Source of the DNA: Minisyncoccota bacterium
GTDB taxonomy: Bacteria; Patescibacteriota; Minisyncoccia; Phycocordibacterales; JABMNX01
Assembly: GCA_965222715.1 (NCBI GenBank)
Contig: OZ244961.1
Location: 462,277 to 526,276 of the forward strand
DNA length: 64,000 nucleotides
Reading direction: 5' to 3'
Positions 1 to 64,000 of the stretch are shown here, piece by piece; within the stretch, counting starts at the first letter, position 1; every line of letters starts with the position of its first letter. The position numbers were made by a program, and so were the translations under genes. Below the pieces are notes generated by a model that made no database searches, was not told the origin of the DNA, and saw only the letters and a program-made list of their open reading frames with translations.

Positions 1-205
1 AAAGAATGACGCCGTTATACCCAGCATCACCAAATACTACATTTGATCCCTCGCCAAGAATATAGAGTGGAAGATTATTTTTATGTGCAAACGTGCACGC
101 TTCAAGGAGATCTTGTTCATTTTCTACTATGATACAAAATTGAGCAGGACCACCGAGGCGAAAAGTTGTTATGTCGCGAAGCAAAACCTGCTCTTGTATA
201 ACCAT
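1..205 (-). CDS. murB: UDP-N-acetylenolpyruvoylglucosamine reductase (MurB), N-terminal part; gene continues beyond window start
   Basis: Minus-strand translation from the ATG at 203-205 reads MVIQEQVLLRDITTFRLGGPAQFCIIVENEQDLLEACTFAHKNNLPLYILGEGSNVVFGD... The TTFR-GGPA FAD-binding N-terminal signature of MurB is present. The ORF runs off the window. Confidence 0.5.
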   Translation of the reverse strand, partial: MVIQEQVLLRDITTFRLGGPAQFCIIVENEQDLLEACTFAHKNNLPLYILGEGSNVVFGDAGYNGVIL

Positions 206-387
206 AGTATTGCGTCAAGAAATGGAGAGCGGGTGCGAGCTCCAAAAAAATCTAATGTGAGTGCCGCCGCCCTCCATTTCTTGAAACAATGACATGTCAT
301 AAGTACATATCTGCGGACGTTCACAGTATACCCTAGACCTGCTACATAGAAAACTCTTACAACATAACAAGTGCTGTAACTATATAA

Positions 388-418
388 ACGCAAAACCCGC
401 CAGAGGCGGGGCTTACGC
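388..418. terminator. GC-rich hairpin (CCCGCC-AGAG-GCGGG) with flanking T/A runs; likely terminator for the 512-2719 gene
   Basis: Inverted repeat seen directly. On the minus strand it is followed by TTTTGCGTTT. Confidence 0.45.
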
Positions 419-511
419 AGATTTTTTTTGAAGCCACAACTTATGTGGCACTCACATTATGAGTATAGCATATTCTCAAAAATATGCAACCCCTCCCCCT
501 TATACACAATA

Positions 512-2719
512 TTACGGGTTTCTTCCTGCCTGAATCTCTTTGATAAGAAACTCCCCTTGTTCTTTAAATGATGGGTCTATTTGTATTGCATTCTGTAGTT
601 CTCTTACTGCGCCCACTCGATCGTTTAATTGAAGTAATGATGCTGCAAGACCAAGTCGTACTTGAATGTTCTGAGGATTTTTCTCTACTCGAAGTGCCCA
701 GATATCTCGAACTCGAGTAAATTCTTGATTATTAAAGTACGCTCGCAACAGGGTGTCATTATCAACAACAACCGAACCGAACTCAGGTACTAAGATTTCT
801 TCGAGTAACTGGGCATCTCTTGAGTAAATAGCACCAACAGCATAGAAGATACGTGCCTGCCGAGATTGATTGGTAAGCTTGTATGCATTTTTAAATATAT
901 CGAGCGCTGCAGTAATATCTCCTCGACTAATTGCATTGAGACCAAGCTGGAAGAGAATGGTTGGCTTTTGTGGAGAGAGCTCATCAGCGCGTTCTAAATA
1001 CGGGAGTGCTTCTTCATGTTGACTGAACGCATCAAGAAGTGTACCCATGAATACTTGTGTACGCGCATCATTAGGTACTGCATGTAGTTGTTTTTGCATC
1101 TCGGTTCGCGCAAGTGAGAGATACTGTTGCCGTATCTCTATATCAACCTGTTCACTACCAGCAATACGTGAAGCTGACTGAGCAATTTGTTCTCGTATCT
1201 CTTGATCGCCAAATGAATTATATGAGAGGGCCTGTTTAAAATGAGTAAGTTGTGCTTCCGTCCCTGGTTGTGTTGCAAGCGCATCAAGAAGTGTACTTGC
1301 TGCAAGGACTCCTTTTGTATTAATGACGTGCACCATAAACAACGTCGCGATGATAATGACCGGAAGATACACTCGGGTAATAAGCCCAGTATCCCTGATG
1401 CCAGTTTCTTTTGTATTGAGCCGCTCTAGATAATGCCCTTTAGTGCTCTCTCGATATGAGAAGTATATGAAAGCAAGAATAGTAAAGAAGAGGATGTAAC
1501 TCATAATATTATCGAACACAAAGAGGTTATGAAATGTGTAGGCAGCAAAGAGTCCTGTGATAACACTCTTTTCAGGTACTGAGAAGAAAGTATTCTTTTT
1601 TCGCCATAGATAGAACAGTGCGGTGAGAAAGATAGATACATACGCGAGAAAGCCAAGTACCCCACCTGCAATAAGCCAGTCGAAGACAACATTATGCACT
1701 CGATCAAACCACTGCTCTTGGGCATAGAGTTCGGGCTTATAGTATGTGTTAAACACAAAGTTAAAGTTTTCCTGTCCCCACCCAAGAAGTGGCCGCTCTT
1801 TTACCCCCTCGATTGCAAGACTCCATACCTGGAAACGCGCGTCAACCGTTCCGCTTGAAAGTGAGAGGGTTGCAAAACGGCTCAGTACTGGTGAAGTTTG
1901 TGCAAACTGCGTATCTTTTATTAAAAAGAATCCACCAACAAGCACGAGAACTGCTACCACGCTTCCTATTGCAACTTTTTGTAATACCTTTCGTTTTCGT
2001 TCAAAAAGTGCAATAAGAAGGCCGGTAAAGAGTACGCCGCCAAGTAATCCTAAAATAGCTCCACGAGTTGCCGTAAAGTAGACCATGAGCACTTGAAGTG
2101 CAACCAGTCCGCCATATACAAAATACCCATACCGTTCGCTCTTATACCGAATCATGAGGAGTGCCGTTATAAAGACATGGAACACCATGTAGATTGCGAG
2201 GTATGTTGCATTACCAAATGTTGCATCAAGTCGCACCCCTCCTTGATTAATAGTAATGAAGCCTAGTAACTGGAAAAGCCCATATATACCGAGAAGCCCA
2301 CTTACTCCAACAGAGGTGTTGAGTAGTCGATTCCATAACTTTTCTGTATTCAAAACGGTTCCAATTATAAGAAAGTACACGAGTAGGTGGACTAGGGTTA
2401 CTAATCCTTCCATTCGCTCAAAGTTACTCCAGATACTTTTAAGTGGGTGCTCACCAAAAATATCAGCTACCGCAATAATACCCACAAACGCAGTGATTGC
2501 TGCCAGAAGCCATGAAAACCGAGGTCGATACGCTGGGTTATAGAGCATCAACAGCACCCACGCACCTAGCATGAGTTCAACAAGTATACGAAAGGCGAAA
2601 TTTTTTCCTGTAATAAAAGGGAAAAAGAGTGAAAAAGAAATAATAAGTGGAATAAAGGGTATAAGAAATGTCCCTACCAATACCACGTACCGCGCCCATT
2701 TTTCAGCCACAGAATTCAT
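512..2719 (-). CDS. O-antigen ligase (Wzy/WaaL)-like polytopic membrane protein with C-terminal TPR repeats
   Basis: 735 aa. At least 10 hydrophobic helices in the N-terminal ~420 aa. The C-terminal ~250 aa carries TPR-like repeats (LGLNAISRGDITAALDIFKNAYKL...). Confidence 0.5.
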   Translation of the reverse strand: MNSVAEKWARYVVLVGTFLIPFIPLIISFSLFFPFITGKNFAFRILVELMLGAWVLLMLYNPAYRPRFSWLLAAITAFVGIIAVADIFGEHPLKSIWSNFERMEGLVTLVHLLVYFLIIGTVLNTEKLWNRLLNTSVGVSGLLGIYGLFQLLGFITINQGGVRLDATFGNATYLAIYMVFHVFITALLMIRYKSERYGYFVYGGLVALQVLMVYFTATRGAILGLLGGVLFTGLLIALFERKRKVLQKVAIGSVVAVLVLVGGFFLIKDTQFAQTSPVLSRFATLSLSSGTVDARFQVWSLAIEGVKERPLLGWGQENFNFVFNTYYKPELYAQEQWFDRVHNVVFDWLIAGGVLGFLAYVSIFLTALFYLWRKKNTFFSVPEKSVITGLFAAYTFHNLFVFDNIMSYILFFTILAFIYFSYRESTKGHYLERLNTKETGIRDTGLITRVYLPVIIIATLFMVHVINTKGVLAASTLLDALATQPGTEAQLTHFKQALSYNSFGDQEIREQIAQSASRIAGSEQVDIEIRQQYLSLARTEMQKQLHAVPNDARTQVFMGTLLDAFSQHEEALPYLERADELSPQKPTILFQLGLNAISRGDITAALDIFKNAYKLTNQSRQARIFYAVGAIYSRDAQLLEEILVPEFGSVVVDNDTLLRAYFNNQEFTRVRDIWALRVEKNPQNIQVRLGLAASLLQLNDRVGAVRELQNAIQIDPSFKEQGEFLIKEIQAGRNP

Positions 2720-2763
2720 GATTGTCTACAACTGTACCACCTTTCACTCCCCTATACCAGGCG

Positions 2764-3729
2764 CTAGCGTAAGGTGTTTTCTATAATATCGTGCATGTGC
2801 ACAAGTGCTATTGGCTTCCGTTCATCAGAAACTAAAAAAAGTGTAGTGACTTTATACTCTTCCATTTGGGATAATGCTTCTTTAAGACTTGCCTCTTGCG
2901 TAATTACGCGAGGATTCGGTGTCATCATGTCTTGAGCAGTTTTATTCTCTACATTCTTTTCTTTAAGTAAGAAGCGTCGTATATCTCCATCAGTAATTAT
3001 TCCAACTAAAGTTCCTTTTGAATCTATAACACCAGTGACTCCAAATTTCTTATCGGTCATCTCTACAAGCACCTCATGAAATGAATGAGACACCTCAACA
3101 AGTGGGAGTGTTATATCTTTTTGTATAACATCAGCTACTTTTGTAAAACTAAGACCAAGACTCCCACTTGGATGAAATTGTGCAAAATGTTTCTGCTCAA
3201 ATACTTCTGGAGAAGTAAGACCAGAAGCTAGGAGATCACCAACTACTAGTGTTGCCGCAGTACTTGCCATTGGCGCAGCATTAATTGGACACCCCTCATT
3301 ATCTATTTGTATATCGATACTTGATTCAGATATGGTGGCAAGTGTACTAGTGCTGCAACCAGTAATACTAACCACTTTAACCTCAAGGCTTTTTTCTAAA
3401 TATTGCACCAGACGAACAACTTCTTTTGTTTCGCCAGAAAATGAAATGGCTATAAGCACATCTCCTTTTGTCACAATACCTAAATCGCCGTGAACCGCTT
3501 CAACGGGATGTATAAAGACAGAAGGGTGACCAAGACTAGTGAGTGTCGCACTAATCTTCATACCAATAAAACCAGATTTGCCGATACCAGTAACTACGAT
3601 TTTTCCTGATCGTTTTTGAATGAGATCAATAGCTTCAATAATATGGGGTATCGAATTCTCAAGGTTAGTAACGCCAGATATCTCGCTCTCTAAAGTGCTG
3701 CGTATTCTTGATTCTATCGTTTTGTGCAT
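2764..3729 (-). CDS. KpsF/GutQ-family arabinose-5-phosphate isomerase (SIS domain + tandem CBS domains)
   Basis: VVTGIGKSGFIGMKISATLTSLGHPSVFIHPVEAVHGDLGIV is a typical SIS phosphosugar-binding motif. The C-terminal CBS pair (GVIDSKGTLVGIITDGDIRR) is present. Confidence 0.7.
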   Translation of the reverse strand: MHKTIESRIRSTLESEISGVTNLENSIPHIIEAIDLIQKRSGKIVVTGIGKSGFIGMKISATLTSLGHPSVFIHPVEAVHGDLGIVTKGDVLIAISFSGETKEVVRLVQYLEKSLEVKVVSITGCSTSTLATISESSIDIQIDNEGCPINAAPMASTAATLVVGDLLASGLTSPEVFEQKHFAQFHPSGSLGLSFTKVADVIQKDITLPLVEVSHSFHEVLVEMTDKKFGVTGVIDSKGTLVGIITDGDIRRFLLKEKNVENKTAQDMMTPNPRVITQEASLKEALSQMEEYKVTTLFLVSDERKPIALVHMHDIIENTLR

Positions 3730-3905
3730 TTGGCTACCCTTTAATTGGTAAAGTAATTAGTAAAGTGTATTCACTGTAATATATGTCTTGATTAATTAAT
3801 ACAGTATAACCTTTTGTATCACACAAAAGTTATATGGAAGAACTAGTTCATCTGATATTTTAGACGTATAGGAAATAGACCTCCTATCCCCTATAATCAG
3901 AAAGC

Positions 3906-5150
3906 ATGGTAAAAATGCGCAATAAAATATACTCAGCCCTTAGGTGGAGTGAGAAATATACAAAAACCGATATGCTCTACCTCACCAAAGGCGGTTTTTG
4001 GTTATTCTTCGGACAAGCTCTCGGTGTGTTTGTTTCACTTCTTTTGGCCATTGCATTTGCAAATTTAATTGAACCAGAGAAGTACGGAAACTATAAATAT
4101 GTACTTTCACTTGCTGCTATCATTGGTGCATTTTCATTAACAGGACTAAGTACAGCGGTTGTTCGAGCAGCAGCTCGCGGTGACGAGGGGACTCTTAAAT
4201 ATGCTTATAGACTTTCACTACTCTGGAGTGTAGGGATGATTCTCATATCAGGAATTGGTTCAATATATTACTTTCTAAATGAAAATTATTTTCTTTCGTT
4301 TTCACTTATTGTTATAGGTGCCACATCTCCTGTTATTTCTGCCAGTTCTTTATATAGACCATTTCTTTCTGGAAAGAAATTGTTTAAAGAGATGGCATTG
4401 TATGGTGTGCTACAAAGTACACTACCAAACATTGCGGTACTTTTAGGTATATTGATGCGCGCAGAACTTATTTACCTTGTCTGCCTATATTTTCTTACAA
4501 ATGCTATTACCGTATTCTTTCTTTACCAAAAGACTAAAAATTTTGTAGAAAACGAGCACATTGATACACAGAAAACACTACATATTGGCAAACATTTAAC
4601 GGTAATGGGCATTATGTCAAACATAGGAGGAAGGCTTGATAGTATTCTTATCTTCCAACTACTTGGTGGGGCGGAGCTTGCTATATACTCTCTTGCAGTT
4701 ACTTTCCCAGACTTAATTCGCGGTTCATTAAAAAATATTACATCTCTTGCCATACCCAAATTTGCACAGAAAACAAAAAGCGAGATGAAGTATGCGGTTT
4801 GGAGTAAAATGGGTATCTTTCTTTTGGTATCAGGAATAGTTGTTATTATGTATATCTTTTCTGCTCCTTATATTTTTAAGTTTCTTTTTCCTCAATACCT
4901 TGTGTCAATACAGTTTAGTCAGATATATGCACTATCGATTCTCACATCTTTCGTGCTTGCATCTGCATATTTTGATTCACAAGTTGCTGTAAAAGAGCGA
5001 TATATACTTAGTGTTACTAACAATGTAAATAAGATTATCGCAGTAGTTCTTGGAGTGTATTTTTTTGGTATTTGGGGGGCGATAGCTGCACGTTTAATTA
5101 CTCAAGTAATTAACTTTGCCCTTTCTGGAATTCTTATTTACCGAAACTAA
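3906..5150 (+). CDS. Wzx-like polysaccharide flippase (MOP/Polysacc_synt family)
   Basis: 414 aa with ~12 TM helices. Typical flippase topology and glycine-rich helices. Confidence 0.5.
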   Translation: MVKMRNKIYSALRWSEKYTKTDMLYLTKGGFWLFFGQALGVFVSLLLAIAFANLIEPEKYGNYKYVLSLAAIIGAFSLTGLSTAVVRAAARGDEGTLKYAYRLSLLWSVGMILISGIGSIYYFLNENYFLSFSLIVIGATSPVISASSLYRPFLSGKKLFKEMALYGVLQSTLPNIAVLLGILMRAELIYLVCLYFLTNAITVFFLYQKTKNFVENEHIDTQKTLHIGKHLTVMGIMSNIGGRLDSILIFQLLGGAELAIYSLAVTFPDLIRGSLKNITSLAIPKFAQKTKSEMKYAVWSKMGIFLLVSGIVVIMYIFSAPYIFKFLFPQYLVSIQFSQIYALSILTSFVLASAYFDSQVAVKERYILSVTNNVNKIIAVVLGVYFFGIWGAIAARLITQVINFALSGILIYRN

Positions 5151-5157
5151 GTTAAAC

Positions 5158-5868
5158 TTACTTTAGTAAATTTAAAAGTTTTTCTTTAATCTTTTCTAGA
5201 GATGTTTTTTCCTTCTCAAAGACAACAGTAAATATTTTTCTAACTACATTTTCTGGACACAACAAAGGCTCGACTGCATGCCAAGAATGATTCGTTCGAG
5301 TAAATAACAAGCTATAATTCTCACGATACGGGACCAGAATCTTTTCTGGAAAATCAGAAATGTCTGGCGCCGAATCACAGTTGAATTTTTCTTTATCATC
5401 TAAAATTATTGTCTCTCCACCCCACTCTTCTTCCCAGTTATCATCTGCGTTGAAATAAAATATGTGTGAACCCAACTTATTCTTACTATCACAATGAGGA
5501 GAAACAGAGCAGCCATTTACCGAATATTGCCATTGAAATCGCATATTGAAATTACGTGTACCAAACAGTCGCTCAACTTGAGTGCGGTATTCTCCTTCAC
5601 CTAACTCTCTTATAAATGAGTTCCATTCTTTAGAAACCCCAAGACTCTTCTCATATTTTAATTCATAACGATTGTGTGGCTTCTGACCATAGCCACGTTC
5701 TATGTTAAACGTCTTTGTAAAAAGAGAAATATCTGGAAGATTTTTTTCCAATTCATTAAAACCCTCCTTTGTGATTAAGTGCCTAAACACATGCCACGGA
5801 TATGGCTTTTTGCCTCTATATTCATCTCCAGAAATAGAGCTAAGTTTTGTGGTATCTATAAATTTCAT
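5158..5868 (-). CDS. 2OG-Fe(II) oxygenase superfamily protein
   Basis: H-x-D (SPHCDSK) ... H (HSWHAV) facial-triad arrangement in a ~230 aa soluble protein. Confidence 0.4.
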   Translation of the reverse strand: MKFIDTTKLSSISGDEYRGKKPYPWHVFRHLITKEGFNELEKNLPDISLFTKTFNIERGYGQKPHNRYELKYEKSLGVSKEWNSFIRELGEGEYRTQVERLFGTRNFNMRFQWQYSVNGCSVSPHCDSKNKLGSHIFYFNADDNWEEEWGGETIILDDKEKFNCDSAPDISDFPEKILVPYRENYSLLFTRTNHSWHAVEPLLCPENVVRKIFTVVFEKEKTSLEKIKEKLLNLLK

Positions 5869-6641
5869 GCTCTTTCAAAAATGTAGTTTTTGACCCCATT
5901 ACCTAATTCAAATTCATTAACAACATTGAAACTGTACTTTTTTACAATTTCAAATATTTCTTTTTTTTTCTCATCTTCAATTTCAATAAGCAAATGTTTA
6001 AGATTTTTATGAGCAAGTGTATTTTTGGCACCATTAAGTACATTAATTTCTGCACCATCAACATCAATCTTTATCATTGTTGGAATTGGAATATTAAAAA
6101 TACGTACACACTCATCAAGACTCATGACTAATAACTGTTGAGTACATGCATCTTTTTTCCTTTGGAATTCACTGAAAGTATGTGTTGCCCCCGAGGAGTT
6201 ATCGTCTAAAGAAAATGATTGAATAATGTTACCTACACCTAACACAAATGGAAGAGGTGTTATATTTCTATTTAATTTGTTAAGGAATATATTATCTTGA
6301 AGCGTTTCTATGTTTTTATACGACGGTTCAAACGCATAGACTTCTATCCCCAAAGATCCAGCAATGAGACTGTATGCACCGATATTTGCACCGATATCAT
6401 AAAAAACAGATTTTTTTTCACCACAAGATTCAAGCCAATTCACTGTCTCAGGTTCTTTTTTAACGCTATTTGCTCGAGTGTAGTATTCACGTAATGTCTG
6501 AGTTGTTATGTATATATCTTTCTTTGCATAATCAAGCTTTCTTACACCATACCAATGGCTTACAAGGCGCTTTATTTTAAAAACACCTAATAAAAATTTC
6601 CATTGAATTTGTTTAATTATAGCCATAAATATGCTATACAC
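5865..6641 (-). CDS. FkbM-family SAM-dependent methyltransferase
   Basis: VFYDIGANIGAYSLIAGSLGIEVYAFEPSYKNIETL matches the FkbM motif. Overlaps the upstream gene by 4 nt. Confidence 0.6.
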   Translation of the reverse strand: MYSIFMAIIKQIQWKFLLGVFKIKRLVSHWYGVRKLDYAKKDIYITTQTLREYYTRANSVKKEPETVNWLESCGEKKSVFYDIGANIGAYSLIAGSLGIEVYAFEPSYKNIETLQDNIFLNKLNRNITPLPFVLGVGNIIQSFSLDDNSSGATHTFSEFQRKKDACTQQLLVMSLDECVRIFNIPIPTMIKIDVDGAEINVLNGAKNTLAHKNLKHLLIEIEDEKKKEIFEIVKKYSFNVVNEFELGNGVKNYIFERA

Positions 6642-6658
6642 TATAGCATAGCGGTACC

Positions 6659-7543
6659 ATGAGAGTACTTACCAAAGAACAAAGAGATTTTTTTCATAAA
6701 AATGGGTATCTTCACCTAAAGAGTTTTTTTACACAAGAGGAAGTGGTGAGTTTCAGAAAAGGATGTCAATTAGACAAACCTGGTGATTCTATGTGTACAC
6801 AAGAATTTAGACACATCATGTTTTCACCTAAAATTATTGGTGTCATGAAAGACATTCTTGGAGAAGAAATTATTTATCCAGGACTCTCTTTAACTCGTAC
6901 AGGAGATTCTCCAAAGAAAGTAGGTAGTCGCAAGTTTCATGCCGATACCGAAGGAGATGATCTAGAGTTCTCTCATCCCTACCCAGTGATTAATACTGGG
7001 ATCTACCTACAAGACCACAAGAACTATAGTGGGTGTCTTAAAATAAGTCCAGGTTCACATAAGTGGCCATGTGTACTTACAGAATCAATTACTCAATCTC
7101 TTAAATTAATTATCAAAAGTCTTCTTAGAGGAGAATTTAAAAAAGCCTATAACATACTGAATTTGCATAAATCAGTGAATATACCATCAGAAGCAGGTGA
7201 TCTGATTATTTGGTATGTTCGCACACATCATTCAGGATATGGCGTGCGACTTAAATTTTTTAAAAATATCTCTCTTCCACCCGTAATTGAAAATTGGATA
7301 CCTTCTTTTTTGCGACTTCCTGATAATCCGAAGCGCGATGTTATGCTCTCAATATTCACTGCACCAAGTAAATATTTAGAAGAATATATTAGAGTACAAA
7401 TTAACAAAGACCGCCGCATTAATCACTACCTACATAATAAATGTCTAGATTCCCCTAAAATACAAAAAATGGCAGAGGAAGCTGGGATTGTAATTCGGAA
7501 CGATGGGTATTATAGAGCATTAAAAATAAATTCTAAGTCCTAA
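6659..7543 (+). CDS. Phytanoyl-CoA dioxygenase (PhyH)-family 2OG oxygenase
   Basis: N-terminal LTKEQRDFFHKNGYLHL. HxD (KFHADTEGDD) plus distal His (GSHKWP, HHSGYG). Confidence 0.45.
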   Translation: MRVLTKEQRDFFHKNGYLHLKSFFTQEEVVSFRKGCQLDKPGDSMCTQEFRHIMFSPKIIGVMKDILGEEIIYPGLSLTRTGDSPKKVGSRKFHADTEGDDLEFSHPYPVINTGIYLQDHKNYSGCLKISPGSHKWPCVLTESITQSLKLIIKSLLRGEFKKAYNILNLHKSVNIPSEAGDLIIWYVRTHHSGYGVRLKFFKNISLPPVIENWIPSFLRLPDNPKRDVMLSIFTAPSKYLEEYIRVQINKDRRINHYLHNKCLDSPKIQKMAEEAGIVIRNDGYYRALKINSKS

Positions 7544-8259
7544 TTTTCTTTTCTTATATAAACAAATAAACCAGCTGAAAAAAGTCCCGGCAAAATTTTA
7601 TTGAGGATAGGCACACCTTTATAGGAATATATTTTGTAATTTGTATACTGCTGTGCATTAAGCCACCATTTCATATCATTAAATGTCCAGAATCGTAAGT
7701 GTTCTGAAGGTGAAATTGACCACTGAGCTGGGAACTTACCAAACAGTAGACGCAGACGATAAGTAATGTACCCTGAGTTGGGAACCGAGAAAAAGACCGC
7801 TTTTTGTGATTTTCTATACGCCTCTTGAAGTGTTATCTCTGCACTCGGGATATGCTCGAGCACTTCAAATAAAAGATATATATCTGCTTCTGGCAATTTC
7901 TTAAAGTCTTCTTTTGAGACAATATTACTGTGAAAAGTCTTAATGCCTAATTTTTCCACCAAAGAAAGAGCAACTTCTGAAATATCAACCCCAATAACAT
8001 TGGTGAGCGATCTCTTTTTTTTAAGAAAATATAACAACCCCCCATCGCCACACCCAATATCAACCACGCTTGGATCTTCATTTTCCTTAATATATTTTTG
8101 TACAAATCTCACCCGCTCAACCTGCCAGTCATTTAAACCTGGTTCTCCATCAGGTCTTCGTGAAAGCCAGTAGTTATCATTGTTTTGCGTATCCTCTTGA
8201 GATATTTTCTTTTTGGGATAGAGGAAAATATCTTTTATGGTTTTTTTTAGTAGATGCAT
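7540..8259 (-). CDS. Class I SAM-dependent methyltransferase
   Basis: Motif I VVDIGCGDGGLLYFL. Confidence 0.6.
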   Translation of the reverse strand: MHLLKKTIKDIFLYPKKKISQEDTQNNDNYWLSRRPDGEPGLNDWQVERVRFVQKYIKENEDPSVVDIGCGDGGLLYFLKKKRSLTNVIGVDISEVALSLVEKLGIKTFHSNIVSKEDFKKLPEADIYLLFEVLEHIPSAEITLQEAYRKSQKAVFFSVPNSGYITYRLRLLFGKFPAQWSISPSEHLRFWTFNDMKWWLNAQQYTNYKIYSYKGVPILNKILPGLFSAGLFVYIRKEN

Positions 8260-8281
8260 ACTCTTTCTATAATTCTGAATA

Positions 8282-9751
8282 CTACTTTAGCTCATTTTTA
8301 TATGTAATTGACTCTAATACATTTTTTAACAGTACTTTATTAGAACCAAACAATCTATCTTTGCGTTTTTCTGTAACCTCTTTTGGGGTCTTATAGAGAG
8401 CTTCAATCTTAAAACAAATATTTTCCAAGTTCAACCAATCAGCCAGATCATTAGCCACCATGCCTTCACCATAATCTGACGATGTTTTGAGCAAGGCAAT
8501 TGGTTTTTCGTACGCTATAAGATCATATAATAAAGTGGAGTACACTCCAACCGCTACGTCAACTTGGGCTATCGCCTCTTTCATATCTTCTAAAATTAGA
8601 ACACTAGTGTCCCCAGTAAGGTTGTATTCATCAAGCTGTTCCTTTTTTGAAACACCTGGCTTAACTTTAAATATAAGTTGAATATTAGAGCAGTTTTTTA
8701 AAGCATCAATAAAATGTAGTACTTCTTCTCTAGGAATTTCTGATTCGTACGGGATGAGTACACGAATCTTATTGTTTATTTTTCCCACCTGCGAACTCTT
8801 CACTTCTCTTTCTTGGGCTGCTACATGAAGTTCGTCATCCGTAAAATACGTACCAAGTCGCTTTAGTTCATCTTTCCAGTATTCACTCCACAGATACAAA
8901 ACATCAGGTTTTATTATCTCTCCACTAAAAGAATCATTTGTAAGATATCCTACATGGTACTTAGTAAAATGTCCGTGCTGAAAGGCGTATGTTGGTATAT
9001 TATTTAGCTTACATGCAAGTATCAACTCATAATAATTTCTTACATCATCTATGGTAAATAGAGTTTTTATATTGGATAGTTTTATAATCTTAGTCAAAAT
9101 TTTTACCCTAAAAATAAAAAAAGGGATTCTGTTGAGATAAGATAAAATTATTGGTTCAAACAACTCTTTCTCTTTTTTTGAGATATTTTGAGGATATATT
9201 AAATCACTTTCTTTTACCTTCTCTTCTGGTTTAAGAATATGAAAAAAAGAAAGTATTGAAAAAACAAAATCGATAGACTCTAAATAGATTGCTGGTCGTA
9301 ATCTTTTAAATATATTTATAATAGACGTTTTACTTGGTATGGTATGAAAAAACTCGACGTATTTTATAGAATTTTCGTCTAAGAAAGTGTAAACGCTCTC
9401 CAGTCTCATGTCGTTCCGTGAAGTTTTTGAGCTCACTTTGTCAACGGAGTATACACCTACTCTCCTTTTTGAAATTACAAGGAAAACTACGGAGAAAAAA
9501 GAATATGCCGCAAGAAAAATGTGTAGTAAAAAAACACGGCAATATCCTAAAAGACTAAAACTGGTATGAGCATCTTTTCCTGTCCTCAACTCATTAAATA
9601 GTAATGTGACCTGAAAACAATGCCAAACATTATATTTCCCATATAACACAAAGGATGAAAGTGGGTTATTTCTATACCTAACTTTATTTAGTTTTGCAAG
9701 TTGTTTTAGAGCTCTTTTTAGGTCGAGTGATTTCTTGGAAAAGTATTCCAT
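8282..9751 (-). CDS. Hypothetical membrane-anchored polysaccharide-biosynthesis protein (possibly TagF/capsule-synthesis-like)
   Basis: 489 aa. N-terminal hydrophobic segment. C-terminal region has YAFQHGHFTKYHVGYL. Family assignment is uncertain. Confidence 0.3.
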   Translation of the reverse strand: MEYFSKKSLDLKRALKQLAKLNKVRYRNNPLSSFVLYGKYNVWHCFQVTLLFNELRTGKDAHTSFSLLGYCRVFLLHIFLAAYSFFSVVFLVISKRRVGVYSVDKVSSKTSRNDMRLESVYTFLDENSIKYVEFFHTIPSKTSIINIFKRLRPAIYLESIDFVFSILSFFHILKPEEKVKESDLIYPQNISKKEKELFEPIILSYLNRIPFFIFRVKILTKIIKLSNIKTLFTIDDVRNYYELILACKLNNIPTYAFQHGHFTKYHVGYLTNDSFSGEIIKPDVLYLWSEYWKDELKRLGTYFTDDELHVAAQEREVKSSQVGKINNKIRVLIPYESEIPREEVLHFIDALKNCSNIQLIFKVKPGVSKKEQLDEYNLTGDTSVLILEDMKEAIAQVDVAVGVYSTLLYDLIAYEKPIALLKTSSDYGEGMVANDLADWLNLENICFKIEALYKTPKEVTEKRKDRLFGSNKVLLKNVLESITYKNELK

Positions 9752-9820
9752 GGATATTTTATAAACTAAATTTTGAGTACTATCAAATGCCCTTCTATTT
9801 AGTGTATACTAAAATTTATT

Positions 9821-11614
9821 ATGTGTGGTATAAACGGCTTTAACTGGGAAGATGCTCGGAAAATAGATAGCATGAATGCTTCGACCAAACACAGAGGTCC
9901 GGATCAAAGCGGTCAGTATGTAGGGGGTCGCGTTAGCCTTGGTCATAATCTCCTCTCTATACGTTCAACATCAGAAAAATCCAAACAACCATATCTTAAA
10001 AACAACTCTCCTTGGGTGCTTGTTTACAATGGGCAACTATATAATACAAAAAAAATGCAAAGGGAGTTAGGGTCAAAATACAAAGATGAAGAATTGGATA
10101 CAGCGCTTTTGTTCGGGATGATAGAAAAACATGGGTGGAATTTTATATCAAAAATACAGGGGATGTTCTCTGTCGCACTCTTTAATACAAGAGAAGAGAA
10201 AATCTGTTTGTATCGGGATCCATCAGGTCAAAAAAATTTATATTATTATTATAAAGATGGAGTTTTTATATTTAGCTCTGAAATTAAAGGTATACTGAAT
10301 TCTCATTCAGTAGATATGTCTATCGATGAAGAAGCTGTTGCTATTGCTACAAGTCTCGGGTACATTCCAGGAAACAAGACACTTTTTAAATATATACATA
10401 AATTAAACCTTTCAGAAATCATAAGCTTTGACATAAGAACAAAAAAAATATCCAACAAAATTTATACTAGTCACACAGAAGATTATTATGTAAATACTAC
10501 TAATGTTTTCACTGATCTTGTTACTGAACATCTTCAAGGAAGAGAAAAGACTTCCTTAAACTTGAGTGGTGGATTAGACTCATCAATACTTCTACACGAA
10601 ATGAGCGGCCTAGAAAACGAAGTTTCTACTTATACAAACTTTTTTGAAAATGCGCCAGATATTTATAATGAGGACGCTTTGCTTGCCAGGAAACTCTCAA
10701 AAAAATATAGCACAAGACATACTGAGATAAATATTACAAAAAAGAAATATTTAGAAAACTTAATTGATGCTTATAGCGCTATAGAAGAGCCGAATTACAA
10801 TATAAGTAACCCATCCTACCTATGTACTGCAAAAATAGAAGGGCTGGGTGGTGACGGCAATAGAGTTATATTATCAGGTGATGGTGGAGATGAGTTGTTT
10901 GGAGGATATGAATATTACTTAAAAAATAGAGAAATGGAATATCAACAGGCCATATTAACATCTTTTATATTTAATATTATTAAAAATAAAAGAAATAAGA
11001 CTTGTCTTAATTTTAATAACAGTGTAGATAGATGGTTTTTTTTCAAAGATTTTTATAAAAAATATTTACTTACGCCGCAACACCTAAACACTTTAGCTTA
11101 TCTACATGAAATAACTAAAGAGCTTTTTGAAGTGTATGGAATAAAAAAAGGTTTTGTATATGAATGCATGCTTATGGATAGGTTTATATGGCTTGGTGGC
11201 GAAAATTTTATTAGGTCAGATAAACTATATATGAGTCAGTCAGTTGAATTACGATCTCCTTTTGCTTTTCCTCCACTCAGAACACATTTTGATAAGAAGC
11301 TTACAGTAAATGAATATATAGATAAGGAAGTAAATAAAAAATATATCCGAAAACTATACGATGGTGTACTACCAGACTTTATCCTTAAAAAAGAAAAGAA
11401 AACTGGATGGAGAAACCCTTTAGAATTTTGGTATGACCCTGAAATAAAAAATAAATTTTTAGAAATAATAAGTGACGTAGAATCAAATAAAGCTATTGTG
11501 GACTGGAAAGAAATTAGAAAAATTATAGAAAGATCAGATAGCTGGCCAGGGAAAAATATACATATCTACCTTTCAATAGCTATTCTTTCAAGAAAATTCC
11601 GTGTCTTAATTTAA
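9821..11614 (+). CDS. Asparagine synthetase (glutamine-hydrolysing)-like amidotransferase, AsnB family
   Basis: MCGINGF N-terminal Cys2 class-II GATase. PP-loop SGGLDSS. 597 aa. Confidence 0.75.
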   Translation: MCGINGFNWEDARKIDSMNASTKHRGPDQSGQYVGGRVSLGHNLLSIRSTSEKSKQPYLKNNSPWVLVYNGQLYNTKKMQRELGSKYKDEELDTALLFGMIEKHGWNFISKIQGMFSVALFNTREEKICLYRDPSGQKNLYYYYKDGVFIFSSEIKGILNSHSVDMSIDEEAVAIATSLGYIPGNKTLFKYIHKLNLSEIISFDIRTKKISNKIYTSHTEDYYVNTTNVFTDLVTEHLQGREKTSLNLSGGLDSSILLHEMSGLENEVSTYTNFFENAPDIYNEDALLARKLSKKYSTRHTEINITKKKYLENLIDAYSAIEEPNYNISNPSYLCTAKIEGLGGDGNRVILSGDGGDELFGGYEYYLKNREMEYQQAILTSFIFNIIKNKRNKTCLNFNNSVDRWFFFKDFYKKYLLTPQHLNTLAYLHEITKELFEVYGIKKGFVYECMLMDRFIWLGGENFIRSDKLYMSQSVELRSPFAFPPLRTHFDKKLTVNEYIDKEVNKKYIRKLYDGVLPDFILKKEKKTGWRNPLEFWYDPEIKNKFLEIISDVESNKAIVDWKEIRKIIERSDSWPGKNIHIYLSIAILSRKFRVLI

Positions 11615-12468
11615 TGAAAAAAACCTTTATACAGACAAATAATAAACAGTTGCTCGGTGCAACCCTTGCAAAATATGCGATACAGAAGAATGCGACTCAA
11701 CCAATTGTAGTCGAGATTATTAACGTGGATGAAATTGATACTTTCAAAAAGTTCTCTGGTAAATCTTTTTTGAGAAACGGTAAGGAGCGGGTCTATGACT
11801 CAACTGATTTGCAATCTTTTACTATTTCACGATTTATGCCCCCAGAACTTATGGGGTTTTCTGGTAAGGCGATTGTTATAGACCCTGATATTTTTATATG
11901 TGAAGACATACATCAGTTGTTCAATACAGACATGCAAGGTCACGCTATTATGGCTTGCAAGAAAGGAAACACTTGGGACACTAGTGTTATGATGCTCGAC
12001 TGTAAACAGCTAAGACACTGGCGTGTCGAGGATATTATTTCTCGTCTTTCAAGTAAAGATCTTGATTATGCTGATTTATTTAAACTTAACTATGAGAACT
12101 CTAAGGGTATGATTTTAGAAATGTCTCGCGCATGGAATAGTCTTGATAAGCTTAATGGCGATACAAAAGCACTACATACAACAAATCGACTAACGCAACC
12201 GTGGAAAACTGGTTTACCTATAGATTTTACAAGAAATAAAATGCCAAGGTTTCTTGGAATAATTCCCCGAGAGTTAATACATAAAATCCTTGGTAAGTAC
12301 AATACACACTATCTCCCGCACCCTGACAAAAAAATTATTGAGTTCTTCTTTGCCCTTCTGCGAGAAGCCCTTAAGGAAAAAGTGATCACGGAAGATTTTC
12401 TACATAGAGAGATTAAACTAGGTCACGTACGAAAGGACATGTTTAAAGAACTCAAAAACTTTAAATAA
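11614..12468 (+). CDS. Hypothetical protein, possible GT-A-like nucleotide-sugar transferase (DPD motif)
   Basis: Start ATG overlaps the upstream stop (TAATG). Contains KAIVIDPDIFI, which resembles a DXD motif. No firm family. Confidence 0.3.
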   Translation: MKKTFIQTNNKQLLGATLAKYAIQKNATQPIVVEIINVDEIDTFKKFSGKSFLRNGKERVYDSTDLQSFTISRFMPPELMGFSGKAIVIDPDIFICEDIHQLFNTDMQGHAIMACKKGNTWDTSVMMLDCKQLRHWRVEDIISRLSSKDLDYADLFKLNYENSKGMILEMSRAWNSLDKLNGDTKALHTTNRLTQPWKTGLPIDFTRNKMPRFLGIIPRELIHKILGKYNTHYLPHPDKKIIEFFFALLREALKEKVITEDFLHREIKLGHVRKDMFKELKNFK

Positions 12469-12472
12469 AATA

Positions 12473-13375
12473 TTATTTCTCAACAACAATCCAAATATAA
12501 TCCTCTCTTCCAAGCAGGTGAATGATCTTTCTCAACAGAGATCGTAAAACATTTTTCAAAAATCTTTTTATACCATTTTCTTTCACTGGCTCAATATTAT
12601 TGTTTTCTTGAGACATGCTATGGTTTACTTGATTAAACTTACTCTCATCATCACCCATCCCAATTTTAAATAATAATTCACGAATACTTTGCGTGTATGA
12701 TACAAAATCTCTTTTCCCCGAAGCAACGCTTGTAAAACCAACCTCTTCAAGTAATTTTTGTAAACTTACTGGAGTAAAGTAAAAAAGGTGTTCAGTATAA
12801 ATAAGGTCATGCTTGTAGTTAAGTCTTTCGAGTATATACGAATCAATATTTGGAGTTTCAATGAGTAACCTATCCCCCTGTTTCATAACATCAAATATTT
12901 TCTTTATAGAATCAATAGGGTTATCAAGATGCTCAATTACATGAAAGAGAGTGAAAGTGTGTACTGTATCTTCAGTAAGTATTTCTCTTAAATTGTTTAG
13001 TGTTCCATACCTAACATCTAAACTATTTTCCTTTGCAAACCCTGATGCCTGATTACTTGGCTCAATACCTATTCCGTCTTTATACCCCTTTTCTTTTAAA
13101 GCCTTAAGGAATATTCCTTCTCCTGAACCAATATCACATACAGAATTAAAATCTACATACTTCCTCATCCTCTTTATACGATCAAAAGAATTGAACATCC
13201 TGTCACGTATTTTTATTTCATCAAGCCTTACTAGTTTTTGAGTATAGTGCGATTCAGGTATATCAAAAGATTGTCTCCACACAAGACCACACCTACCACA
13301 CCTGAACATAGGGAGGTCGTTCATGGTTGTAGAAGAGACTGATGAAGTCTCACATATTGGGCATTTATTACTCAT
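12473..13375 (-). CDS. Class I SAM-dependent methyltransferase with N-terminal zinc-ribbon
   Basis: CPICETSS...CGRCGL zinc ribbon. Motif I VCDIGSGEGIFL. Confidence 0.6.
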   Translation of the reverse strand: MSNKCPICETSSVSSTTMNDLPMFRCGRCGLVWRQSFDIPESHYTQKLVRLDEIKIRDRMFNSFDRIKRMRKYVDFNSVCDIGSGEGIFLKALKEKGYKDGIGIEPSNQASGFAKENSLDVRYGTLNNLREILTEDTVHTFTLFHVIEHLDNPIDSIKKIFDVMKQGDRLLIETPNIDSYILERLNYKHDLIYTEHLFYFTPVSLQKLLEEVGFTSVASGKRDFVSYTQSIRELLFKIGMGDDESKFNQVNHSMSQENNNIEPVKENGIKRFLKNVLRSLLRKIIHLLGREDYIWIVVEK

Positions 13376-14507
13376 GCTTCTTTATAAAATGAATTAAATC
13401 ATCAACTTCCTTGGTTACCATTTCAACTGTAATGGATTCCGTTTGCCTTAGAGCTTCGTCTTTATTATACCCTCGTGCATTCAGAATATGTAATTCAGGC
13501 TTTTCTCGATCTGTTGGTATTACAACTCGATGTATATCGCTTATTGGCGGCTGCTCTTTTTCATCCATAGGACCAACAATATCAATAGTTGGCACGCCAA
13601 ATGCTTCCGCAATGTATATTGGGCCAGTATCAACGCTAATAAATAGACTTAGTTTGCTTATCAGTGCTTTTGTTTCATCAATTGACGAACCGGTTGTATC
13701 TATATATTCAACATCTTCAGTAAGTTTATTCTTCATACCTTCTGAGTACACCCCATCATTTGGTCCACCAATAATTAAAATGAGTGCGTTATAGTTTTTA
13801 GCAATATAATTTCCCACTTGTGCAAAACGTTCAATTGGCCATTCTTTAATTTTATTACCAACTGAAGGAGATATACCTACTAACAACTTTCCTCTATGTT
13901 GGACGAGTAATTGTTCAATTTTTTTATCAGCCTCAGAGGAGAAAGATAGGTATTTTTTTGTGTTCTTTGAAAGGATATCAAGTGGCTCAAGAAGTCGTAG
14001 TCGCTCTTGTGGAGCATACGCACCAAACCTAAAATCTTTGGTTACAACAAAATGAGAGAGAAGGGTATATGTGCGAGTAATTATTCCCCTACCCCCAACA
14101 GCAGTTGGGGTAATAATAAAGGGGGTGTCGGACAATATTGCTATCACCAAAGAAATGAAGTCAGGACCTACAACGACGCATACATCAAATTTCTCTTTTT
14201 TAACTTTTTTACTGAAACGTAATATTCCCTCCTTTTCATTGAATACAAAATAGGTGTCAACATCTGTATTCCCATCAAGAAGACTTTTATTAACACCATC
14301 ACCAATAACTCCTATTTCAGAAGATGGGTATTTTTCTTTTATAGCTCGAAATACTGGCGTGGTGCACACCATATCTCCAAGCTTCGCTGTCTGTATAACA
14401 AGTATTTTTTGTGGACTAAGAGACTTTTTATTTCTATGGTTAAAAAACACATGTACTAGTGCAAGAGTGAATAGGAATATATTTCTTAATTGAGCCCATA
14501 TTTTCAT
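13368..14507 (-). CDS. Glycosyltransferase family 9 (ADP-heptose:LPS heptosyltransferase-like)
   Basis: KILVIQTAKLGDMVCTTPVFRAIKEKYP is the canonical GT9 N-terminal motif. Confidence 0.6.
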   Translation of the reverse strand: MKIWAQLRNIFLFTLALVHVFFNHRNKKSLSPQKILVIQTAKLGDMVCTTPVFRAIKEKYPSSEIGVIGDGVNKSLLDGNTDVDTYFVFNEKEGILRFSKKVKKEKFDVCVVVGPDFISLVIAILSDTPFIITPTAVGGRGIITRTYTLLSHFVVTKDFRFGAYAPQERLRLLEPLDILSKNTKKYLSFSSEADKKIEQLLVQHRGKLLVGISPSVGNKIKEWPIERFAQVGNYIAKNYNALILIIGGPNDGVYSEGMKNKLTEDVEYIDTTGSSIDETKALISKLSLFISVDTGPIYIAEAFGVPTIDIVGPMDEKEQPPISDIHRVVIPTDREKPELHILNARGYNKDEALRQTESITVEMVTKEVDDLIHFIKKHE

Positions 14508-14528
14508 ATCCTGATAATAATATAATTT

Positions 14529-15209
14529 TTACTTTTTCAATATAAAATGAAACGTATCGAAGTAAAAAAAACGTGCAAATATATATACTGGTATCGCTAT
14601 ATATCGAAATACACCTAAAGACTTTTGTATTTTTAACAACCGTATATCTAAAACCAAGAAGCCAACATCGTGCATTTTTTGCTTGGCGCGAGTAAATGTG
14701 TCGTAGTACATCTCATCTAAACGTTGTCTACCTGATCTATCTGAATAGTATTTATGTTTTCCAAAAAGTGATATGAATGAGCTCGACATAAAACGTGGAA
14801 TCCAATTTACAAAATATAAATCAAAATGTGGATCTTTGAAACAAAATCGATTTGGCACACTTATATATGCACACCCATTGCTATCAAGCACTCGATAAGT
14901 TTCTTTTAGTAACAACTCTGGATCAGAAACATGTTCAATAACCTCAGCAATATTTATAAAACCAAATTTTTTATCAGAAAAAGGGAGGTTTTCTGCTTTT
15001 CCTTCAATTAAAGTAATTTTTAGACCTTCTCTAGCAGCAACCTCTTTTGTTTTTTTAATATTTTCTGGGTTTATCTCTAATTCAACAACATTACCCCCTT
15101 TTTTACTAATATTTAATACGAAATCGCCTTTACCAGAACCAATATCAAGTATTTTTCTATCCAAGAGATCTGGTATATGTTCTGTGAGGTTTTCTATATG
15201 TGTTTTCAT
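14529..15209 (-). CDS. Class I SAM-dependent methyltransferase
   Basis: ILDIGSGKGDFVL motif I. Confidence 0.6.
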   Translation of the reverse strand: MKTHIENLTEHIPDLLDRKILDIGSGKGDFVLNISKKGGNVVELEINPENIKKTKEVAAREGLKITLIEGKAENLPFSDKKFGFINIAEVIEHVSDPELLLKETYRVLDSNGCAYISVPNRFCFKDPHFDLYFVNWIPRFMSSSFISLFGKHKYYSDRSGRQRLDEMYYDTFTRAKQKMHDVGFLVLDIRLLKIQKSLGVFRYIAIPVYIFARFFYFDTFHFILKK

Positions 15210-15212
15210 AAT

Positions 15213-16310
15213 TTATTTCAAAAAAGAAGTGACATGTTTTACCCTTTCGTTCCAAGTAAATGACTGCACTGCTTTATATGCGGCTGCAGTCTTATCTTTT
15301 GATTCTTTTTCATGTCCTAAAACCCATCGTACTGAATTTGCAAAAGACGTGTAGTCATCTGCTACCGCAAAGTAGACTGTTTCTTCAGAGAGAACCTCAC
15401 GCATACTCGGTAAATCTGAGACGACTATTGGCACTCTTGATGCCATGTGAGCAAATACTTTCAGTGGCGAAGTGTAGAGGCGTGATATTTCACTTTTACC
15501 TGAATTTGGAATAACCAACACGTCTGCTGTTTTTTGATTATACGGCAAATCACGATATGGGAGTGAGCCAAGAAATAGTACGTCTTTATATTTTTTCTTG
15601 AAGTAGTCTAACTGACTTCCCTCGCCAATAACAGCAGTTTGTGTATTTTCAGGGAATTCTTTTGACGCCTTTAGTAGTGTCTCAACACCTTTCCAGGGAT
15701 CAAGTCGTCCAATATACATCACTATTTTTTTATCTTGTGGTAAACCAAGCTTTTTTTGTATTTCTTTTTTATCAACCTCTACATCAAACTCCTCTACATC
15801 AACTCCATCATGTGCTACTAAGATATTTTCTTCAGGTACTTCTTTTTTAATATAGAAATCTTTAAGTCCTTGAGAAATAGTAATTATTTTCTGTAAGCGT
15901 TTTAAGAGTAGCTGAGAGAAGAAATTATTTCGAGGCATGTGTATTTCCCACACTAAATTTCTTCTAATAAAACTAAGTGGCCATAACACAACGTCTTCCC
16001 GTGAATAAATAATGTCTACTTTTTTAAAAAGAACGTATAAGCTAGCAAAAAAAGAAAAACTTATGATTTGGACTAAAAAACCGAATTTACCCAACCAAAC
16101 AAAATCAAGAGATGGGAGTTTTGTGATTTTAAAATTTTTTTTGATATTAAAGTAAGAAAAAGGATTTTCTTTTATGTGATTAAAACGCCACGGAGCAACT
16201 AACGTTACTGTATGTCCTTCTTCCACAAATGCTTCGCACATTTTCATAATTTGAATACCGTGAGCCTTCTCTGTTGGAATACGTGCGTTTGTTAGATAGA
16301 TAATTTTCAT
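15213..16310 (-). CDS. Glycosyltransferase family 4 (GT-B)
   Basis: N-terminal MKIIYLTNARIPTEKAHGIQI. C-terminal GT1 domain. Confidence 0.6.
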   Translation of the reverse strand: MKIIYLTNARIPTEKAHGIQIMKMCEAFVEEGHTVTLVAPWRFNHIKENPFSYFNIKKNFKITKLPSLDFVWLGKFGFLVQIISFSFFASLYVLFKKVDIIYSREDVVLWPLSFIRRNLVWEIHMPRNNFFSQLLLKRLQKIITISQGLKDFYIKKEVPEENILVAHDGVDVEEFDVEVDKKEIQKKLGLPQDKKIVMYIGRLDPWKGVETLLKASKEFPENTQTAVIGEGSQLDYFKKKYKDVLFLGSLPYRDLPYNQKTADVLVIPNSGKSEISRLYTSPLKVFAHMASRVPIVVSDLPSMREVLSEETVYFAVADDYTSFANSVRWVLGHEKESKDKTAAAYKAVQSFTWNERVKHVTSFLK

Positions 16311-18133
16311 ACTATAACGTTATATTTTTTTACCCAAACTTGAAAAGAGATGAGTGCCCAAAGAATAGTTAGGTTATATTCTCTTTTATCGTAATGTGCG
16401 TCAAGCATATTCTGGATTTCAGACCAATTAAATAAATTCTGTGTTGATGTATGATAAGTAGGTGAAAGCACTTCTTTTGCAAGATTATATACCTCTTCGT
16501 ACCGAAGCCATTTGGCACCAGGAGAAAACCATCCACGCTTTGGTTGTGTAAATAAGTATTCCGGCAAACGACCTTTGAACGCTTCTTTCAAGATAACTTT
16601 TGTATCCCTAAGAGTAATTTTTTGGCGAACTGGAATAATGTGAGCAAAAGACACTGTGTTTGTATCAAGAAGTGGAACACGAGCTTCCAGCCCAAACGCC
16701 ATAGACATTTTATCTGTACGAAGTAACGACTCGTCAACCAGCCAACTTCGTATATCGATATCCATTAGTAACGCCTCAGGTGATACCCCTTTTTCTTTTT
16801 TAAAGTACTTATTAGAAAAAAATTCTTTTGTACGACTATTTACGTATTTATGAGCAATAACTCTTTTTAAAACCGAGTCTTTTTGAAACATAAAAAGTTC
16901 AAATTGATCAATCCCCTCCTCAGTGTTTAATTTTCTAGCTATAGAAAAATAAGAAAGCATTTTCCGCAGGGAACTGGGTATACACTTTTGATACAGTGAC
17001 ATAAAATATGCAATCCGATACCGTTCATACCCACCAAAAAGCTCATCCCCGCCATCGCCCCCAAGTACAACATCGACCCCTTCATTTTTTACAAACTCGG
17101 CAAGCTTATACTGAGCAATAAGTGTTGGATTTGCTATTGGCTCATCAAGTTGATAAATAGCTTCTTTGAGCGCATCTACCACATCAGTGTGAGAAAGTAA
17201 CACTTCATGATGTTGTGTATGATATTTTTCAGCGGTTTTGCGGGCGAGGTAAAAATCTTTATTAAATTTCTCTGATTCTTCATCTTCTTTTAAACTAAAA
17301 CCAATTGAAAACGTTTGTATATCTTTACGTAGTAATGACATAACATCAAGAACGATACTGGAGTCAATCCCACCAGAGAGATATATACCGACCGGTCTAT
17401 CAGACACAAGTTGTCTTTTAACGCTTGATGAGATATTTTGTCGCACCTCCTCTTTTGTTACTTTTTTTACCACTTTACTCCCATCTAAAGAGTAGTATCT
17501 TTCAATCCTTAATTCATTATTTGAGAGGGTTCCTTTGTGTCCAGGTGGTACTTTAAAAACATCTCTAAATAATGTTAACGGCTCGGGAACATAGAGTACC
17601 CGAAAATAATGCTCAAACGCTTCTGTATTTAATATCCGGGGTATATTGTGTTCTAAAACACCTTTTATTTCAGAAGAAAATATAAACACTCCCTCCTTAA
17701 AATAGTAATACAGAGGTTTCACCCCAACCTGATCACGTGCAAAAAACAACTCTTTTTTCTTTACGTCCCAAATTGCGAATGCAAATATCCCGTTAAATCT
17801 ATCAACACACTTACTTCCCCACCTCTTATACGCAGCGAGTACAACCTCAGAATCACTCTCCGTCCGAAATACATAAAAATTTTCCAACTCACTTCTTAGC
17901 TCTTTAAAATTATAAAGTTCTCCGTTGTACGTAAGTATAATCTCTTTATCTTCACTATACATAGGTTGGTTCGCCTCTTCAGAAAGATCAATAATGCTCA
18001 AGCGATTGTGTCCAAGAGAGATTTTTTCATCAGTAAAAATTCCTGTACCATCAGGACCTCGATGTTTTGTAACGCTATTCATTGCTGTAATAAGCTCTGC
18101 GTCCTTAAAATTAAATCCGTTTATTGCGCACAT
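16307..18133 (-). CDS. Asparagine synthetase-like amidotransferase, AsnB family (second copy)
   Basis: MCAINGF plus SGGIDSS PP-loop. 608 aa. Overlaps the downstream GT4 by 4 nt. Confidence 0.75.
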   Translation of the reverse strand: MCAINGFNFKDAELITAMNSVTKHRGPDGTGIFTDEKISLGHNRLSIIDLSEEANQPMYSEDKEIILTYNGELYNFKELRSELENFYVFRTESDSEVVLAAYKRWGSKCVDRFNGIFAFAIWDVKKKELFFARDQVGVKPLYYYFKEGVFIFSSEIKGVLEHNIPRILNTEAFEHYFRVLYVPEPLTLFRDVFKVPPGHKGTLSNNELRIERYYSLDGSKVVKKVTKEEVRQNISSSVKRQLVSDRPVGIYLSGGIDSSIVLDVMSLLRKDIQTFSIGFSLKEDEESEKFNKDFYLARKTAEKYHTQHHEVLLSHTDVVDALKEAIYQLDEPIANPTLIAQYKLAEFVKNEGVDVVLGGDGGDELFGGYERYRIAYFMSLYQKCIPSSLRKMLSYFSIARKLNTEEGIDQFELFMFQKDSVLKRVIAHKYVNSRTKEFFSNKYFKKEKGVSPEALLMDIDIRSWLVDESLLRTDKMSMAFGLEARVPLLDTNTVSFAHIIPVRQKITLRDTKVILKEAFKGRLPEYLFTQPKRGWFSPGAKWLRYEEVYNLAKEVLSPTYHTSTQNLFNWSEIQNMLDAHYDKREYNLTILWALISFQVWVKKYNVIV

Positions 18134-18137
18134 GTTT

Positions 18138-18569
18138 TTAGAATTTGTTGAGTAAATTAATTCCGTAAATAAAGAATTTTGCTCTACTTGGGCTTGTGTA
18201 GTGTCGTATCACAACTTCATTAGTCACTGGTCCCTTAATTAAGTAATGTTTTGTGGGAAGTATTTTTAAATTCTTAAGTATTGTGGCATAGCATGCTTGA
18301 TCAGTAAATTTTTTATGCATGTAATCTGTTTTTGCCAAGTAAGAAACGAAAGTATCAAAATCAAAGTTCTCGCGATTGTATAGCACAATACCTGAGTTAG
18401 CATTTGCTACCCTCTCGGATGTTTTGGTTCCATCCTTAAACTCAACATGTATGTATACATCTTCACCATTAGACATCATGAGAGACCTTTCAGCACCACG
18501 TTCAACCTCTTTATCAATTTCTATTGGTTGATGAAACCAAAGAATATCTGAATCTAGGATAAGTAACAT
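18138..18569 (-). CDS. Hypothetical protein with DXD motif (LILDSDILWF); possibly the C-terminal part of a disrupted glycosyltransferase
   Basis: 143 aa. An adjacent 91-aa ORF (18755-19030, same strand) may be the N-terminal part of the same gene. Confidence 0.3.
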   Translation of the reverse strand: MLLILDSDILWFHQPIEIDKEVERGAERSLMMSNGEDVYIHVEFKDGTKTSERVANANSGIVLYNRENFDFDTFVSYLAKTDYMHKKFTDQACYATILKNLKILPTKHYLIKGPVTNEVVIRHYTSPSRAKFFIYGINLLNKF

Positions 18570-19032
18570 TTTTTTGTCAGAAACAAAATACGGATCAATG
18601 AGTTTCTTTGATTGAAATTTTGTATATGTTTCTCGAAATTTTTTTAAAGTTGGATACGCGTTAAGTTTCTCTCCGTGTATTTCTAAAAAAGTATTGTTAT
18701 CAACAATAGTAGAAGACGGGAAGAGTCTTTTAAATATCTTCTTATCTTCCCTACTTAAAGTTCCATCATTATGTAAAAAAGCTTTCCGATTGACTGGGCA
18801 ACACTATAATAGGAGGCAAGAGACCAAAGAGCAATTAAAAAATCTTGATGGCCAGTGAGCATATGTATTGATAGATCACCATTCGTAATAGGTTTTTCAA
18901 AAGATTTTTTTGATTTCAGAATTCTTGGTGCAACAATATATCTCTGCCAAAGGAAAAAGAAACCTCGTCGTATACCATACAGAGAGAATGCCAGTTTTAT
19001 ATAAAAAATTTCACGCTTAATTTTTTTCATAG

Positions 19033-20016
19033 CTATACTATATGTTTGGAAAGAAGTTGTATAAGTTTTTGTAAAGAATGTAGCTCAACAATGTAGCTTC
19101 TTGTCTCCTTTTTGCTATTTAGCGCTTCGGTAAAGCTGTGGTTTACAGGATATTCGGTATCGTTAAAAGCCTCATTGGTGGTATAGACCGGTACATTCAT
19201 TGAAAGTGCTTCAAGAACAGCCTTATCAAGGCTCCCAGTAACGCTAAGATTAATGAATACTTTCGCCTTCGCATAAAATGGTGGTAATTCACCTTGTGGC
19301 ACATCACCAACTATTTCAACTTGATTATTCAATTCTCTCTGTTCTACCTCATTCAGAAACCTATCTCTATATATAAAATCTTCTTTAGTAACAGGTGAGC
19401 CAACAATGACTAGCTTAAAAGAAGGATAGTCCTTAAGTATATCAAGCATCTTAATAATTTGTTTTGACTCTGAAATTCGACCAACTGTCAAAATAGTGTC
19501 GTCTTTTCTGTTAGAATACTTCTCTGGAGAAAATAGTGAAGTGTCAATACCATGCCCAACAACCATAACTTTCTTACTCTTCAGACGAAAACTTTTTTTA
19601 GATGCTGTGAATATAGTATCCACAAACCCCTCTGCAACACGAAGTGAGAATGTTACTGACTTATGCGTATACCAGATGGAAATTTTTTTACCCAAAATTC
19701 TCCACAACAAACCACCGAGAATAACGTACACTTGATTCATATGCACAAAAATTGAATCGTATTTTTTACGTTCTTTCCATATATAACGATAAAAATTATA
19801 TATGTATTTTAATCGTGAAACTCCACCCTCTTTACCCAAAGAAAGTACCTGAACGTTTTCAGGAAGTGTGTACTCACCCTTCTCTAAGCAGATCACAATA
19901 ATGGATTCACACTGTGTTGCAAACTCTTCAATCCATCGGTGGAAAAAGCCGAGAATTGGATCGTTCTTGTCTACTTTCTGTGTACAAATTAAAAGCTTCA
20001 TAGTGATTCCTGCCAA
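19033..20016 (-). CDS. Glycosyltransferase family 4-like
   Basis: 327 aa. GT-B C-terminal region. Confidence 0.5.
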   Translation of the reverse strand: MAGITMKLLICTQKVDKNDPILGFFHRWIEEFATQCESIIVICLEKGEYTLPENVQVLSLGKEGGVSRLKYIYNFYRYIWKERKKYDSIFVHMNQVYVILGGLLWRILGKKISIWYTHKSVTFSLRVAEGFVDTIFTASKKSFRLKSKKVMVVGHGIDTSLFSPEKYSNRKDDTILTVGRISESKQIIKMLDILKDYPSFKLVIVGSPVTKEDFIYRDRFLNEVEQRELNNQVEIVGDVPQGELPPFYAKAKVFINLSVTGSLDKAVLEALSMNVPVYTTNEAFNDTEYPVNHSFTEALNSKKETRSYIVELHSLQKLIQLLSKHIV

Positions 20017-20897
20017 CGCTTAGCCCACTCTTCTTTTGATAAAAGTTTTATACGAAGAGTAGCAGTTGGTTTTTCTGTAAGCACACGAACTACATCCGCT
20101 ACTATTTTTTCTGGTGAAGTAATATGAGCGCCCGCCTCTTTTGCGACACCAACGTCATATGAGACAACCGGCACACCTGACGCAAGTGCCTCAATGATAC
20201 TGACACCAAAACTTTCGTATGGAGAAGTACTTAATACCACATTAGTCATTGATAAATGTGGGAGTGGGTCATCCCACCCGTGAAATGTGACCGGTAGATT
20301 TTTTGCCGCTTTCTTGAGGTCTTCCCTCATACTTCCATCACCAAGCATAGTGAGTTCTGCATTAATACCAGCATCTCTAACCTTCTTAAGTACTGAGAGT
20401 GCTTCAAGAGGGTTCTTCTCTTTTTCAAATCGACCGATCCAAAGTATGCGAGCGTCAGTATGCGCTTTTCGTTTAATATTTCTAAAGCGATCAAGATTAA
20501 CAAATACTGGGAGTATTGAGATTTTTGAATTACTATACTTTATTACCTCTTTCTGTATACGCTCTGATACAACTCGTATACTATGAGCTCTTTTGAGTAC
20601 AAAGTGGGCGCAGGTTCGGCGCAGTACCTTTTGTGTGTGCAAAAGAGTGTGCACCTGCACATTAAGCTTACTGCCCTTTCTCCAAGCAATATAAAGAGCA
20701 AAGAGACCTCGCCAAAATGGATCTTGCACTGTCACTACATCAAAATCTCCTCCTGGTATTTCTGGAAATACACTTCCTTTTCCCCAAAAGACTACCTCAA
20801 GTCTATCTACTGCATTTTTTTGTAAGATAAAACGCTGATAGGCTTCTGTGCCTTCAGAAAAGATATTTGTATCACCAGTAATCATTAAAACATTCAT
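19998..20897 (-). CDS. Glycosyltransferase family 4
   Basis: ESFGVSIIEALASGVPVV motif. Confidence 0.6.
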   Translation of the reverse strand: MNVLMITGDTNIFSEGTEAYQRFILQKNAVDRLEVVFWGKGSVFPEIPGGDFDVVTVQDPFWRGLFALYIAWRKGSKLNVQVHTLLHTQKVLRRTCAHFVLKRAHSIRVVSERIQKEVIKYSNSKISILPVFVNLDRFRNIKRKAHTDARILWIGRFEKEKNPLEALSVLKKVRDAGINAELTMLGDGSMREDLKKAAKNLPVTFHGWDDPLPHLSMTNVVLSTSPYESFGVSIIEALASGVPVVSYDVGVAKEAGAHITSPEKIVADVVRVLTEKPTATLRIKLLSKEEWAKRWQESL

Positions 20898-22006
20898 ATC
20901 TTCAACGTGGTAACAAACTTTTTAACCATATTTTCAGGGGTATGTTGGGCTAATCGCTCTTTACCATTACGCACAAGTCGAGTTGCTAACGACTCATTGT
21001 CGAGAATTTGACTCACTGCCCTAAATAATTCTTTCTTATTATTATATTTCACCAAAAGTCCATTTTTTTCATCAGTGATTAATTCAGGGTTCCCACCCAC
21101 GTTTGTTGTCACAATTGGTGTACCAATCCCCATAACTTCCAGTAGTTGATGCGAAAAACCTTCATAATTTGTATTTAAGACAAACACATCGGCCATGCGG
21201 ATGTATTTAAAGAGGACTGCTTGCTCGAGTGAGCCAGTGAGTGCAACATGTTCGTGAAGTTTTTTCTTCTCGACCATCTTTTCAAGGCGACTCATATCAG
21301 GACCATCGCCTGCAATCAAGAGTTTAAATGATGGGTACTTCTTAATAAATTCAGGGACTAGTGAAATAAGGGTATCAAACCCTTTCCAGGGCACTAATCG
21401 ACCTGCACTCACCACAATCTTCCCATTAAATTTGAGCATTCTGCGAAAATCTGCTTTTCGTCCTTGAAACGGAATCTCTTCTGGAACTGAGTGGATAACA
21501 ATTATCTTTTTTACATCAGTCACCCCCCAATTTTTGATCACACCTTTAAAATATTCACTCGGTACAATAATTTTCTCTGCATACTCTGCAATAGTTTTTT
21601 GTATTTTTTTAAGTATAAGTACCGGTACTAAATATTCATCCCCTTTCTTTGAAAACACATCAAGGTGATCAGTTACTTTAAAACGCTGTGTTCCCTGCTC
21701 CCACGCATAATCCCCCGCGATACGTACAAAAAATCGCTTGGAGCGCATTTTTGCAACAAGCGCAGCAGGAACGCCAACACTCACTGGGTCAAGCGCATAA
21801 ACAAGGTCAGCAACCTGAGCTTTTTTGTACAGCTGAAAGGTATATACCAGATGCCGAATTCCCCACGGAAGATGGGAAACTGAGTTAAACGGCGCCACCG
21901 ATACTGAAATCTGGTGTTTAGGGAGATGCTCTTCGAGCATCTTAACGTATGTCGCCGGACCCCCTATTTGAGGTGCATATGCCCCTGTTGCGATAAGTAT
22001 GTGCAT
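20894..22006 (-). CDS. Glycosyltransferase family 4
   Basis: EGFSHQLLEVMGIGTPIVTTNVGGNPE motif. N-terminal MHILIATGAYAPQIGG. Confidence 0.65.
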   Translation of the reverse strand: MHILIATGAYAPQIGGPATYVKMLEEHLPKHQISVSVAPFNSVSHLPWGIRHLVYTFQLYKKAQVADLVYALDPVSVGVPAALVAKMRSKRFFVRIAGDYAWEQGTQRFKVTDHLDVFSKKGDEYLVPVLILKKIQKTIAEYAEKIIVPSEYFKGVIKNWGVTDVKKIIVIHSVPEEIPFQGRKADFRRMLKFNGKIVVSAGRLVPWKGFDTLISLVPEFIKKYPSFKLLIAGDGPDMSRLEKMVEKKKLHEHVALTGSLEQAVLFKYIRMADVFVLNTNYEGFSHQLLEVMGIGTPIVTTNVGGNPELITDEKNGLLVKYNNKKELFRAVSQILDNESLATRLVRNGKERLAQHTPENMVKKFVTTLKI

Positions 22007-22181
22007 TGTTAGCTACAATTTAGTAACTTTTCTACTGCTACCTCCTTTCTACAGAGAAAGTTATATTGCCTTATTGTAGCAGATTGCTTAGTAGCCAGCG
22101 AACGCACAATTAGCAGTTTATTTTGGTCACTTTTTTGCTTATTTTAAGGTAGTACATGGTACACTACTGTATACATCCGTT

Positions 22182-22730
22182 ATGAAAATTCTCGTACTCA
22201 CACCACTTTTCCCGCCAGATATTGGAGGCTCAGCGCCATATATAAAAGAATTGGTGACCCGTCTCTCAAACAGGAAATATTCGGTTACTGTTCTCGCCTA
22301 TGGATGTCTCCCCGAAGACGTTCCTGGAGTGATGTTTAGATGTGTTAATAAAAAAATTCCTACGTTCTTGAGAATATTCCTGTTTAGTATGAAAACATTT
22401 CGTGAGGCACGAAAACATGATTTCATATATGCAGAAAACGGACCTTCGGTAGAATTACCCCTACGACTATTGAAGTTTTTTCTAAAAACACCACTAGTTT
22501 TTCACATAGGAGACCACCCTGCATATACATACGGACAAACAAAACCATTTCTAAATAAAAATCAAAAGGTGGTAGAGAGGTATGCACATACAGTCGTGGA
22601 AGAAACTCCGGAACCACGTCCAGAAATACTTCCACATAAAAAGTACCCGACAGATTTGTTTAAAGCGTATGAGAAAAGCTGGGACACGCATTTAGAAAAA
22701 CTTGAGCATATATTTCATTATGTCAGATAA
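22182..22730 (+). CDS. GT4 N-terminal domain only (truncated glycosyltransferase fragment)
   Basis: MKILVLTPLFPPDIGGSAPYIKELV matches the Glyco_trans_4 N-terminal domain. No C-terminal GT1 domain. Overlaps the next gene by 29 nt in another frame. Confidence 0.4.
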   Translation: MKILVLTPLFPPDIGGSAPYIKELVTRLSNRKYSVTVLAYGCLPEDVPGVMFRCVNKKIPTFLRIFLFSMKTFREARKHDFIYAENGPSVELPLRLLKFFLKTPLVFHIGDHPAYTYGQTKPFLNKNQKVVERYAHTVVEETPEPRPEILPHKKYPTDLFKAYEKSWDTHLEKLEHIFHYVR

Positions 22731-23826
22731 TTACGAAATACAGTGGAGGGAGTACTGTACTAAGGAATTACAACGTATAACCCCCATACTAAAAAGCTTG
22801 GGTTTTGAACTTGAAGATACACAAACCCACCTCGGAGGTGAACGCTACCTTATGCAATCCGTAACGACAACTAGTGGCAAGAAGCTTATCCTAGTTGGTC
22901 GAAAGGTAAACACTCGCAAAAGAGTAATTATAAAAGCAACGTCTGATGTAGAAGGAAAGAAAGAAATAGAGCACGAACGAACGAGCCGCTCAGCACTTCA
23001 AAAACTTAACTTTGCGTATGACGTTTTTTTTGCCCCACAGGAAATACTTTTTACAGAAAAAGATGGGTTTACTATTTCTATCCAAGAATTTCTAGAGCAA
23101 GAATGTCAATTCTTGGATAGACCGATCGATGAGCAATTCACCTTTGCATTGAAAGCGTTTAAAGCTCAAGAGAGCGCTCACGCTACTACGAATTCACATA
23201 TACAGTTCATTAAAAAATATTTTGACAGTAAGGGTGCTCGTGAATATACACAGCTTTTTACTACTTTTTCTCATTCTATAGAAACATATTACAAAGAAGA
23301 CCCCGAGAAAATAGAGCTTATTGAACGAGCAGTAAAGTTGCTAAAAGATAACAAAAAAACAATTGAACAATATTCTGGATTTCTTACACACACTGATTTT
23401 GTACCTCACAATTTTCGCATAGTAAATCGTGTAATGTATCTTCTCGATTATTCGTCGGTGCGTTTTGGAAACAAGCACGAAGGGTGGGCACGATTTATAA
23501 ACTTTATGGAACTTTATAATAGAGAACTCGCACAGATAGTTGTAGAGTATGTTGAGAAAAACCGTTCAAAAGAAGAGGTTCTTTCATTAAAACTTATGCG
23601 AATGTACCGACTAGGAGAAATTATTCACTACTACATTTCAGTACTTCCCAAGAGTAGCGGTAACGTGCTAACCCTTAACACAGAAAGAGTCCGTTTGTGG
23701 ACGTACGTACTTGAGAGTGTACTTGCTGACAAAGCTCCCTCACAAGAAATAATAGATCAGTATAAAAAAACACGAGACTCTCTACGAAGTGCCGAAGAGA
23801 AACTACGACAAAAAGGACTTCATTAG
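22702..23826 (+). CDS. Protein-kinase-like phosphotransferase (APH/ChoK fold)
   Basis: HTDFVPHNFRIVN (HxDxxxxN catalytic loop) followed by LLDYSSVRFGN (D-containing activation motif). Confidence 0.4.
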   Translation: MSIYFIMSDNYEIQWREYCTKELQRITPILKSLGFELEDTQTHLGGERYLMQSVTTTSGKKLILVGRKVNTRKRVIIKATSDVEGKKEIEHERTSRSALQKLNFAYDVFFAPQEILFTEKDGFTISIQEFLEQECQFLDRPIDEQFTFALKAFKAQESAHATTNSHIQFIKKYFDSKGAREYTQLFTTFSHSIETYYKEDPEKIELIERAVKLLKDNKKTIEQYSGFLTHTDFVPHNFRIVNRVMYLLDYSSVRFGNKHEGWARFINFMELYNRELAQIVVEYVEKNRSKEEVLSLKLMRMYRLGEIIHYYISVLPKSSGNVLTLNTERVRLWTYVLESVLADKAPSQEIIDQYKKTRDSLRSAEEKLRQKGLH

Positions 23827-23833
23827 CAGTATA

Positions 23834-24517
23834 TTAATTTTCTTCGTATTTTTGAATTAAATCTTCCCACTCTTTTAAAAAGACATCTTGTCGATCTGTC
23901 TTTAAGATATCCATCGCACGACGAGCAAGAATATGGTTATTATTCTTTGGCCTATCACCGCGATGTGGCTTTTCAAAAATAACAACGTCTTCCATTGTTG
24001 TATCATCAAATAATGTACTCGAGGGCAATATACTTATCGTGTGCCGAAATACTGCATATTTATCATTAGACGTGATACAAGATAATACTGTTCTAATACT
24101 ACGTGGTGCGTGAGACGCAACCGCAATAAGTTTTACATTAAAAATATCTTTATCGAGACATTTATCTAGGAAAGTTGGGACTTCTTGTCGTGTATTCTGT
24201 GTTTCGGTATCAATATAGGAACGATCATTAAGGAATGTTTTTAATTCTTCTGGTGGACATTCACAAATTTTTGCCAAATCATCAATATGCTCTAGAGCAT
24301 ATTTATATGTATACTCAGATTCTTTAAGTCCATCCTTCTTAGATGCACCAGTACCCCAGAAAATAAAATTTGCTTGAGATTCCCAAGCAGCTTCTATACC
24401 TCGCGGAATCGTACCCCAATCACCGTTCAGAGGATCGCCCCAAACAATTTTATTCCAATTACCAGCCTCTAGATGTAATCCGTGAATGAGTACTGCAGTT
24501 TTGTCTTTTATATTCAT
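23834..24517 (-). CDS. Hypothetical protein
   Basis: 227 aa. Begins ...TAVLIHGLHLEAGNWNKIVWGDP. No confident family. Confidence 0.3.
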   Translation of the reverse strand: MNIKDKTAVLIHGLHLEAGNWNKIVWGDPLNGDWGTIPRGIEAAWESQANFIFWGTGASKKDGLKESEYTYKYALEHIDDLAKICECPPEELKTFLNDRSYIDTETQNTRQEVPTFLDKCLDKDIFNVKLIAVASHAPRSIRTVLSCITSNDKYAVFRHTISILPSSTLFDDTTMEDVVIFEKPHRGDRPKNNNHILARRAMDILKTDRQDVFLKEWEDLIQKYEEN

Positions 24518-24555
24518 TTTATTTAAAGTATTACGTTATCCTCTTTAATACAAGT

Positions 24556-26679
24556 TTAATTTTTCATTACTGACCCAAACACATCGTTTTTCATTGCTTT
24601 TGCAATTTTCTCCCAATTATACTCTTCTTCAATCATTTTTCGACCATTTCCCGATAACTCTCTTGCCTTTTCTGGTTGTTCTATAACACTTTCTACTGCT
24701 TTTGCGATTGCTTTTGGGTCCTCTTGCGGTACGATCCACGCCGTTTTACCGTCGATAGCATAATCTGCAATACCGCCAACCCCTGTTGTTACAAGTGGCA
24801 AGCGAGATGCAAGTGCTGAAACAAATGCATTACCCAGTCCTTCCGAACGTGACGGTGCAACAAATATGTCACATGCTTTTCGATACAAAGTCACTTCCAT
24901 TCGATCAACACGCCCAGTAAAAATAACTCGACCTCGCAATCTTAATTCACGCACTAAATCTCGTAATTTTGGCTCTTCTTCTCCATCACCAACAATAACA
25001 AGTTTAATATGATTGGGTAAATATTGAAGTGCTTTGATTGCAATGTCGAAGCCTTTTTGATGCTCGAGACGTGAAGTGTTGATTAAGAAAATTTCTCCTT
25101 CTTTTTTACCTAATTCTTTTTTAATATCATCAACTTCTGCTTGTGTGTAGGACTCATTGAAGTCATTTGGGTTAGCACCATTTTTAACCAACACAATCTT
25201 TCCTTTATACCCCATTGTACGTGCCCACGTACTTAAGTAATTTGAAATACTTTGTATAACTGTTGCTTTTGTAAACACCTTGGTAAAAACAGGCCACACT
25301 GGCTTCATTACCTTTTCAATGTGTTCCGTTGGGTCGCCCTCTTGTAGGGTTAAAATGTAAGGCGTACGCGGGAAAAGTATTTTAAATAAAACAGCTGGAA
25401 TACCTGCTGAATGTGCCATCATCGCCCAAATACCATCATATTTATAACGCATATTAAGTTGGATGGCTTTGAGCGTAGCGAGTATTTGAAATAAATACTT
25501 ATTACTACGTAATATCAGTTTATTTCCATAATCTTCAAATGTTGGGTTTTGTAAGCCAAATCCAATACGATGAACGAGTACATTCCCATATCGCTCTGTG
25601 CGAGGTATTTTTGAATTCCACAAACAAGTTACGAGATGGAATTCAATATCAGCTGGGTCAATCCTGTCAGTTATTTCTTTAATGGCGGGCTCTGCGCCAC
25701 CGTGAAAATTCGGGTAATACACGAGTGAAAATGCTAAGACACGTTTTTTTGGTTTTAACTTAGAAAAGTCATACTGCTCTCCCGAACGCATACCACTTTC
25801 TGTTTCTTTTATATTTTGAATATATTCTTTAAGTGTGTGTTTTTGTTCCCACCCCAATGCCTTCAGTTTTGAAGTATCAACTGCTTCTGAAGAACGAGTT
25901 GATTTTGTTGCCATTGAGTATTGAATATGACCTCCAAACATACGCGCAACATCAAGTAAACTGTACGATTCTCTTGCACAAATGCCGTATTCGTCTCCCG
26001 AACCTTTTTCACTTGCAAGAAAAATCCCTTCCACTGTATCAAGTACATGTGTAAAGGCACGCTTTTGATTCCCTGCGCCAGAAATACGATGCGGTTCATT
26101 ATGTAGCCAGTTTTGATGCAAAATCTCAATAAAAGTCCCGTATCGATCCCCTCGTTCACGAGGTCCATATACATTATAAAAATAGACAGTCGCATACTGT
26201 AGTTCATACCAAAAAGCATACTGATTTACTAAATCACTCATCGATGCCTTTGACCAAGTGTACGGTGCCAAATTTTTCCCTTCAACTCCATCTAAAATAC
26301 GGTGCGCAAACTTAGTTGATGATCCTGCATATACAAGCTTACAACGTCTATCACGCCAAAATTCCAACACGGCAAGTGTTCCTTCTAGATTTAACTCGAA
26401 TGTCACAGATGGTTCTGCTAGCGAATGTCGCACTCGTGAGTACTCACCTAAGTGGTAAACAATGTCAGGGTCTTCGGAAATGTGTTTTTGAATGTTTTTC
26501 GTGTGTCCCTCTCGGTATTCAACTCCCTCGACGTGATTATCTTTTGAGCCAGTGAAATAGTTATCAAGAGAAATGACTCGGTACCCTTCTTGTACTAATC
26601 GCTCACAGAGGTGTGAGCCAATAAAACCGGCGCCACCAGTGACTACTGCTAATTTTTTCTCAGTCATAATTACAGGCAT
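24556..26679 (-). CDS. Fusion protein: NAD-dependent sugar-nucleotide epimerase/dehydratase (extended SDR) + C-terminal GT4 glycosyltransferase
   Basis: N-terminus VVTGGAGFIGSHLCERL...LDNYFTG and a YxxxK (YTWSK) motif. C-terminal RSEGLGNAFVSALASRLPLVTTGVGGIADYA GT4 motif. 707 aa. Confidence 0.6.
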   Translation of the reverse strand: MPVIMTEKKLAVVTGGAGFIGSHLCERLVQEGYRVISLDNYFTGSKDNHVEGVEYREGHTKNIQKHISEDPDIVYHLGEYSRVRHSLAEPSVTFELNLEGTLAVLEFWRDRRCKLVYAGSSTKFAHRILDGVEGKNLAPYTWSKASMSDLVNQYAFWYELQYATVYFYNVYGPRERGDRYGTFIEILHQNWLHNEPHRISGAGNQKRAFTHVLDTVEGIFLASEKGSGDEYGICARESYSLLDVARMFGGHIQYSMATKSTRSSEAVDTSKLKALGWEQKHTLKEYIQNIKETESGMRSGEQYDFSKLKPKKRVLAFSLVYYPNFHGGAEPAIKEITDRIDPADIEFHLVTCLWNSKIPRTERYGNVLVHRIGFGLQNPTFEDYGNKLILRSNKYLFQILATLKAIQLNMRYKYDGIWAMMAHSAGIPAVLFKILFPRTPYILTLQEGDPTEHIEKVMKPVWPVFTKVFTKATVIQSISNYLSTWARTMGYKGKIVLVKNGANPNDFNESYTQAEVDDIKKELGKKEGEIFLINTSRLEHQKGFDIAIKALQYLPNHIKLVIVGDGEEEPKLRDLVRELRLRGRVIFTGRVDRMEVTLYRKACDIFVAPSRSEGLGNAFVSALASRLPLVTTGVGGIADYAIDGKTAWIVPQEDPKAIAKAVESVIEQPEKARELSGNGRKMIEEEYNWEKIAKAMKNDVFGSVMKN

Positions 26680-26713
26680 TCTACACTAAAATACATATAA
26701 AATCAGTGCTGTA

Positions 26714-28138
26714 TTATTCATCAATAATAGTAATTTCTTCTCGTCCGATACGTCTTAATATGAGCACACTACACACTCCAAAGAGAACTGTGCCACCAAG
26801 TAATAGAAACCATTGTATTCCAATTCCCGACGTATCGTTGGAAGCTTGGTACACATTTGCAACATTGTATGAGGTATCTTCTGGGTTTTCTTCTGGAGGC
26901 GTGATTGATTCCGCTATGTTATTTTCTTGAGTTGTTTCTTCTCTAACAACAGTCGTACCTACAATTGAACGAGATGGTGTTTGTACTCTAGGAGAGTCGT
27001 TGTGTTCTGTAAAAGCATTCAGCGACAGGTTTCTTGTTTCTCTTTCTTGAAAAGCTCTAACCAGAGAACCGTTTGGATATAGGAAGGTAACTTCCTCAAC
27101 ATGTTGCGGGGTAAGTCCCGTTACCGTAGCTGGAAAGACGACTGACCGCTTTGGCAACATTCGTGTACCTTGAGGAAGGTAAAATACAGTATTATGAGCC
27201 ATAAGCATCCAATGCGAAATATCGAGCACACGGTCACTCTCATTTCTCAGTGTAATACTTTGAGGAGACGCATCTGCCACAAACACGTCTGCGGGTTTTG
27301 CCGTTACCACAATATAATCAGAAGCAGAGTATTTACCTGAAGAGACGGTGAGGACCACTACGTACTCCCCTGGATACTCATAGTGATGCAAGACCACTTC
27401 TCCGTCCTTGTGACTTCCATCACCAAACGCCCATAAGTATCGAGCTTGCTCCAACGGCTCATTTTGAAGACCAAACCCTATTCCTTTAAACTCACTATCG
27501 GCACCAACGGTTACTACCCGATCTTCTCCTGCATACGCCCTAATACTACCGGTATCTTCAATAAATACAGACGAACTGGGTGATGAGCTTTGAGGGCTGC
27601 TACTTTCCCCTTCTTCGCTACTACCTATTAGATTTATACTTCCTGTTCCTGGTGTTGGTGTTTCTGCTATCCACGTATTTCCATCATACTGAAGTGACAT
27701 CCCGTCTCCAGCAGCACCCCACTCAGAAAGATATGAAACGGTATCTCGATCAATTAATTCAGCGTCTCTTAAAACGAGAGTTTCTCCTGTATTTTTTAAT
27801 GAAAAAGAACTATCGACAAGTACTCCATTATAAGAAGGGTTATCAGCAAGAAAAACATCAGTGTTATCAGCAATAACAGCGTATGAACCAGGTGAGAGCG
27901 TGTCGCTTCCTGAAACTACCGAAAGACCATGGTTTACCCCACTTTCAAAAAATTTCCATTCGGTAAGTAGAATATTTTCAGTGCCCTTGTTAAATACTTC
28001 AATCCACTCTCTATCGGTGTCAGAACCTTCAAGGTCATACACTATCTCACTGAAAATAAGTTGTGCTTCAACGATAAGGGGTATACAAAACACACAAAGT
28101 GAAATACCAAGTGCGTATGTATGCTTATTACTTATCAT
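26714..28138 (-). CDS. Membrane-anchored protein with lamin tail domain(s) (LTD)
   Basis: N-terminal signal/TM. LIFSEIVYDLEGSDTDREWIEVFNKGTENILLTEWKF matches the LTD signature. A second LTD-like block (ITLRNESDRVLDISHWML) follows. C-terminal TM anchor. Confidence 0.5.
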   Translation of the reverse strand: MISNKHTYALGISLCVFCIPLIVEAQLIFSEIVYDLEGSDTDREWIEVFNKGTENILLTEWKFFESGVNHGLSVVSGSDTLSPGSYAVIADNTDVFLADNPSYNGVLVDSSFSLKNTGETLVLRDAELIDRDTVSYLSEWGAAGDGMSLQYDGNTWIAETPTPGTGSINLIGSSEEGESSSPQSSSPSSSVFIEDTGSIRAYAGEDRVVTVGADSEFKGIGFGLQNEPLEQARYLWAFGDGSHKDGEVVLHHYEYPGEYVVVLTVSSGKYSASDYIVVTAKPADVFVADASPQSITLRNESDRVLDISHWMLMAHNTVFYLPQGTRMLPKRSVVFPATVTGLTPQHVEEVTFLYPNGSLVRAFQERETRNLSLNAFTEHNDSPRVQTPSRSIVGTTVVREETTQENNIAESITPPEENPEDTSYNVANVYQASNDTSGIGIQWFLLLGGTVLFGVCSVLILRRIGREEITIIDE

Positions 28139-29873
28139 CCTTTAAAATATTTTCAAGGACCTCTCGTGGCACCTCATTAGGTATGTGTTGAGAATTTTCT
28201 TGCTGTGCGCTCTGCTGTTCTACAGTTTTTCCTCTACCCTTATTTTTCTTTGCAGTATCTTCTTTCGTATCAACTTTTTTTTGAGTAGTACCATTTTGAA
28301 TTGAAGCAAGCGCTTCTCTTAGTGCATCACGCTGTTTTGGTGATGGACCCTTATCATCACCGTTAGTGCGCATCTTTAAGGTATTAAGTGATACCGTTCT
28401 CTTTTCTCTTTTATGTTGCTGTTTTTGTTGTTTCTCTTCCTTTCCACGAGACTCTAGATGAGAAGCGGTATTTCCATGATTGGTACCATGCCCACTACTT
28501 TTATCTTGTGATGGTGCTGTTTTTCTTTGTTGTTTTTGCCCCTGCTGCTTCTGTTGTTGTTCTTTTTTCTGCTGTGCTTGGGGACTATCAAGTATGCCAC
28601 GATCAGCAATAGACTTCTCAACAGCATCTCGAGGGCGACCATATTTCTCACGTGAAGTCTTTAAAATTTCATCTCGAAAACTTATTTCTGGTTCTTTTAT
28701 GGGTGGTAATGTGGTTGCTGAGAATGGAGGTGAGCCAACACCATCAATCATGAGGGTGAGGTAAATTTGGGCGAACCCAAGGTTCACCAAATCTTCTGCA
28801 AAAAACTTTGGTTTAAAGACGGTTTCGAGTACCTCAGCATCAAAGGGGCCCACTCGAAAGGCAATAGTACTACCCACGTTACCAAAAACTGCATTACGTA
28901 CATTTTCTTCCATCTGCTCAACATACTGATGCGCAATGGTGAGCGCTAACTTATACTTTCTTGCCTCAGAGAGAATGTCAGCGAACGAGTCGTTTGCGAT
29001 TGACTGGAATTCATCAACATAGAAATAAAACGGTGGGAGCTTTGCTTGTGTTGCACTTGGTTCATCTGCTCGAGACATTGCAGAGAGATAGATTTTGGTC
29101 GTGAGCATACTTCCAATAAGGTCCGCGTTGGTTTCTCCCATACGCCCCTTTGAGAGGTTCGCAATAAAAATTTTCTTACTATCCATCACCTCCCTAATAT
29201 CAAAACTTGATCTTTGTTGCCCAACAATATTTCGAATCAATGGGTTTGAAGTAAACTGACCGACCTTGTTTTGAATCGCCGGTGTTGCTTCTTGTGTATA
29301 GCGATCGGTATAGTTTGCAAACTCATCAACCCAGAATGATTTCACGATCGGGTCAGTAACATGCTCGACAACCTTCTTTCGAAAACTTTTATTAACTAGC
29401 ATGCGATTCACATCAAGAAGTGTTGAATCGGGATATTCAAGAAGTGCGAGTAGTACATTACTCAAAATGTACTCCATACGTGCTGACCACGCATCTTTCC
29501 AAATCTTATTAAATGCACTCATCAACCCAGAGACCACAAGGTGCCGCTTGTCGTACCCCACATCTTCCATTACGTTAAACGCAACTGGAGTATCCATATC
29601 AAAGGGAGCAAAATAGATGACATCCTCAATGCGATGCTCTGGCACATAATCAAGGAGTTTCTCAGCAGTTGAGCCGTGGGGGTCAATAAATCCGAGGCCG
29701 TTTCCATGCTGGATATCCTGAATGGCCATATTCTCAAGCAAGGTCGACTTACCCATACCGGTCTTACCGATAATGTACATGTGCTTTGAGCGGTCGATTG
29801 CTTTGATGCCAAATGCTCGTTGCTGCCCACGGGCATCAGTTGCACCAATATAGGTTACTTTCTCAAGATCCAT
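28128..29873 (-). CDS. VirD4/TraD/TraG-like (T4SS coupling protein / HerA-FtsK superfamily) P-loop ATPase with low-complexity Lys/Gln-rich C-terminal tail
   Basis: Walker A IIGKTGMGKSTLLENM. Walker-B-like FYFYVDEFQ. C-terminal ~130 aa are KQE-rich. Confidence 0.5.
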   Translation of the reverse strand: MDLEKVTYIGATDARGQQRAFGIKAIDRSKHMYIIGKTGMGKSTLLENMAIQDIQHGNGLGFIDPHGSTAEKLLDYVPEHRIEDVIYFAPFDMDTPVAFNVMEDVGYDKRHLVVSGLMSAFNKIWKDAWSARMEYILSNVLLALLEYPDSTLLDVNRMLVNKSFRKKVVEHVTDPIVKSFWVDEFANYTDRYTQEATPAIQNKVGQFTSNPLIRNIVGQQRSSFDIREVMDSKKIFIANLSKGRMGETNADLIGSMLTTKIYLSAMSRADEPSATQAKLPPFYFYVDEFQSIANDSFADILSEARKYKLALTIAHQYVEQMEENVRNAVFGNVGSTIAFRVGPFDAEVLETVFKPKFFAEDLVNLGFAQIYLTLMIDGVGSPPFSATTLPPIKEPEISFRDEILKTSREKYGRPRDAVEKSIADRGILDSPQAQQKKEQQQKQQGQKQQRKTAPSQDKSSGHGTNHGNTASHLESRGKEEKQQKQQHKREKRTVSLNTLKMRTNGDDKGPSPKQRDALREALASIQNGTTQKKVDTKEDTAKKNKGRGKTVEQQSAQQENSQHIPNEVPREVLENILKDDK

Positions 29874-29929
29874 AGTTAGTAGTAAGTATAGTATGAAATA
29901 TCATCACAAAAAAGAGTGTGTTTGAGTAG

Positions 29930-29968
29930 AAAGGCGCGTCCGGGTAATGGAAACGAACGCGCCTTTTG
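29930..29968. terminator. Hairpin AGGCGCG-(N21)-CGCGCCT followed by a T-run
   Basis: Inverted repeat seen downstream of the 30163-31491 gene. Confidence 0.35.
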
Positions 29969-30162
29969 TGTTACTCCTTTCCTGTGCTGTCTACTGAATG
30001 TGTTTGAGAGCGATAACCCCTGGTGGCTCTCAGGGAGATAACTCGATCACCTCCTTTCGGCGGGGTGCTGGTTCGGGACGTGAATCATACGCGACTTCAT
30101 GAAAGTCATTTCAGTATCTCCCTTTGTTGCGGCACAGGATCGTACCACTTTCATCATACCGA

Positions 30163-31491
30163 CTATTCGGAAGCAGTTTCAAGTGCTCCCCGTGTATAAC
30201 GATTACTTGGTGACCATAACATCCAACTCGTAAGACCAGTATCATATGTGGCTTGAATTTGAGCACGCACCTCCTCAACATCATAATCTCCCCCATAATC
30301 AAAATCCTGAAGCCAGGGGCGAAGTTTTTGAATATCGTAGACTGGCTTCGTGTACTCCCCTGTTGCCACCTTTCTGGTGCTTGTTGCGATAAACACTCCT
30401 TCTTCGGTGTGGTGCGCAGGGACAATCTCTTCTTTAAAGACTTCTTTTCCTTCAAGGGTACGGATTGGGGTCGTCTCTCTACGTAACCGCTCTACCGCTT
30501 CTTTCATTGAGACAAATATAACTTTATATGGATCTGAGTTTGGGTTTGAAAGGCCGGCAAAACCAGCATTGTAATGAGAGGGGTACACCATTGGTGCAAT
30601 GTAATCAAAATATGGGAGTGCTCGTTCAAGCTGCTGCCCGATACCAAGGTCATTCGTAAAGACTGTGGTATACCCAAAAAGGTCTGCGGATGTAACGACT
30701 CCAATTGAACTTACCTCTTTGTGAAGGTATTTAAAGAATGTTTCCAGAGCTTCGGCTTTGTTATCATTCACAAACTGCGCGTCCGCCATGGGCCCATCCG
30801 AAGGATAGCGAATATAGTCGTAGTTTAACTCATCAAAACCAATTGCGTATGACTCTTTTGAGAGCTCCACAATATACTCCCAAAACTTTCGAGAACTAAC
30901 ATCAATAAATGAAAGACCTTTGTTATCCTCCCATGGCTCTCCTACCCTACTCACACTCTGAACCGCGAGCTCGGGGTGTAATTGAGAATAGTATGGATCT
31001 TGAAAGACAGTAATGCGTCCAATGACGTATATACCTTTCTCATGAAGAAGTGCAATAAACTCACGCATATCTCGAGCACCACACTGATCAGATACAAAAT
31101 CTTTTAATGTAGGGTTCTCGGTCGGAAATGCAATCTTACCTGTGTAGTCTTTAATATCGATAATAACGGAGTTTAGTTCTGTTTCTTCAATGAGCGCAAC
31201 GAGTGACTCGCGAAACGATGGGGTGCCCACAACACACTGAGACATATATATTGCACGAACAGCCTCTGGGGTATCTATATGAGAAGCAGTTGGTTTTTGT
31301 GGAGTAACATCTTGCCTATCTTCAATAACTGTTGGCGAAGCAGTGGACACAGAATATGAGACTGGAAAGAGTGCTGGCACTGTGAAGTACGCACCAACGA
31401 AAAAACCCATCGCAATAACACCAACGGAATAATGAAATGCTCTACCCGTTGTGCTTTTCTGGATCTTCTGTGCGTGTTTCCGAATTTTCAT
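30163..31491 (-). CDS. Putative glycoside hydrolase (DUF4015-like TIM-barrel) with N-terminal membrane anchor
   Basis: N-terminal TM. Motifs IIDIKDYTGKIAFPT and LNYDYIRYP are typical of the uncharacterised GH-like family. Confidence 0.4.
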   Translation of the reverse strand: MKIRKHAQKIQKSTTGRAFHYSVGVIAMGFFVGAYFTVPALFPVSYSVSTASPTVIEDRQDVTPQKPTASHIDTPEAVRAIYMSQCVVGTPSFRESLVALIEETELNSVIIDIKDYTGKIAFPTENPTLKDFVSDQCGARDMREFIALLHEKGIYVIGRITVFQDPYYSQLHPELAVQSVSRVGEPWEDNKGLSFIDVSSRKFWEYIVELSKESYAIGFDELNYDYIRYPSDGPMADAQFVNDNKAEALETFFKYLHKEVSSIGVVTSADLFGYTTVFTNDLGIGQQLERALPYFDYIAPMVYPSHYNAGFAGLSNPNSDPYKVIFVSMKEAVERLRRETTPIRTLEGKEVFKEEIVPAHHTEEGVFIATSTRKVATGEYTKPVYDIQKLRPWLQDFDYGGDYDVEEVRAQIQATYDTGLTSWMLWSPSNRYTRGALETASE

Positions 31492-31756
31492 TGTGTTCTG
31501 TTAATACACTACTTTGGGTGTAGCTATCAGTATGTTTCTCTGCGGTAAGGTGCGTACAAATTGCACCTGAAGTAATATCTTTACGAAGGAGTAGCGCGGT
31601 AACAATAATCAGGAGTCCAAGTATGTTAAATATGATTGTTTTCCAGGAACTAGGCACTCCAAGAAATGTTGCGAGTACCACAAGTGCGCCAAGAAATATG
31701 AGAAACGAGTCTTTTGTCATAGATATCGGTATTATACGGGAAAAATGAGTGTGTTT

Positions 31757-32056
31757 CTATCCCCTACGTCTGACGTACACGAGGGCTTTTTCATTCTCAA
31801 CCAGCACCTCTTCTCGAGTGTAGCGATACTCAACTCGTTCATATCGATCAAGTTTCTCCAATTCGTCGTGAGAGACAGTGATAAGAAAACCATGGACAGT
31901 ACTTGGTGCATCTTCTACGACCGTCATACCAAAGAAAGGTTTCCCAACACGCTTCCAGCCCACTAAAGCAGCAGGTTGTGCCTCAACAAAACGACCGAGT
32001 ACGAGAAATCGTACAATACCAAACGCAAGAGTACCGTATACAAACACTTTGATCAT
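31757..32056 (-). CDS. Gamma-glutamylcyclotransferase-like (AIG2/GGCT family) protein
   Basis: MIKVFVYGTL motif. ~99 aa. Confidence 0.45.
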   Translation of the reverse strand: MIKVFVYGTLAFGIVRFLVLGRFVEAQPAALVGWKRVGKPFFGMTVVEDAPSTVHGFLITVSHDELEKLDRYERVEYRYTREEVLVENEKALVYVRRRG

Positions 32057-32745
32057 TTCTCTGAAATAACCACAACAAACTCTCCTTTAGTTGGTGTACG
32101 ATACTCTTGAAAAAACTCTTTAATCCCTTTGGCCTCACCAATCTGTATTTCTTCAAATTTTTTTGTCAGTTCACGAAGTACTACCACTTCTCGCGTACCA
32201 ATAACGTCTGCGAGTTCATCGAGCAGCTTCTGTATGCGATGTGGTGATTCATACAACACCACAGCATGATCAATGTGTGCAATCTCTTTAATGAGAGTTG
32301 CTCGACCTTTTTTGTGTGGTAAGAAACCTAGAAATACAAATTGGGTAGCAGGAACGCCCGCAACAGAAAGTGCTGCGGTGAGTGCCGAGGGTCCAGGAAT
32401 AGGTTCGATAGGAAATGTATCACCAAGCGCCTGCCGGACAGAGGCCACTAATCGATATCCAGGATCGGATATACCTGGTGTCCCCGCATCAGTCACGTAG
32501 GCAATATTCTCTCCTTCAGTAAGGCGATTGATAATCTCTTGTGCTCGCGTTTTCTCAATATTCGCATCAAGTCGTTTTATTGGTGTTGTAATTTCGTAGC
32601 GATTCAGTAGTTTTTTAGTCACTCGCGTATCTTCACAGAAAATAACATCTACCTCTTTAAGTATACGAAGGGCGCGAAGCGTAATATCCTCGAGGTTACC
32701 AATGGGAGTGCCGACAATGTAGAGCGTTGCCATGGTGGGTATCAT
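32053..32745 (-). CDS. rsmI: 16S rRNA (cytidine1402-2'-O)-methyltransferase RsmI
   Basis: LYIVGTPIGNLEDITLRALRILKEVDVIFCEDTR tetrapyrrole-methylase-like fold, typical of RsmI. Confidence 0.75.
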   Translation of the reverse strand: MIPTMATLYIVGTPIGNLEDITLRALRILKEVDVIFCEDTRVTKKLLNRYEITTPIKRLDANIEKTRAQEIINRLTEGENIAYVTDAGTPGISDPGYRLVASVRQALGDTFPIEPIPGPSALTAALSVAGVPATQFVFLGFLPHKKGRATLIKEIAHIDHAVVLYESPHRIQKLLDELADVIGTREVVVLRELTKKFEEIQIGEAKGIKEFFQEYRTPTKGEFVVVISEK

Positions 32746-32868
32746 ACACGCCTCAGTAGTAAAAATACAGTTTGTATATCTTTAATGTATTAGTTGCGTC
32801 TACTGTTGAGGTGTTTTAGGATAAGTAGTGGAATAGAAAAGAAACGCAAAATACGGGAGCATACAAAC

Positions 32869-33078
32869 ATGAATTGTACAGGAAAAGATCCCCTCAATGG
32901 TACACCAAGTGCTGGGGTCGTCCGAAGTCCGATAGACGAAGAGGAAGATCTTGTCACTCCTGAGGAATCTACTGGGGTGTCCTCAGATGACACACCAAAA
33001 GAAACCTCAAAAGAAATAAAGAGTGACATCTTTGACCCTGAAGATGATCAGGGTATACATTCCATTGTCGGTCGCTAA
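32869..33078 (+). CDS. Small acidic hypothetical protein
   Basis: GGGAG 8 nt upstream of the ATG at 32869. 69 aa, D/E-rich. Confidence 0.25.
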   Translation: MNCTGKDPLNGTPSAGVVRSPIDEEEDLVTPEESTGVSSDDTPKETSKEIKSDIFDPEDDQGIHSIVGR

Positions 33079-33474
33079 CGTTTCTCAACCACACATATAA
33101 CACCCAAACCGGAGCGCACACGCTCCGGTTTCTCTATATTTATCTACTAAAAAGAAGTCGCCGAACAGTATGAAGTGTTCGGCGACGAATCGGGTGTGAG
33201 TCAGTGCATCGACTCAAATTTTGGAGGCGATCTCCAGATTTCGAGAAGGTATTCAATGGGTCCTTTCACGTGGGCGAATACGAGCACCCAAATGATTGGA
33301 CTGGATACCAGGCGGACGAGCCACCAGAAAACGCTCAACATAAAACAGTAGAGAACCAGGATGTGATTGAGCATAGGATACCCCCCGTTTTTTGCTCGAG
33401 AAAAATGAGGAAGGCCAAGACGGCAATGATGCAATTTGGTATCTCACCGCACCACCACCAGAATGAACCGTATT

Positions 33475-33747
33475 TCATGATCCCCTCCCCAGCGAACCAA
33501 ACGCGTCCGGGTCATCAGCTTGTTGAATCAAGGCTGAAATAACCATGAGGGCATCACCGTATTTCTCGTCCCCGTAAAGCTCGCTGAAAAGATGTGCAAG
33601 TACGGATTTGTCGTGACCAGAAAGAGGTCGAGCATCCGGATCATGTGTTACTCGATACCCTTCTGCAAGCTCATTAACACGAGCTTGAAATTCTTCTTGA
33701 TCGATACTCATGAGTTCCTCCTTTTGGAACATCAATTTTTTAACCAC
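33475..33747 (-). CDS. Hypothetical small protein
   Basis: ORF only. Confidence 0.3.
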   Translation of the reverse strand: MVKKLMFQKEELMSIDQEEFQARVNELAEGYRVTHDPDARPLSGHDKSVLAHLFSELYGDEKYGDALMVISALIQQADDPDAFGSLGRGS

Positions 33748-33834
33748 TGTGACTATAGCACAGAAAAATAAAAAATCTAGGTGTTTGTATGTTGGGTAAC
33801 AATAACGTTTAAAGCTGTATCAGGTACTTTCCAA

Positions 33835-34030
33835 GGTGCGGATGCCAAGACTCGAACTTGCCTCCCTGCAGGAGCTGTACACCTTGTCGATATTTTCAGA
33901 GAACATATCTGGCAAGGTCTTGCGAAGCTTCAAGTATTCGCTTCTCACCTCGTCATTATCAGGAGAAACGACATGCGTTTCTCCGCTCTACGCCTGAGCA
34001 CAAGTGGTAGAGCCTTCAAGCTCATTGAAA
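33835..34030 (-). other. tRNA-like remnant: partial duplicate of the tRNA-Ile anticodon-loop/3'-half, interrupted by a ~90 nt insert
   Basis: Minus strand contains CTGATAATGACGAGGT ... GGAGGCAAGTTCGAGTCTTGGCATCCGCACC. This is near-identical to tRNA-Ile positions 32-73, but with a ~90 nt insert between the anticodon stem and T-arm. An upstream GCTCAGG..TAGAGC D-arm-like segment is present. No clean acceptor 5' strand. Confidence 0.3.
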
Positions 34031-34034
34031 TCTA

Positions 34035-34108
34035 GTGCGGATGCCAAGACTCGAACTTGGGACCTCGTCATTATCAGTGACGCGCTCTAACCACCTGAGC
34101 TACACCCG
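34035..34108 (-). tRNA. tRNA-Ile (anticodon GAT)
   Basis: GCGGGTGTAGCTCAGGTGGTTAGAGCGCGTCACTGATAATGACGAGGTCCCAAGTTCGAGTCTTGGCATCCGCA folds as a canonical cloverleaf. CCA is not encoded. Confidence 0.85.
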
Positions 34109-34496
34109 CAAAGTACAGCACATAGTAGCAAAATGAGTCTATAATCTCAACGCCTAGCAGATAACTTAGTGAGTACTTGAAGAATCTTGCAGTATTTGCT
34201 ACCCTCCCTAATGGAATAACCCTAACCTAATTGGAGGCTTTTCGTGTGTCAACGATATAGTGGAAGAAACCATATCCCGCAAGATCAAGGTACGTCGCGT
34301 GAAAACGGAGGTGGCTGCTCCGTTGCCGGCAAGGAAAATAAGTGCCAAGGCAAAAAGAGACTGCCTCGGAAGAGAAAGCGGGACCAAGCATCGAGACCGA
34401 GGAGCGGCTCGATTCTTCAGGCACATTGGGCATGAATACAACAACCGCGCAGATCAGTGATCTGCGCGGTTTCTCGTTACAGCTATCACGGATAGA

Positions 34497-34535
34497 AATA
34501 AAAAACGCCAAAGGTACCTTTGGCGTTTTTTTACG
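34497..34535. terminator. A-run / CGCCAAAGGTACCTTTGGCG hairpin / T-run (bidirectional-terminator-like) inside the 16S-to-tRNA-Ile region
   Basis: Perfect 20-nt palindrome flanked by A7 and T7. Confidence 0.4.
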
Positions 34536-34749
34536 GCTCTGTAGAGCCATTTTTATTAATATACTTTCTTTTGTTCCGTTCAATCTCCAAGTAACGCACT
34601 TCTTGGTTAGCGAGTGTAGCCCCGATATGAAATCGGGACTCCGACAGAACCGTCGGAGATAAGAGTACAACACTATTGCTCTTTCCATGCTCGTACGAGG
34701 CATAGAAGATCGACCGGTTAAGTTGTATACCGTAGTACACAACGTCTCC

Positions 34750-36212
<1,463 letters not shown>

Positions 36213-36536
36213 TCTGCCTTACGACAGTTCATAGAATGAACGAAACAAAAGAAAATATATTAAGTGATTCTCTTTTTTCTGGTTGCCTCGTTGCGACACG
36301 AGGACTTTTTTTGGATTCACAGGACCTGTTTGAAACAGGTCCTTAGACGAACTACACAGCCCCGTCAGAGCTATGTATTAAGGTTCGCACAAATTGCTAT
36401 TCAGTTTTCAAAGGCTGTATTCATAAGTGAACTGAGCCAAACAAAAACTGCCCTACGCAGTTGTAGAAGAGTATATAGGAGTCTAGCTCTAGAGTCAAGA
36501 AAGAAAAAACCGGAAAGTAAAGATGCTTTCCGGTCA

Positions 36537-37283
36537 CTATTTGAGTGGATTTTCCGATCCAAGCAAACCGAGAGTCACTCGAATTGCTGGAAGGTTTCTT
36601 CCAAGGGATATCCGAGTTTTAGAACTCTTTGCATAAGAACGTAAGTGTACAGCAACCACTTCTCCCCTACAGTTTAAAACTGCTGAGCCAGAACTACCTG
36701 GCCGAATTGGCCTTGACGGTAGCTGAGCAATGTATGATTCAAATGCTCGATCTCTACCAAGGAATGTGATTGGAGAAACCATAAATGGCCACCTTGATGG
36801 ATTCCCTACAACAAACCCGCTTTCACCTTCGCGTGGTTCTCGCTCTGAAAAAGTTGCTGGTACAACAGAAGTAAGAGGTGTGGCTACTTCAACAACACCA
36901 AGGTCGTACACTGAGTGGCGAACCCGAAGTGTTATTGTCCGTTCATACTCATTGAGATTTTCTGCAGACGGTAGACGTATATACGAACGTGACATTCTTA
37001 CTAATCGTAGGATGTTATCGAAAGTGAGTATGGGAATATCCCTGCTCTCACCAACTTCATTCAGCTCGACCATCTTCAAAAAATGATGGTTGACTAGCAG
37101 TAATGTAGGAGAGAGAACTACTCCTGTTGCGTGTGCATAGGAACCTCGCTCAACCCCAACCCACACAACTGATGATTCGATATTTCCAAGAATTCTTGGA
37201 CACGTATTTACAGTACTCGCAAATGCAACTTCTCCAATAAAAAACTTGAGAAGAAATATTGCGATGATGCTTAATCGGCACAT
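36537..37283 (-). CDS. Secreted trypsin-like (S1 family) serine protease
   Basis: Signal peptide MCRLSIIAIFLLKFFIGEVAFAS. His region ATGVVLSPTLLLVNHHF. Ser region RPGSSGSAVLN. Confidence 0.5.
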   Translation of the reverse strand: MCRLSIIAIFLLKFFIGEVAFASTVNTCPRILGNIESSVVWVGVERGSYAHATGVVLSPTLLLVNHHFLKMVELNEVGESRDIPILTFDNILRLVRMSRSYIRLPSAENLNEYERTITLRVRHSVYDLGVVEVATPLTSVVPATFSEREPREGESGFVVGNPSRWPFMVSPITFLGRDRAFESYIAQLPSRPIRPGSSGSAVLNCRGEVVAVHLRSYAKSSKTRISLGRNLPAIRVTLGLLGSENPLK

Positions 37284-37363
37284 TTATTCCTCCTTGAACT
37301 AGACTCCTAGAAACCTGGAGTGAATTAAACATTATTTTTTATAAATAATCAAAAAATTATTTT

Positions 37364-38260
37364 CTATTTCTCTCTATTCCACGACACAAGTAGTGGAGTT
37401 GCAAGACAAATTGAGGAGTAAGTACCGGCAATTACACCCACAAGAAGTACTAGTGCAAAGTCTTGGGTGACTGGAGCACCAAGGAAAAAGAGGGTGAGAA
37501 GTACGAAAATAGTTGTGAGTGAGGTATTCACTGAGCGCATGTATGTTTGCTCAAGACTCTTCCCCACAGTGAGCTCAAAATCTTCTTTTCTATTGAGTTC
37601 TCGGTTTAACCGCAAATTTTCACGCACTCGGTCAAACACTACGATGGTGTCATTCACTGAGTAGCCGAGAATTGCAAGAAGTGCCATCACAAAAAGTACA
37701 TTTACTTCTGAACCAAAGAGATACCCGAGCCCAGCAAAGACACCAATAGGAATGAGTATATCGTGAAGTAGTGCAACAATAGCAATCACGCCGTACTTCC
37801 ATGACGACACTGGTTCAGATACTTTACGAAAGACAAACGCAACAAAGAGAATAATAACGAGTGATGCAAGTGCAATGGCAACTAACGCTTTATTCTTTAA
37901 CTCATTTCCAATAACTGGACCAATAGTATTGATACGATCTTGCACTACTTCATACTGACCATTAAATGAAAGAGTTTGTAAGAGTGCCACACGAGCATCC
38001 TCAGAAAGTTCTTGGGTACGTAAAATAAAACCGCTCTCTCCTGTTTCTCGTAATGAGAACTCCCCTGGTTGTGTATTTTGAAGACGAGAGACAATGTCAC
38101 TCTTCTGGGGTACTTCAGTAGTATATGAAAACTCAACGAGTGAACCGCCAGTAAAATCAATGCCGAAATTAAGACCAAAGACAGATACACTTATAATTGC
38201 CGCAATAACAAAAAGTGCGGTGAGTGCGTAAAATATTTTTCTGTAGGTGACAATAAACAT
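37364..38260 (-). CDS. secF: Protein translocase subunit SecF
   Basis: GIDFTGGSLVEF motif. Six TM helices. Confidence 0.8.
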   Translation of the reverse strand: MFIVTYRKIFYALTALFVIAAIISVSVFGLNFGIDFTGGSLVEFSYTTEVPQKSDIVSRLQNTQPGEFSLRETGESGFILRTQELSEDARVALLQTLSFNGQYEVVQDRINTIGPVIGNELKNKALVAIALASLVIILFVAFVFRKVSEPVSSWKYGVIAIVALLHDILIPIGVFAGLGYLFGSEVNVLFVMALLAILGYSVNDTIVVFDRVRENLRLNRELNRKEDFELTVGKSLEQTYMRSVNTSLTTIFVLLTLFFLGAPVTQDFALVLLVGVIAGTYSSICLATPLLVSWNREK

Positions 38261-38262
38261 AT

Positions 38263-39588
38263 TTAGAAATAAAAACCACTACCAAAGAAGAGTCGCGTGA
38301 GACGTCGATTGGCGTAGCGACCAAGACTCACGAGTAGTGTGCGAGTAATGACAACCGCAGTAAACATACTTACTAAAACTCCGAGTCCAAAGGTAAGAGC
38401 AAACCCCTGTACTAAAGAAGTACCAAACCAAAAGAGAATAACAGCAATAATTAAACTTGAAATATTACCATCTCGAATTGAAAGCCATGCTCGAGCAAAC
38501 CCTTCTTTGATTGCGTCTTTGGTATCCTTCCCCTCCTTAAGTTCTTCTTTCAGGCGCTCAAAAATGAGGACATTTGCATCAACTGCAAGACCGATGGTGA
38601 GAATAAAACCAGCAACGCCTGCAGCGGTAAGGGTTACCGGAATGAGTTTAAAGAGTGCGAGCATGAGAGCGATATAGATACTCAAAGACACCACTGCAAT
38701 AAAACCAGGAATCCGGTACCACACTACCAAAAAGACAGCGACCAGGAGTAGACCAAGTACCCCAGCTACCACACCTCGCTCAAGTGCAATGGAGCCAAGC
38801 GATGCACCAATAGTCTGGGTACTCAAAAGTTCGATTGGTACCGGAAGTGCTCCAAAGTTTAAATTGCGAACTAACTCTCGTGCTTCTTCTGGATTAAAGT
38901 TGCCAGAGATAACTGCGGTACCATTTGGAATTTCGTCTTGGACCACTGGATCTGAAATAAGTTCTCCATCAAGGAAAATACCAACAATCTCCCCAATGTT
39001 ATTTCGGGTAATCTCAGCAAATAACTCTCTTCCTTCGCTATTAAATTCGATAACAACGACTGGCTCATTTGAGAGCCCTGATGAAGCATTCCCAAACTGT
39101 AACGTTGCTCGCTCAAGAAAACGACCAGTAAGACCAGTGTCTTGATACGAGGCGTTGAGGTTGAGTGTACCATCTTCATCAACCCCAGCTTCTTCTGTAA
39201 CCAACAGTTTGAATTCAAGTACAGGCGTTTCACCAATAAGGGCAATTGCTTCTTCTGTATCAGTAACTCCAGGAAGCTCAACAATCAAACGCTCTTCTTC
39301 TACACCAGAAAACAAATCACTTCGCTCAGTTTGCACTATTGGTTCAGCAACACCAAAGAGATTTACTCGTCGCTCAATCACATCTCGAAGTGAGGACATT
39401 GCATCCCCTACTTCACCTTCAGGTACACTTGAGGTGTCGGCACGGTAGACAAGGTGTGTACCGCCAGCAAGATCAAGGCCAAATTTAAACGGAAAGGCGC
39501 CCTCCCCTCGTTCAGATTGAAAGACAAAAGAGCCGACAAGAAGGCCGGCAACAAGAAGTATGAGTGCTAGTAGGCGCACTTTCCACAT
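38263..39588 (-). CDS. secD: Protein translocase subunit SecD
   Basis: LGLDLAGGTHLVY motif. Periplasmic domain plus C-terminal TM bundle. Confidence 0.8.
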   Translation of the reverse strand: MWKVRLLALILLVAGLLVGSFVFQSERGEGAFPFKFGLDLAGGTHLVYRADTSSVPEGEVGDAMSSLRDVIERRVNLFGVAEPIVQTERSDLFSGVEEERLIVELPGVTDTEEAIALIGETPVLEFKLLVTEEAGVDEDGTLNLNASYQDTGLTGRFLERATLQFGNASSGLSNEPVVVIEFNSEGRELFAEITRNNIGEIVGIFLDGELISDPVVQDEIPNGTAVISGNFNPEEARELVRNLNFGALPVPIELLSTQTIGASLGSIALERGVVAGVLGLLLVAVFLVVWYRIPGFIAVVSLSIYIALMLALFKLIPVTLTAAGVAGFILTIGLAVDANVLIFERLKEELKEGKDTKDAIKEGFARAWLSIRDGNISSLIIAVILFWFGTSLVQGFALTFGLGVLVSMFTAVVITRTLLVSLGRYANRRLTRLFFGSGFYF

Positions 39589-39655
39589 ATCACAGTAGTA
39601 TAGGGGGTTTTGGGGTAGTTGTAAAACCCAATATAGTTAGGCGGTATGTAGATGC

Positions 39656-40720
39656 TTAACGACGAGATTCTTCAGGTACATACTCTTCGTATCGTCCATC
39701 AGTGTGATAAAAAGCGTCAAACGACGAATGTTTGTAGTGATATCCGTACATATCAGTAAGTTTTGAACCATCCATAACAATGGGGTATGAATAGAACCGC
39801 CACCCACCACGAGATGTTGGTATCTTTCCACGTGTGAGGTGCCAAAACCAAAAAAATGCGAATCGAATAAGAAGTGGTGGCACCATAATGACTCGCTTCC
39901 CCACAGCCTTTCCCATATCTTTCGGTCGCACCACTTCTCCAGGAGGTGTAATGTTAAAGACTTCATAGGCACCTGTAATATCTTCAAAAGAAAGAAGGGC
40001 GACAATATCTGTCACATCATCCTCATGAATAAATTGGCGACACCATTTTTTAGTCGCAGGGACATTTGCAACTAAGAATGAAACCATGCGATACACGAAT
40101 GAATCCTTAAGTTGACCTGAGAGTGCTGACTGTAAACCAAAGCGGATACGCATAAAACGACCACGAGGACCAGTAATGGCTGCAGGGCGTACAACGAACA
40201 CCTGAGGGGTGCTGTCTTTGGCTTGAGCTTTATATGCATCTTCTAAGAGCTCTTCAACAATTCGTTTTTCATTACCATACGAATACTCTGTTTCTCGAAA
40301 CTCTTCTGTCTCTTTAAACATGTGTTCAAGAGTGTTGTCTTTATACGCACCATACGAAGAAGCGGTTGAAAAATAAATGAGTCGTTGTACTGAATCTTGA
40401 TTAAAAGCAAAATCAAATACTTTCTTCGAACCTATAACATTCCACTGGTACTGCGTGTCTCGATCTCCATACATTTCTCGAATCTGCCACGCTGTATGAA
40501 TGACAATATCTGGATTATACGAAGCAACCTTGTCTTCCCATGAACTGTCAGTAGTATGTGCCGTAATCCAGACAATTTTTTCATTACTCTCAAGAAGTTC
40601 TGGCTTCTCTTCTTTATCAAGCGCAATAATTTGCTCTACATCATCACGTTGTGAAAATTGGTCACAGAGCATCGCACCAACGTACCCCGCTCCTCCAGTT
40701 ATAAATAGTGTGTGTTTCAT
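39656..40720 (-). CDS. NAD-dependent epimerase/dehydratase family protein
   Basis: MKHTLFITGGAGYVGAMLCDQF Rossmann motif. Confidence 0.6.
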   Translation of the reverse strand: MKHTLFITGGAGYVGAMLCDQFSQRDDVEQIIALDKEEKPELLESNEKIVWITAHTTDSSWEDKVASYNPDIVIHTAWQIREMYGDRDTQYQWNVIGSKKVFDFAFNQDSVQRLIYFSTASSYGAYKDNTLEHMFKETEEFRETEYSYGNEKRIVEELLEDAYKAQAKDSTPQVFVVRPAAITGPRGRFMRIRFGLQSALSGQLKDSFVYRMVSFLVANVPATKKWCRQFIHEDDVTDIVALLSFEDITGAYEVFNITPPGEVVRPKDMGKAVGKRVIMVPPLLIRFAFFWFWHLTRGKIPTSRGGWRFYSYPIVMDGSKLTDMYGYHYKHSSFDAFYHTDGRYEEYVPEESRR

Positions 40721-40725
40721 ACGAA

Positions 40726-42087
40726 TTAACTTCCCAGTCGTGAAAATATAGTAGTAAGTGTTTGTAGTGCTATCTGTATATCTAAGATAAGTGAACGATT
40801 TTTAATATAATACACATCATACGCTAAACGTACCTCTGTATCTACAACTGACTGCGGAGAGACTTGGTTCTTTAGACCGTAGTCTTGTTTTATTTGTGCC
40901 CATCCAGTGAGTCCTGGTTTAATGAAGTTACGAACAGTGTAGTGAGGGATTTCTTCTGAAAGTCGCTTATGCAGGCCAGCAATATCTGGACGAGGCCCAA
41001 TGAAAGACATGTCACCAATAAATACACTCCAGAGTTGTGGGAGTTCGTCAATACGTGTCTTTCGTAAAAAGGAACCAACCCGAGTGATTGTATTGTCAGT
41101 TTCACCAATCCATACACCATCTTCGTTTCGTGTCATTGTTCGAAACTTTACAACAACTATTTCTTCTCCATCCTCTCCAATACGGGTCTGGGTGATGAAG
41201 ACACTCCCACCATCCTCGAGTTTAATTAAAAGATACACGAATGGATACACTAGTAATGACAGTAACCCCAGTGTGACAGAACCTAAAATATCTATAGCAC
41301 GCTTTGCTAGAGCGTAAAAAATTCGTGGACGTGTTGAGATAGTGTTCATGATCCAACGCTCGTTAAGCGCCGAGAGAGGAATGCGTTCAAATATATCTTC
41401 GTAGAGATTATGAATATCAAGGTAGGTGACGTCTTTCTCAGTAATTGATGATAGAGAGTTAAGTACAGACTCAATACTTCGACTTTTTATATCAGCAACA
41501 ATAACTGAGACCTCGCCACTATGTATCTTCTCTTTTATTCGAGCAATAACCTCGCTAACTCCTTCGGGACCATCGAGTAGTATTGCGTCAACAAACTCAA
41601 GTGCATATCGAGGGTTTCCATTCACTTCAGTAGTGAGCTCATCTACTTCTGTTTGGTATCCAATAATGACTGCTTTTTGCTTCTTTCGAAAACCAATGTA
41701 TGGGAAAAAGTTGATTCGCCACATAATAATAAAGAGTGACGAAAAGACGAGATAGAGTACTAAATTAGTTTTGGGAGCAATATCAAAGTACGGCACAAAG
41801 AAGAAAAAGAGAGCTGCAATAATGATATTTATTGCCTGAGCATTAAGTATGATTGATGGTATTTTCTTCCGGAGAATAGAGGTATGTTTGTTATATAAAC
41901 CAGAAATAAAGAATACTAATACCCATACAATAAAAAGTAACGAAAAAGGAATGATGTGGTTATATAAGAGTGTAGCTGATGGTGTCTCCACGTAACGCAC
42001 AAGAAGCGTCACCCACAGTGCAAGTAAGAAAAATACAACATCTCCAACAAGAAGAATGATAGGTTCCTGTTTAATAGCTATAGTCAT
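40726..42087 (-). CDS. Polyprenyl-phosphate glycosylphosphotransferase (bacterial sugar transferase, WbaP/EpsL-like initiating enzyme)
   Basis: N-terminal TM helices. C-terminal Bac_transf motifs FRTM...GPRP...KPGLTGWAQI. Confidence 0.7.
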   Translation of the reverse strand: MTIAIKQEPIILLVGDVVFFLLALWVTLLVRYVETPSATLLYNHIIPFSLLFIVWVLVFFISGLYNKHTSILRKKIPSIILNAQAINIIIAALFFFFVPYFDIAPKTNLVLYLVFSSLFIIMWRINFFPYIGFRKKQKAVIIGYQTEVDELTTEVNGNPRYALEFVDAILLDGPEGVSEVIARIKEKIHSGEVSVIVADIKSRSIESVLNSLSSITEKDVTYLDIHNLYEDIFERIPLSALNERWIMNTISTRPRIFYALAKRAIDILGSVTLGLLSLLVYPFVYLLIKLEDGGSVFITQTRIGEDGEEIVVVKFRTMTRNEDGVWIGETDNTITRVGSFLRKTRIDELPQLWSVFIGDMSFIGPRPDIAGLHKRLSEEIPHYTVRNFIKPGLTGWAQIKQDYGLKNQVSPQSVVDTEVRLAYDVYYIKNRSLILDIQIALQTLTTIFSRLGS

Positions 42088-42190
42088 TATGTCGCTTACA
42101 ATACAACAAAAAACCTTCTTGGCAAGTTACTCCCTTGCTTTCTCTATCGCTTTCTCTATTGAGAAAAATTTGCTCTACTAATAGATATAA

Positions 42191-42236
42191 ATGAAAAAGA
42201 AAATCCTTTTTGTCATAACTAAATCAAATTTTGGCG
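42191..42236 (+). repeat. 46-nt direct repeat of the GT4 gene start (copy 1); copy 2 at 42370-42415
   Basis: ATGAAAAAGAAAATCCTTTTTGTCATAACTAAATCAAATTTTGGCG occurs twice. Confidence 0.7.
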
Positions 42237-42369
42237 AAGCAATGCTAGCACATTTTAGAAACCCACGGTTTCTAACGCTCACTACGTTCGCTGTTTTCCT
42301 CAACGGGAACCTCCCGGTTCCCGACCCCTCCCCACGCCCCGCCAAAATATATTGTGCTACATTTTCATT

Positions 42370-43512
42370 ATGAAAAAGAAAATCCTTTTTGTCATAACTA
42401 AATCAAATTTTGGCGGGGCGCAACGCTATGTGTATGATCTTGCACGTTCACTACCGAGCGAGAAGTACGATGTAGCGGTCGCCTTTGGAGGTAGTGGCAT
42501 CTTACAAGATAAACTTGAGGCGGCAGGAATACGCACACTACCACTTGGACGACTTGGACGAGACGTACACTTTTTTGATGACCTATCTTCTTTTTGGCAA
42601 CTCTATAAACTTTTTAAAGATGAGCACCCTGACGTGGTCCATCTTAACAGCTCAAAAGGTGGAGGAATAGGTGCCTGTGCAGCTCGTATAGCAAGAGTAC
42701 CCTGCATACTCTTTACTGCTCATGGGTGGGCATTTAATGAGAAGAGACCGTGGTGGCAAAAAGGTATTATTGTGCTACTCGCATGGTTCACAGTTATCCT
42801 ATCCCATACAACAATCGCGGTATCGAAAAACATCAAACACCAGATGCGACATCTACCCTTCACACAAAGAAAAATGGTTGTTATCTATAACGGAGTTGAT
42901 GTTGCTGGGGTACTTTCGCAAAAAGAAGCACGTGAAGTACTACGTCATAACAATGAAAAAATACGAAACATACCAGAAGATGCTGTATGGGTAGGAACAG
43001 TCGCTGAACTTCACCCCACTAAAGGTCACCGTTACGCAATTGATGCAATAGAACGGCTTATTTCCTCAGGATATAACGTCTACTTTATTATCATTAGTGA
43101 CGGTGAAGAGCGATACGAACTTAAGAAGTATATTCAAAAACACAATCTCGAAGATCGAGTAATCCTCTTTGGCTTTCTTGACTCGGCGCCACAGTATTTA
43201 AAGGCGCTTGATATCTTTACTCTTACTTCAATATCAGAAGCACTTTCTCTTTCAATACTTGAAGCAGGGCTCTCTGAACGTGCGGTGGTTGCAAGTAATG
43301 TTGGTGGTATTCCTGAAATTATTACCCACAAAGAAAATGGATTTCTTGTACCCAAAAAGAACCCTGCTGCTATTGCGGAGGCGTTGATTCGCTATATTGA
43401 ACACCCTGAAGTGAGGGAGGTATATGGAAAAGCATTACGAGAAAAAGTAGCATCAGTATTTTCTCTTGAGAGAATGGTTGAAGAAACACAAAGACTGTAT
43501 ACAAAAAATTAA
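42370..43512 (+). CDS. Glycosyltransferase family 4
   Basis: MKKKILFVITKSNFGGAQRYVYDLA N-terminal. C-terminal ISEALSLSILEAGLSERAVVASNVGGIPEI. Confidence 0.65.
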   Translation: MKKKILFVITKSNFGGAQRYVYDLARSLPSEKYDVAVAFGGSGILQDKLEAAGIRTLPLGRLGRDVHFFDDLSSFWQLYKLFKDEHPDVVHLNSSKGGGIGACAARIARVPCILFTAHGWAFNEKRPWWQKGIIVLLAWFTVILSHTTIAVSKNIKHQMRHLPFTQRKMVVIYNGVDVAGVLSQKEAREVLRHNNEKIRNIPEDAVWVGTVAELHPTKGHRYAIDAIERLISSGYNVYFIIISDGEERYELKKYIQKHNLEDRVILFGFLDSAPQYLKALDIFTLTSISEALSLSILEAGLSERAVVASNVGGIPEIITHKENGFLVPKKNPAAIAEALIRYIEHPEVREVYGKALREKVASVFSLERMVEETQRLYTKN

Positions 43513-44672
43513 ATACCTACAAACTCTTTGTGTGTATCGTCTTTATGGGTTGCACGAGCGTAACGTCGCATCCCCATGAGCATACCGAGACCAACAAACT
43601 CAGTGATGAGGTGTGAGCCACCGTAACTCATAAACGGTAGCGTCGTTCCAGTTACCGGAAGTAGTCCTATATTCATACCAATATTTATTGCAATGTGACT
43701 TATGAGAAGTATTGCAAACCCAAGACCAAAAAGTATCTCAAAGTTAGTGGCGCCGAGCATTGCGCTTTCAAGGACTCTCCATACCACAATCCCAAAAAGT
43801 ATGAGTACTAGAATGACACCGACAAAACCCCATTCTTCAGCAAAAGCTGCAAAGATAAAATCAGTCTCGTACTCGGGTAAGAACTGTAGTTTTGATTGAG
43901 TACCATATCCAACACCTTTACCTAAAACACCCCCTGAACCAACAGCGATAGTTGATTGATAGGCGTTATACCCCGTTCCCTGTATGTCAGTCAGTGGATT
44001 AAGGAACGTCATAATGCGCGCTTTTTGATAGTCCTCAAATACGTAGGTCCACATACCAAAGAGCGCAACAACACCGATGAGAAACACCAGCAATAGATGT
44101 TTCTTTGATATACCTGATACAAGGACCATACCGAGCCATATAAGAGCAATAATAACTGCTGAACCAAAGTCTGGTTGAAGTAATACAAGCAAAAAGATGA
44201 CAAACGCATACAATCCTGAGACGAAAATGTGGCGTATGTTTGCAATTTCAATATGTCTCCGTGAGAAATATTTTGCGAGTAATAGAATGACTACGAGCTT
44301 AATAGGGTCAGATGGTTGGAGCGCAAATGCACCAAAATCAAACCGACTTTGTGCACCTTTGGTAATATCACCAAAAACAAAGAGTAGTAACAAGGTAAGT
44401 GTCGAGAGAAGAAATAGTGAAACAATGACACTGGTTCTTCGTAAAAATCTAAAATCAACAAAGCTTAAGAGAAAAAAAACACTCACCCCTACTACCGTCC
44501 AGATAAGCTGGTTTTCAAAAAAATAATTAGTCTCACCAACAAACGAATTCATAGTGAGCACCCCAGCACCAACAATAAACAAAACTGATACAAAGAGTAT
44601 CCAATCTATATGAAAGAAAAGGTTTCGAGCTCGATGTGTTGTAGTGTTGTGTTGAAAAAAACTCTGTAGCAT
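43509..44672 (-). CDS. SEDS-family peptidoglycan glycosyltransferase (FtsW/RodA)
   Basis: GYNAYQSTIAVGSGGVLGKGVGYGTQSKLQFLPEYETDFIFA conserved SEDS motifs. Confidence 0.75.
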   Translation of the reverse strand: MLQSFFQHNTTTHRARNLFFHIDWILFVSVLFIVGAGVLTMNSFVGETNYFFENQLIWTVVGVSVFFLLSFVDFRFLRRTSVIVSLFLLSTLTLLLLFVFGDITKGAQSRFDFGAFALQPSDPIKLVVILLLAKYFSRRHIEIANIRHIFVSGLYAFVIFLLVLLQPDFGSAVIIALIWLGMVLVSGISKKHLLLVFLIGVVALFGMWTYVFEDYQKARIMTFLNPLTDIQGTGYNAYQSTIAVGSGGVLGKGVGYGTQSKLQFLPEYETDFIFAAFAEEWGFVGVILVLILFGIVVWRVLESAMLGATNFEILFGLGFAILLISHIAINIGMNIGLLPVTGTTLPFMSYGGSHLITEFVGLGMLMGMRRYARATHKDDTHKEFVGI

Positions 44673-44678
44673 AAGGTA

Positions 44679-45440
44679 TTATTCTTCGAATGGCGCTCGA
44701 GGAATAATATCAATACTCGTTACCGTTTCAGTAAAACCTTGTGGCCATGTAAATACAATGTCTTCAGATGATTGTCGTGGCAGTAAACTAATGAATGTCT
44801 CTGAGGAACCAATGGCAATATTTTCTGCATTAAAGAGTGTTGCAACAACGGTGATATCAGAAATATCCGTAAATGAGCTATTAGTAATTGTTGCATCAAT
44901 ACGAGGTGTGGTTCCTGCACCCGTTAACACACGCTCTTCAACAGCGATGCCACTGACTGGACGTCCGACACGTTCCCATTGTGGTTCATCAAGAAATTCA
45001 AAGAATGTTCGAGCGACTCTTCGCTCTCCAGTTTGAATTGCACCTTCAAATACTGGAGTGATTGCATTCGGGACAAGGTATGCTCGCCCTTGTCGCTCTG
45101 CAACCAAAATATTACTTTGATCAAAAAGCTTGAATGTGTACGGAACATCACGAACACCTGCATCAAAATTTGGATTATCAATATACGCAACAGCGTTGTA
45201 TACACCAGGAACTACTTCAAACGAACGTGACCAAAGAATTGCTGGTCGATCAACTTCTGAAGGTGCAAGTAGTGTACAAGGGCCACCACGATCTACTCTC
45301 ACCTCTCCTTGATTTTGTACTCCATCAAAACATGTTGGCGCTTCATACCAGAACAAGAAGCTTGGTATGCCAAGAACAAGAAGTAAGAAGAGGAGCACTC
45401 CTCCACCATAGAGCATTTGTCTTTTTCGAGCCCATGACAT
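44679..45440 (-). CDS. Hypothetical membrane-anchored protein
   Basis: N-terminal TM (GGGVLLFLLLVLGIPSFLFWY). 253 aa. Confidence 0.4.
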   Translation of the reverse strand: MSWARKRQMLYGGGVLLFLLLVLGIPSFLFWYEAPTCFDGVQNQGEVRVDRGGPCTLLAPSEVDRPAILWSRSFEVVPGVYNAVAYIDNPNFDAGVRDVPYTFKLFDQSNILVAERQGRAYLVPNAITPVFEGAIQTGERRVARTFFEFLDEPQWERVGRPVSGIAVEERVLTGAGTTPRIDATITNSSFTDISDITVVATLFNAENIAIGSSETFISLLPRQSSEDIVFTWPQGFTETVTSIDIIPRAPFEE

Positions 45441-45456
45441 TACCTAGTATTGTACC

Positions 45457-45483
45457 AAAAAAACCGCCTAGAGGCGGCTGTGT
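45457..45483 (-). terminator. Rho-independent terminator downstream of 5S rRNA
   Basis: Minus strand CAGCCGCCTCTAGGCGG followed by TTTTTTT. Confidence 0.5.
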
Positions 45484-45774
45484 GTATCTAAAAGAAAAAA
45501 CGGGAAGGGCGGATTTTCTCTCGAATCCAAACCTTCCCGCGGTCGCGTACTTGTTACAATGCCTCGGTTAAACATTGGAGCAGCAGGTGTGGTGCGCTAC
45601 ACACCTCTATATCAGCGTAACTATCCTACACAAGGCGGTCACGTATGTGATTGAGTGGTGATGCGGCTTTATACCACCAACCACAACACCTTCTCGAACA
45701 GTAGTACTGATAGCACAGCCGCTCTTCCGCGCCACTTTTTGGCATTAACACAGGTATGGGCTCCTTCCCACCCT

Positions 45775-45888
45775 TAAAGCTGGCATCGACCTACTTTCCC
45801 CAACATAGAGTATCATCGGCGCAGAAGGGCTTAACTTCCGTGTTCGGAATGAGAACGGGTGTACCCCCTTCGCTTAAATACCAGCTTT
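45775..45888 (-). rRNA. 5S rRNA
   Basis: Plus strand GGCGCAGAAGGGCTTAACTTCCGTGTTCGGAATGAGAACGGGTGTACC is the reverse complement of the conserved 5S core (CCGAACACGGAAGUUAAGCCC...). Ends are approximate. Confidence 0.55.
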
Positions 45889-46048
45889 AAAGGTGCGAAA
45901 AAATGTAAGAATATAAGCAGCGTTCAGATTTCCTAATAAGAGACAAACGACGAATTAGTACTCCTTGGCTAAACACATTACTGTGCGTACACCGAGAGCC
46001 TATCACCTAATCATCTCTTAGGGGTCTATGATTTCTTATCTTGAGGTT

Positions 46049-46081
<33 letters not shown>

Positions 46082-46225
46082 GTTCCCGACATAGCTACTC
46101 GGCAGTGCTCCTGGCGGAACAGCCGATACACCAGAGGTCAGTTCATTCCGGTCCTCTCGTACTAGGAACAAATCCTCTCAAAAATCGACGCCTACAGCAG
46201 ATTAAGACCAACCTGTCTCACGCAT

Positions 46226-46558
46226 GTTCTCATACATTACTGTATGCATTGGACTGTAGCTTTAACTGACACACCATTACAGTGCACAGATAACTGACGT
46301 TCAGTCTCTACGGGCTGAAAATTAATTTTCATTCCCTCGGTATTGTCCTTTGGAAGAGGATTCTACCGATATTAGTCAGCTTGTTCCCGATGTAATATCG
46401 GGACCGCCGTGATTGGATTGCTTAATTCCCAACCCTTTATTAAAGGGTTGGGATCCCGATTGTTACATCGGGACTTATTTCATAGACGAAAAGAATCGAT
46501 TTGTGTCGTTAGAGTGAGCGCAGACTGTGTAGCATTCCATTCAAAGAATCAAATACTA
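46226..46558 (-). other. ORF-less intron-like insertion (~330 nt) in 23S domain V
   Basis: The 23S blocks GAGCTGGGTT.AGA.CGT and CGTGAGACAG are adjacent in E. coli near position 2585. Here they are separated by ~330 nt with no rRNA counterpart. No ORF over 60 aa spans the whole insert. Confidence 0.5.
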
Positions 46559-46694
46559 CACGGTCTGAACCCAGCTCGCGTACCTTTTTAATTGACGAAC
46601 AGTCAAACCCTTGGGACCTTCTCCAGCCCCAGGATAAGGTGAGCCGACATCGAGGTGCCGAACATTGCCGTCGATATGGACTCTTGGGCAATAC

Positions 46695-46728
<34 letters not shown>

Positions 46729-47210
46729 AATCTCCAGTGCCGTCTAAAGGCAACTGTCGGTTCACTATGCTCCGCTTTCGCGCCTGCTCGAGATGTACCT
46801 CTTGCAGTCAAGCCCTCTTTTGCCATTACACTATCGGCACGGTTTCCATTCGCGCCTAGAGGACCTTAATAGACTCCTCCGTTACTCTTTAGGAGGAGAG
46901 CGCCCCACTCAAACTACCCACCAGATACTGTCTCTCGACGTTTTTTCCGTCGAGGTTAGAGAATGCAAAATAAAAGAGTGGTATTTCACTGACGACTCCA
47001 CTACCCCCAAAAGGGTAGCTTCAAAGTCTCCCACCTATCCTACGCAGTTATTTCACACCCCCAATATCAAGCTGTAGTAAAGCTCCCGGGGTCTTTTCGT
47101 CTAGCTGCAGGTAACCGGCATCTTCACCGGTATTGCATTTTCACCGAGCTCTTCCTCGAGACAGTGCCCCAGTCGTTACACCATTCGTGCACGTCTAAAA
47201 TTACTAGACT

Positions 47211-47257
<47 letters not shown>

Positions 47258-48078
47258 CAGGGCTTACACAGTCCAGCATATCTCTAAAAGAAATATACCC
47301 CCCGTGCTTAACCTTCTGGCATTGGTCAGGCGTCACCCCCTATACATCCTCTTACGAGTTCGCAGGGAGCTGTGTTTTTGGTAAACAGTCGCCAGGGCTC
47401 TTTAGCTGCGGCCTACGCAGCCAATAGAGGATTCGATATTGTACATATCGAACACAACACCTATATTGTCTCAATTATTTTCTTCTCAGTTTGAACTCCT
47501 CTATTGGCTGCACAGGCAGACCTTATTCCGAAGTTACGGTCGCTGTTTTGCCGAGTTCCTTGAGGAAGACTCACTCGTTCGCCTTGGTCTACTCGACCTG
47601 ATCACCTGTGTTGGTTTGCGGTACGGTTTTACGAATACTGAAGCTTAGAGGCTTTTCTTGGAAGCGTGCTCCTCTGAATTTGCTTTGGCGAACCGCCACA
47701 TTTCCGCTCTTCTTGGAGTTAGTGTTGCCCGGACTTCCCTAAGCAACCTCCTCAAAGCACGGACGCAAATCCGATAATGCGCTCAGAGTACAACACTCCG
47801 TCCCCTCGTCGCATATTCGTAAAGTCATGGAATATTGACCATGTGTCCATCGTCTCCCCCCTTCGGGATCGACTTAGGCCCGACTAACCCTTCGCTGATC
47901 TACATCGCGAAGGAAACCTTGATCTTTCGGCGGGCAGGAATCTCACCTGCCTTGCGGTTACTCGTGCCAACATTCTCACTTCCATACGCTCCACCATGGG
48001 TTATCCCTTTGGCTTCATCGCAGAATGGAACGCTCTCCTACCGCTTATGAACTTCATTGAGGACCTAAACGAGCGTTT

Positions 48079-48155
48079 AGGAAAATCTTGGTTGCCGCCG
48101 GGGAGATTCGAACTCCCGACCTCGTCCTCACGAAAGACGCGCTCTACCACTGAGC
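48079..48155 (-). tRNA. tRNA-like element (Thr-like, anticodon CGT) embedded in the 23S intervening sequence; imperfect acceptor stem
   Basis: GCCGTTCGTAGCTCAGTGGTAGAGCGCGTCTTTCGTGAGGACGAGGTCGGGAGTTCGAATCTCCCCGGCGGCAACCA. Canonical D-arm, anticodon arm (loop TTCGTGA) and T-arm. The acceptor has a mismatch and an extra nt. Confidence 0.4.
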
Positions 48156-48185
48156 TACGAACGGCATTTTATCCAAGATTGTGTT

Positions 48186-48261
48186 TGGCTGAGGTGGCAG
48201 GGGTCGAACCTGCAACCTCTCGCGTTTTAAGCGAGTGCTCTACCATCTGAGCTTCACCCCA
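48186..48261 (-). tRNA. tRNA-like element (Phe-like, anticodon AAA) embedded in the 23S intervening sequence
   Basis: TGGGGTGAAGCTCAGATGGTAGAGCACTCGCTTAAAACGCGAGAGGTTGCAGGTTCGACCCCTGCCACCTCAGCCA. Full cloverleaf with encoded CCA. Anticodon loop TTAAAAC gives A34-A35-A36, which is unusual. Confidence 0.4.
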
Positions 48262-49096
48262 TTCACCAAACAACAAAAAGAACTATGGAAGGCTTGATAC
48301 AATGACCCAAACCAACCACACGATAATCAAGGAAGTTCCCACTCCCCCAATGATAGTATTTCGGTTTAGTGCCATAGCACACCTCCTATTTTCCTCAATG
48401 AAATTCACAAGCCCCCAGTTTCGGTATCATACTTAGCCCCGATCATTTGCGGCGCGACATCTCTGAATGAGTGAGCTGTTACGCTATCTTTAAAGGATGG
48501 CTGCCTCTAAGCCAACCTCCTCATTGTCTGAGAAATCTCACCTCCTTAAGTGCACTGAGTATGAATTTTGGGACCTTAACTTGGGATCTGGGCTGTTTCC
48601 CTTTTGACCAGTGGAGCTTAGCCCCCACAGTCTAACTGCCGTACTGTAACTGTTGGTATTCGGAGTTTGATAGGAGTGACGAGGTTTCCCCCTATTCACA
48701 CCTTCCAGTGCTCTACCCCCAACAGGATCATACGACGCTAACCCTAAAGCTATTTCGGAGAGAACCAGCTATTACTCGGTTCGATTAGCTTTTCACTGCG
48801 TACCACAGGTCATCCGAATGCGTTGAACGACATTTCGGTTCGGGCCTCCATCTGTGTTTCCACAAACTTCACCCTGCCCATGGTAAGCTCACCGAGCTTC
48901 GGGTCGTATGCACACTACACTTATTTCGCGCTATTCACACTCGGTTTCCCTGTGACTCCACCCGAAAAGGGCTTAGCCTGCAATATACATACACTCGTTG
49001 GCTCATTCTTCAATAGGCACGCGGTCATGGCGCAAGCGCCACTCCCACTGCTTGTAAGCGTGTAGTTTCAGGTCTATTTCACTGTCCTCACCGGAC

Positions 49097-49135
<39 letters not shown>

Positions 49136-49861
49136 ATCTGAAAAAGTATTTAGCCTTACCAGTTAGTGCTGGCAGATTCACTCAAGCTATTCGTGTCTTG
49201 AGCTACTCAAGAACAACAACAAAAGAGTTGTAGAAGTTTTCACATACGGGACTGTTACCCTCTGGGGTGCTTCTTCCCAAAAGCTTCTGTTAACTTTACA
49301 ATTTGTAACTCTTCTTGTTTTAAAAACAAACGTTGTTGCCTTACAACCCCCGATACCACCTCCGTCACCTGACCATACAGATGGCAGAGGTGAAATCAGG
49401 TTTGGGCTACTCCCCGTTCGCTCGCCGCTACTACGGGAATTCCTATTGGTCTCTTTTCCTCCAGGTACTGAGATGTTTCACTTCCCTGGGTGCGCTCCTT
49501 TGCGTCAAGCACAAAGGTAACTACCTAACGTAGTTGGGTTTCCCCATTCGGAAATCTCCGGGTCAAAGGTTGCTAGTCACCTCGCCGAAGCTTATCGCAG
49601 ACATGCCACGCCCTTCATCGCCTTTTTCAGTCTAGGCATCCACCACACGCTCTTCAGATCTCCTATTAGGAAATCTAAAAACCGCTTATAAACTTACATT
49701 TTGTTTATGTCCCATCTTTCTTTTTGTTTAAAGAAAAAGATGGGACTTACCTGCATGAACCTCCTCTCTCCGAAAGTGTTGAAAAGAGGTTCAAGCTATT
49801 ATGACGTTGTCAAAGAGTCGCGTAATTCCCTATGAGCTTTTATATATCACTAGTCATCAAA

Positions 49862-49882
49862 AAAACCGCCGAGGCGGTTACG
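49862..49882 (-). terminator. Hairpin AACCGCC-GA-GGCGGTT with T-run on minus strand, upstream of the 23S promoter region
   Basis: Minus strand CTCGTAACCGCCTCGGCGGTTTTTTTT. Confidence 0.45.
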
Positions 49883-50420
49883 AGAGTCGTGAGCACCTGC
49901 TCAAGCTACCGCTTCCGCTGTGATGATTTCTTGAAAGTGTTACTCATAATTACGTGCTTGCTAGTATACACAAAGTACTTTTTTGAGTCAATAGAAATGG
50001 GAAACCGCGCGTTTCCGACCTTGATCACGGTGTGTGAATAAGGTGGAAACGCGCGGTGTGGCGGGTTTAGGCAGACTCGTCGGGTCTTAGGTCGACAAGG
50101 GAGAAAGCGGGGTAACCATCTTCGTCAAAGGATACGACGAAGACAAGTTGTAGTGCTTCATCCTTGGACACTGAGAAGGATAGAGAGTCTCCAGGTTGGC
50201 AATCTTGACCGATAGCCTTGCTAGAGCCACTTGATTCGTGAAGAATGCATGCGCGTAACATGACGAACCTCATAGGTTGTTACTTACGGCATAGCGATCT
50301 CCTTTCCTGTCTAATGAACTCCTACAATTTAGGATAACAGTATATACAAAACGAAACAACTCTACCAAGAAGGCAGAGTTGTTTCTTTGAAAAAATGTAA
50401 GAGTTCTTACGTTTGAGTCC

Positions 50421-51107
50421 TTACTTGTCTTTCACTTCGCTTCGCAACTTATCAAGGTATGCTGCTGCTGCTTGTTGTCCACCAAGACCGAATGCGAGTC
50501 CGAATCCAAGTGAAAGCGCAACAATCACACCAGTGAAGAGTGTCTGCACGAATGCAGTAGCAACTCCAAGTTGGTTAAGCGCTGCGAGTACTGCAAACAC
50601 CCAGATAGACCATTTCGCAACACTTCCAAGAAGGTTTGCTGACATCATACCTGCTGCCTTTGCAGCTCCGGCAACAACGTTGCGTGCGACTTCAGCAATA
50701 ACTGCTGCAACAAGGAGAATAAGTACTGCCACAATCACTTGTGGGAGATACAAGAGTACTACCTCTTGCAAGAAGATATTCACCTGGTTGAGTCCAAGCA
50801 CTTCAAGCGCTGCTACCAAGAAGACAATGATAACGAACCACTTCACCAATCCCCCAAGAAAACTTCCTGAGTTGAGGTTAAATCCAGCGCGGTTGAAGGT
50901 GTCTTCAAATCCTGCACTGCGAAGTGCGTTATCTACTTTGAGGGATCCAACAATCTGTGCAACCACGCGTCCGAGCACTGCTCCCACAATCCAACCAATC
51001 ACGAAGATGATCAACGCAACGATTAGACTTGGAACGAATGCAACAACACCAAGCCAGAGATCCTGGAATGACTGTTGAAGTACCTCAGTCCATGTTTGTA
51101 ATAGCAT
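50421..51107 (-). CDS. Integral membrane protein with repeated conserved TM-helix motif (MscS-associated TM_helix-like repeats)
   Basis: Three similar hydrophobic repeats (FVPSLIVALIIFVIGWIVGAVLG / GGLVKWFVIIVFLVAALEVLG / GSVAKWSIWVFAVLAALNQLG). Confidence 0.4.
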   Translation of the reverse strand: MLLQTWTEVLQQSFQDLWLGVVAFVPSLIVALIIFVIGWIVGAVLGRVVAQIVGSLKVDNALRSAGFEDTFNRAGFNLNSGSFLGGLVKWFVIIVFLVAALEVLGLNQVNIFLQEVVLLYLPQVIVAVLILLVAAVIAEVARNVVAGAAKAAGMMSANLLGSVAKWSIWVFAVLAALNQLGVATAFVQTLFTGVIVALSLGFGLAFGLGGQQAAAAYLDKLRSEVKDK

Positions 51108-51410
51108 AATAGTTGTGTAATTCTACTGCCGAATCAGGCAGTAAAGCCTAGGCTTACCACTGAGTATATACTCAGTGAACTACTATTAAGTAATAATCAC
51201 GTGCTCTCTGTGAGCACTTCGACCATATATATTTTCTAGACGTAATGTTCTACGCCTACTATATATAGTACCACCACAGAAGCACAGCTAAACCTACGGT
51301 ACTGTGGACATCGATAGATACGTTACTCTATCTAAACATGCACACAAAAACGGCTTTTCAAAGCCGTTTTGTCTATAGAAAAAATATAAGTGTGTGCGTA
51401 GTGTGTGCTA

Positions 51411-52058
51411 TTAACGAGCAGAGAATGAATCCCCATCGTATTCATCCCCTAGTGAGTTGAGCACTGTTTGGTGTGGGAAATCGAAAAGGTCACGAAGAAG
51501 CTTGTCGTAAATATCCATGCGATACATAAAATCTTGTGTTGAAAAAAGTGCGTAGCGTAACTCTCGCCCAATCTCAGACTCTATATCTCGCACTGCTCGT
51601 TCGAGCTGTGTATCTTTAATGCGATCTCCTACAACCAACAGATCAAGTGATCCATTCCAATCTTGAATAAAAGTACCCGCAACAACAACCAGTTTTGGAT
51701 TCCCTGCAGTCTTTAGCTTTTTAACAATTTCGTTTTTGTGAATTGGGGTTGCAGTGAGAAGAAAATTTCGTAATGCAACTAAATATTTAAATCGAGTATC
51801 GAGTGTCCAGCCTCTTACTTTTTTCTTTTTTATTTTTTTTGCTTTTCCACGCCCCACCTCATTCTCAATATAAAATGTTCGACGTTTAATAAGACCAATG
51901 CTTTCCATCATCGAGACTTCTTTACGGACAGTAGTTGCAGCAACGCGGGTGCGTTTTGCAATTGTCGTATTGTCAAAGTTCTCCCCTTCATTAAAGAGAA
52001 ATAGTCGGAGGATTTTCACCCGAGCAGGACTACCAAACAGTTTTCCAAGAATTTGCAT
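51411..52058 (-). CDS. Hypothetical protein with N-terminal winged-helix DNA-binding domain
   Basis: ARVKILRLFLFNEGENFDNTTIAKRTRVAATTVRKEVSMMESIGLIKRR resembles a MarR/ArsR-like wHTH. Confidence 0.35.
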   Translation of the reverse strand: MQILGKLFGSPARVKILRLFLFNEGENFDNTTIAKRTRVAATTVRKEVSMMESIGLIKRRTFYIENEVGRGKAKKIKKKKVRGWTLDTRFKYLVALRNFLLTATPIHKNEIVKKLKTAGNPKLVVVAGTFIQDWNGSLDLLVVGDRIKDTQLERAVRDIESEIGRELRYALFSTQDFMYRMDIYDKLLRDLFDFPHQTVLNSLGDEYDGDSFSAR

Positions 52059-52218
52059 GATGGTCGTATTGTACCGCTACTACTAGAGAGTGCAATACTC
52101 GAAAAAAAATATATATTAGCAACAACAGTACGCAAGGAGTATGTTGCCATATATAATATTTTGTGATTTAATACTATCCGGACTATATTTCTAAAAACAA
52201 TATAAAAGGAAATTAATT

Positions 52219-52515
52219 ATGAGTAATATATGTATTTCCGAATTATCTCCTGATTTCAAAGAAGCTGAAGATGCGCTACTTAAGCTGCTTGATCAATTTG
52301 AAAACGGCCCTGCGAGAAGAAATAAGGACATGATTGATAGACGTCTTAACCAGGCTGTGAGCGCGGCATCTTCGTTGAGAGAGGTCGAGAGATTGGTTAA
52401 GTACGTAGATCCTGGGTATCGTCCTACTTCCTCTGAGCTATTTCAAAAATGGAGAGACTGCGCAATAGAAGAATTTCCTGAACTAAGAGCCTTTCTTGAA
52501 AAATCACATGAATGA
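52219..52515 (+). CDS. Hypothetical small protein
   Basis: GGA 9 nt upstream of the ATG. Followed by a 12-bp stem hairpin at 52527-52556 and by a bidirectional terminator. Confidence 0.35.
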   Translation: MSNICISELSPDFKEAEDALLKLLDQFENGPARRNKDMIDRRLNQAVSAASSLREVERLVKYVDPGYRPTSSELFQKWRDCAIEEFPELRAFLEKSHE

Positions 52516-52595
52516 ACTCACTAGCAGCAATGCGGATTCCCCCGCATTGCTGCTTTATAGTTGCGGTTTTTAAAAATCACAGAATTATTATATGC

Positions 52596-52629
52596 AAAAA
52601 AACGCCAAGAGTACTCTTGGCGTTTTTTG
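52596..52629. terminator. Bidirectional terminator: A7 / CGCCAAGAGTACTCTTGGCG / T6
   Basis: Perfect palindrome between the convergent genes 52219-52515 (+) and rplL (-). Confidence 0.55.
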
Positions 52630-52645
52630 TATGGTGGTATACAGC

Positions 52646-53170
52646 TTATTTAAGCTCTACCTTACCACCAGCTTCTTCTACCTTGGCTTTAATCTCATCA
52701 GCCTCCTCTTTCTTTACTCCTTCCTTAAGTACAGCTGGTGCACTCTCAACGAGATCCTTTGCTTCTTTAAGGCCAAGACCCATAAGGTCTTTCACTACCT
52801 TAATTACCGCAATTTTCTGATCTCCAGCACTTGCAAGCTCAACGATGAAATCACTTTGTTCACCACCATCAGCATCTCCGCCGGCAGCGGGTCCAGCTGC
52901 TGCAACAGCAACTGCTGATACACCAAATTTCTTCTCAAGTACTTTTACTAACTCATGGAGCTCAAGAACAGTCATGTTCTCAATGTCTTCAATAAGTTTT
53001 TTAAACTTCTCAGGCACTTCAACTTCTTCCCCTGCTTCTTCTGCAGGCGCTTCAGCTGCTGCCTCTTCTTTAGTTTCTTTTTTTTGCTCTTCTGCAGCAG
53101 GAGCCTCTTCTTTGGTCTCTTCAGCGGCTACCTCCTGTGCATCATCAGTTTTCTTTTCTTCGTCTGACAT
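52646..53170 (-). CDS. rplL: 50S ribosomal protein L7/L12 with unusually long acidic N-terminal extension
   Basis: C-terminus [44 protein letters not shown]. Dimerisation region [18 protein letters not shown]. First ~60 aa are E/K/A-rich low complexity. Confidence 0.8.
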
Positions 53171-53230
53171 AGTATCTTAATTACCTAGTAATCCCGATGC
53201 TTTGATCGGGACCCCGATAGTGTATCGGGG

Positions 53231-53722
53231 TTATGCTTCTTTCTTTTCAGCAACTTGCCCAAGTGCAATAACCAATCCTTGAATTGGTGAATTGATCACA
53301 TTAGCAAACTGTCCGTAGAGTGTCTGAAGTGGTGGAATTGATGCAATCACCGTCATCTCATCTTTGTTCATCAATTTCTGCTCGAACACTCCTCCGAGAA
53401 TTGAAAGCTCATCTTTATGATCTTTAGCAAAGGCGTGGACACCTCGTGCGGGGGCAACCGCGTCGTCTCCCCACGCAAGAGCAAGCTCTCCTTCGAGCTC
53501 AGGCACCTCGCCTTGAAGACCAGCGTCGTTAAGTGCGCGGCGTACCAGTGTCTTTTTTGCTACAAAGTACGTCACGTTATCTTCCTTAAGTTTTGCACGC
53601 ATCTCATTGGTGTCAGTCACCCCAAGACCATGGAAGTTCACAAACACCACTGAAGCAGCATTCTTGAGTGCCTCAGTAAGTTTTGCGAGTGTTTCTTCTT
53701 TTTGTTGATATGTTTTTGCCAT
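53231..53722 (-). CDS. rplJ: 50S ribosomal protein L10
   Basis: MAKTYQQKEETLAKLTEALKNAASVVFVNFHGLGVTDTNEMRAKLKEDNVTYFVAKKTLVRRAL. Confidence 0.8.
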   Translation of the reverse strand: MAKTYQQKEETLAKLTEALKNAASVVFVNFHGLGVTDTNEMRAKLKEDNVTYFVAKKTLVRRALNDAGLQGEVPELEGELALAWGDDAVAPARGVHAFAKDHKDELSILGGVFEQKLMNKDEMTVIASIPPLQTLYGQFANVINSPIQGLVIALGQVAEKKEA

Positions 53723-54013
53723 TGTTGTAGGTGTATTGTCCTAAACAAAAAAATCGACCACTACTGGCGATCTGAAGGAAATATAAGAGTTGTGATAACA
53801 CACAGAGTGCGACATCACAGTACCTCGGTAGGATTTATGCGCCATACTTCCGGCGTACCTACTGTCTTCAGTCCAGTGTTAGAGAGTATACCCGACTTAT
53901 ATCACCTGTCAATCAATTAGTACTCTGGCAATGCGAAAAAGAAAGTATATACTAAGAGGTAGAATCATTCTCATAATCACCTGCGGCAGCATGTAAAAAT
54001 ACAGGAGTACACC

Positions 54014-54301
54014 ATGGATGATGCACACAACGTGTGTACAGATGTAAGAGAGACAACAGAAGAAAAGCCAGATGATGTCACCTGGCCACAGCGATGCAAC
54101 TACTGTGTCGATGAGCCGTCAGACGCGGTACTCAAGGCGACATGCACGTCCCCTATCCACCGTCTAGAAGTCACGATGCACGCGTGCAGCAAATTCAGTC
54201 ATCAAGAATGGGCACGACTTGATGCGCGAGAGAAGTTGATAGAACACATTGGCGCACTAGAATCTGCAGAGGAAAAAGAGCATAAACGAGGGGGCCTGTA
54301 A
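54014..54301 (+). CDS. Hypothetical Cys-rich small protein
   Basis: CAGGAG 8 nt upstream. CNYC...C...C pattern. Stop codon lies inside the terminator hairpin. Confidence 0.35.
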   Translation: MDDAHNVCTDVRETTEEKPDDVTWPQRCNYCVDEPSDAVLKATCTSPIHRLEVTMHACSKFSHQEWARLDAREKLIEHIGALESAEEKEHKRGGL

Positions 54302-54317
54302 GCCCCCTTATTTTTTA
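54288..54317 (+). terminator. Rho-independent terminator (GGGGGCCTGTAAGCCCCC + T7)
   Basis: Seen directly. Confidence 0.6.
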
Positions 54318-54335
54318 TGTGGTATTACTTAAAAA

Positions 54336-54824
54336 CTACTTTCCTTCAACAGAGCGCTTGAGTGACTCGGCACGCCACCCCACCATATTTGAAAGTAATT
54401 GGAGAAATGTTGCGACTCCCGCAACGGCAAGAACAAGTATCACGAACCACGCGTACGGCGTGAGGTAGTAGAAAAAGACAACGGCGAGTGCTGCCCACAC
54501 TCCGAAACACCACGGACACCCGAGTAGATCGTGGAGTGTGCGCAATGGTCCTCGTACGTACGGCTGACGCACTACCACCATATCACCACCCTCTTCTGAA
54601 ACGACAGTCTTTCGTACAAACCAATCACGAACAAACTGCGTTACTTTGTCATACACAAAGAGCCGAGTGAGTCTAAATGTTGCAAGAATAATGAGGGTAA
54701 AATCAAAGAGTGAAATAGCAATGGGTAATCTGCCAAGTGAAAAGAGTAGCCACCCAGCAGCTATAAACAGTCCTACAAAAAGTAGTGAAAAGATAAAGTT
54801 CCAGACACCTTGATCATCATGCAT
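54336..54824 (-). CDS. Hypothetical integral membrane protein
   Basis: Four predicted TM helices. CPWCFGVW motif. Confidence 0.4.
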   Translation of the reverse strand: MHDDQGVWNFIFSLLFVGLFIAAGWLLFSLGRLPIAISLFDFTLIILATFRLTRLFVYDKVTQFVRDWFVRKTVVSEEGGDMVVVRQPYVRGPLRTLHDLLGCPWCFGVWAALAVVFFYYLTPYAWFVILVLAVAGVATFLQLLSNMVGWRAESLKRSVEGK

Positions 54825-54936
54825 ATAAAAATAGTATACCCTACTTACAACATCACATCGAGATACTTGACTGTATTATTTATACATGATATAATAAAAA
54901 ATAAAAATGACTTAAGTGATACAAGGAGGTACCGAC

Positions 54937-55245
54937 ATGTCATTACACCACACAGCTCAGCGAGGACTGGAATTTCTCGCCCAGCACAAGGGTGCTGATC
55001 TCTTTCTTGAGTACCTCAAGAAGAGAAATGTGATTCGACTGTACGCAGGTTCGTGTTCTCTCACGGTGCCAGCGTTTATCAACATCTGCACCCTCTACGG
55101 TATCGCGATACAGGTGCGTGACGACAAGGAGAAGTTACATGGGCTCAACCCAGAACTCCCTTCCCTCCTGTTCATCGTACCGGATCACATCCAGATACTG
55201 ATCGAGAACGCTTCGATCAAAGACGGCGAAGTTGTGTTCTCCTGA
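54937..55245 (+). CDS. Hypothetical protein
   Basis: Canonical AGGAGG 6 nt upstream of the ATG at 54937. The ORF-track start at 54916 would include the SD. Followed by terminator CCCCCCGAGCATTCGCTCGGGGG plus T at 55261-55290. Confidence 0.4.
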   Translation: MSLHHTAQRGLEFLAQHKGADLFLEYLKKRNVIRLYAGSCSLTVPAFINICTLYGIAIQVRDDKEKLHGLNPELPSLLFIVPDHIQILIENASIKDGEVVFS

Positions 55246-55260
55246 ACCGACCGCCAGACG

Positions 55261-55290
55261 CCCCCCGAGCATTCGCTCGGGGGTTTATGT
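55261..55290 (+). terminator. Rho-independent terminator
   Basis: CCCCCGAGC ATTCG CTCGGGGG TTTATGTATTT. Confidence 0.55.
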
Positions 55291-55351
55291 ATTTGTACAC
55301 AAATAAAAAAACCGCATGATGCGGATTTCATATTAAAGAACAAGACCAGTA

Positions 55352-55428
55352 TGGTCGGAATGAGTGGATTTAAACCACTGACCTCTGCCTCCCGAGGGCA
55401 GCGCTCTATCAGGCTGAGCTACACTCCG
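55352..55428 (-). tRNA. tRNA-Pro (anticodon CGG), CCA encoded
   Basis: CGGAGTGTAGCTCAGCCTGATAGAGCGCTGCCCTCGGGAGGCAGAGGTCAGTGGTTTAAATCCACTCATTCCGACCA. Clean cloverleaf. Downstream hairpin terminator on the minus strand at 55307-55330. Confidence 0.8.
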
Positions 55429-55992
55429 TTTCCATACAGTGTCGTGACTCCCTCGACAATCCTTCTAAGAATCCAGATTGCCGAGGGGAGCCTGCTAAAG
55501 GTGTACGTCAGGTCGACGATGAGGCGCTAGATGAGCGACCCGCCGTCACCCGTGTTCGCGACGCCGAGGATCTGGAGCGCGTTGATGCTCGGACCGTAGC
55601 GGGCGCCGGTGATGCGATCGAAGTTCGCGGCCGTATGCATGCTCTGACCCTGGTTCGTCGGGTCGTGCATGGAGATCATCGTCCGTTTCATGAGACGTGT
55701 CCTTTCCTGTCGTGGTTTCCGATGTGGACTCACTTGGTCCATTACTAATGCTACCTTACTTCTCTAGGGTGTCAATAGATATCCACAGGAGAAACGCAGG
55801 AGGAAAATAGTATAAAAAGAAAAGCCTGAGCCGGGGTCCCGCGCGGAATTCGAAAGCTTCGGGGAAAGCATCCGACACATCTGGGGAAGATGGATCCGCG
55901 CGGGACGAGAGCCGGCCAGGCTCTGCGAGCGTCATGGACTGGGTAGAGCCCACACGCCACCACTATAGTACTACACCACCATATACTATGCA

Positions 55993-58551
55993 CTATATTC
56001 CTCCTCCAGGGTTAGGTGGTGGCGTTGCGCTATTGAGTGCCTTTGGAGTTCCATAGATTTGGTTTCCGTCACTATCAGTGCCATTTATCTTTGTCGTATT
56101 ATTTGAACCCCAATTTGATGCATCTTCCCCACTATTCCCAGCGCGAACTCGTTCCATTGAGATAGGGGTTGTGGTTGCCTCACCTGAACACCACCCACTA
56201 CATGTAGATACATCTGGTGTAGCGTCAAGTGTACTTGTCGCAGTACCACCCAGTGATTGAACCAAATATAGTTTCTCTCCATCATTTGAAAGACCTGATC
56301 CGCTACCCACACCACTAAATACAGTTGTAAGATCTTCTGATTCACTGGTCGTACTTCCGTTACTTCGCTCAATTAAGTAATATGCACCCGAAGCAACTGA
56401 TCCAGAAAGTTTTATATATGGAACAAGGTCAGTCGCATAGAGTACCAGGTGCGAAAGATCGATCGTGTTGCTTGATTGATTATAAAGCTCTATCCACTCA
56501 TCCATACTACTTGCTTGTGTTCCTGCCCAAGCAACCTCATTTATAACCACAGTTGATGTGGCGACTGATACACTTTGTGAAGAAGAGGTTGCTATGTTCC
56601 CTACTAAATCATAGGCAACTACAGCAATATTTGCAGTTGTATTATTTGAAACCGTGATTGAAGTACTTTTTGCTGTTGTTGTTGCAACAACCACGTTGTC
56701 TTTAGCAACACCATAATATTCAACGTCAGTGTTAGTTGAATCCCATTCAACAAAAATTTCCTCACTACCAGAAAGACATGCATCAGATCGCAACGAGTAG
56801 CTACACGCCAATACACTCATACTTGAAAACGTTGGTAAAGTGGTATCAACATACACAGATACACTAACTTGGTCAGAGACTGTATTTGTTCCTGTGTCAG
56901 TTACTTTAAAAGATACAGTGGTCGTACCTTCTGAAAAACTATCGAGAGTAATTTCCCAATCACCATTACTATCTACTGATGTTGTTGCGTTTGAAAAATC
57001 CTGAGAAAGAACTAAGTTTGATTGACTGATTCCTGAGAAGGTAATAGTTGTAGTTCCCAGACGAGTATTGTTTGTAGGAGATGTAATAGTAGGAGCATCT
57101 GGTTCTGTTGATTCTTGAGAGCTTTCTTCTGCTTCACGCGCTTCTTGTAGAGCTTTTGATGAGCCGCCGTCACCACCAAAACCTATAAATGGAGTTAGGA
57201 CAGGAATTGGATCAGGTATTGATGAGTGAAATTTCTCCTCAACTCCAATAATTTCTTCTATCTCTAGTGCATTTTCTTTGGAGACAGACTCTTTCTCTTC
57301 AATGCTTGGCCTCACATCAACTGTCTCTGTATTCTCAACCTCTTCTTCACCTTCTTCTATTACCTGAGCCTCAGAGTTAGTATTCAGAACACTAGCAAAA
57401 GCATCAACAACTGAGGCAACGTTCTGTTGTGGTGTCACGTCACCTTTTGTATAGGAAGGAGCAAACTGCTTGGGCAAAAATTTACTCAAGAAACTTTTAT
57501 TTTTATTATAAAGCGCTAAGGTTTGTTTTTCTTTCTCAACTTCATCAAAGAATAATTTAATCACTCCAGCACCATGTAACACCGCCTGTTTTGAGAGGAT
57601 ATTCCAGTAATCAGCCATGATTTTTTCTCCTCCATCCTTACTATCTATTGAGTATTTCTTATTTATATTTTGAGTTACATTATCTTTATGTTCCTGTAAT
57701 TCAAAAACATGATAGGATTTACCATCAAACATACCCATACCGAATTTTTGTACTCTACCACCTGAAAGTACACCAACTCCTATTAACGAGTATTGAGGTA
57801 CCGGGTATTTATTTTCTGATACTGACGACGTTCCTGCTTCTGGAAATGGTAGTGTATCTTTGCTAAAAAAGTGTGTGTTCGTAAAGAATGCAAGATTAAA
57901 GAAATATTCATTAAGCGTGTTGTAATAGACTGGCATCTTTCGGTCACGAAGCAACTTCTCTGCGATAACAAGATTTTGAGGAGTAAAAGCGCTCGTCCAC
58001 GCCTCATATGGCGAACCAAAATCAAGTGCGGGTGGGTGGGGATCATCTCGAACGTGCGGCGGTACTGTCAGATCTTGAATCAAATGTAGTATTTGACCAA
58101 GTCCACGGAGAGCTCGTTTCTTGTCGCCATGTACATACTCATATACAGAACGTTCCCAAGAATAATCACTTGATGCACTATAGAGTGGTGCTGAAACACC
58201 AGCTACAAAGTTTCCAGAATATACCGCTTGCTGTTTGGGGCTTTGCGCCCAAGTCATTGCTGAGGTATATCCCCTAAGCCCTCGATCATAGACGGGGTCA
58301 TGAAAGTGATTGAGCACACGCACTGCCGGACTATCCTCAAGAGACGAACCGGACATAAGCATTTGCTTTTCTTCTTCAGAAAATCTAGTTTGCGGATAGA
58401 AGCGATTATACAATTCTACGGTTTCACTTGTAAGTGCGGGGTGTGTTGTTTCAGCAGAGTATGCGTAAATAGTATATACAGGTAGGAAAAGCGCACTAAG
58501 TATAAGTGCGGATATAAGTAATATGTGGATTAAAATTCGTCCAGCTTCCAT
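55993..58551 (-). CDS. Large secreted surface protein: N-terminal Zn-dependent PLC/P1-nuclease-like region, central Ig-like (Big) repeats, C-terminal lamin tail domain
   Basis: Signal/TM MEAGRILIHILLISALILSALFL. C-terminal VVINEVAWAGTQASSMDEWIELYNQSSNTIDLSHLVLY LTD signature. T/S-rich beta repeats. The N-terminal His/Asp-rich block (LNHFHDP...ILHLIQDLTVPPHVRDDPHPP) is only weakly PLC-like. Confidence 0.5.
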   Translation of the reverse strand: MEAGRILIHILLISALILSALFLPVYTIYAYSAETTHPALTSETVELYNRFYPQTRFSEEEKQMLMSGSSLEDSPAVRVLNHFHDPVYDRGLRGYTSAMTWAQSPKQQAVYSGNFVAGVSAPLYSASSDYSWERSVYEYVHGDKKRALRGLGQILHLIQDLTVPPHVRDDPHPPALDFGSPYEAWTSAFTPQNLVIAEKLLRDRKMPVYYNTLNEYFFNLAFFTNTHFFSKDTLPFPEAGTSSVSENKYPVPQYSLIGVGVLSGGRVQKFGMGMFDGKSYHVFELQEHKDNVTQNINKKYSIDSKDGGEKIMADYWNILSKQAVLHGAGVIKLFFDEVEKEKQTLALYNKNKSFLSKFLPKQFAPSYTKGDVTPQQNVASVVDAFASVLNTNSEAQVIEEGEEEVENTETVDVRPSIEEKESVSKENALEIEEIIGVEEKFHSSIPDPIPVLTPFIGFGGDGGSSKALQEAREAEESSQESTEPDAPTITSPTNNTRLGTTTITFSGISQSNLVLSQDFSNATTSVDSNGDWEITLDSFSEGTTTVSFKVTDTGTNTVSDQVSVSVYVDTTLPTFSSMSVLACSYSLRSDACLSGSEEIFVEWDSTNTDVEYYGVAKDNVVVATTTAKSTSITVSNNTTANIAVVAYDLVGNIATSSSQSVSVATSTVVINEVAWAGTQASSMDEWIELYNQSSNTIDLSHLVLYATDLVPYIKLSGSVASGAYYLIERSNGSTTSESEDLTTVFSGVGSGSGLSNDGEKLYLVQSLGGTATSTLDATPDVSTCSGWCSGEATTTPISMERVRAGNSGEDASNWGSNNTTKINGTDSDGNQIYGTPKALNSATPPPNPGGGI

Positions 58552-59108
58552 ACGCCAGTGTATGGGTTTTTTGTAAATTCAAAATAATATCCGGGCGTTC
58601 CATCAATTGTTGATTCAAAACTAGCACCTAAGTTTTCTGACTCTTTCCAAGTTCCACCGTCCTCTATATCAGCAATAATATCAGGTAATACGCTATTTTT
58701 CTTGCTCTCCTCCATTCTCTCAAGCGCACCAGATCGGTACTCGACCAAAAAGTACGTACTCGCCTTTTCTAAATTACCTTCTTTCACTGCCTCAACCCAA
58801 AGCGCGAGCGTCTCTTGAGGTGTCTCACCTCCAATATCATCTTTTCTGTACGCTTCTTCAAGTGCAGTAAAATACCGCTCTACTTCAGCTTGTGAACGTG
58901 GTTTTTCATTCAACCACTCACTCGTCTCCTTAAACTCAATCTGAGAAACCGGCACCAATAGATACGAGTAATGATATCCAACAACACTAAGACTGACGAC
59001 AATAATAAAAATGAGGGACTTCTTCCACCACGAAAGCGCAAACACTTTCCGTATAAATTCCATTATTTTTATACTATCAACAAAAATCTTATTTAACATA
59101 ATTGCCAA
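58530..59108 (-). CDS. Hypothetical membrane-anchored protein
   Basis: N-terminal TM (SLIFIIVVSLSVVGYHYSYLLV). 192 aa. Confidence 0.35.
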   Translation of the reverse strand: MAIMLNKIFVDSIKIMEFIRKVFALSWWKKSLIFIIVVSLSVVGYHYSYLLVPVSQIEFKETSEWLNEKPRSQAEVERYFTALEEAYRKDDIGGETPQETLALWVEAVKEGNLEKASTYFLVEYRSGALERMEESKKNSVLPDIIADIEDGGTWKESENLGASFESTIDGTPGYYFEFTKNPYTGVWKLDEF

Positions 59109-59206
59109 ATAAAAACTGTTAATAACTCCTCATTTTAAGACTGTTTAATATCTCAGCTATAGCTGAGATATTAAACAGTGCTTTTTACACCTTTTACCAG
59201 AAAAAA

Positions 59207-59770
59207 TCAGATGGAAAATGTTCTTCTTAGCTCTGTATCTTTACCAATATTCTTTGAAACAATAACTCTACACTCTTCATCACTTATATTGAAATAATCT
59301 TTCACGAGCTCAATTTCCTTCTTGCAGTTGAATGGATACACCCATACACTTTTTTGCATTTGAATAAATCCGGAGCGCTTAAGTACTCTACGTAAAGCGT
59401 CTCTCTTTATCTTTTGACCATCAGTTATATCAAAAATAACTACGTACCACACACCATTCCATCTTTTTTGTTTTGATTTATTTTGTAATCTTGATTGAAT
59501 AAAATAAATATTTGCTTTCTCTTTACCTTTTTCAGAAAGTGCAACAAGGATCTTATCTGCTTTCTTTTGAGTTTTAATATATCCCCTACCCCGTAAGTAG
59601 TTAAAAGCATTTCTTGTTTTTTCTACATTATTTTTATCTTTTACCTTAAGATAATGAGCAATGAAAATTGCAGGGGTAAGCAATACTGGGTTAGTGAGGG
59701 CAATAGCAATTCCGCCACTTACAAGTAAATCGATCATTACTTCTTTTGAAGTACTATTTTCAACCCTCAT
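59207..59770 (-). CDS. Membrane-anchored protein with Cas2/PaaX-C-like ferredoxin-fold domain
   Basis: N-terminal TM helices. C-terminal WYVVIFDITDGQKIKRDALRRVLKRSGFIQMQKSVWVYPF resembles the Cas2 / PaaX C-terminal fold (YDV...RR...QNSVF pattern). No CRISPR array nearby. Confidence 0.35.
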   Translation of the reverse strand: MRVENSTSKEVMIDLLVSGGIAIALTNPVLLTPAIFIAHYLKVKDKNNVEKTRNAFNYLRGRGYIKTQKKADKILVALSEKGKEKANIYFIQSRLQNKSKQKRWNGVWYVVIFDITDGQKIKRDALRRVLKRSGFIQMQKSVWVYPFNCKKEIELVKDYFNISDEECRVIVSKNIGKDTELRRTFSI

Positions 59771-60020
59771 ACTCTATAATATATGCGCGATAGCTGAGAT
59801 TCTCAACAGTTCGGTGTGATTTGTTTTTTATGAGTTATCAAAACCTTTACTAACAACTTGCGTCGTTTTGGCAAGCAGTTTGAGAGGTGGTCTCAGGGAA
59901 TTCAGAAGTACTCACAAAGAAACCGGTTATTGCAAAACTAAGGAGTACAATACCAATAAAACCGAGGAGAAATTTAAAAAAGGTATTATTGAATACTGGT
60001 TTCATACTTACTCAGTCAAA

Positions 60021-60845
60021 CTATTGCTTAAGTTTTTCAATTTCAGTATTGATTGCATTTACCAATCCTTGATTATCAAGTTCTTCTGCTAATTCACGAG
60101 CGTCTTCATATGCGCCAATTGCCTCTTCTACTTGATCATTATTTTTATAGTACGAAGCGAGTGTGGTAACGAGGTCTATATTGTCAGGAAGTGCTGCAAT
60201 TCCCTCTTTGAGGACATCTTCAGCAAGCGTGGTATTAATTTTATATGAGTAGAGATAGAGTTCGTGAAGACCAAGATACGCCTGTGGGGTACTTGCTTCT
60301 ATACTAAGCGCTTCTCTAAAATTCTCTTCTGCTTTTTCATACTCTTGTAGTTCGTAGTGATACACACCACCTAGATTGACTCGACTCAGGGTGTTTTGTG
60401 GTGCAGTTTCATTAAGGTATTCCCATATCTCTATCGCCCCTTCGTAATCTTGGATAATTTTATATTGAGACGCAAGGTTAATCCATGACTGAAATAAGTC
60501 TGGGTTTTCTTCAATTTCATTTCGTAATGTTTCAATGTTTTGCCGCACTATCACCTCAGCATCGGCAGGAAAATTATCAGGAACGGTAACTGCTCGATAT
60601 AGCTCTGGTGCAGGAGTGGTGGGGATTTTCTCAAAATTTATTGTATATCCTGGGTCGTCTTTTGCAGCCACTTCTTCATTTTCAGTTTCTTGAACCCTTT
60701 CTTCTCTTTGTATGTCATTAAAGACGTACCATCCGCCTCCAGCAAGTAGGATGACCGCGAGTAGCACTCCAAGGGCACCCTGTACTTTTTTATTTTCAAA
60801 CATATGGACCGTATTGTAGTGTAAAAAAAGTATCGACGCAAACAC
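60021..60845 (-). CDS. TPR-repeat protein with N-terminal membrane anchor
   Basis: TM GALGVLLAVILLAGGGWYVF. Multiple TPR-like repeats (AIEIWEYLNETAPQN..., EKAEENFREALSIEAS...). Confidence 0.55.
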   Translation of the reverse strand: MFASILFLHYNTVHMFENKKVQGALGVLLAVILLAGGGWYVFNDIQREERVQETENEEVAAKDDPGYTINFEKIPTTPAPELYRAVTVPDNFPADAEVIVRQNIETLRNEIEENPDLFQSWINLASQYKIIQDYEGAIEIWEYLNETAPQNTLSRVNLGGVYHYELQEYEKAEENFREALSIEASTPQAYLGLHELYLYSYKINTTLAEDVLKEGIAALPDNIDLVTTLASYYKNNDQVEEAIGAYEDARELAEELDNQGLVNAINTEIEKLKQ

Positions 60846-60848
60846 AAA

Positions 60849-60915
60849 AACCCTTCGTACAAGAAGGGTTTTTGTTTATATATTTCTAACGCAAAACCCC
60901 CGCCAAAGCGGGGGT
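60849..60915 (-). terminator. Tandem hairpin terminators (AAACCCTTC-GTACAA-GAAGGGTTT and AAACCCCCGC-CAAA-GCGGGGGTTTT)
   Basis: Two GC-rich inverted repeats with flanking T-runs, downstream of the large 60986+ gene. Confidence 0.55.
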
Positions 60916-60985
60916 TTTGCTGTCTAGGAGAGGTTACGTGTTAGCGAACAACCTACCTAGTGTCTCAGAAATAATCAGTGACTGA

Positions 60986-63900
60986 TTATTTTGAGATTGT
61001 GTGTGCATCAGTTCCATCTGATGGAAGTCCAGATACGAAGTATCCGTTTGTCCAGTCAATGTGTCCTGCTGCTGACGTTGTAGTTGCGTTTGGTGACCAC
61101 ACAAAGTCATCATTCGTGTCAGCTTGGATTGTTGCAGCTGCTCCCATAAGTCCTGAAAGAACTGGGTATGCTGCGTCACCTGCTAGACGGGTTGTAACTG
61201 AACCTGAGAAGGTTCCTGTTCCCGCTGTTAGCGTGGTGTCTCCAAGTACTCGGAAGTAACGAGTCTGTCCTGCTGGGATTTGAAGGATTGATGAGAACGC
61301 TACTGCGTTGTCATTTCCTCCTGCACCTAGAGGCTCAGAGATAGCCGTTGCAAGAACTCCGTTAGTAAATCCAGATACTGGACTTGAGAAGCTTGCGTCG
61401 GTGTATGCTCGTACTTCAAGGTTGGTTACTGTAGTTGTTCCCGATACCGCTGAACCTGTTGAGGTTGCAAGGTTAACGTTCACTTCAGTAAGACCAATTC
61501 CGCTTCCACCTGCGCTAGCAGTAATGCTGAATCGGTAGAGGTCTACGTCTGTTGCTGTTGTAAGGGTTGTTGCTGCTCCTGAGAGCTTAGTAACCGTTGG
61601 GTATGACCGGAAGACACGTACACCTTCGAAGGTTGTTGAACCTGAAGCATTCACGGTTGTTCCTGATTCTTGTCCTACACCTTGGGTGTTTGTGTTTGCT
61701 GTGTCAATGTCAACTGCGATCAATGCACCTTGGGTACCAGCTTGGCTGGTACCAATGTTTGCAAGGTCAACCTTAACAATAAGGTCCTTGTCAGTGTCCT
61801 TAGGAAGGGTGACAGGAGTTGTAAGGGTTGATGTTGCGTTAGTGTTTGATCCAGTGAAGATTGCTGAACCAACCTTAGTTGCGCCATCGTAGATTCCAAC
61901 CTGTACGAGGTCTGAAGCTGATGATGATGCTGTGTTGGTAAGGGTCAATCCTACGCGCTGAAGTGTAATTGCTTCGTTTGCTGCGCGGAAGTTAATGGTT
62001 CCCATAGTTACTCCAGTTGAGCCACCTGCCACAATTTGGTATGACGGGCTTGCTGCATCTTCTGAAGCAACGAGTGAAGCTGCTGCAACGGTCATTGTCT
62101 GACCTGCTGAAGCAGTAATGGTTTCAGTTACTGAGTTTGATGATGTCACACCAGTGACTGTTGGGTTAGCATCTGAGTTAATTCCCCAAGCAACCGTTTC
62201 ATCATTTGCAACGGTACTTGCAAGGTCACACTTAAGTGCAAGAGTCTTAACTGTTCCTTTCGCAACAGTAAGCGCTTGGTCAAATGTGAATGTTTCTCCT
62301 GCGTCAGACGCAGCAGATGGGTTTACTACGTTTGAACCGGTGTTCAATACAGTTGAACCGTCGAAGAGTTGACACGCAGTCACCTCTGAAACAGTTACGT
62401 CGTATGTCATTGAGAGTTCAAGTGATGAGAATCGTACATCCTCACCTGACTGAGTAGCGTCAAGCTGTACGTTTGCAAACGTAAAGTCTTGTGCTCCTGC
62501 AGTAATGTTCTGTGCAACTGGTGTTGGTGAAATACTGATATCAAGTGCAGCTGCTTTCACAGTCATTGTGTTGAGTGTGAATGAGCTGTTTGAAATGCTA
62601 ATAGTATTTCCTGTTACATCACCTGTTGGGCTGGTCCATGTTGATGGATCAACGGTCACAGTGTAGGTGATTCCGTTTGATTGATCAGAACCAATTTTAC
62701 CTTGAAGACTGTATACCTGCTTTCCAGTTGGAAGAGTAATTGAGTCAGTGAAGGTAAGTGTCTGTGTTGCATCTGACGTTGTTGGGTCAGTTGCGTCAAC
62801 TGGTCCAGCAACAACTGAGCCATTTTGATCAACGATTGATACGTTGGTCAAAAGGTCATTACCAGTACCACCTGTTGAGGTAGCAACAGTAAATGTCATT
62901 CCTGAAATGTTGATTGCTTCACCCTTGATGTCTGTTTCAAAGGCACCAAGTGGTTGGTTTGGAACGTTAACTGCAACGTTCTGTGCAGCAACTGATGCTG
63001 ATTTCTGAATTGTAGTTACAGAACCAGCTGAGATGGTTGTTCGTGAACCATCAAAGAATGGTGTTCCAGTGGTGAACTGTGAACTTGTTTCTGATGCTGA
63101 TGAAGTTGAACCTGCTGATGGAGTAATTCCATAGTTAAAGGTTTCACCTGTCACATAGATATCAGTATCTTTGTCGATGTCCATGAACACAGTTCGGCTT
63201 GCGCCGCTAAGGATATCTGCTTTTACGTAGATATCAATGTTGTTTCCTTCATTAACAACAACTCCTGAACCGAAGTTTGCAGTGTAGAACTTACCATCTG
63301 CTGAAACAGTTGTTGGATACTCAGTACCATCAACAACAGTCATCACATTAGAGATATCAGTTGAACCTGCTGAACCCGTTTGGTTCCATCGAATGTTTCG
63401 AATGCGGATATCTTCAGCTGATCCTGCAGTTACACGGATTCCTGAGAGACGTACACCTGTGGTGCCAATCTCTTTAGTCTGTGCAGTGTTTGGATCGAAT
63501 GAAGATACGTTAAGTGTTGCAGCACCAATGGTAAGTGTTGCGTTAATAGTGTGTTGTGTTCCTGAAATTGGAAGTGAACCTGAAACTGCTGCTGAAGTGT
63601 TAACTGCAACAACGTCAAGTCCCACAACTTCACCAGCTCGTAATGAGTTGTCTGATGCCATGTTACCGGCAACTGTGAAGGTTCGAGTTGTTCCCGCTGG
63701 AATGGTTACTGACTCACCTACTTTCGCTTGGTCGTTTGAACCAAGAGTTTTAGCAGTTCCGAGTTGTACTCCATTTGAGTCAAGAAGAACGATACCTGCA
63801 AATGATGCGTTTGCACCAAGACCGACTCGCTTCACAGTAACGCTGTCAAGAGTTACTGCTCCGTCTGTACCAGCAGTTACGTTGAACTTAGTAAACGGTA

Positions 63901-64000
63901 CACGTGCTGCACTGTCAGGAGCAAGTGATGCTGCTACCTGCTGTGCTGCTGAAACAGTAAGACCGGTTCCAGTTGCTGGAGGATTTGTTGTTCCAGTTCC
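60986..64000 (-). CDS. Very large Ser/Thr/Gly/Ala-rich repetitive secreted/surface protein (C-terminal part; ORF continues upstream past the window end)
   Basis: Open frame on the minus strand continues beyond 63835 to the window edge. Composition and beta-rich repeats (TVTVDPSTW..., TFTVA...) look like adhesin / S-layer-like proteins. No catalytic motifs recognised. Confidence 0.5.
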   Translation of the reverse strand, partial: GTGTTNPPATGTGLTVSAAQQVAASLAPDSAARVPFTKFNVTAGTDGAVTLDSVTVKRVGLGANASFAGIVLLDSNGVQLGTAKTLGSNDQAKVGESVTIPAGTTRTFTVAGNMASDNSLRAGEVVGLDVVAVNTSAAVSGSLPISGTQHTINATLTIGAATLNVSSFDPNTAQTKEIGTTGVRLSGIRVTAGSAEDIRIRNIRWNQTGSAGSTDISNVMTVVDGTEYPTTVSADGKFYTANFGSGVVVNEGNNIDIYVKADILSGASRTVFMDIDKDTDIYVTGETFNYGITPSAGSTSSASETSSQFTTGTPFFDGSRTTISAGSVTTIQKSASVAAQNVAVNVPNQPLGAFETDIKGEAINISGMTFTVATSTGGTGNDLLTNVSIVDQNGSVVAGPVDATDPTTSDATQTLTFTDSITLPTGKQVYSLQGKIGSDQSNGITYTVTVDPSTWTSPTGDVTGNTISISNSSFTLNTMTVKAAALDISISPTPVAQNITAGAQDFTFANVQLDATQSGEDVRFSSLELSMTYDVTVSEVTACQLFDGSTVLNTGSNVVNPSAASDAGETFTFDQALTVAKGTVKTLALKCDLASTVANDETVAWGINSDANPTVTGVTSSNSVTETITASAGQTMTVAAASLVASEDAASPSYQIVAGGSTGVTMGTINFRAANEAITLQRVGLTLTNTASSSASDLVQVGIYDGATKVGSAIFTGSNTNATSTLTTPVTLPKDTDKDLIVKVDLANIGTSQAGTQGALIAVDIDTANTNTQGVGQESGTTVNASGSTTFEGVRVFRSYPTVTKLSGAATTLTTATDVDLYRFSITASAGGSGIGLTEVNVNLATSTGSAVSGTTTVTNLEVRAYTDASFSSPVSGFTNGVLATAISEPLGAGGNDNAVAFSSILQIPAGQTRYFRVLGDTTLTAGTGTFSGSVTTRLAGDAAYPVLSGLMGAAATIQADTNDDFVWSPNATTTSAAGHIDWTNGYFVSGLPSDGTDAHTISK

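Follow-up and report, generated by a model that had tools for sequence, protein, structure and literature searches.

A mosaic, low-GC Wzx/Wzy-type surface-glycan locus with two AsnB-like paralogs in a Parcubacteria-group bacterium

Positions 512-26679 of the window (the whole 64-kb stretch of DNA analysed) form a 26-kb sugar-coat, or surface-glycan, cluster of a Parcubacteria-group CPR/Patescibacteria bacterium. The locus, which adjoins murB, is a mosaic, low-GC glycan locus of the Wzx/Wzy type, composed of two conserved modules and swappable accessory genes. In its full form, the reading developed here comprises a Wzx/Wzy-type assembly core, modules A and B, amidating AsnB enzymes and a Kdo-type transferase, and holds with a probability of roughly 60%. 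Gene content, family membership, synteny, residue patterns and fold are direct observations; it is from these that we infer all substrates, the targets of amidation and the presence of Kdo in the host genome.

Gene content and extent of the locus

The left end of the locus is marked by the Wzy_C-TPR gene beside murB, and the right end by an epimerase-GT4 fusion. GC content is 0.32-0.35 over 4-20 kb, compared to 0.42-0.45 in the flanks. The homologues carry Patescibacteria source names (Parcubacteria, Paceibacterota, Niyogibacteria), and the rRNA genes are unlinked to the locus. Every listed open reading frame is present at its coordinates, and such Pfam matches as there are score above curated cut-offs:

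~1-240 (-): murB N-terminus; MurB-like translation at the window start
512-2719 (-): Wzy_C membrane domain (O-antigen ligase/polymerase-like) in fusion with TPR repeats; Pfam: Wzy_C 72.5 bits, TPR families
2764-3729 (-): KpsF/GutQ-family sugar-phosphate isomerase, SIS + CBS; TIGR00393 271.3 bits (cut-off 203.7), Pfam SIS, CBS
3906-5150 (+): Wzx-type flippase (Polysacc_synt); PF01943 64.1 bits
5158-5868 (-): 2OG-Fe(II) oxygenase, 2OG-FeII_Oxy_3; PF13640 30.8 bits (cut-off 27)
5865-6641 (-): FkbM methyltransferase; TIGR01444 83.4 bits (cut-off 37.7), PF05050
6659-7543 (+): PhyH-family 2OG oxygenase; PF05721 47.8 bits (cut-off 22)
7540-8259 (-): MT23a, class-I SAM methyltransferase (Methyltransf_23/MetW-like); PF13489 55 bits
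8282-9751 (-): 489-aa protein, predicted GT-B fold; no Pfam match
9821-11614 (+): AsnB1, GATase_7 + Asn_synthase; Pfam, NCBIfam
11614-12468 (+): GT8-like GT-A glycosyltransferase; PF01501 28.6 bits (cut-off 24.3; weak)
12473-13375 (-): class-I SAM methyltransferase (Methyltransf_23), possible N-terminal zinc ribbon; PF13489 79.7 bits
13368-14507 (-): GT9 (heptosyltransferase-family); PF01075 60.5 bits
14529-15209 (-): class-I SAM methyltransferase (Methyltransf_11, MT11); PF08241 72.7 bits
15213-16310 (-): GT4; PF00534 67.2 bits
16307-18133 (-): AsnB2, GATase_7 + Asn_synthase; Asn_synthase 271 bits, GATase_7 152 bits
18138-19030 (-): GT-A-like gene (DSD motif), one frameshift; three-frame translation joins ORFs 18755-19030 and 18138-18569
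19033-20016 (-): GT4; Glycos_transf_1 56 bits
19998-20897 (-): GT4; Glycos_transf_1 73.8 bits
20894-22006 (-): GT4; Glycos_transf_1 138.8 bits
22182-22730 (+): GT4 N-terminal half; PF13579 29.9 bits (cut-off 29.7), C-terminal domain absent
22702-23826 (+): unassigned gene with APH-like HxDxxxxN motif
23834-24517 (-): unassigned gene
24556-26679 (-): NAD-dependent epimerase/dehydratase-GT4 fusion; PF01370 138.2 bits, PF00534 138.7 bits
39656-40720: epimerase outside the cluster, adjoining the Bac_transf gene
40726-42087 (-): candidate initiating phosphoglycosyltransferase (Bac_transf) outside the cluster; PF02397 182.4 bits
42352-43512: GT4 outside the cluster, adjoining the Bac_transf gene

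Pfam thus recovers the two AsnB-like amidotransferases, two 2OG/PhyH oxygenases, GT9, epimerase-GT fusion and FkbM methyltransferase of an earlier, sequence-only reading. Its four further SAM methyltransferases shrink to three of class I, and its seven or more GT4 enzymes to six at most (four intact, one N-terminal half and one fusion); a seventh, at 42352-43512, sits outside the interval that it described. Absent from that reading were KpsF/GutQ, Wzx, the weak GT8-like gene, the 489-aa GT-B protein, the frameshifted GT-A-like gene and Wzy_C-TPR, the last of which stretches the locus leftwards to murB.

Neighboring cluster genes overlap by 1-8 nt, suggestive of translational coupling, as is the 4-nt overlap between the FkbM and 2OG genes. 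The GT8-like start and the AsnB1 stop share 1 nt, the GT4 gene at 15213-16310 shares 4 nt with the end of AsnB2, and the methyltransferase gene at 12473-13375 is the last of a long minus-strand operon. The best PDB sequence match of the PhyH protein is EctD (1.3e-08). In hhalign comparisons, the GT8-like protein matched E. coli WaaJ with 77.5% probability, and the GT9 family matched WaaQ and WaaU with 99.6% and 97.4%, respectively. The GT-A-like gene is a pseudogene or an assembly error, and in a related locus (L010) an unbroken homologue precedes an AsnB gene. The GT4 half is probably a gene remnant. The two unassigned genes have no Pfam, NCBIfam or PDB match and no tblastn counterpart in the related loci. 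Next to the cluster, here as in L009, is the gene of an LTD-PKD surface protein, and ftsW is present within the window.

Conserved modules and a putative assembly route

The locus is not unusual for its lineage. At least 30 further contigs from Patescibacteria carry the same locus type, such that the density of tailoring enzymes, once considered remarkable for a small genome, is a common trait of such clusters there; the richness of Parcubacteria in glycosyltransferases has indeed been noted before (PMC5220378). Across 31 related loci, the gene order reads GT8L< (AsnB1<) (KpsF>) 489aa> MT23a> ... Wzx< Wzy_C-TPR>, plus GT4-AsnB2-GT4-MT11-GT9. Wzx is present in 26 of the 31, the GT8-like gene in 22 (25 in another count), the MurB/Wzy_C-TPR/Wzx synteny (as in L001 and L003) in 17, and MT23a, which is conserved downstream of the 489-aa gene, in 22, while KpsF directly precedes the 489-aa gene in ~24. 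AsnB1 is missing from 13 of the 25 loci that have the GT8-like gene, and is so an optional part of its module. The 2OG/FkbM/PhyH accessory trio recurs in four loci (L092, L105, L108, L112). The proximity of each AsnB copy to methyltransferases and glycosyltransferases, pointed out previously, extends to the operon setting of their orthologues in other Patescibacteria: both keep such neighbors in >10 independent loci, and in L007, L008 and L009 the genes that surround the AsnB2 orthologues are of the GT4, GT2, PMT_2 and methyltransferase types.

Module A is the minus-strand operon GT4-GT4-GT4-(broken GT-A)-AsnB2-GT4-MT11-GT9-MT23, and module B the divergent AsnB1-GT8-like / 489-aa GT-B protein-MT23a arrangement with KpsF nearby. 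A lipid-linked oligosaccharide would be started by a phosphoglycosyltransferase, for which the window's only candidate is the unlinked Bac_transf protein. Its cytoplasmic extension would fall to GT4, GT9, GT8-like and other GT-B enzymes. Decoration would then consist of methylation with SAM, hydroxylation by 2OG-dependent enzymes and ATP-dependent amidation of carboxyl groups. Wzx would flip the glycan, and Wzy_C-TPR would polymerise or ligate it on the outer side of the membrane. Neither biochemical data nor glycan structures for any CPR organism turned up in the literature searched.

Conceivably, though doubtfully, the product is instead an oligosaccharide that Wzy_C-TPR moves en bloc onto surface proteins in a PglL/PilO-like manner, with pilins or the LTD-PKD protein as candidate targets. 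PglL-type O-oligosaccharyltransferases bear a Wzy_C domain, here it is joined to TPR repeats, modules that typically bind proteins, the LTD-PKD protein is a neighbor of the cluster in this window as in L009, and a chain-length regulator is not seen among the annotated genes. However, Wzy_C by itself cannot tell a polymerase, a ligase and an oligosaccharyltransferase apart (with WaaL, Wzy_C-TPR gave no hhalign match), and such a transfer alters only the final acceptor, leaving the cytoplasmic chemistry unchanged.

Two AsnB-like paralogs with distinct glutamine pockets

AsnB1 and AsnB2 are old paralogs in different conserved modules. At 32% identity and in separate ortholog groups, they are not the local duplication that the sequence-only reading took them for. 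Nor did its proposed kinship to WbpS- or PseA-type enzymes bear out: TIGR03108, the WbpS/WbqG family model, gave 200 bits for AsnB1 and 433 for AsnB2 against a cut-off of 816.9, no PseA-type NCBIfam family is among the matches, and no uronic- or nonulosonic-acid pathway gene lies within the 64-kb window. PseA-type acetamidino enzymes are in fact a different family from AsnB. Both proteins pass the broad TIGR01536 model (AsnB2 with 470 bits versus 267.1) and fall short of NF006949, which describes the housekeeping asparagine synthase B (166 bits for AsnB1 and 324 for AsnB2; cut-off 499). In both clades E348 is replaced by D and D384 by S or N. True asparagine synthetases conserve these two residues, and human E364, the equivalent of E348, is essential. 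The shortfall on NF006949 and the two replacements speak against both copies being housekeeping synthetases, and a decorated surface glycan is the best reading of the cluster.

AsnB2 has a canonical glutaminase site, with C1, R49, N74, G75, E76 and D98 in 116-120 of 120 orthologues, and keeps its PP-loop. Most likely it draws ammonia from glutamine and with it converts a sugar carboxylate to the amide. AsnB-family WbpS/WbqG enzymes produce uronamides (PMC7468200). AsnB1, which a 69-nt spacer separates from the divergently transcribed 489-aa gene, has Cys1 and the PP-loop intact, and its family retains Cys1, N74, G75 and D98 in essentially all members, yet its glutamine pocket bears R49L, V53R and E76Q. 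The L49/R53/Q76 pattern occurs in 119/120 orthologues and in 18/18 copies adjoining the module, versus 0 of ~100 AsnB-like genes from other phyla. These positions belong to the glutamine-recognition network of human and E. coli asparagine synthetase (PMC6748925). The enzyme keeps the catalytic cysteine, oxyanion-hole residues and PP-loop, and its pocket for glutamine's amino-acid end is rebuilt family-wide. AsnB1 probably still amidates an acidic sugar, either Kdo or a uronic acid that the GT8-like enzyme adds, with altered donor recognition.

It is unlikely, if less so than the alternatives below, that the N-terminal domain of AsnB1 no longer yields ammonia from glutamine, with the enzyme drawing instead on free ammonia or on another amide or amine donor, or having turned into another kind of ligase. 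Three of six recognition-network residues are replaced family-wide, and a wider L49 superclade contains LRQ, LRE and LTE sub-types (representatives at 50% identity); on the other hand, the retained Cys1, N74, G75 and D98 argue for continued thioester chemistry, and R53 may stand in for R49 in holding the substrate carboxylate. Decidedly improbable is that one or both AsnB proteins amidate peptidoglycan (meso-diaminopimelate, D-iso-glutamate or a D-Asp bridge) in an incidental envelope neighborhood, as do AsnB, AsnB1 and LtsA of Firmicutes and Actinobacteria. In Listeria, B. subtilis, L. plantarum and Corynebacterium, AsnB homologues that bear an asparagine synthase annotation amidate mDAP (PMC8554201, PMC5485061), murB abuts the locus, ftsW is in the window, and TIGR01536 is the only such model that both copies pass; but both genes overlap or abut glycosyltransferase genes, with neighbors kept across independent loci, and an optional AsnB1 fits decoration better than a wall-building step. 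Least probable of all is that AsnB2 is the cell's asparagine synthetase and its position incidental. Its TIGR01536 score, complete glutaminase site and PP-loop, and the lack of any other visible asparagine synthetase within the 64-kb window, favor this idea, against which stand its NF006949 score, the conserved glycosyltransferase-flanked operon setting, and the E348D and D384S replacements in 119/120 and 100/120 orthologues; moreover, it falls in one group with other AsnB-like genes of Patescibacteria, and 29 from other phyla lie outside that group (94.5% bootstrap).

The 489-aa GT-B protein and its proposed Kdo link

The 489-aa protein represents a CPR-restricted family without a name. It carries a long hydrophobic N-terminal helix, and its AF2 model (pLDDT 94.8) adopts a GT-B fold. 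Structural matches are generic, NeuC and UDP-GlcNAc 2-epimerases scoring equal to glycosyltransferases, and hhalign detected no sequence relation of the family to WaaA. In relatives, the gene is found inside KpsF-KdsA-KdsB(-KdsC) operons, and its product is therefore most likely a transferase, as yet a candidate, for CMP-Kdo or a close ulosonic acid. The operons read KpsF-489aa-MT23a-KdsB-KdsA in L099 and KpsF-489aa-KdsA-MT23a in L118; in L104, KdsC, a KpsF-like gene and KdsA adjoin the 489-aa gene on the opposite strand, and in L131, L136, L137 and L139 a KdsB-like gene directly follows it. The KdsA, KdsB and KdsC genes scanned (from L099, L104, L118 and L122) pass their NCBIfam cut-offs. These three enzymes make up the CMP-Kdo pathway, and KpsF/GutQ is of the arabinose-5-phosphate isomerase type, step one of Kdo synthesis.

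Of the cluster genes, KpsF alone belongs to an acidic-sugar pathway. As KdsA, KdsB, KdsC and UDP-sugar dehydrogenase are all missing from the 64-kb window, acidic-sugar synthesis is not demonstrable from the available sequence. A 2OG-dependent Kdo 3-hydroxylase, KdoO, is known (PMC8533242). What distinguishes this example of a common locus type is an AsnB1 with a rebuilt donor pocket, together with an unnamed candidate transferase family that relatives encode within Kdo operons.

Composition and borders of the glycan locus

ORF listing together with Pfam and NCBIfam scans bore out the dense glycan locus that an earlier, sequence-only reading had placed at 2764-26679, and recovered the two AsnB-like genes, the FkbM methyltransferase, the two 2OG/PhyH oxygenases, the GT9 and the epimerase-glycosyltransferase fusion that it had named. 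Its counts fared less well: three class-I SAM methyltransferases were found where four had been claimed, and in place of at least seven GT4 genes there are four intact ones, one N-terminal half and the fusion. It had also passed over the genes for a Wzy_C-TPR protein, a KpsF/GutQ isomerase, a Wzx flippase, a GT8-like protein and a 489-residue protein, as well as a frameshifted GT-A-like gene. Because the left border is set by the Wzy_C-TPR gene and by the start of murB at the window edge, the true border lies to the left of the one first drawn. The genes discussed below are:

512-2719, Wzy_C-TPR gene
2764-3729, KpsF/GutQ sugar-phosphate isomerase (TIGR00393, 271.3 bits against a cut-off of 203.7)
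3906-5150, Wzx flippase (Polysacc_synt)
5158-5868, 2OG-FeII_Oxy_3 oxygenase
5865-6641, FkbM methyltransferase
6659-7543, PhyH oxygenase
7540-8259, minus strand, methyltransferase MT23a
8282-9751, minus strand, 489-residue protein without a Pfam match
9821-11614, plus strand, AsnB1
11614-12468, plus strand, GT8-like gene, a weak match
13368-14507, GT9
16307-18133, minus strand, AsnB2
18138-19030, minus strand, GT-A-like gene with a DSD motif, split by one frameshift into two ORFs, between a GT4 gene and AsnB2
24556-26679, epimerase-GT4 fusion

Adjacent genes in the window overlap by 1-8 nt, including 4 nt between AsnB2 and its GT4 neighbor and 1 nt between AsnB1 and the GT8-like gene. Over 4-20 kb the GC content drops to 0.32-0.35, whereas the flanks are at 0.42-0.45; low GC is usual in exchangeable glycan loci. 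The Wzx/Wzy-dependent assembly set is complete in its flippase, its Wzy_C protein and several glycosyltransferases (GT4, GT9 and GT8). No initiating phosphoglycosyltransferase lies within 512-26679; a Bac_transf phosphoglycosyltransferase is encoded 14 kb away at 40726-42087, in the company of another epimerase and another GT4 (39656-43512).

Two stretches of the locus appear disrupted. The split GT-A-like gene is a pseudogene or else reflects an assembly error; in locus L010 a homolog (8984-9865) lies intact upstream of an AsnB gene. At 22182-24517, an ORF comprising the N-terminal half of a GT4 is followed by an overlapping 374-residue ORF, aminoglycoside/choline-kinase-like with an HTDFVPHNF motif, and then by a 227-residue ORF. 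None of the three has a counterpart in related loci, and PDB sequence searches with the latter two gave nothing meaningful, as did Pfam and NCBIfam. The region looks like a lineage-specific insertion that cut short a GT4 gene.

Beyond the right border, a surface protein with Lamin-tail (LTD) and PKD domains (26714-29873, minus strand) directly adjoins both the glycan locus and a VirD4/TraG-like coupling ATPase. It could be a glycosylation target. In the related locus L009 an LTD-PKD protein likewise flanks a glycosyltransferase cluster, and the window holds a second LTD protein (55993-58551, minus strand) as well as a DUF4015 putative glycosyl hydrolase near the locus (30163-31491, minus strand, 302 bits). 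Farther along, the 16S gene (34751-36210) is unlinked from the 23S gene (45934-49666, minus strand); the two stand about 10 kb apart, with SecDF, an epimerase, the Bac_transf phosphoglycosyltransferase, a GT4 and FtsW among the intervening protein-coding genes. The 23S gene is enlarged, at 3733 nt for a 2925-position model, and its region 47300-48900 spans model positions 717-1888 only, leaving about 430 nt of extra sequence. Within this extra sequence (48089-48261) reside two same-strand tRNA-like elements, a tRNA-Thr(CGT) and a "tRNA-Phe" with the unusual anticodon AAA, at Rfam scores of 50 and 61.9 bits. A 187-residue protein (59207-59770, minus strand) carries a PaaX-middle/Cas2-like domain (PF20803, 65.8 bits; CRISPR_Cas2, 23.9 bits).

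The AsnB paralogs and the donor pocket of AsnB1

AsnB1 and AsnB2 both combine a glutaminase-type domain (GATase_7/GATase_6; 91.5 and 152.2 bits, respectively) with an Asn_synthase domain (127.8 and 271 bits), all above Pfam gathering scores. Both exceed the cut-off of the broad TIGR01536 model only, and that of neither narrower family model: they score 166.3 and 324.3 bits against the housekeeping asparagine synthase B model NF006949 (cut-off 499), and 200.1 and 432.9 bits against TIGR03108 (eps_aminotran_1), which describes the WbpS/WbqG family (cut-off 816.9). The PseA/WbpG-type N-acetyl-sugar amidotransferase family is absent from the NCBIfam matches of both proteins (7 and 9 at E <= 1e-3). 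The analogy to WbpS and PseA, drawn earlier from sequence, was thus not sustained at the family level. It is for WbpS/WbqG enzymes that genetic evidence of uronamide formation exists (PMC7468200). Like WbpS, WbqG and PGN_1234, the window proteins join an Ntn glutaminase domain to a PP-loop synthetase domain and are encoded in polysaccharide loci with wzx and glycosyltransferase genes as neighbors. In the making of O-antigen and A-LPS, WbpS, WbqG and PGN_1234 turn uronic acids into uronamides, the carboxylate becoming an amide via an acyl-adenylate (PMC7468200), a chemistry expected of the window AsnBs as well. Unlike them, the window AsnBs fall below the family cut-off, no uronic-acid pathway gene is present in the window, and AsnB1 has L49, R53 and Q76 (E. 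coli AsnB numbering) in place of R, V/I and E.

The two copies were initially taken as a duplication within the locus. They are only 32% identical, however, and belong to separate ortholog groups, each with at least 120 members at 90% clustering (42-59% identity to AsnB1, 53-60% to AsnB2). The source names of the close homologs are confined to the Patescibacteria group, Candidatus Paceibacterota, Niyogibacteria, Giovannonibacteria and Parcubacteria, which places the host among the small-genome CPR bacteria of the Parcubacteria group. In a neighbor-joining tree (200 bootstraps, E. coli AsnB as root) that included unlabelled AsnB-like genes, AsnB1 orthologs are monophyletic (100%), and their sister is an intermediate form from the related locus L136 (100%). 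AsnB1, AsnB2 and other Patescibacteria AsnB-like genes cluster apart from 29 AsnB-like genes of other phyla (94.5%), and AsnB1 has the longer branch of the two. As read from these sequences, an ancient rather than a local duplication took place within Patescibacteria, after which AsnB1 diverged.

A residue census of 120 orthologs of each paralog, aligned to E. coli AsnB, separates what both clades retain from what each has changed. Both window proteins begin with MC, and Cys1 is present in every ungapped ortholog sequence (107/107 and 116/116). The SGG(L/I)DSS pyrophosphate loop is likewise conserved in both sets, as are N74, G75, D98, D351, E352, K429 and K449. E348 is replaced by D (or N) in both clades, and D384 by S in AsnB2 and N in AsnB1, with the alignment near 384 being less certain. 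True asparagine synthetases keep both residues, and in the human enzyme the counterpart of E348 is indispensable (PMC6748925). The clustering of both copies with housekeeping enzymes, named in the sequence-only reading as part of the outcome that would count against it, is not what was observed, given these replacements together with the missed NF006949 cut-off.

The divergence of AsnB1 is concentrated in its donor pocket. In human numbering, the network that recognizes glutamine and stabilizes the thioester comprises R48, V52, N74, G75, E76 and D96 (PMC6748925). AsnB2 has the full glutamine-recognition network (R49, the V53 backbone, N74, G75, E76 and D98). AsnB1 orthologs retain N74, G75 and D98, and in 119 of 120 carry R49 to Leu, V53 to Arg and E76 to Gln, so that three of the six network residues are hit. 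As controls served about 100 AsnB-like genes of other phyla, 24-32% identical, taken from the matches listed in a contig search with the AsnB1 alignment; among these listed matches, R49 is found in 99/101, E76 in almost all, and the L49/R53/Q76 triad in none. Conversely, the triad is present in 18/18 of the AsnB copies adjoining the module of the 489-residue protein. To judge from these residues, recognition of the donor's amino-acid end is altered in AsnB1, which probably still hydrolyzes the amide, since its catalytic residues are kept.

The 150 best representatives at 50% identity include a superclade with L49, made up of 24 sequences of the window's LRQ type (residues 49, 53 and 76), 15 LRE, 26 LTE and about 8 others. 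The clade lacking R49 is far wider than the LRQ type, with members at about 5205 in L136 and about 8230 in the related locus L112, and among the homologous proteins P0341-P0463. In at least one case, that of L136, an LTE copy lies beside the 489-residue gene, suggesting that the pocket evolved in steps.

Conserved modules, the 489-residue family and Kdo genes

Related loci were collected by ortholog look-ups and by a metagenome scan with the 489-residue family, and their genes were placed by tblastn. Two recurrent arrangements emerged. Module A runs GT4-GT4-AsnB2-GT4-MT11-GT9. Module B has a GT8-like gene and, where present, AsnB1 in one orientation; KpsF, where present, the 489-residue gene and MT23a in the other; and then Wzx in the first and Wzy_C-TPR in the second, often beside MurB and SecA. 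AsnB1 is present in 12/25 of the related loci with a GT8-like gene, marking it as an optional decoration gene, and in L131 and L137 an AsnB2-type gene takes its place beside the GT8-like gene. The counts for AsnB1 with KpsF (14/16 loci against 7/12) are too weak to establish an association. The PhyH/FkbM/2OG trio recurs in L092, L105, L108 and L112, whose Wzx proteins are the closest to that of the window (49-62% identity, against about 30-44% elsewhere); this covariation fits modification of a lipid-linked glycan before flipping. Orthologs of AsnB2 in L007 (a complete Niyogibacteria genome), L008 and L009 always have GT4, GT2, PMT_2 and methyltransferase genes as neighbors. The locus is a genuine, well-conserved Parcubacteria surface-glycan locus. 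The general idea of a decorated surface glycan holds in broad terms, shorn of its counts, its duplication, its WbpS/PseA analogy and its supposedly unusual density of tailoring enzymes, as the locus type is widespread in Parcubacteria.

About 80 homologs make up the 489-residue family; every one carries a hypothetical-protein annotation and lacks Pfam domains, and D104, R116, E133, D235, Q258, H259 and E336 are invariant. An AlphaFold model built from the family alignment (pLDDT 94.8) has a predicted GT-B fold. By hhalign against the E. coli K-12 Waa proteins, WaaA included, neither this family nor the Wzy_C-TPR family gave a match; in the same test the GT9 matched WaaQ/WaaU, the GT4 WaaG and, weakly, the GT8-like protein WaaJ. 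The GT8-like family matched nothing else in this set, and an assignment of the GT8-like protein as WaaZ-like was dropped.

The context of the family in relatives is more telling. The gene is embedded in operons of the order KpsF-489aa-MT23a-KdsB-KdsA (L099) and KpsF-489aa-KdsA-MT23a (L118), and in L104 it is faced by KdsC, a KpsF-like gene and KdsA. A KdsB-like gene directly follows it in L131, L136, L137 and L139, by tblastn only, and is also carried by L122 and, again by tblastn only, L124 and L126. Kds genes from L099, L104, L118 and L122 were scanned against NCBIfam: KdsA scored 328-381 bits (cut-off 242), KdsC 153 (cut-off 107), and KdsB 175 and 157 with the equivalog model (cut-off 155.2) and 321 and 250 with subfamily models (cut-offs 234 and 193). 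In L122 (452-2757), the genes for KdsB and a KdsC-like phosphatase share an operon with a DAHP-synthase-type gene that is not KdsA-type (NF006421, 413 bits). The operon adjoins SecA and the glycan module, and the DAHP-synthase-type gene may encode another kind of ulosonic-acid synthase. Since the 489-residue gene lies inside Kdo-activation operons of relatives, and a dedicated transferase is usually encoded in the operon that activates its sugar, the family is best read as a candidate transferase for CMP-Kdo or a closely related ulosonic acid. It resembles WaaA (GT30) and KpsC/KpsS/WbbB (GT107/GT99) in being a predicted GT-B protein encoded inside CMP-Kdo operons. The 64-kb window has KpsF, though no KdsA, KdsB or KdsC, and no Kdo transferase of a known family (GT30, GT99 or GT107) was found for this locus.

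A candidate Kdo glycan, its alternatives and its significance

A bolder reading, to which we assign a probability of about 0.22, is that Parcubacteria, thought to lack LPS, may make a Kdo-containing, LPS-core-like surface glycan without lipid A, with the 489-residue protein, a hitherto unrecognized GT-B family, as the Kdo transferase, and that the L49/R53/Q76 AsnB clade may amidate a ulosonic or uronic carboxylate on it, perhaps drawing on a donor that is not free glutamine. By the chemistry of the family, the carboxylate would be adenylated and then attacked by ammonia, and amidation of an acidic sugar would neutralize its charge. KpsF is the sole acidic-sugar pathway gene in the cluster; a UDP-sugar dehydrogenase is absent from the window and, among the related loci, occurs in L001 only. 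AsnB1 diverges from the 489-residue operon across a 69-nt spacer and is coupled to the GT8-like gene, and the GT8 family includes uronosyltransferases. From gene context and family chemistry, a plausible acceptor for AsnB1 is the carboxylate of a ulosonic acid, or of a uronic acid that the GT8-like enzyme attaches, and that of AsnB2 may be some carboxylate on the glycan of module A. Of the LPS inner-core toolkit (KdsD/A/C/B, WaaC/F/Q GT9, WaaG GT4, WaaJ/O GT8, WaaL and KdoO), the locus shares GT9, GT4, GT8-like, Wzy_C and 2OG oxygenase genes. The Fe/2OG Kdo 3-hydroxylase KdoO (PMC8533242) may serve as a loose precedent for these oxygenases. A published Parcubacterium genome was reported to be without kdsA and lpxC, the CPR envelope being called unresolved there (PMC5220378), and a literature search for CPR with Kdo, O-antigen ligase or asparagine synthase returned nothing relevant.

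Could the AsnB homologs serve other ends? AsnB2 is unlikely to be a housekeeping asparagine synthetase. Both window proteins are homologous over their full length to E. coli AsnB (PDB 1CT9) and human ASNS (PDB 6GQ3), from which they differ in E348 to D and D384 to S or N, AsnB1 additionally lacking R49 and E76; the missed family cut-off, these residue changes and the gene context all speak against the housekeeping assignment. The best PDB sequence match of AsnB2 is the hydroxyamidotransferase TsnB9 (PDB 7YLZ, 3.4e-53), an AsnB-family enzyme acting on a carboxylate other than that of aspartate, albeit one that presumably belongs to natural-product biosynthesis and, unlike AsnB2, has no glycan context. 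Amidation of peptidoglycan in place of a glycan, by one or both AsnBs, is improbable in light of their conserved glycosyltransferase-operon context; the genes for the mDAP-amidating AsnB, AsnB1 and LtsA of Gram-positives are not known to be so embedded. Those enzymes of monoderm bacteria are annotated as asparagine synthase and take a cell-envelope carboxylate as substrate (PMC8554201). There is good documentation that AsnB homologs of Gram-positive bacteria amidate peptidoglycan (PMC8554201, PMC5485061), and the locus adjoins murB. Separately, the Wzy_C-TPR protein may act not as a polymerase or ligase but as a protein O-oligosaccharyltransferase, which would change the final acceptor only.

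As a plain glycan cluster, the finding is ordinary. Its main interest lies in two computational results, the AsnB1 donor-site variant and a CPR-only GT-B family tied to Kdo synthesis. The envelope composition of CPR/Patescibacteria is an acknowledged unknown (PMC5220378), and surface chemistry matters because CPR organisms live attached to hosts. The locus type offers three testable handles on it: a family-specific GT-B enzyme with a genetic link to CMP-Kdo synthesis; a pair of distinct AsnB-type amidotransferases, of which one has a changed donor site; and swappable hydroxylase and methylase cassettes that covary with the flippase. If Kdo were confirmed in a lineage without lipid A, care would be needed in using kdsA as a marker of LPS.

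Follow-up and report, generated by a model that had tools for sequence, protein, structure and literature searches.

The tRNA-Ile(GAT) gene within the window (the whole 64-kb stretch of DNA that was analysed) is followed on the same strand by a disabled partial copy of itself. On a modest balance of probability, this element is the inert relic of a tRNA-Ile duplication or replacement, probably co-transcribed with the live gene as a trailer and bearing palindromic insertions that arose at the level of DNA. We favor this reading because the copies found here and at homologous loci are ragged, their outer layers carry foreign alleles, their distribution is sporadic, no complete fold is conserved among them, and their palindromes are symmetric at the DNA level.

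The tRNA-Ile locus and the anatomy of the pseudo-copy

The element lies entirely on the minus strand, along which the order is tRNA-Pro, 23S, 5S, ~9 kb of protein genes, 16S, terminators, a promoter-like site, tRNA-Ile(GAT) and the element, with the 23S-5S pair located ~10 kb upstream of the 16S/tRNA-Ile region. The window contains no 16S-Ile-Ala-23S operon, and since its rRNA genes are unlinked, the argument of the sequence-only reading that the element fills the slot normally held by tRNA-Ala lapses. The window's own 23S rRNA carries an IVS with two tRNA genes inside. The window belongs to a CPR/Patescibacteria bacterium with a small genome. An RsmI homologue is encoded at 32745-32053, and its best named relatives are Candidatus Kaiserbacteria and Paceibacterota. 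The live tRNA gene does not encode CCA. The promoter-like site TTGAGA-17-TACTAT upstream of it is, judging from its sequence, the likely start of a transcript that would run through both the tRNA and the pseudo-copy, and no terminator-like site is present in the interval between the two. The features of the locus are as follows.

49666-45934, minus strand: 23S
45885-45778, minus strand: 5S
36210-34751, minus strand: 16S, followed by two terminator hairpins
34531-34500 and 34471-34443, minus strand: the two terminator hairpins, between 16S and the promoter-like site of tRNA-Ile
34150-34122, minus strand: promoter-like site TTGAGA-17-TACTAT, upstream of the live tRNA-Ile
34109-34035, minus strand: live tRNA-Ile(GAT) (ARAGORN, and Rfam tRNA at 69.5 bits)
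34034-34014, minus strand: spacer between the live tRNA and the pseudo-copy, 21 nt, unrelated to tRNA
34013-33985, minus strand: hairpin hp1, GCTCTAC (34013-34007) pairing with GTAGAGC (33991-33985) (MFE fold and sequence)
33999-33984, minus strand: D-arm-like remnant GCTCAGGCGTAGAGCG, about tRNA positions 10-26 (tRNA alignment)
33984-33962, minus strand: palindrome hp2, GGAGAAACG-CATGT-CGTTTCTCC, a perfect 9-bp hairpin of 23 nt
33962-33947, minus strand: CTGATAATGACGAGGT, anticodon loop, 3' strand of the anticodon stem and start of the variable loop (exact tRNA copy)
33946-33861, minus strand: structured insert of 86 nt, interrupting the variable loop and T-stem
33860-33836, minus strand: CAAGTTCGAGTCTTGGCATCCGCAC, T-arm (minus its first stem base), acceptor 3' strand and discriminator (exact tRNA copy)
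33835-33822, minus strand: ancestral 3' flank CTTGGAAAGTACCT, common to the outermost relic fragment of the related locus L001

Two blocks of the tRNA-Ile(GAT) gene, of 16 nt and 25 nt, are repeated exactly ~75-200 nt downstream of the gene. The first occupies 34077-34062 in the tRNA and recurs at 33962-33947 (0.05 occurrences expected by chance at <=2 mismatches), whereas the second, AAGTTCGAGTCTTGGCATCCGCAC, occupies 34058-34035 and recurs at 33859-33836 (0.00 expected by chance), its identity being 25/25 once the preceding C is counted; live and relic versions of the two repeats start 115 and 199 nt apart, respectively. The part-copy beside the intact gene that the sequence-only reading had described is thus confirmed, as are its insert (put at ~90 nt), its D-arm-like part and 9-bp hairpin, and the lack of a pairing acceptor 5' strand. 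One correction to that reading is that the hairpin is no mere addition beside an intact anticodon stem: hp2 stands in place of the 5' strand of that stem (CGTCA), and it is the hallmark of this family of pseudo-copies. Further upstream, hp1 encloses the D-arm-like sequence GCTCAGGCG, and the partner of its GTAGAGC strand repeats, locally and in inverted orientation, the 3' side of the relic's own D-stem; the counterpart of hp1 at the related locus L008 is GCGCTCTAA / TTAGAGCGC. The 86-nt insert consists of three hairpin units, namely P1 (GAAGC/GCTTC), P2 (ACCTTG/CAAGGT enclosing GATAT/ATATC) and P3 (CTCC-TGCAG-GGAG). The spacer that forms the 3' flank of the live tRNA differs from the ancestral flank retained after the pseudo-copy, and direct reading of the latter reveals an AAAGTAC (33830-33824) that is the complement of the GTACTTT (34116-34110) directly preceding the live tRNA.

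The pseudo-copy is predicted to be non-functional as a tRNA

ARAGORN called the live tRNA and nothing in the element, both by default and in the intron mode (-i, default thresholds) that the sequence-only reading had proposed as a check for an intron-bearing tRNA. Thresholds of 50-60% yielded only spurious calls, including a 'permuted tmRNA'; at default settings no tmRNA was called, and the calls at 50% are meaningless. In Rfam searches at E<=10 over 33600-34800 no match fell in the element, and RF00005 gave none in 33835-34034. A search of the 64-kb window for the acceptor 5' strand GCGGGTGTAGCTCAGG (<=3 mismatches) gave a single match, inside the live tRNA. Ahead of the D-arm-like part, where an acceptor strand complementary to CATCCGC would be needed, stands CTACCACTTGT. 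The anticodon stem also falls short of the required 5 bp, as CGTCA is replaced by GAGAAACGCATGTCGTTTCTC and no complement to TGACG is present. With its acceptor 5' strand lost, its anticodon-stem strand replaced and its T-arm region split, the element is unable to form a cloverleaf or accept an amino acid, and on sequence grounds it is not a tRNA. Significant partial identity to an adjacent intact tRNA, combined with the loss of parts essential for folding, is what defines a tRNA pseudogene, and the pseudo-tRNA named among the earlier candidates is accordingly supported.

Were the element a genuine tRNA gene of an unusual kind (multi-intron, split or permuted), matured by splicing, its D-arm-like, anticodon-loop, T-arm and acceptor 3' pieces would be expected in the right order, as they are, and group I introns occur commonly in the tRNA genes of Patescibacteria (PMC13011429). 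We nevertheless consider such a gene very improbable. The element's parts are colinear with the tRNA and not permuted, no second tRNA-Ile 5' half exists within the 64-kb window, and both 5' strands (anticodon stem and acceptor) are missing after insert removal; even with both inserts taken out no cloverleaf forms, because the hairpin replaces CGTCA. [quoted passage not shown] The same was true of the inserts at L025, L028, L021 and L023, where no intron or ribozyme matched at E<=1 (a sub-threshold group II match in L028, at 311-402 with E 0.08, is far outside the insert of that locus). In the only study of CPR tRNA introns that was found, group I introns interrupt the anticodon loop at position 35/36 of tRNA-Asn and tRNA-Asp, and a term search of that paper (PMC13011429) gave no tRNA-Ile(GAT) case. 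An intron-containing or permuted tRNA, as the sequence-only reading had offered, therefore finds no detector call behind it and is excluded as far as sequence allows; the insert, which three other loci have in common with the window, is a conserved insert and not an intron.

Homologous relics surround tRNA-Ile genes in other CPR bacteria

Homologous relics are present at tRNA-Ile loci with the core GCGCGTCACTGATAATGACGAGGTC, amounting to 15 fetched loci and about 12 distinct sequences (L001/L002/L010, L008, L009 and L020-L030, where L001 = L002 = L010 and L020 overlaps L026). L001/L002, from a syntenic Paceibacterota genome, were reached through RsmI homologues; the closest of these homologues (P0002-P0004) are on short contigs without tRNA-Ile. 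Pattern scans with 'TAGAGCGG-hairpin-CCTGATAAT' returned three GTDB genomes (L008-L010, one labelled Saccharibacteria) and eleven JGI/ENA metagenome contigs (L020-L030). The distribution is thus sporadic, with 3 GTDB species matching the strict pattern and 11 metagenome contigs the relaxed one.

Wherever a live tRNA-Ile lies on the fetched DNA, its 42-nt core is the same as in the window and only the acceptor and T stems differ. Partial copies of three kinds surround the live tRNAs: 5' fragments that break off at positions 17-21, 'modules' in which TAGAGCG is followed by a palindrome and then by the sequence from CTGATAAT on, and 3' fragments that start at positions 33, 36-41 or 50 and become more degenerate with distance. 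The cut points are ragged, falling at tRNA positions 17-21, 38-41, 43-51 and 62. Relics are arranged either in tandem or in a nested fashion, with the live tRNA inside a dead copy. In the nested loci (L001, L022, L023, L025, L026, L028 and L030), an older copy encloses the live tRNA together with inverted repeats by which its acceptor stem is lengthened, and in L001 and L026 a still older copy encloses that one in turn. The acceptor alleles of outer layers differ from that of the live gene, as in L026, where the live tRNA has GCAGCTG but an outer layer pairs GCGCGAT... with ...GTCGCGC. Live tRNA and relic are 14-45 nt apart in these relatives, where the terminator is placed at the end of the whole array and not behind the live tRNA.

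The L001 locus has the order SecD-SecF-16S-tRNA-Ile-...-RsmI-DUF4015-TrwB-LTD/PKD, and the same gene block is found in the window. Its outermost relic shares the T-arm (CCAAG/CTTGG), acceptor strand and 3' flank of the window relic (CATCCGCAC-(C/T)TTGGAAAGTACCT), and its live tRNA has a T-stem that differs from that of this outermost relic. Because the two relics match, the 3' end and flank of the window relic can be read as the end of the ancestral gene. The DNA between relic and rsmI varies, being 1.1 kb of small ORFs in the window (no family in PHROGs or Pfam), Fur/Zip/YibE_F in L001 and nothing in L028. Relatives whose RsmI distance is similar but whose tRNA-Ile alleles are different (L031, L035, L037 and L039) have plain loci that lack a relic.

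Palindrome and insert are conserved by paired changes

Palindromes related to hp2 occur in 19 distinct versions, all of which replace the same five bases, start GG..AA, end TT..CC and have stems of 8-14 bp; the bacteria that carry them at this position are labelled Paceibacterota, Saccharibacteria and 'Patescibacteria group'. When 18 versions were trimmed to nine basal pairs and aligned, 98.8% of the 162 cells were paired, as compared to 71% in shuffles, and pairing fell to about 54% when the partner was slid by one column. Changes had occurred on both sides of the pair in 41 cells and on one side only in 0, with no G-U pairs or intermediates. This uniformity is partly forced, as the search patterns required TAGAGCGG and CCTGATA, partly the stem base; the upstream module of L025, found by adjacency alone (GGGCAAAAG...CTTTTGCCC), obeys the same rule. 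The upstream palindrome of L026 and the downstream palindrome of L001 are symmetric through their centers.

The 86-nt insert is homologous to inserts in the relics of L025, L028 and L021 (nhmmer E 1e-14 to 6e-21), with an older degenerate copy at L028:1941-2024, and it matches no Rfam family. Between loci, P2 covaries (ACCTTG/CAAGGT vs AGGTTGT/ACAACCT), as does P3 (CTCC/GGAG vs GAATC/GATTC). A CGAGGT/GCTTCG pairing in the insert proposed by RNAalifold shows no covariation and was not relied on. In the window, L025, L028 and L021 relics the 16-nt anticodon-loop block is identical at 16/16 positions, whereas the adjoining insert is ~62% identical (52-75% pairwise). This block is bounded on both sides by non-homologous DNA and is short for ordinary gene conversion, and selection may be acting on it. 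Viewed as decay, the evidence is mixed: the tRNA-derived blocks are free of changes, and hairpin and insert alike are conserved from locus to locus, yet the copies are ragged and sporadic and display no strand-specific signal.

These patterns bear on whether the element is a functional structured RNA, either a tRNA-like ncRNA or a cis part of the tRNA-Ile precursor that serves as a processing scaffold, as a folding competitor for the tRNA 5' acceptor strand or as an anticodon-loop protein decoy. Such a role would agree with the probable co-transcription of tRNA and element, a fold more stable than that of shuffles (z -2.9), the compensatory changes in the hairpin and insert stems, the invariance of the 16-nt block next to a diverged insert, and the position of the relatives' terminator after the whole array. 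It would also agree with the inverted flanks of the live tRNA in L001, L009, L022, L023, L025, L026 and L030, which are far more complementary than shuffles (z 4.6-9.8) and abut the tRNA ends within 2 nt (6 nt in L022). The transition mismatches of these flanks on the sense strand are 10 G:T vs 1 A:C (P ~0.006, our own binomial calculation), a bias that points to a transcribed processing helix in the relatives. However, the tRNA-Ile of the window has no leader-trailer helix (z 0.1), the stems contain no G-U pairs, and the insert folds equally well in sense and antisense. Moreover, no complete fold is conserved, as the window and L008 elements have no acceptor 5' strand and others are cut variously, and the relics are absent from similarly related genomes with other tRNA-Ile alleles. 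We therefore judge a functional RNA to be unlikely.

Neither a mobile element nor an integrase is found at the loci

Pfam searches of the window ORFs at 5868-33747 and of two ORFs beyond 16S detected no integrase or transposase, and none was found beside the 11 related loci that were examined. The neighbors of the related loci are unrelated housekeeping genes, e.g. ClpB, ribonucleotide reductase, an MFS transporter, a Rieske oxygenase, a Na/Ca exchanger and toxin-antitoxin pairs. The strict hairpin pattern had 0 viral matches, and the 9 viral contigs returned by the relaxed pattern are chance matches within coding sequence that lack both hairpin and tRNA. In blastn searches against phages and plasmids, only the live-tRNA part was matched. 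Two candidate signs of an integrated island were also rejected: the low-GC stretch downstream (4-20 kb) is a polysaccharide cluster of glycosyltransferase, methyltransferase and asparagine-synthase genes, and the TrwB-like ATPase belongs to the conserved RsmI-DUF4015-TrwB-LTD/PKD block that is present in relatives too.

A mobile origin would hold that a self-propagating tRNA-Ile cassette, made up of the tRNA and its inverted-repeat flanks, entered and replaced resident genes, or that small palindromic or MITE-like DNA inserted site-specifically into spare copies, and the window element would then be a disrupted resident gene. The nesting in the seven loci listed above, where the repeats reach the junctions, is in line with this idea, as are the foreign acceptor alleles of the outer layers and the sharing of one 42-nt core across labelled CPR classes while other cores occur at comparable RsmI distance. 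In addition, the relics of L026 and L028 carry the same GC-rich palindrome (CTGCCTGCCGGCAGGCAGG-like) in their D-loops and T-loops. Yet no transposase or integrase was found, reading of the junctions at the related loci uncovered no target-site duplication, the variable insertion points are not those of a site-specific process, and the RNA-biased mismatches of the inverted repeats fit a processing helix better than transposon ends. The window itself is a plain tandem without inverted-repeat flanks, and hp2 has no second copy among the perfect hairpins of the 64 kb, as dispersed MITE or REP copies would provide. Taken together, these data make a mobile origin quite unlikely.

Similarly unlikely, in our estimation, is a scar of site-specific integration, in which a tyrosine integrase acted in the anticodon loop and the element is the attR, composed of an element end and the displaced 3' half of the original gene, the integrated DNA having since been deleted. 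The sequence-only reading had raised an attachment site duplicated by an integrase, and the part of that proposal that stands is the shape of the repeat: the tRNA 3' portion is directly repeated from the anticodon loop to the 3' end (the exact 16-nt and 25-nt blocks), as at anticodon-loop att sites. The relic also retains the ancestral 3' flank, the DNA from relic to rsmI differs among the window, L001 and L028, and published work shows that tRNA gene fragments commonly stem from integration (PMC9897764). What does not stand is the remainder, as no element lies between the copies, with only 21 nt of unrelated spacer from live tRNA to relic (21-75 nt in the window and 14-45 nt in relatives), and no integrase gene was found in any of about 12 loci. 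The window contains no third repeat, the junction is on no viral contig, and the upstream 5' fragments and inverted-repeat nesting of the relatives are not integrase products. Integrase scarring thus fits the repeat shape and fails on every other count.

A proposed origin for the relic

If the element is an inert relic, the original gene would have spanned the stretch between what is now the leader of the live tRNA and what is now the trailer beyond the pseudo-copy. A further tRNA body would then have been created or inserted at the locus, such that the live gene now occupies the original 5' side and the relic retains the original 3' side with its flank. The complementarity of GTACTTT and AAAGTAC would fit with an original gene split in this way, its 5' side having gone to the live copy and its 3' side to the relic. 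Transcription from the site at 34150-34122 most likely carries on into the relic, making it the 3' trailer of the tRNA-Ile precursor; processing at the tRNA 3' end would remove this trailer, which would then be degraded. Quasipalindrome template-switching is an established mechanism that copies one arm of an imperfect palindrome onto the other, and it would explain the palindromes better than selection on RNA; the perfect Watson-Crick palindromes, the paired double changes and the lack of G-U intermediates argue for its action at the DNA level. Short-tract copying from one direct repeat to the other may be what keeps the exact blocks the same as the live gene.

Several observations were counted against the relic reading. 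The same five bases and the same GG..AA/TT..CC base recur across CPR classes, which is odd for random decay; the stems of the insert are conserved through compensatory changes; and in relatives the live tRNA lies exactly between inverted repeats inside the relic. A possible, though doubtful, interpretation is that the window element is the simplest form of an undescribed CPR 'tRNA-in-tRNA' system, in which a live tRNA-Ile sits on the tip of an RNA-level leader-trailer helix and is nested in disabled copies, in all of which a palindrome stands in for the anticodon-stem 5' strand. Such a system could be a mobile tRNA cassette without its own recombinase that inserts into resident copies and takes their place, or it could be a composite precursor in which the dead outer tRNA aids processing.

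Comparison to known systems and implications

Partial tRNA genes beside tRNA genes are well-known products of integration that confuse tRNA annotation (PMC9897764). Within the literature searched, no paper on pseudo-tRNAs in Patescibacteria or on these tRNA-Ile relics was found; a term search of PMC13011429 gave no mention of them, the present case is described neither there nor in PMC9897764, and the nested 'tRNA-in-tRNA' arrays of the relatives appear to be undescribed. The element resembles the att repeats of integrative elements in its direct repeat from anticodon loop to 3' end and in the original flank that follows the displaced copy. However, known att repeats flank islands of ~9-120 kb with an integrase, whereas the repeats here are 21-200 nt apart and enclose neither; in addition, a conserved palindrome marks the junction, and nesting as well as 5' fragments occur in the relatives. 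In common with the tRNA pseudogenes that arise by tandem duplication, the element is truncated, beside its parent and, as predicted from its sequence, uncharged, non-foldable and probably co-transcribed. It is unlike them in that its blocks are 100% identical while other parts are swapped wholesale for palindromic inserts, and in that the same replacement recurs across CPR classes.

Other known systems are similar in part. As in rRNA IVS and processing helices, the inverted-flank helix of the relatives projects from the loop of a host RNA gene and bears its cargo at the tip, but the host here is a disabled tRNA copy, and the tRNA-Ile of the window has no helix. The disrupted tRNA genes of archaea are also interrupted at non-canonical positions (D-loop, anticodon stem and variable loop/T-arm); unlike them, the element is bacterial, has no bulge-helix-bulge boundaries, stands alongside an intact tRNA-Ile and yields no tRNA upon insert removal. 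Products of quasipalindrome mutagenesis and REP or MITE-like repeats share its near-perfect Watson-Crick palindromes, some of them center-symmetric (L026, L001), and quasipalindrome mutagenesis likewise generates apparent compensatory changes without G-T intermediates. REP and MITE-like repeats differ in that the window contains no hp2 family and the position within the tRNA copy is fixed.

In practical terms, fragments of this kind can be mis-called as tRNA genes or introns; in this case tests on the sequence make plain why such a call would be wrong. More broadly, tiny CPR genomes tolerate layered wreckage around a single-copy essential tRNA gene, and this wreckage is regular: every relic has the same palindromic replacement, several loci have the same insert, and the relatives have nesting. 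The regularity points to a specific DNA process at the tRNA-Ile locus, which could consist in template switching at hairpins, in recombination with imported DNA or in the movement of a tRNA cassette that lacks a recombinase. The copy in the window is of modest interest and the nested arrays in relatives are of higher interest. If those arrays are mobile or functional, they would represent a novel route by which a tRNA gene spreads or is matured; if they are neither, they would constitute a clean natural record of tRNA gene turnover.

Nested tRNA-Ile arrays in relatives

Nested 'tRNA-in-tRNA' arrays, in which older, disabled copies harbour the live tRNA-Ile gene in their D-loop, anticodon loop or T-arm, are found in the syntenic Paceibacterota relative L001 (4940-5330) and around the tRNA-Ile of six metagenome contigs (L022, L023, L025, L026, L028 and L030). 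The live gene in these arrays is bordered by inverted flanks 14-55 nt in length. When the flanks are paired as helices, their mismatches on the sense strand comprise 10 G:T versus 1 A:C, and this imbalance suggests that they form an RNA processing helix. The dead tRNA copies also carry small GC-rich palindromes (e.g. CTGCCTGCCGGCAGGCAGG) inserted into their D-loops and T-loops, at the following sites:

L026, ~1495-1515
L028, 2556-2576 and 2986-3003
L029 and L030, D-loop regions

An identical GC-rich palindrome is present in two different metagenome loci, and L028 contains two copies.

In L028, the spacer between the 16S rRNA 3' end and tRNA-Ile is unusually long at 2.6 kb (109-2735). At L028 positions 1941-2024 it houses a copy, older and degenerate, of the hairpin-built 86-nt insert that splits the window's tRNA-Ile relic; the 16S rRNA match of this contig is compressed, with model positions 1337-1533 fitting into 108 nt. 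In the Patescibacteria genome L008, a LAGLIDADG homing-endonuclease ORF (4208-4855) is positioned ~800 nt from tRNA-Ile, and it probably resides inside an rRNA intron.

Other features of the window

The region separating rsmI from the relic (32750-33830 of the window, minus strand) differs in content among relatives: it encodes Fur-Zip-YibE_F in L001 and is empty in L028. In the window it contains:

ATG at 33710, minus strand: 78-aa ORF with an AGGAGG Shine-Dalgarno site
Within 32750-33830, minus strand: two small, mutually overlapping membrane-like ORFs
33186-33157 and 33131-33106, minus strand: two hairpins

No family match in Pfam or PHROGs was found for the small ORFs. The stretch at ~4000-20000 has a GC content of 32-35%, as compared to 42-50% elsewhere in the window. 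Its genes for glycosyltransferases, methyltransferases and two asparagine-synthase-like proteins mark it as a surface-polysaccharide cluster, and mobility genes were not seen within it.

Features of the 16S and 23S rRNA genes

The following features were noted in the two rRNA genes:

34751-34765, minus strand: 16S rRNA 3' end, GGAUCAAUUCCAAU in place of GGAUCACCUCCUUU
48055-48420, minus strand: IVS-like insertion within the 23S rRNA gene (49666-45934)
48261-48186 and 48166-48089, minus strand: two tRNA genes in the insertion

As a result of the altered 16S rRNA terminus, which is the same in L001 (3684-3698), the canonical anti-Shine-Dalgarno CCUCC is absent. AGGAGG still precedes genes near the 16S rRNA, for example at 33722-33717, ahead of the ATG at 33710.

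In the 23S rRNA insertion, a small ORF and the two tRNA genes lie between the arms of a long stem (cttgtgaatttcattgagga / tcctcaatgaagttcataag). The first tRNA (Rfam score of 61.9 bits) has the anticodon loop TTAAAAC, and ARAGORN therefore assigns it the anticodon AAA (Phe); the bacterial Phe anticodon is GAA, and AAA is unusual in bacteria. Our literature search found no description of tRNA genes within a 23S rRNA intervening sequence. If these tRNAs were excised, the 23S rRNA would be fragmented.

Follow-up and report, generated by a model that had tools for sequence, protein, structure and literature searches.

The closest described counterparts of the locus analyzed here are Parcubacteria that lack an anti-Shine-Dalgarno (anti-SD) motif in their 16S rRNA. 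According to the available part of one survey, only 48% of Parcubacteria yield a detectable anti-SD (Tsurumaki 2022, RNA 28:1041, PMC9297842), and the available text of a second study describes Campbellbacteria and Wolfebacteria as SD-scarce and devoid of CCUCC (Estrada 2024, PMC10783764). Genomes without an anti-SD are also documented in other phyla, namely in Flavobacteriia, insect endosymbionts and haemotropic mycoplasmas (Lim, Furuta & Kobayashi 2012, PMC3457768).

Here we analyze a 16S rRNA gene of a tiny, uncultured member of the candidate phyla radiation (CPR); the gene lies within a 64-kb stretch of DNA (the window), which also sets the genomic scope of this work. As far as the available parts of the two Parcubacteria papers (PMC9297842, PMC10783764) extend, the window resembles their anti-SD-less members in clade, as judged by 16S similarity and the names of matching records, and in its missing CCUCC, scarce SD motifs and small rRNA. 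Those parts report the absence of the motif; a tail consensus, a trailer hairpin, a stand-alone 16S unit and −10 boxes adjacent to start codons are not described in them. The genomes of Lim et al. (PMC3457768) share with the window C-to-U/A changes within CCUCC, a lost SD signal and a variant common to the clade, but they belong to unrelated phyla, carry other replacements (UCUCA, UCUCU, UUUGA and others) and have no reported conserved cis hairpin. As in lineages that lack an anti-SD, the window 16S has no CCUCC in its tail, the genes show no SD enrichment, and the variant tail is shared by related species. We put at roughly 88% the probability that the locus is a native and functional 16S rRNA gene of a lineage of Paceibacteria (Parcubacteria, CPR/Patescibacteria) without an anti-SD core, in which CCUCC became AUUCC by substitution and not by insertion, the gene forms its own transcription unit, and translation initiates independently of SD pairing. 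For this CPR lineage, the absence of the anti-SD is normal and has been reported before; it reflects neither an intron nor a broken copy.

The 16S rRNA gene and its 3′ tail

The Rfam model RF00177 matches the minus strand from 36210 to 34751 over model positions 1–1533, at 1379.6 bits (threshold 50), identifying a full-length gene of 1460 nt (34751..36210) whose alignment runs end to end with no gap and no truncation. A preliminary description of this DNA had portrayed the 16S rRNA as intact through helix 45 and GAUCA but without a canonical anti-SD, and had proposed a covariance-model (CM) check; the RF00177 alignment agrees with that portrayal, covering the entire model and ending at 34751 with no 3′ truncation or insertion. 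The position of the mature 3′ end is taken from the same model. Helix 45 (CACGGGUAGC-GGAA-GCUGUUCGUG; 34764..34787, minus strand) is intact in the CM alignment, its arms at 34787–34778 and 34773–34764 enclosing GGAA and leading directly into GAUCA (34763–34759). Across 100 loci this helix is 99.7% paired, with compensatory changes in six of its ten pairs.

Beyond GAUCA, the sequence reads AUUCCAAU, for which the bacterial counterpart is CCUCCUUA. In a separate scan of the 3′ block, the model sequence ugGAUcACCUCCUUu and the 16S sequence UGGAUCAAUUCCAAU align ungapped at maximal posterior probability. The tail (34751..34763, minus strand) has the form GAUCA-AUUCC-AAU and has homologs in relatives; the anti-SD core CCUCC (E. 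coli 1535–1539) is absent from it, and the CM alignment places AUUCC (34758–34754) at those positions. Elsewhere in the gene, near 34894 (E. coli position 1396), a U stands against the A of the Rfam bacterial consensus (GUACUCACCG vs GUACACACCG). U at this position is common to at least 119 GTDB species, almost all of them CPR, and the change provided the signature for the GTDB scan described next.

Conservation of the tail in relatives

GTDB, with one genome per species, was scanned for a 16S signature (CCTTGTACTCACCGCCCGTCA) located ~150 nt upstream of the tail, so the tail itself was not under selection in this search. At least 119 loci were recovered, nearly all from Patescibacteria. The sequence GGAUUAAUUCCAAUUGGACACGU or close variants of it (GGAUUAAUUCCAAUUGGA-type tails) occur in at least about 60 species, including Paceibacteria, Kaiser-, Nomura-, Yonath- and Vogelbacteria and similar groups, and the window tail (GGAUCAAUUCCAAUCGGAGACGU / GGAUCAAUUCCAAUCGGAG) is plainly homologous to these CPR tails of GGAUUAAUUCCAAUUGGA type. 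Among the matches listed, a dozen tails are canonical or near-canonical and others are AU-rich; again among the matches listed, the window 16S is 86–88% identical to the best GTDB representatives, and the complete relatives CP060229 and OZ253947 have one 16S-signature match each. An exact 22-mer of the window tail gave 0 matches in a metagenome scan, and a looser scan with GGAUCAAUUCC / GGAAGCTGNNCGTGGATCAATTCC added 47 further contigs with homologous (A)UUCC tails. The closest metagenome contigs (L141 and L145) have 94% 16S identity to the window over ~750 nt. No paper containing the tail sequence was found in a literature search.

The best GTDB 16S match among those listed (L104; NZ_JAXHLU010000017.1, 260 kb; 87.7%) belongs to a MAG labelled Fodinibius sp. 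(Balneolales), yet carries a 16S of Parcubacteria type; the public record is probably misbinned or mislabelled.

These comparisons bear on the fallback offered in the preliminary description, which allowed for either a non-canonical tail or a pseudo-copy. The former holds, as a trait of the clade. The latter, in its broader form, would make this locus a degenerate copy or an assembly artefact, with a functional canonical 16S elsewhere in the genome. Our view is confined to a single 64-kb window, which leaves room for a second copy, but the full-length match with its intact helix 45, the equally intact promoter-like site, stalk and terminator described below, and the recurrence of the same tail and trailer in independent assemblies all argue against a pseudo-copy, as does the lack of SD motifs before the surrounding genes, which is what one would predict with no canonical copy in use. 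We regard this explanation as very improbable, and favor a native 16S with a substituted tail.

According to the available part of Tsurumaki 2022 (PMC9297842), anti-SD-less Parcubacteria overlap with the group lacking uL1. Within the 64-kb window, rplJ (uL10) and rplL (bL12) are found at 53722–52646 (minus strand), with neither rplK nor rplA upstream, and the 610 nt between rplJ-rplL and the next gene (DUF1360) contain no sizeable ORF.

A covarying hairpin at the former anti-SD positions

The remnant UUCC of the tail (34757–34754) is predicted to pair across an AAUC loop with GGAG (34749–34746), four nucleotides downstream, in a mini-hairpin (34746..34757, minus strand) supported by covariation. 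A CM was built from helix 45 and the tail hairpin and used to align 100 loci (alignment A3); MAFFT had produced an ungapped tail alignment with the 3′ arm out of register, and the CM alignment was used instead. In this alignment, which is fitted to the structure and consists of mutually related sequences, 91.6% of the hairpin cells are paired and 22 cells carry double changes, compared to 2.9 ± 1.5 after shuffling (0/500). Changes on both sides are seen in 4/4 pairs, and registers slid by 1–3 columns give 1–12 such cells. The pair types observed are UUCC/GGAA, UUUC/GAAA, UUCA/UGA, GUC/GAC, CUCC/GGAG and UCCC/GGGG. The hairpin is weak, with 3–4 bp and about −2.0 kcal/mol, and is lacking in about one fifth of the tails, these being AU-rich.

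The canonical-tail sequences of our sample form a hairpin at the same position, the 16S/ITS junction, with the same architecture, in which CUCC pairs with GGAG (CCUCCUUUCUAAGGAG; L007, L014, L116, L025, L075). The CCUCCUUUCUAAGGAG junction hairpin is familiar from the ITS sequences of Firmicutes. In both the canonical and the window form, the anti-SD positions pair with a complement located 3–7 nt downstream, but the arms of the window hairpin are UUCC/GGAG, its stem is shorter and weaker (−2.0 vs −5.9 kcal/mol), and its 5′ arm, unlike that of CCUCCUUUCUAAGGAG, is no longer able to serve as an anti-SD. Judged from sequence, the tail hairpin looks like a descendant of the canonical junction hairpin that was kept after its 5′ arm lost its anti-SD identity. 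This clade-wide element may act as a determinant of 3′-end maturation, may mask the tail in the precursor, or may persist as part of the mature rRNA. Most CPR have lost Era, the reader of GAUCACCUCC (PMC10582724).

The last of these roles would turn the hairpin from a precursor-only element into a cis mimic of the SD·anti-SD helix, lodged in the platform cleft of the mature ribosome. Some incentive to consider it comes from h26, which contacts the SD duplex and for which the available text of Tsurumaki 2022 (PMC9297842) records an unexplained high conservation in Parcubacteria. The hairpin moreover shows covariation and persists across tails from canonical to derived, and in close relatives its loop and 3′ arm are as conserved as its 5′ arm; yet it is weak, and in canonical-tail sequences the 3′ end of the Rfam model precedes the 3′ arm of CCUCCUUUCUAAGGAG. 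The mature 16S ends of E. coli and B. subtilis also lie before the 3′ arm of a hairpin of this type. We therefore consider retention in the mature rRNA unlikely.

Proposed organization of the 16S transcription unit

A promoter-like site (TTGACT, 17-nt spacer, TATACT; 36470..36498, minus strand) lies ~260 nt upstream of the 16S rRNA and would drive the gene, from 36498 to 36470, as a transcription unit of its own. The leader and trailer of this unit are complementary: the 5′ half of a processing stalk (36233..36263, minus strand) pairs with its 3′ half (34556..34586, minus strand), which is conserved in relatives, to form a predicted stalk of 30 bp. This complementarity was found by blastn self-comparison, and co-folding pairs 30/31 positions, 27 of them contiguously, compared to at most 13 contiguous pairs in shuffles. 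RNAduplex applied with shuffles to the whole leader and trailer was non-discriminating (−57.7 vs −47.1 ± 4.9) owing to promiscuous pairing among AU-rich sequences; the contiguous-run measure and the blastn self-match were used. Stalks with the core UCUUUUGUYYCGUYCA / UGRACGRRACAAAAGA occur in the loci of at least 30 relatives, with contiguous runs of 15–27 bp (shuffled maxima, 12–17), and their trailer halves begin 110–200 nt after the 16S end (~165–169 nt in the window). The E. coli rrn leader–trailer helix similarly consists of a long pairing between 5′ leader and 3′ trailer that encloses the 16S. In E. coli the trailer half lies 33 nt after the 16S end, whereas in the window it lies ~165 nt after it, and the window unit contains the 16S alone and ends in a terminator. 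CPR keep RNase III (rnc), RNase J and PNPase (PMC12641178), and we infer that the stalk is a substrate of RNase III.

The ~165 nt that follow the 16S body are predicted to be structured. Co-folding gives a 9-bp hairpin, H1, with a UACG loop (34722..34743, minus strand), which is found at the same position in relatives with compensatory changes, and a second hairpin, H2 (UUCUAUGCCUCGUACGAGCAUGGAA; 34683..34707, minus strand), which also shows compensatory changes and is conserved in sequence in L141, L128, L164, L136 and L158. The trailers of these five loci align with that of the window through stalk and terminator. Two extra hairpins, CUCCGACG..UGUCGGAG and CCCGAU..AUCGGG (34621..34658, minus strand; alignment A4), form a module that is an insertion relative to L141, L128 and L164 and is present in L158. 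Directly after the stalk, where L141, L128, L136, L158 and L164 have equivalents, stands an intrinsic-terminator-like hairpin (34500..34531, minus strand) with a 14-bp stem between A and T runs, potentially bidirectional, which the preliminary description had recognized as an A-run/palindrome/T-run hairpin; transcription of the unit would end here, at 34531–34500. A second strong hairpin, of 13 bp, follows at 34443..34471 (minus strand). RNAalifold run without the leader paired GAUCAAU with the start of the 3′ half of the stalk, a structure we rejected, as it shows no covariation and competes with the stalk.

Further along the same strand, tRNA-Ile (GAU; 34036..34109, minus strand) is preceded at 13 nt by a promoter-like site (TTGAGA, 17-nt spacer, TG-TACTAT; 34122..34150, minus strand), from which it would be transcribed separately. 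In relatives, tRNA-Ile lies 240–2900 nt after the 16S, sometimes on the opposite strand, and no 23S was found within several kb of the 16S. The rRNA genes of the window are unlinked, with 16S–tRNA-Ile (34036–36210) and 23S–5S (45778–49666) on the same strand ~9.5 kb apart, separated by SecD, SecF and other protein genes.

The downstream CACCUCC motif

The preliminary description had proposed that a terminal intron or insertion of ~440 nt follows GGAUCA and is later removed, such that a displaced CCUCC downstream would be the real anti-SD. The motif exists: CACCUCC is present on the rRNA strand at 34313–34307 (34307..34313, minus strand), ~200 nt before tRNA-Ile (34109–34036), and the 23S rRNA of the window does carry insertions, one of them group-I-like. 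The match criterion was loose, however, in that any CCUCC would have counted, and CACCTCC occurs 13 times within the window.

Neither group I nor group II intron models matched within 33800–36300 in a permissive Rfam scan (E-value ≤10), so the group I CM search suggested in the preliminary description came back empty; the scan returned only weak sRNA-type matches, on the terminator hairpin. This negative result is meaningful because the same library recovers a weak group I signal from the window's 23S. The 16S is uninterrupted at S1506–S1516, which we take to be the classical intron sites, situated 5′ of or inside helix 45. A 3′ exon resuming past an insert was not found, the SSU model being complete at 34751 without one. 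An intron would also be expected to occur sporadically, but the flanking trailer is conserved in relatives, and the nucleotides that follow GAUCA are conserved in ~100 related sequences.

The surroundings of CACCUCC point the same way. The stalk and terminator lie ~190 nt upstream of it on the rRNA strand, so that the processing stalk and two terminator-like hairpins separate it from the 16S, and the ~300-nt spacer that holds it (34150–34443) has no homolog in any relative compared. Given its position beyond the stalk and terminators, its non-conserved spacer and its 13 copies in the window, CACCUCC would fall outside the 16S transcription unit, and we judge it to be a chance match. We accordingly give the terminal-intron proposal next to no credence, and substitution within an uninterrupted tail is our preferred account.

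Four ORFs in and around the spacer (34260–34460, 34244–34435 and 34342–34662 on the plus strand; 34227–34766 on the minus strand) match no Pfam family. Their tblastn matches to relatives fall within the trailer, on both strands and in several frames, which reflects nucleotide and not coding conservation, and a coding reading was rejected.

Insertions in the 23S rRNA and a dispersed hairpin

The 23S gene (45934–49666, minus strand) carries two insertions. The first, of ~359 nt (48050–48405), occupies the terminal loop of a helix at position 1218 of the Rfam LSU model, the classical helix-45 IVS site. Its base stem is extended (CAUUGAGGA..UCCUCAAUG), and two tRNA-like genes lie within the insertion on the rRNA strand: 48261–48189 (61.9 bits), with the unusual anticodon AAA, and 48164–48094 (50 bits), with the anticodon CGU (Thr). 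A literature search found no IVS punctuated by tRNAs, and an insertion of this type is absent from three other loci that cover the same 23S region (L005, L082, L015). The second insertion, of 343 nt (~46217–46559, minus strand), lies between GGGUUCAGACCGU and ACAGGUUGG, by our own reading at the E. coli ~2593 group I intron/I-CreI homing site. It has no ORF and yields a sub-threshold Intron_gpI match at 46230–46454 (39 bits vs a gathering score of 50); this is the 23S intron of the preliminary description.

That description had also pointed to a CCCGAT...ATCGGG hairpin shared by the post-16S segment and the 23S intron, and the element indeed recurs at 34621, 46386 and 46455. In all, CCCGAT-N5/6-ATCGGG is found five times in the window (0 expected): once in the 16S trailer (34621–34637), twice in the intron-like 23S insertion (46386–46402 and 46455–46472) and twice in the rplJ-rplL spacer (53193–53210 and 53213–53229), constituting a dispersed stem-loop element.

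SD usage and translation initiation

The preliminary description credited the genes in the window with canonical SD sequences, citing 54925. The cited example is real; the generalization did not survive counting. The upstream regions of 47 long ORFs are A/T-rich, and SD 4-mers, SD 5-mers and complements of the new tail occur there at chance level. Scoring every in-frame ATG, GTG or TTG within the first 50 codons for GGAG, GAGG or AGGA at −16 to −5, we found 8/140 candidate starts with an SD 4-mer, against 9.9 expected (ratio 0.81). With the same script, an E. coli K-12 control (49 kb) gave 35 vs 9.9 (ratio 3.54; 57% of genes), and 16 long contigs of relatives gave 53 vs 53.9 (ratio 0.98). This E. 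coli-controlled test supersedes an earlier pool of 8-kb GTDB loci, in which the canonical-tail group was small and likewise unenriched.

Two observations indicate some residual SD-like signal, and count against a full loss of SD usage. AGGAG was mildly enriched in the earlier pool of relatives (19 vs 4.6 expected), and AAGGAGG, for which ~0.04 occurrences are expected by chance, precedes the ATG by 5–8 nt in two of the ~47 window genes. These two cases may represent relics or recent transfers, or may have some other origin; the genes concerned (36537–37283, minus strand, and 54916–55245, plus strand) comprise a Trypsin_2 peptidase and a 109-aa ORF without a family.

A different way to retain mRNA pairing would be for AUUCC(AAU) to act as a re-specified anti-SD that recognizes GGAAU or UUGGAAU upstream of genes. 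There is a precedent of sorts in class iii of Estrada 2024 (PMC10783764), which, in the available text, lacks CCUCC yet shows 16S–mRNA binding. In the window, however, GGAAT is found upstream of one of the 47 genes (0.6 expected) and TGGAA and TTGGA upstream of none; in relatives, any deviation of GGAA, GGAAT and TGGAA is towards depletion. The duplexes predicted for either tail with the regions before starts are less stable than those with gene interiors, the window tail giving −1.55 kcal/mol upstream vs −2.75 kcal/mol in coding controls. A re-specified anti-SD is thus hard to credit here.

A candidate substitute for the SD is visible at the starts themselves. A −10-like box (TAYAMT-like) ends 6–14 nt before the ATG in 29% of window genes, whereas a control offset gives 7% and E. 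coli 0%; examples are the genes at 3906, 44679–45440, 51411–52058, 53231–53722 and 54336–54824. Separately, A occupies position −3 in 28/47 genes. The placement of −10 boxes beside start codons suggests that leaderless or near-leaderless mRNAs are widespread in this organism, and many of its genes would then be translated from transcripts with very short leaders or none.

Implications

For the reading of such genomes, the locus carries two cautions: start codons will be misplaced by any gene caller or reader that presupposes an SD, and the lack of CCUCC should not be mistaken for a sign of an intron or of a pseudogene. The window further presents the complete anatomy of a stand-alone CPR 16S unit, from promoter-like site and stalk to structured trailer and terminator. 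To the published loss of the anti-SD it adds a covarying hairpin that uses the former anti-SD and −10-like boxes directly before start codons; judged against the available portions of the literature, only the covariation of the hairpin, a modest new detail, and the leaderless signature go beyond what has been reported. Should the hairpin be retained in mature 16S, an outcome we consider doubtful, UUCC-loop-GGAR would fill the platform cleft beside h26, thereby tying the ribosome to SD-free initiation on leaderless mRNAs. Independently of that, the −10-like boxes directly before the starts point to leaderless translation as the mechanism that may have replaced SD-dependent initiation in this lineage.

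Follow-up and report, generated by a model that had tools for sequence, protein, structure and literature searches.

The intron Cr.LSU in the chloroplast 23S rRNA gene of Chlamydomonas reinhardtii is organellar, 888 nt long and contains an ORF, and I-CreI is a single-motif LAGLIDADG endonuclease. The homing site of I-CreI spans U2593/C2594, the same rRNA position as that of the insertion analyzed here. This endonuclease type is also the type found in the long members of the intron family described below.

Two papers describe introns at this position in bacteria. Cyanobacterial L2593 introns are present in Synechococcus sp. C9, S. lividus C1 and Thermosynechococcus elongatus (Haugen et al. 2007, PMC1995217). 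They are 744-748 nt long and have a single-motif LAGLIDADG gene, an extension of about 65 nt that forms P7.1/P7.2, and short P2 and P5 helices (PMC1995217). Position 2593 is also a frequent insertion site in the 23S rRNA genes of CPR bacteria (23IS12), where it is associated with group I introns and LAGLIDADG endonucleases (Tsurumaki et al. 2024, PMC11270868). The Rfam model classifies only 45% of the 23S insertions in that survey as group I (PMC11270868). The earlier note on the DNA analyzed here had called the position a hotspot of the large-subunit (LSU) rRNA for group I introns and homing endonucleases, in agreement with both papers (PMC1995217, PMC11270868).

We analyzed a 64,000-nt stretch of DNA (the window) with a 337-nt insertion at this position. 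A group I intron at 2593 is expected for Patescibacteria and is already catalogued there, and the window copy adds a member. It shares host group, site and family with the CPR 23IS12 introns; long members carry LAGLIDADG_1 in both sets, and many copies in the survey are likewise missed by the Rfam cut-off (PMC11270868). In contrast, the window copy has no ORF, and the survey, in its available parts, catalogues sites and endonucleases and gives no RNA architecture such as a displaced guide or an anti-exon (PMC11270868). A description of such a 5' domain or anti-exon was not found in the available parts of either paper (PMC11270868, PMC1995217) and may exist elsewhere. The window intron has the site, the short P5 and the short P2 of the cyanobacterial L2593 introns; however, it lacks the endonuclease gene and P7.1/P7.2 and has a 5' domain of about 148 nt instead (PMC1995217). 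Relatives with the GAACGU exon that bear a LAGLIDADG gene are 609-835 nt long, about the length of the cyanobacterial introns (744-748 nt; PMC1995217), and two short relatives (L111 and L026) have extra hairpins between P7 and the 3' strand of P3 that we read as P7.1/P7.2, as in cyanobacteria.

The insertion in helix 93 of the 23S rRNA gene

The 23S rRNA gene occupies positions 45934-49666 of the window on the minus strand and is followed by a 5S gene (45778-45885). The bacterial LSU model aligns with it end to end (2374 bits, 2925 model positions). Its length, 3733 nt including a 349-nt insertion in helix 45 (48051-48399), fits the 3.7 kb estimated in the earlier note. In a scan at relaxed E-value, the LSU model leaves 343 nt unaligned as a single insertion, flanked by ...GGGUUCAGACCGU and ACAGGUUGG: the match runs to ...GAGCUGGGUUCAGACCGU, skips 343 nt and resumes at ACAGGUUGGUC. 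The model does not absorb the insert as a normal helix. Reading the bases by hand places the insert at 46559..46223 on the minus strand, 337 nt from G 46559 to G 46223 (GUAGUAUUUG...GAGAACAUG), with U 46560 as the final base of the 5' exon and C 46222 as the first base of the 3' exon (CGUGAGACAGG). These borders cannot be shifted because the bases flanking the two junctions differ. The insertion of about 330 nt that the earlier note had proposed to split the gene is thus borne out by the LSU model and by the bases as read (337 nt at 46223-46559); the site proposed for it (46226-46558) was right, and the ends were 1-3 nt off.

The T that precedes CGTGAGACAG is nt 2595 of an annotated 2906-nt 23S copy from E. 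coli; we take it as U2593 of the 2904-nt reference. In E. coli numbering, the insertion separates U2593 from its neighbor C2594 within the helix 93 loop, beside the peptidyl-transferase center. Helix 93 has a compensatory change in its exon strands, GACCGU/ACAGGUU here versus GAACGU/ACAGUUC, and therefore GACCGU is exon. The insert is not a chance feature: its fold has z = -8.0 relative to shuffles, and homologous inserts occupy this site in many genomes. Its main parts are listed here; intron nt i is window position 46560 - i.

46560..46572, minus strand: last 13 bases of the 5' exon, GGGUUCAGACCGU (G2581-U2593); GACCGU is the putative exon strand of P1, and all 13 bases can pair with the anti-exon
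46223..46559, minus strand: the whole predicted group I intron, 337 nt, after U2593 (LSU model, borders as read, RF00028 match, same-site homologues)
46213..46222, minus strand: first bases of the 3' exon, CGUGAGACAG (C2594-G2603; LSU model and reading of the bases)

Group I core and internal guide

To collect same-site inserts, each species was represented by one genome and scanned for the exon GAGCTGGGTTYAGAMCGT with any base other than C after it; at least 120 loci were found. Patescibacteria MAGs account for almost all hosts among the loci listed; some are Acidimicrobiia, and a few belong elsewhere. Of the loci listed, 87, mostly from Patescibacteria, have bounded inserts (213-835 nt, closed by CGTGAGACAG). 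BLAST similarity of many same-site inserts to the window intron covers about nt 140-337.

The group I model RF00028 matches the insert at 46230-46454 over its full length (model positions 1-253; 39.0 bits, E = 1.6e-8 in a 501-nt search), as the earlier note had thought it might. The score is under the gathering score of 50 bits, which is an operational threshold and not a biochemical property. Rfam scans at the gathering threshold leave the intron unreported, and a scan at relaxed E-value reports it. Group II models, which the earlier note had also raised, gave no match up to E = 10; matches to miRNA, MtlS and U4 families in the relaxed scan were rejected as chance matches to the 5' hairpin. 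At the gathering threshold, only one of nine same-site relatives is reported (L072, a member of alignment A1 below, with 68.2 bits for RF00028), consistent with the 45% classified in the CPR survey (PMC11270868). The Rfam cut-off misses most introns of the CPR L2593 family, and therefore part of the "unclassified" CPR 23S insertions are probably ordinary group I introns.

The core was compared in an alignment of 21 same-site inserts (A1) that covers about nt 140 to the 3' end. The invariant elements are CACGGCGG, UCGG...CCGA, GUAGAGACU and AGUCC, and the window intron has every invariant position. RNAalifold recovers P2, P3, P4, P5, P6, P8 and P9 from A1. When P2-P9 are taken together with the P3/P7 pseudoknot, 96.2% of the cells in the 21 sequences are paired, versus 36-40% with slid partners. 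Compensatory changes are found in 32 of 44 pairs, and none of 500 shuffles matches the observed values. P7 (GACUG/CAGUC) is paired in all 21 sequences, and its inner pair alternates between G-C and A-U (the latter in 5/21). The elements of the core, in the order of the RNA, are as follows.

46408..46411, minus strand: putative P10 strand CACG (nt 149-152), which can pair with CGUG at the start of the 3' exon (read from the sequence)
46402..46407, minus strand: internal guide GCGGUC (nt 153-158), predicted to form P1 with exon GACCGU, with U2593.G153 at the splice site (exon/guide covariation; CACGGCGG invariant in A1)
46386..46402, minus strand: P2, CCCGAUauuacAUCGGG, which is the second CCCGAT hairpin (aligned to P2; 6/6 pairs covary)
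46375..46381, minus strand: 5' strand of P3, AGCUGAC (compensatory changes in 6/6 pairs, 100% paired)
46337..46369, minus strand: P4-P5 arm, with P4 UCGGUA/UACCGA, J4/5 GAA, P5 UCCU/AGGA and J5/4 CAA
46312..46336, minus strand: P6/P6a, GGGAAUGAAAAUUAAUUUUCAGCCC, a 25-nt hairpin (6/7 pairs covary)
46302..46311, minus strand: J6/7 GUAGA and 5' strand of P7, GACUG (GUAGAGACU, invariant in the family)
46292..46298, minus strand: 3' strand of P3, GUCAGUU, 3 nt after P7
46264..46291, minus strand: P8 hairpin (5/5 pairs covary)
46252..46256, minus strand: 3' strand of P7, CAGUC, in a pseudoknot with 46302-46306 and preceded by J8/7 AAAGCUA
46231..46246, minus strand: P9, CAUACAguaaUGUAUG, with a GUAA tetraloop (5/6 pairs covary)
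46223, minus strand: terminal G (omega-G), directly before C2594 of the 3' exon

The window intron has no P7.1/P7.2, because the 3' strand of P3 comes 3 nt after P7. P2 in the sub-lineage of the window intron is without the GNRA-type loop that is present in most of the family. The intron ends in ...AACAUG and the exon resumes with CGUGAG, so that the final intron base is G, as it is in 86 of the 87 bounded same-site inserts among the matches listed. Only L009 differs, with a final U, and there the 3' border may have been placed wrongly.

Two classes of guide were found among the loci listed. In the short-loop class (n = 26; hosts mainly Actinomycetota, some Saccharibacteria) the exon ends in GAACGU and the motif CAYU-GCGUYC lies at about intron nt 5-16. 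In the CPR class (n = 67 including the window intron) the exon ends in GACCGU, and the motif CACG-GCGGNN starts anywhere from nt 11 to nt 304 (median 127). The guide of the window intron lies at an atypical distance of 152 nt from the 5' splice site, in contrast to about 11 nt in non-CPR relatives, and CACG adjoins the guide on its 5' side in 59 of the 67 CPR-type introns listed. Guide base 4 is U with exon A2590 in 26/26 members of the former class and G with exon C2590 in 64/67 of the latter; overall, guide and exon co-vary in 90 of 93 family members. One intron (L071) has the short-loop architecture and yet has the C2590 exon together with a GCGGUC guide. Given this class-wise covariation, L071 included, GCGGUC at 46402-46407 is the internal guide. 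CCGU/GCGG is the invariant part of the pairing, a minimal P1.

The earlier note had called the insert intron-like, and the full-length RF00028 match (39 bits), the covarying fold, the guide with its U.G, the P10 strand and the terminal G all agree with that. Borders, fold, guide/exon covariation, family membership and the absence of an ORF are observed; from the structure we infer splicing itself, and we consider removal of the insert by splicing, as a group I intron, very likely. An annotation should treat the 23S gene as intact, with a mature rRNA made of 45934-46222 joined to 46560-49666.

Host, inheritance and the endonuclease gene

The host is a member of the Patescibacteria, a Parcubacteria-type CPR bacterium. 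Proteins named Candidatus Kaiserbacteria, Pacebacteria or Paceibacterota share 78-82% identity with the neighboring RodA. Six relatives were compared by gene order (L10, L7/L12, ..., 23S, 5S, hypothetical, RodA, ...), with RodA 73-82% identical. Five of these six syntenic relatives have a homologous intron of 304-567 nt at the same site. The sixth (L125) has no intron at 2593 and has a LAGLIDADG ORF elsewhere in its 23S gene. An alignment with the closest two relatives, L127 and L121 (A2), shows the same architecture apart from a 46-nt insertion and P2, the sequence of which differs between the window intron and these relatives.

Long members of both classes have an ORF with an AGFLDGDGS motif ahead of J6/7, in P6, and the ORFs of two CPR-class members (L084 and L046) match the Pfam family LAGLIDADG_1 (PF00961). 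In the window intron, P6 is a 25-nt hairpin, and no ORF of more than 31 aa was found inside the insert on the rRNA strand; the longest has 31 aa, as expected from the claim in the earlier note that no long ORF is present. The window intron appears to have lost, or never to have had, an endonuclease gene. It is an endonuclease-less, vertically inherited derivative and not a mobile intron/endonuclease unit: P6 of the longer members holds a single-motif LAGLIDADG gene, and the window copy is without an ORF.

The two CCCGAT-N-ATCGGG hairpins that the earlier note placed in the insert are there, at 46386-46402 and 46455-46472. The window has five such hairpins, versus 0.00 expected from shuffles. 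Within the intron, one is P2 and the other is in the 46-nt insertion. The hairpin was rejected as a general CPR motif, with only 5 matches in 129 other loci.

The most striking side observation is the presence of tRNA genes inside 23S genes in this group. The helix-45 insertion in the window (48051-48399, 349 nt) holds tRNA-Phe(AAA) and tRNA-Thr(CGU), and tRNAs are found at the same place in helix 45 in six other CPR loci. In two family members, one of them L108, a tRNA is located in the P6 loop of the L2593 intron. A search of the literature for tRNA genes inside bacterial 23S genes found nothing relevant.

The 5' domain and its anti-exon

The RNA between the 5' splice site and the P10 strand appears to be a CPR-specific domain that occupies the loop of P1. 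This loop is 60-300 nt long in the CPR class, and the short-loop relatives have no anti-exon. The parts of the domain in the window intron are as follows.

46529..46559, minus strand: 5' hairpin (intron nt 1-31, GUAGUAUUUGAUUC/GAAUGGAAUGCUAC), which begins at the first intron base (from the fold; sequence hypervariable)
46516..46528, minus strand: anti-exon ACAGUCUGCGCUC (nt 32-44), which can pair with exon GGGUUCAGACCGU and places A opposite U2593
46474..46515, minus strand: remaining conserved 5' domain (nt 45-86), ACUCUAACGACACAAAUCGA and a small hairpin with loop UCGUCU (near-identical in the syntenic relatives L127, L121 and L122)
46428..46473, minus strand: 46-nt insertion (nt 87-132) with hairpins CCCGAUguaacaAUCGGG and CCCAACCCuuuaauaaaGGGUUGGG (in the window genome only, among the genomes compared)

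The exon/anti-exon helix and the hairpin together (46516-46572) fold with -29.6 kcal/mol (z = -7.0), and the 5' splice site is buried in one helix. The family consensus of the anti-exon is RCNRUCUGARYCC. At least 11 of its 13 positions pair in 59 of the 67 CPR-type introns among the loci listed, a count to be read with the anti-exon having been chosen as the best complementary 13-mer, a selection that is partly circular. In the minimum-energy folds of these 59 introns, U2593 pairs with the first base of the anti-exon, and G2592 with its C, in all 59. Intron base 1 or 2 is paired, with a hairpin that starts there, in 58 of the 59 folds, and the anti-exon comes directly after the hairpin. The base opposite U2593 is A in 52 and G in 7. 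Where the exon has UUUAGA, the anti-exon has UCUAAA (4/4 such introns), covariation that concerns one exon position in four genomes, with exons that vary little overall.

Outside of these elements the domain is heterogeneous, and MAFFT with RNAalifold on 52 5' domains gave no consensus structure. The 46-nt insertion consists of the first CCCGAU hairpin (46455-46472) and the hairpin CCCAACCC...GGGUUGGG, and it is absent from L127 and L121 (alignment A2) and from L122 (by reading of the sequence). The 93 nt between ACAGUCUG and AAUCC are not one simple insertion: most are common to the relatives, and 46 nt are unique. Nor does the 46-nt insertion look like a repeated mobile element. There is no second whole copy within the window, and there is no target duplication, because the flanking AAUAAG/AAUUAAG is also present in relatives. 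Two further candidates were set aside. A UCGUYU loop, considered as a universal second exon-binding site, is present in about 26 of 63 members, and exon variation is small; re-pairing of a displaced AACAG with a downstream CUGUU is possible in 8 of 58 members, versus 4.4 expected.

A helix that competes with P1 for the 5' exon strand has a parallel in the Tetrahymena pre-rRNA, where the alternative 5' exon hairpin P(-1) is in competition with P1 and can affect splicing. P(-1) is an exon-exon hairpin, whereas the competitor in the window is encoded by the intron, has 11-13 bp, spans the splice site and is conserved in the family. The remote guide must compete with this far more stable helix, in which U2593 is paired to A, and the competition could slow or block formation of P1.

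We suggest the following path to the mature rRNA. The pre-23S RNA would fold a P3-P9 core with the P3/P7 pseudoknot. The exon/anti-exon helix would form first, during transcription, holding and shielding the exon strand of the peptidyl-transferase center. Before catalysis, the end of this helix at the splice site (4-6 bp, with U2593-A) would be exchanged for the guide (U2593.G). The guide GCGGUC would then pair with the last six exon bases, GACCGU, to form P1 with U2593.G at the cleavage site, and exogenous guanosine would cut the 5' splice site. The CACG that adjoins the guide on its 5' side would pair as P10 with CGUG of the 3' exon. Finally, the terminal G would enter the G site and the exons would be joined, restoring helix 93.

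Other readings of the insert have to be weighed against this one. It could be a group I intron by descent that no longer self-splices and is either retained in the mature 23S rRNA or removed with the help of protein. Its RF00028 score is below the threshold (as for most close relatives), the competitor helix at the 5' splice site is very stable, the P2 tetraloop is lost, the 46-nt insertion is extra, and no maturase-like ORF is present; an "unspliced" 23S group I intron is also known from Simkania, by the title of a paper cited in PMC11270868. However, all invariant core positions of the family are intact and all helices pair, with no flaw in the guide, the P10 strand or the terminal G. Moreover, the site splits helix 93 near A2602, where 337 retained nucleotides would probably disturb the catalytic center, and the same architecture in dozens of species argues for selection on function. 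We therefore consider loss of self-splicing very unlikely. An intervening sequence of the RNase III type, as in helices 25 and 45, which would be excised without re-ligation and leave a fragmented 23S rRNA, would agree with the insertion at a hairpin loop (helix 93), with the helix-45 insertion in the same gene and with the long duplex at the 5' end of the insert. The fold shows no stem between the two ends of the insert, though, and the insert has a full group I core with covariation, guide, P10 strand and terminal G. The site also differs from the known IVS sites, 23IS2 and 23IS4 (PMC11270868), and we regard the chance that this reading is right as close to negligible.

A different question is which of the two exon pairings is P1. 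The proximal long hairpin, in which exon GGGUUCAGACCGU pairs with ACAGUCUG..., could be the true P1; cleavage would then be at a U-A pair (U.G in a minority), and CACGGCGGUC would have another role. This hairpin resembles a textbook P1 stem-loop and spans the splice site in 59/59 folds, its exon-pairing part co-varies with the exon, and seven of the 59 members do have G opposite U2593. But the base opposite the splice-site U is A, not G, in the other 52, and the sequence 5' of the proximal strand is an arm of the hypervariable hairpin, with nothing capable of forming P10. Furthermore, the relatives without the hairpin (the 26 of the GAACGU class as well as L071 and L026) have the CAYU-GCGKYC guide at the usual position and no other, and this guide is homologous to CACGGCGG of the window intron and co-varies with the exon. 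A proximal P1 is thus highly improbable in our judgment. We take the distal guide as the catalytic P1, because the hypervariable arm 5' of the anti-exon cannot form P10 and because the short-loop relatives are without an anti-exon.

With the distal guide as P1, the proximal helix may be accessory. It may act as a tether that keeps exon bases 2581-2589 next to the minimal P1, or as a protective or delaying structure of which the last 4-6 pairs are exchanged for the guide. That the anti-exon helix has a real regulatory or tethering function is a tentative proposal, and we lean toward doubting it. With similar reserve, we speculate that in the CPR-type L2593 introns the hairpin and the 13-nt anti-exon might be a second exon-binding element encoded by the intron. 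It could be a switch or tether that keeps the 5' splice site and the exon sequestered up to the point where the remote guide (GCGG) displaces the last pairs, and that in this way couples splicing to 23S folding or 50S assembly, or an extended guide for reverse splicing of introns that lack an endonuclease. If true, either role of the anti-exon would amount to a group I intron architecture that has not been described before, with guide plus anti-exon loosely resembling the way in which group II introns recognize exons in two parts.

The 5' domain is of specialist interest: it sets the guide apart from the splice site by more than 100 nt and pairs with 13 exon bases in the peptidyl-transferase center. 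Should the anti-exon control or assist splicing, it would offer a simple intron-encoded switch in rRNA maturation that is open to experiment, in organisms with a reduced ribosome-biogenesis machinery.

tRNA genes within the 23S rRNA gene

The 23S rRNA gene in the window carries a 349-nt insertion in the loop of helix 45 (48051-48399, minus strand), and this insertion holds two tRNA genes on the same strand as the rRNA:

48186-48261 (-), tRNA gene
48089-48166 (-), tRNA gene

One, scoring 61.9 bits, is a tRNA-Phe whose anticodon, AAA, is unusual and whose encoded 3' end reads ...G-CCA; the second is a tRNA-Thr(CGU) (50 bits). Given tRNA genes inside the insertion, tRNA-processing enzymes would be expected to cleave the 23S precursor, leaving a mature 23S rRNA in two pieces. 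Our literature search found no paper on tRNA genes in a 23S helix-45 insertion.

Six other Patescibacteria loci have one or two tRNA genes within 23S, 1.3-1.8 kb into the gene and on the same strand, and two of the six share the gene order of the window. These tRNAs were assigned to helix 45 by distance into the 23S gene only.

tRNA gene(s) within 23S in other Patescibacteria
L072, 2970-3135
L021, 4892-5046
L116, 5808-5994
L110, 1767-1978
L122, 4587-4660
L125, 5864-5937

The identities of the tRNAs at these internal sites vary (Val+Gly, Ala+?, Ala+Val, Trp), and the helix-45 insertion thus resembles an internal spacer whose tRNA cargo can be swapped.

Arrangement of the rRNA genes and their spacers

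The rRNA genes of the window are unlinked (regions 34035-36210 and 45778-49666), with 9.7 kb between the 16S gene (34751-36210, minus strand, with tRNA-Ile(GAU) downstream) and the 23S-5S pair. Genes for SecDF, a sugar transferase and RodA lie between them, and everything is encoded on the minus strand. Relatives L122, L125 and L128 share this arrangement. The 23S-5S spacer of the window has no tRNA. The corresponding spacer of close relatives contains tRNA-model matches 129-158 nt long (37-40 bits) that adjoin a normal tRNA:

L121, 8339-8496
L127, 3476-3612
L122, 8396-8524

These long matches may be tRNA genes with introns; intron-containing tRNA genes are known from Patescibacteria (PMC13011429).

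A repeated CCCGAU hairpin

The hairpin (U)CCCGAU-loop-AUCGGG(A) occurs five times in the 64-kb window, where none is expected. The stem is constant and the loops, of 5-6 nt, are variable.

34621-34637, spacer between 16S and tRNA-Ile
46386-46402 and 46455-46472, within the group I intron after 23S position 2593, one of them forming helix P2
53193-53210 and 53213-53229, tandem pair in the rplJ-rplL spacer

The hairpin is scarce elsewhere (5 matches in 129 loci of other CPR genomes). A similar adjacent pair, with stems CCCGAC/GUCGGG and CCCCGAU/AUCGGGG, lies at about the same place in the 5' domain of the L072 intron. One possibility is that the hairpin is a REP-like palindrome; another is that it binds a protein in highly expressed transcripts.

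Introns and nested tRNA genes in relatives

Relatives L122, L125 and L116 have additional 23S introns that are absent from the window:

L122, 6172-6455, group I intron (87.5 bits) upstream of the 2593 site of the same 23S
L125, 6996-7469, LAGLIDADG_1 ORF within 23S; 2593 site empty
L116, 6747-7076, match to the Rfam group I model RF00028 (82.5 bits), a putative additional intron

Intron content is therefore variable even among genomes of identical gene order.

Introns at the 2593 site can also carry tRNA genes. In some relatives these are nested in the P6 loop, the spot where the LAGLIDADG ORF sits in other introns at this site:

L108, 2647-2719, tRNA-Arg(UCU) with CCA (70 bits)
L009, 1885-1960, tRNA-Leu(UAG) (58 bits)

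The L009 loop holds another tRNA-like sequence as well, and nt ~205-330 of the L092 intron, likewise in P6, include a tRNA-like sequence with a CCA end, for which ARAGORN made no call.

At the Rfam gathering threshold, RF00028 reported only one (L072) of nine scanned CPR-type introns at the 2593 site; those in L121, L127, L128, L129, L021, L110, L108 and L009 went unreported. Surveys that rely on this cut-off under-count group I introns at the 2593 site.
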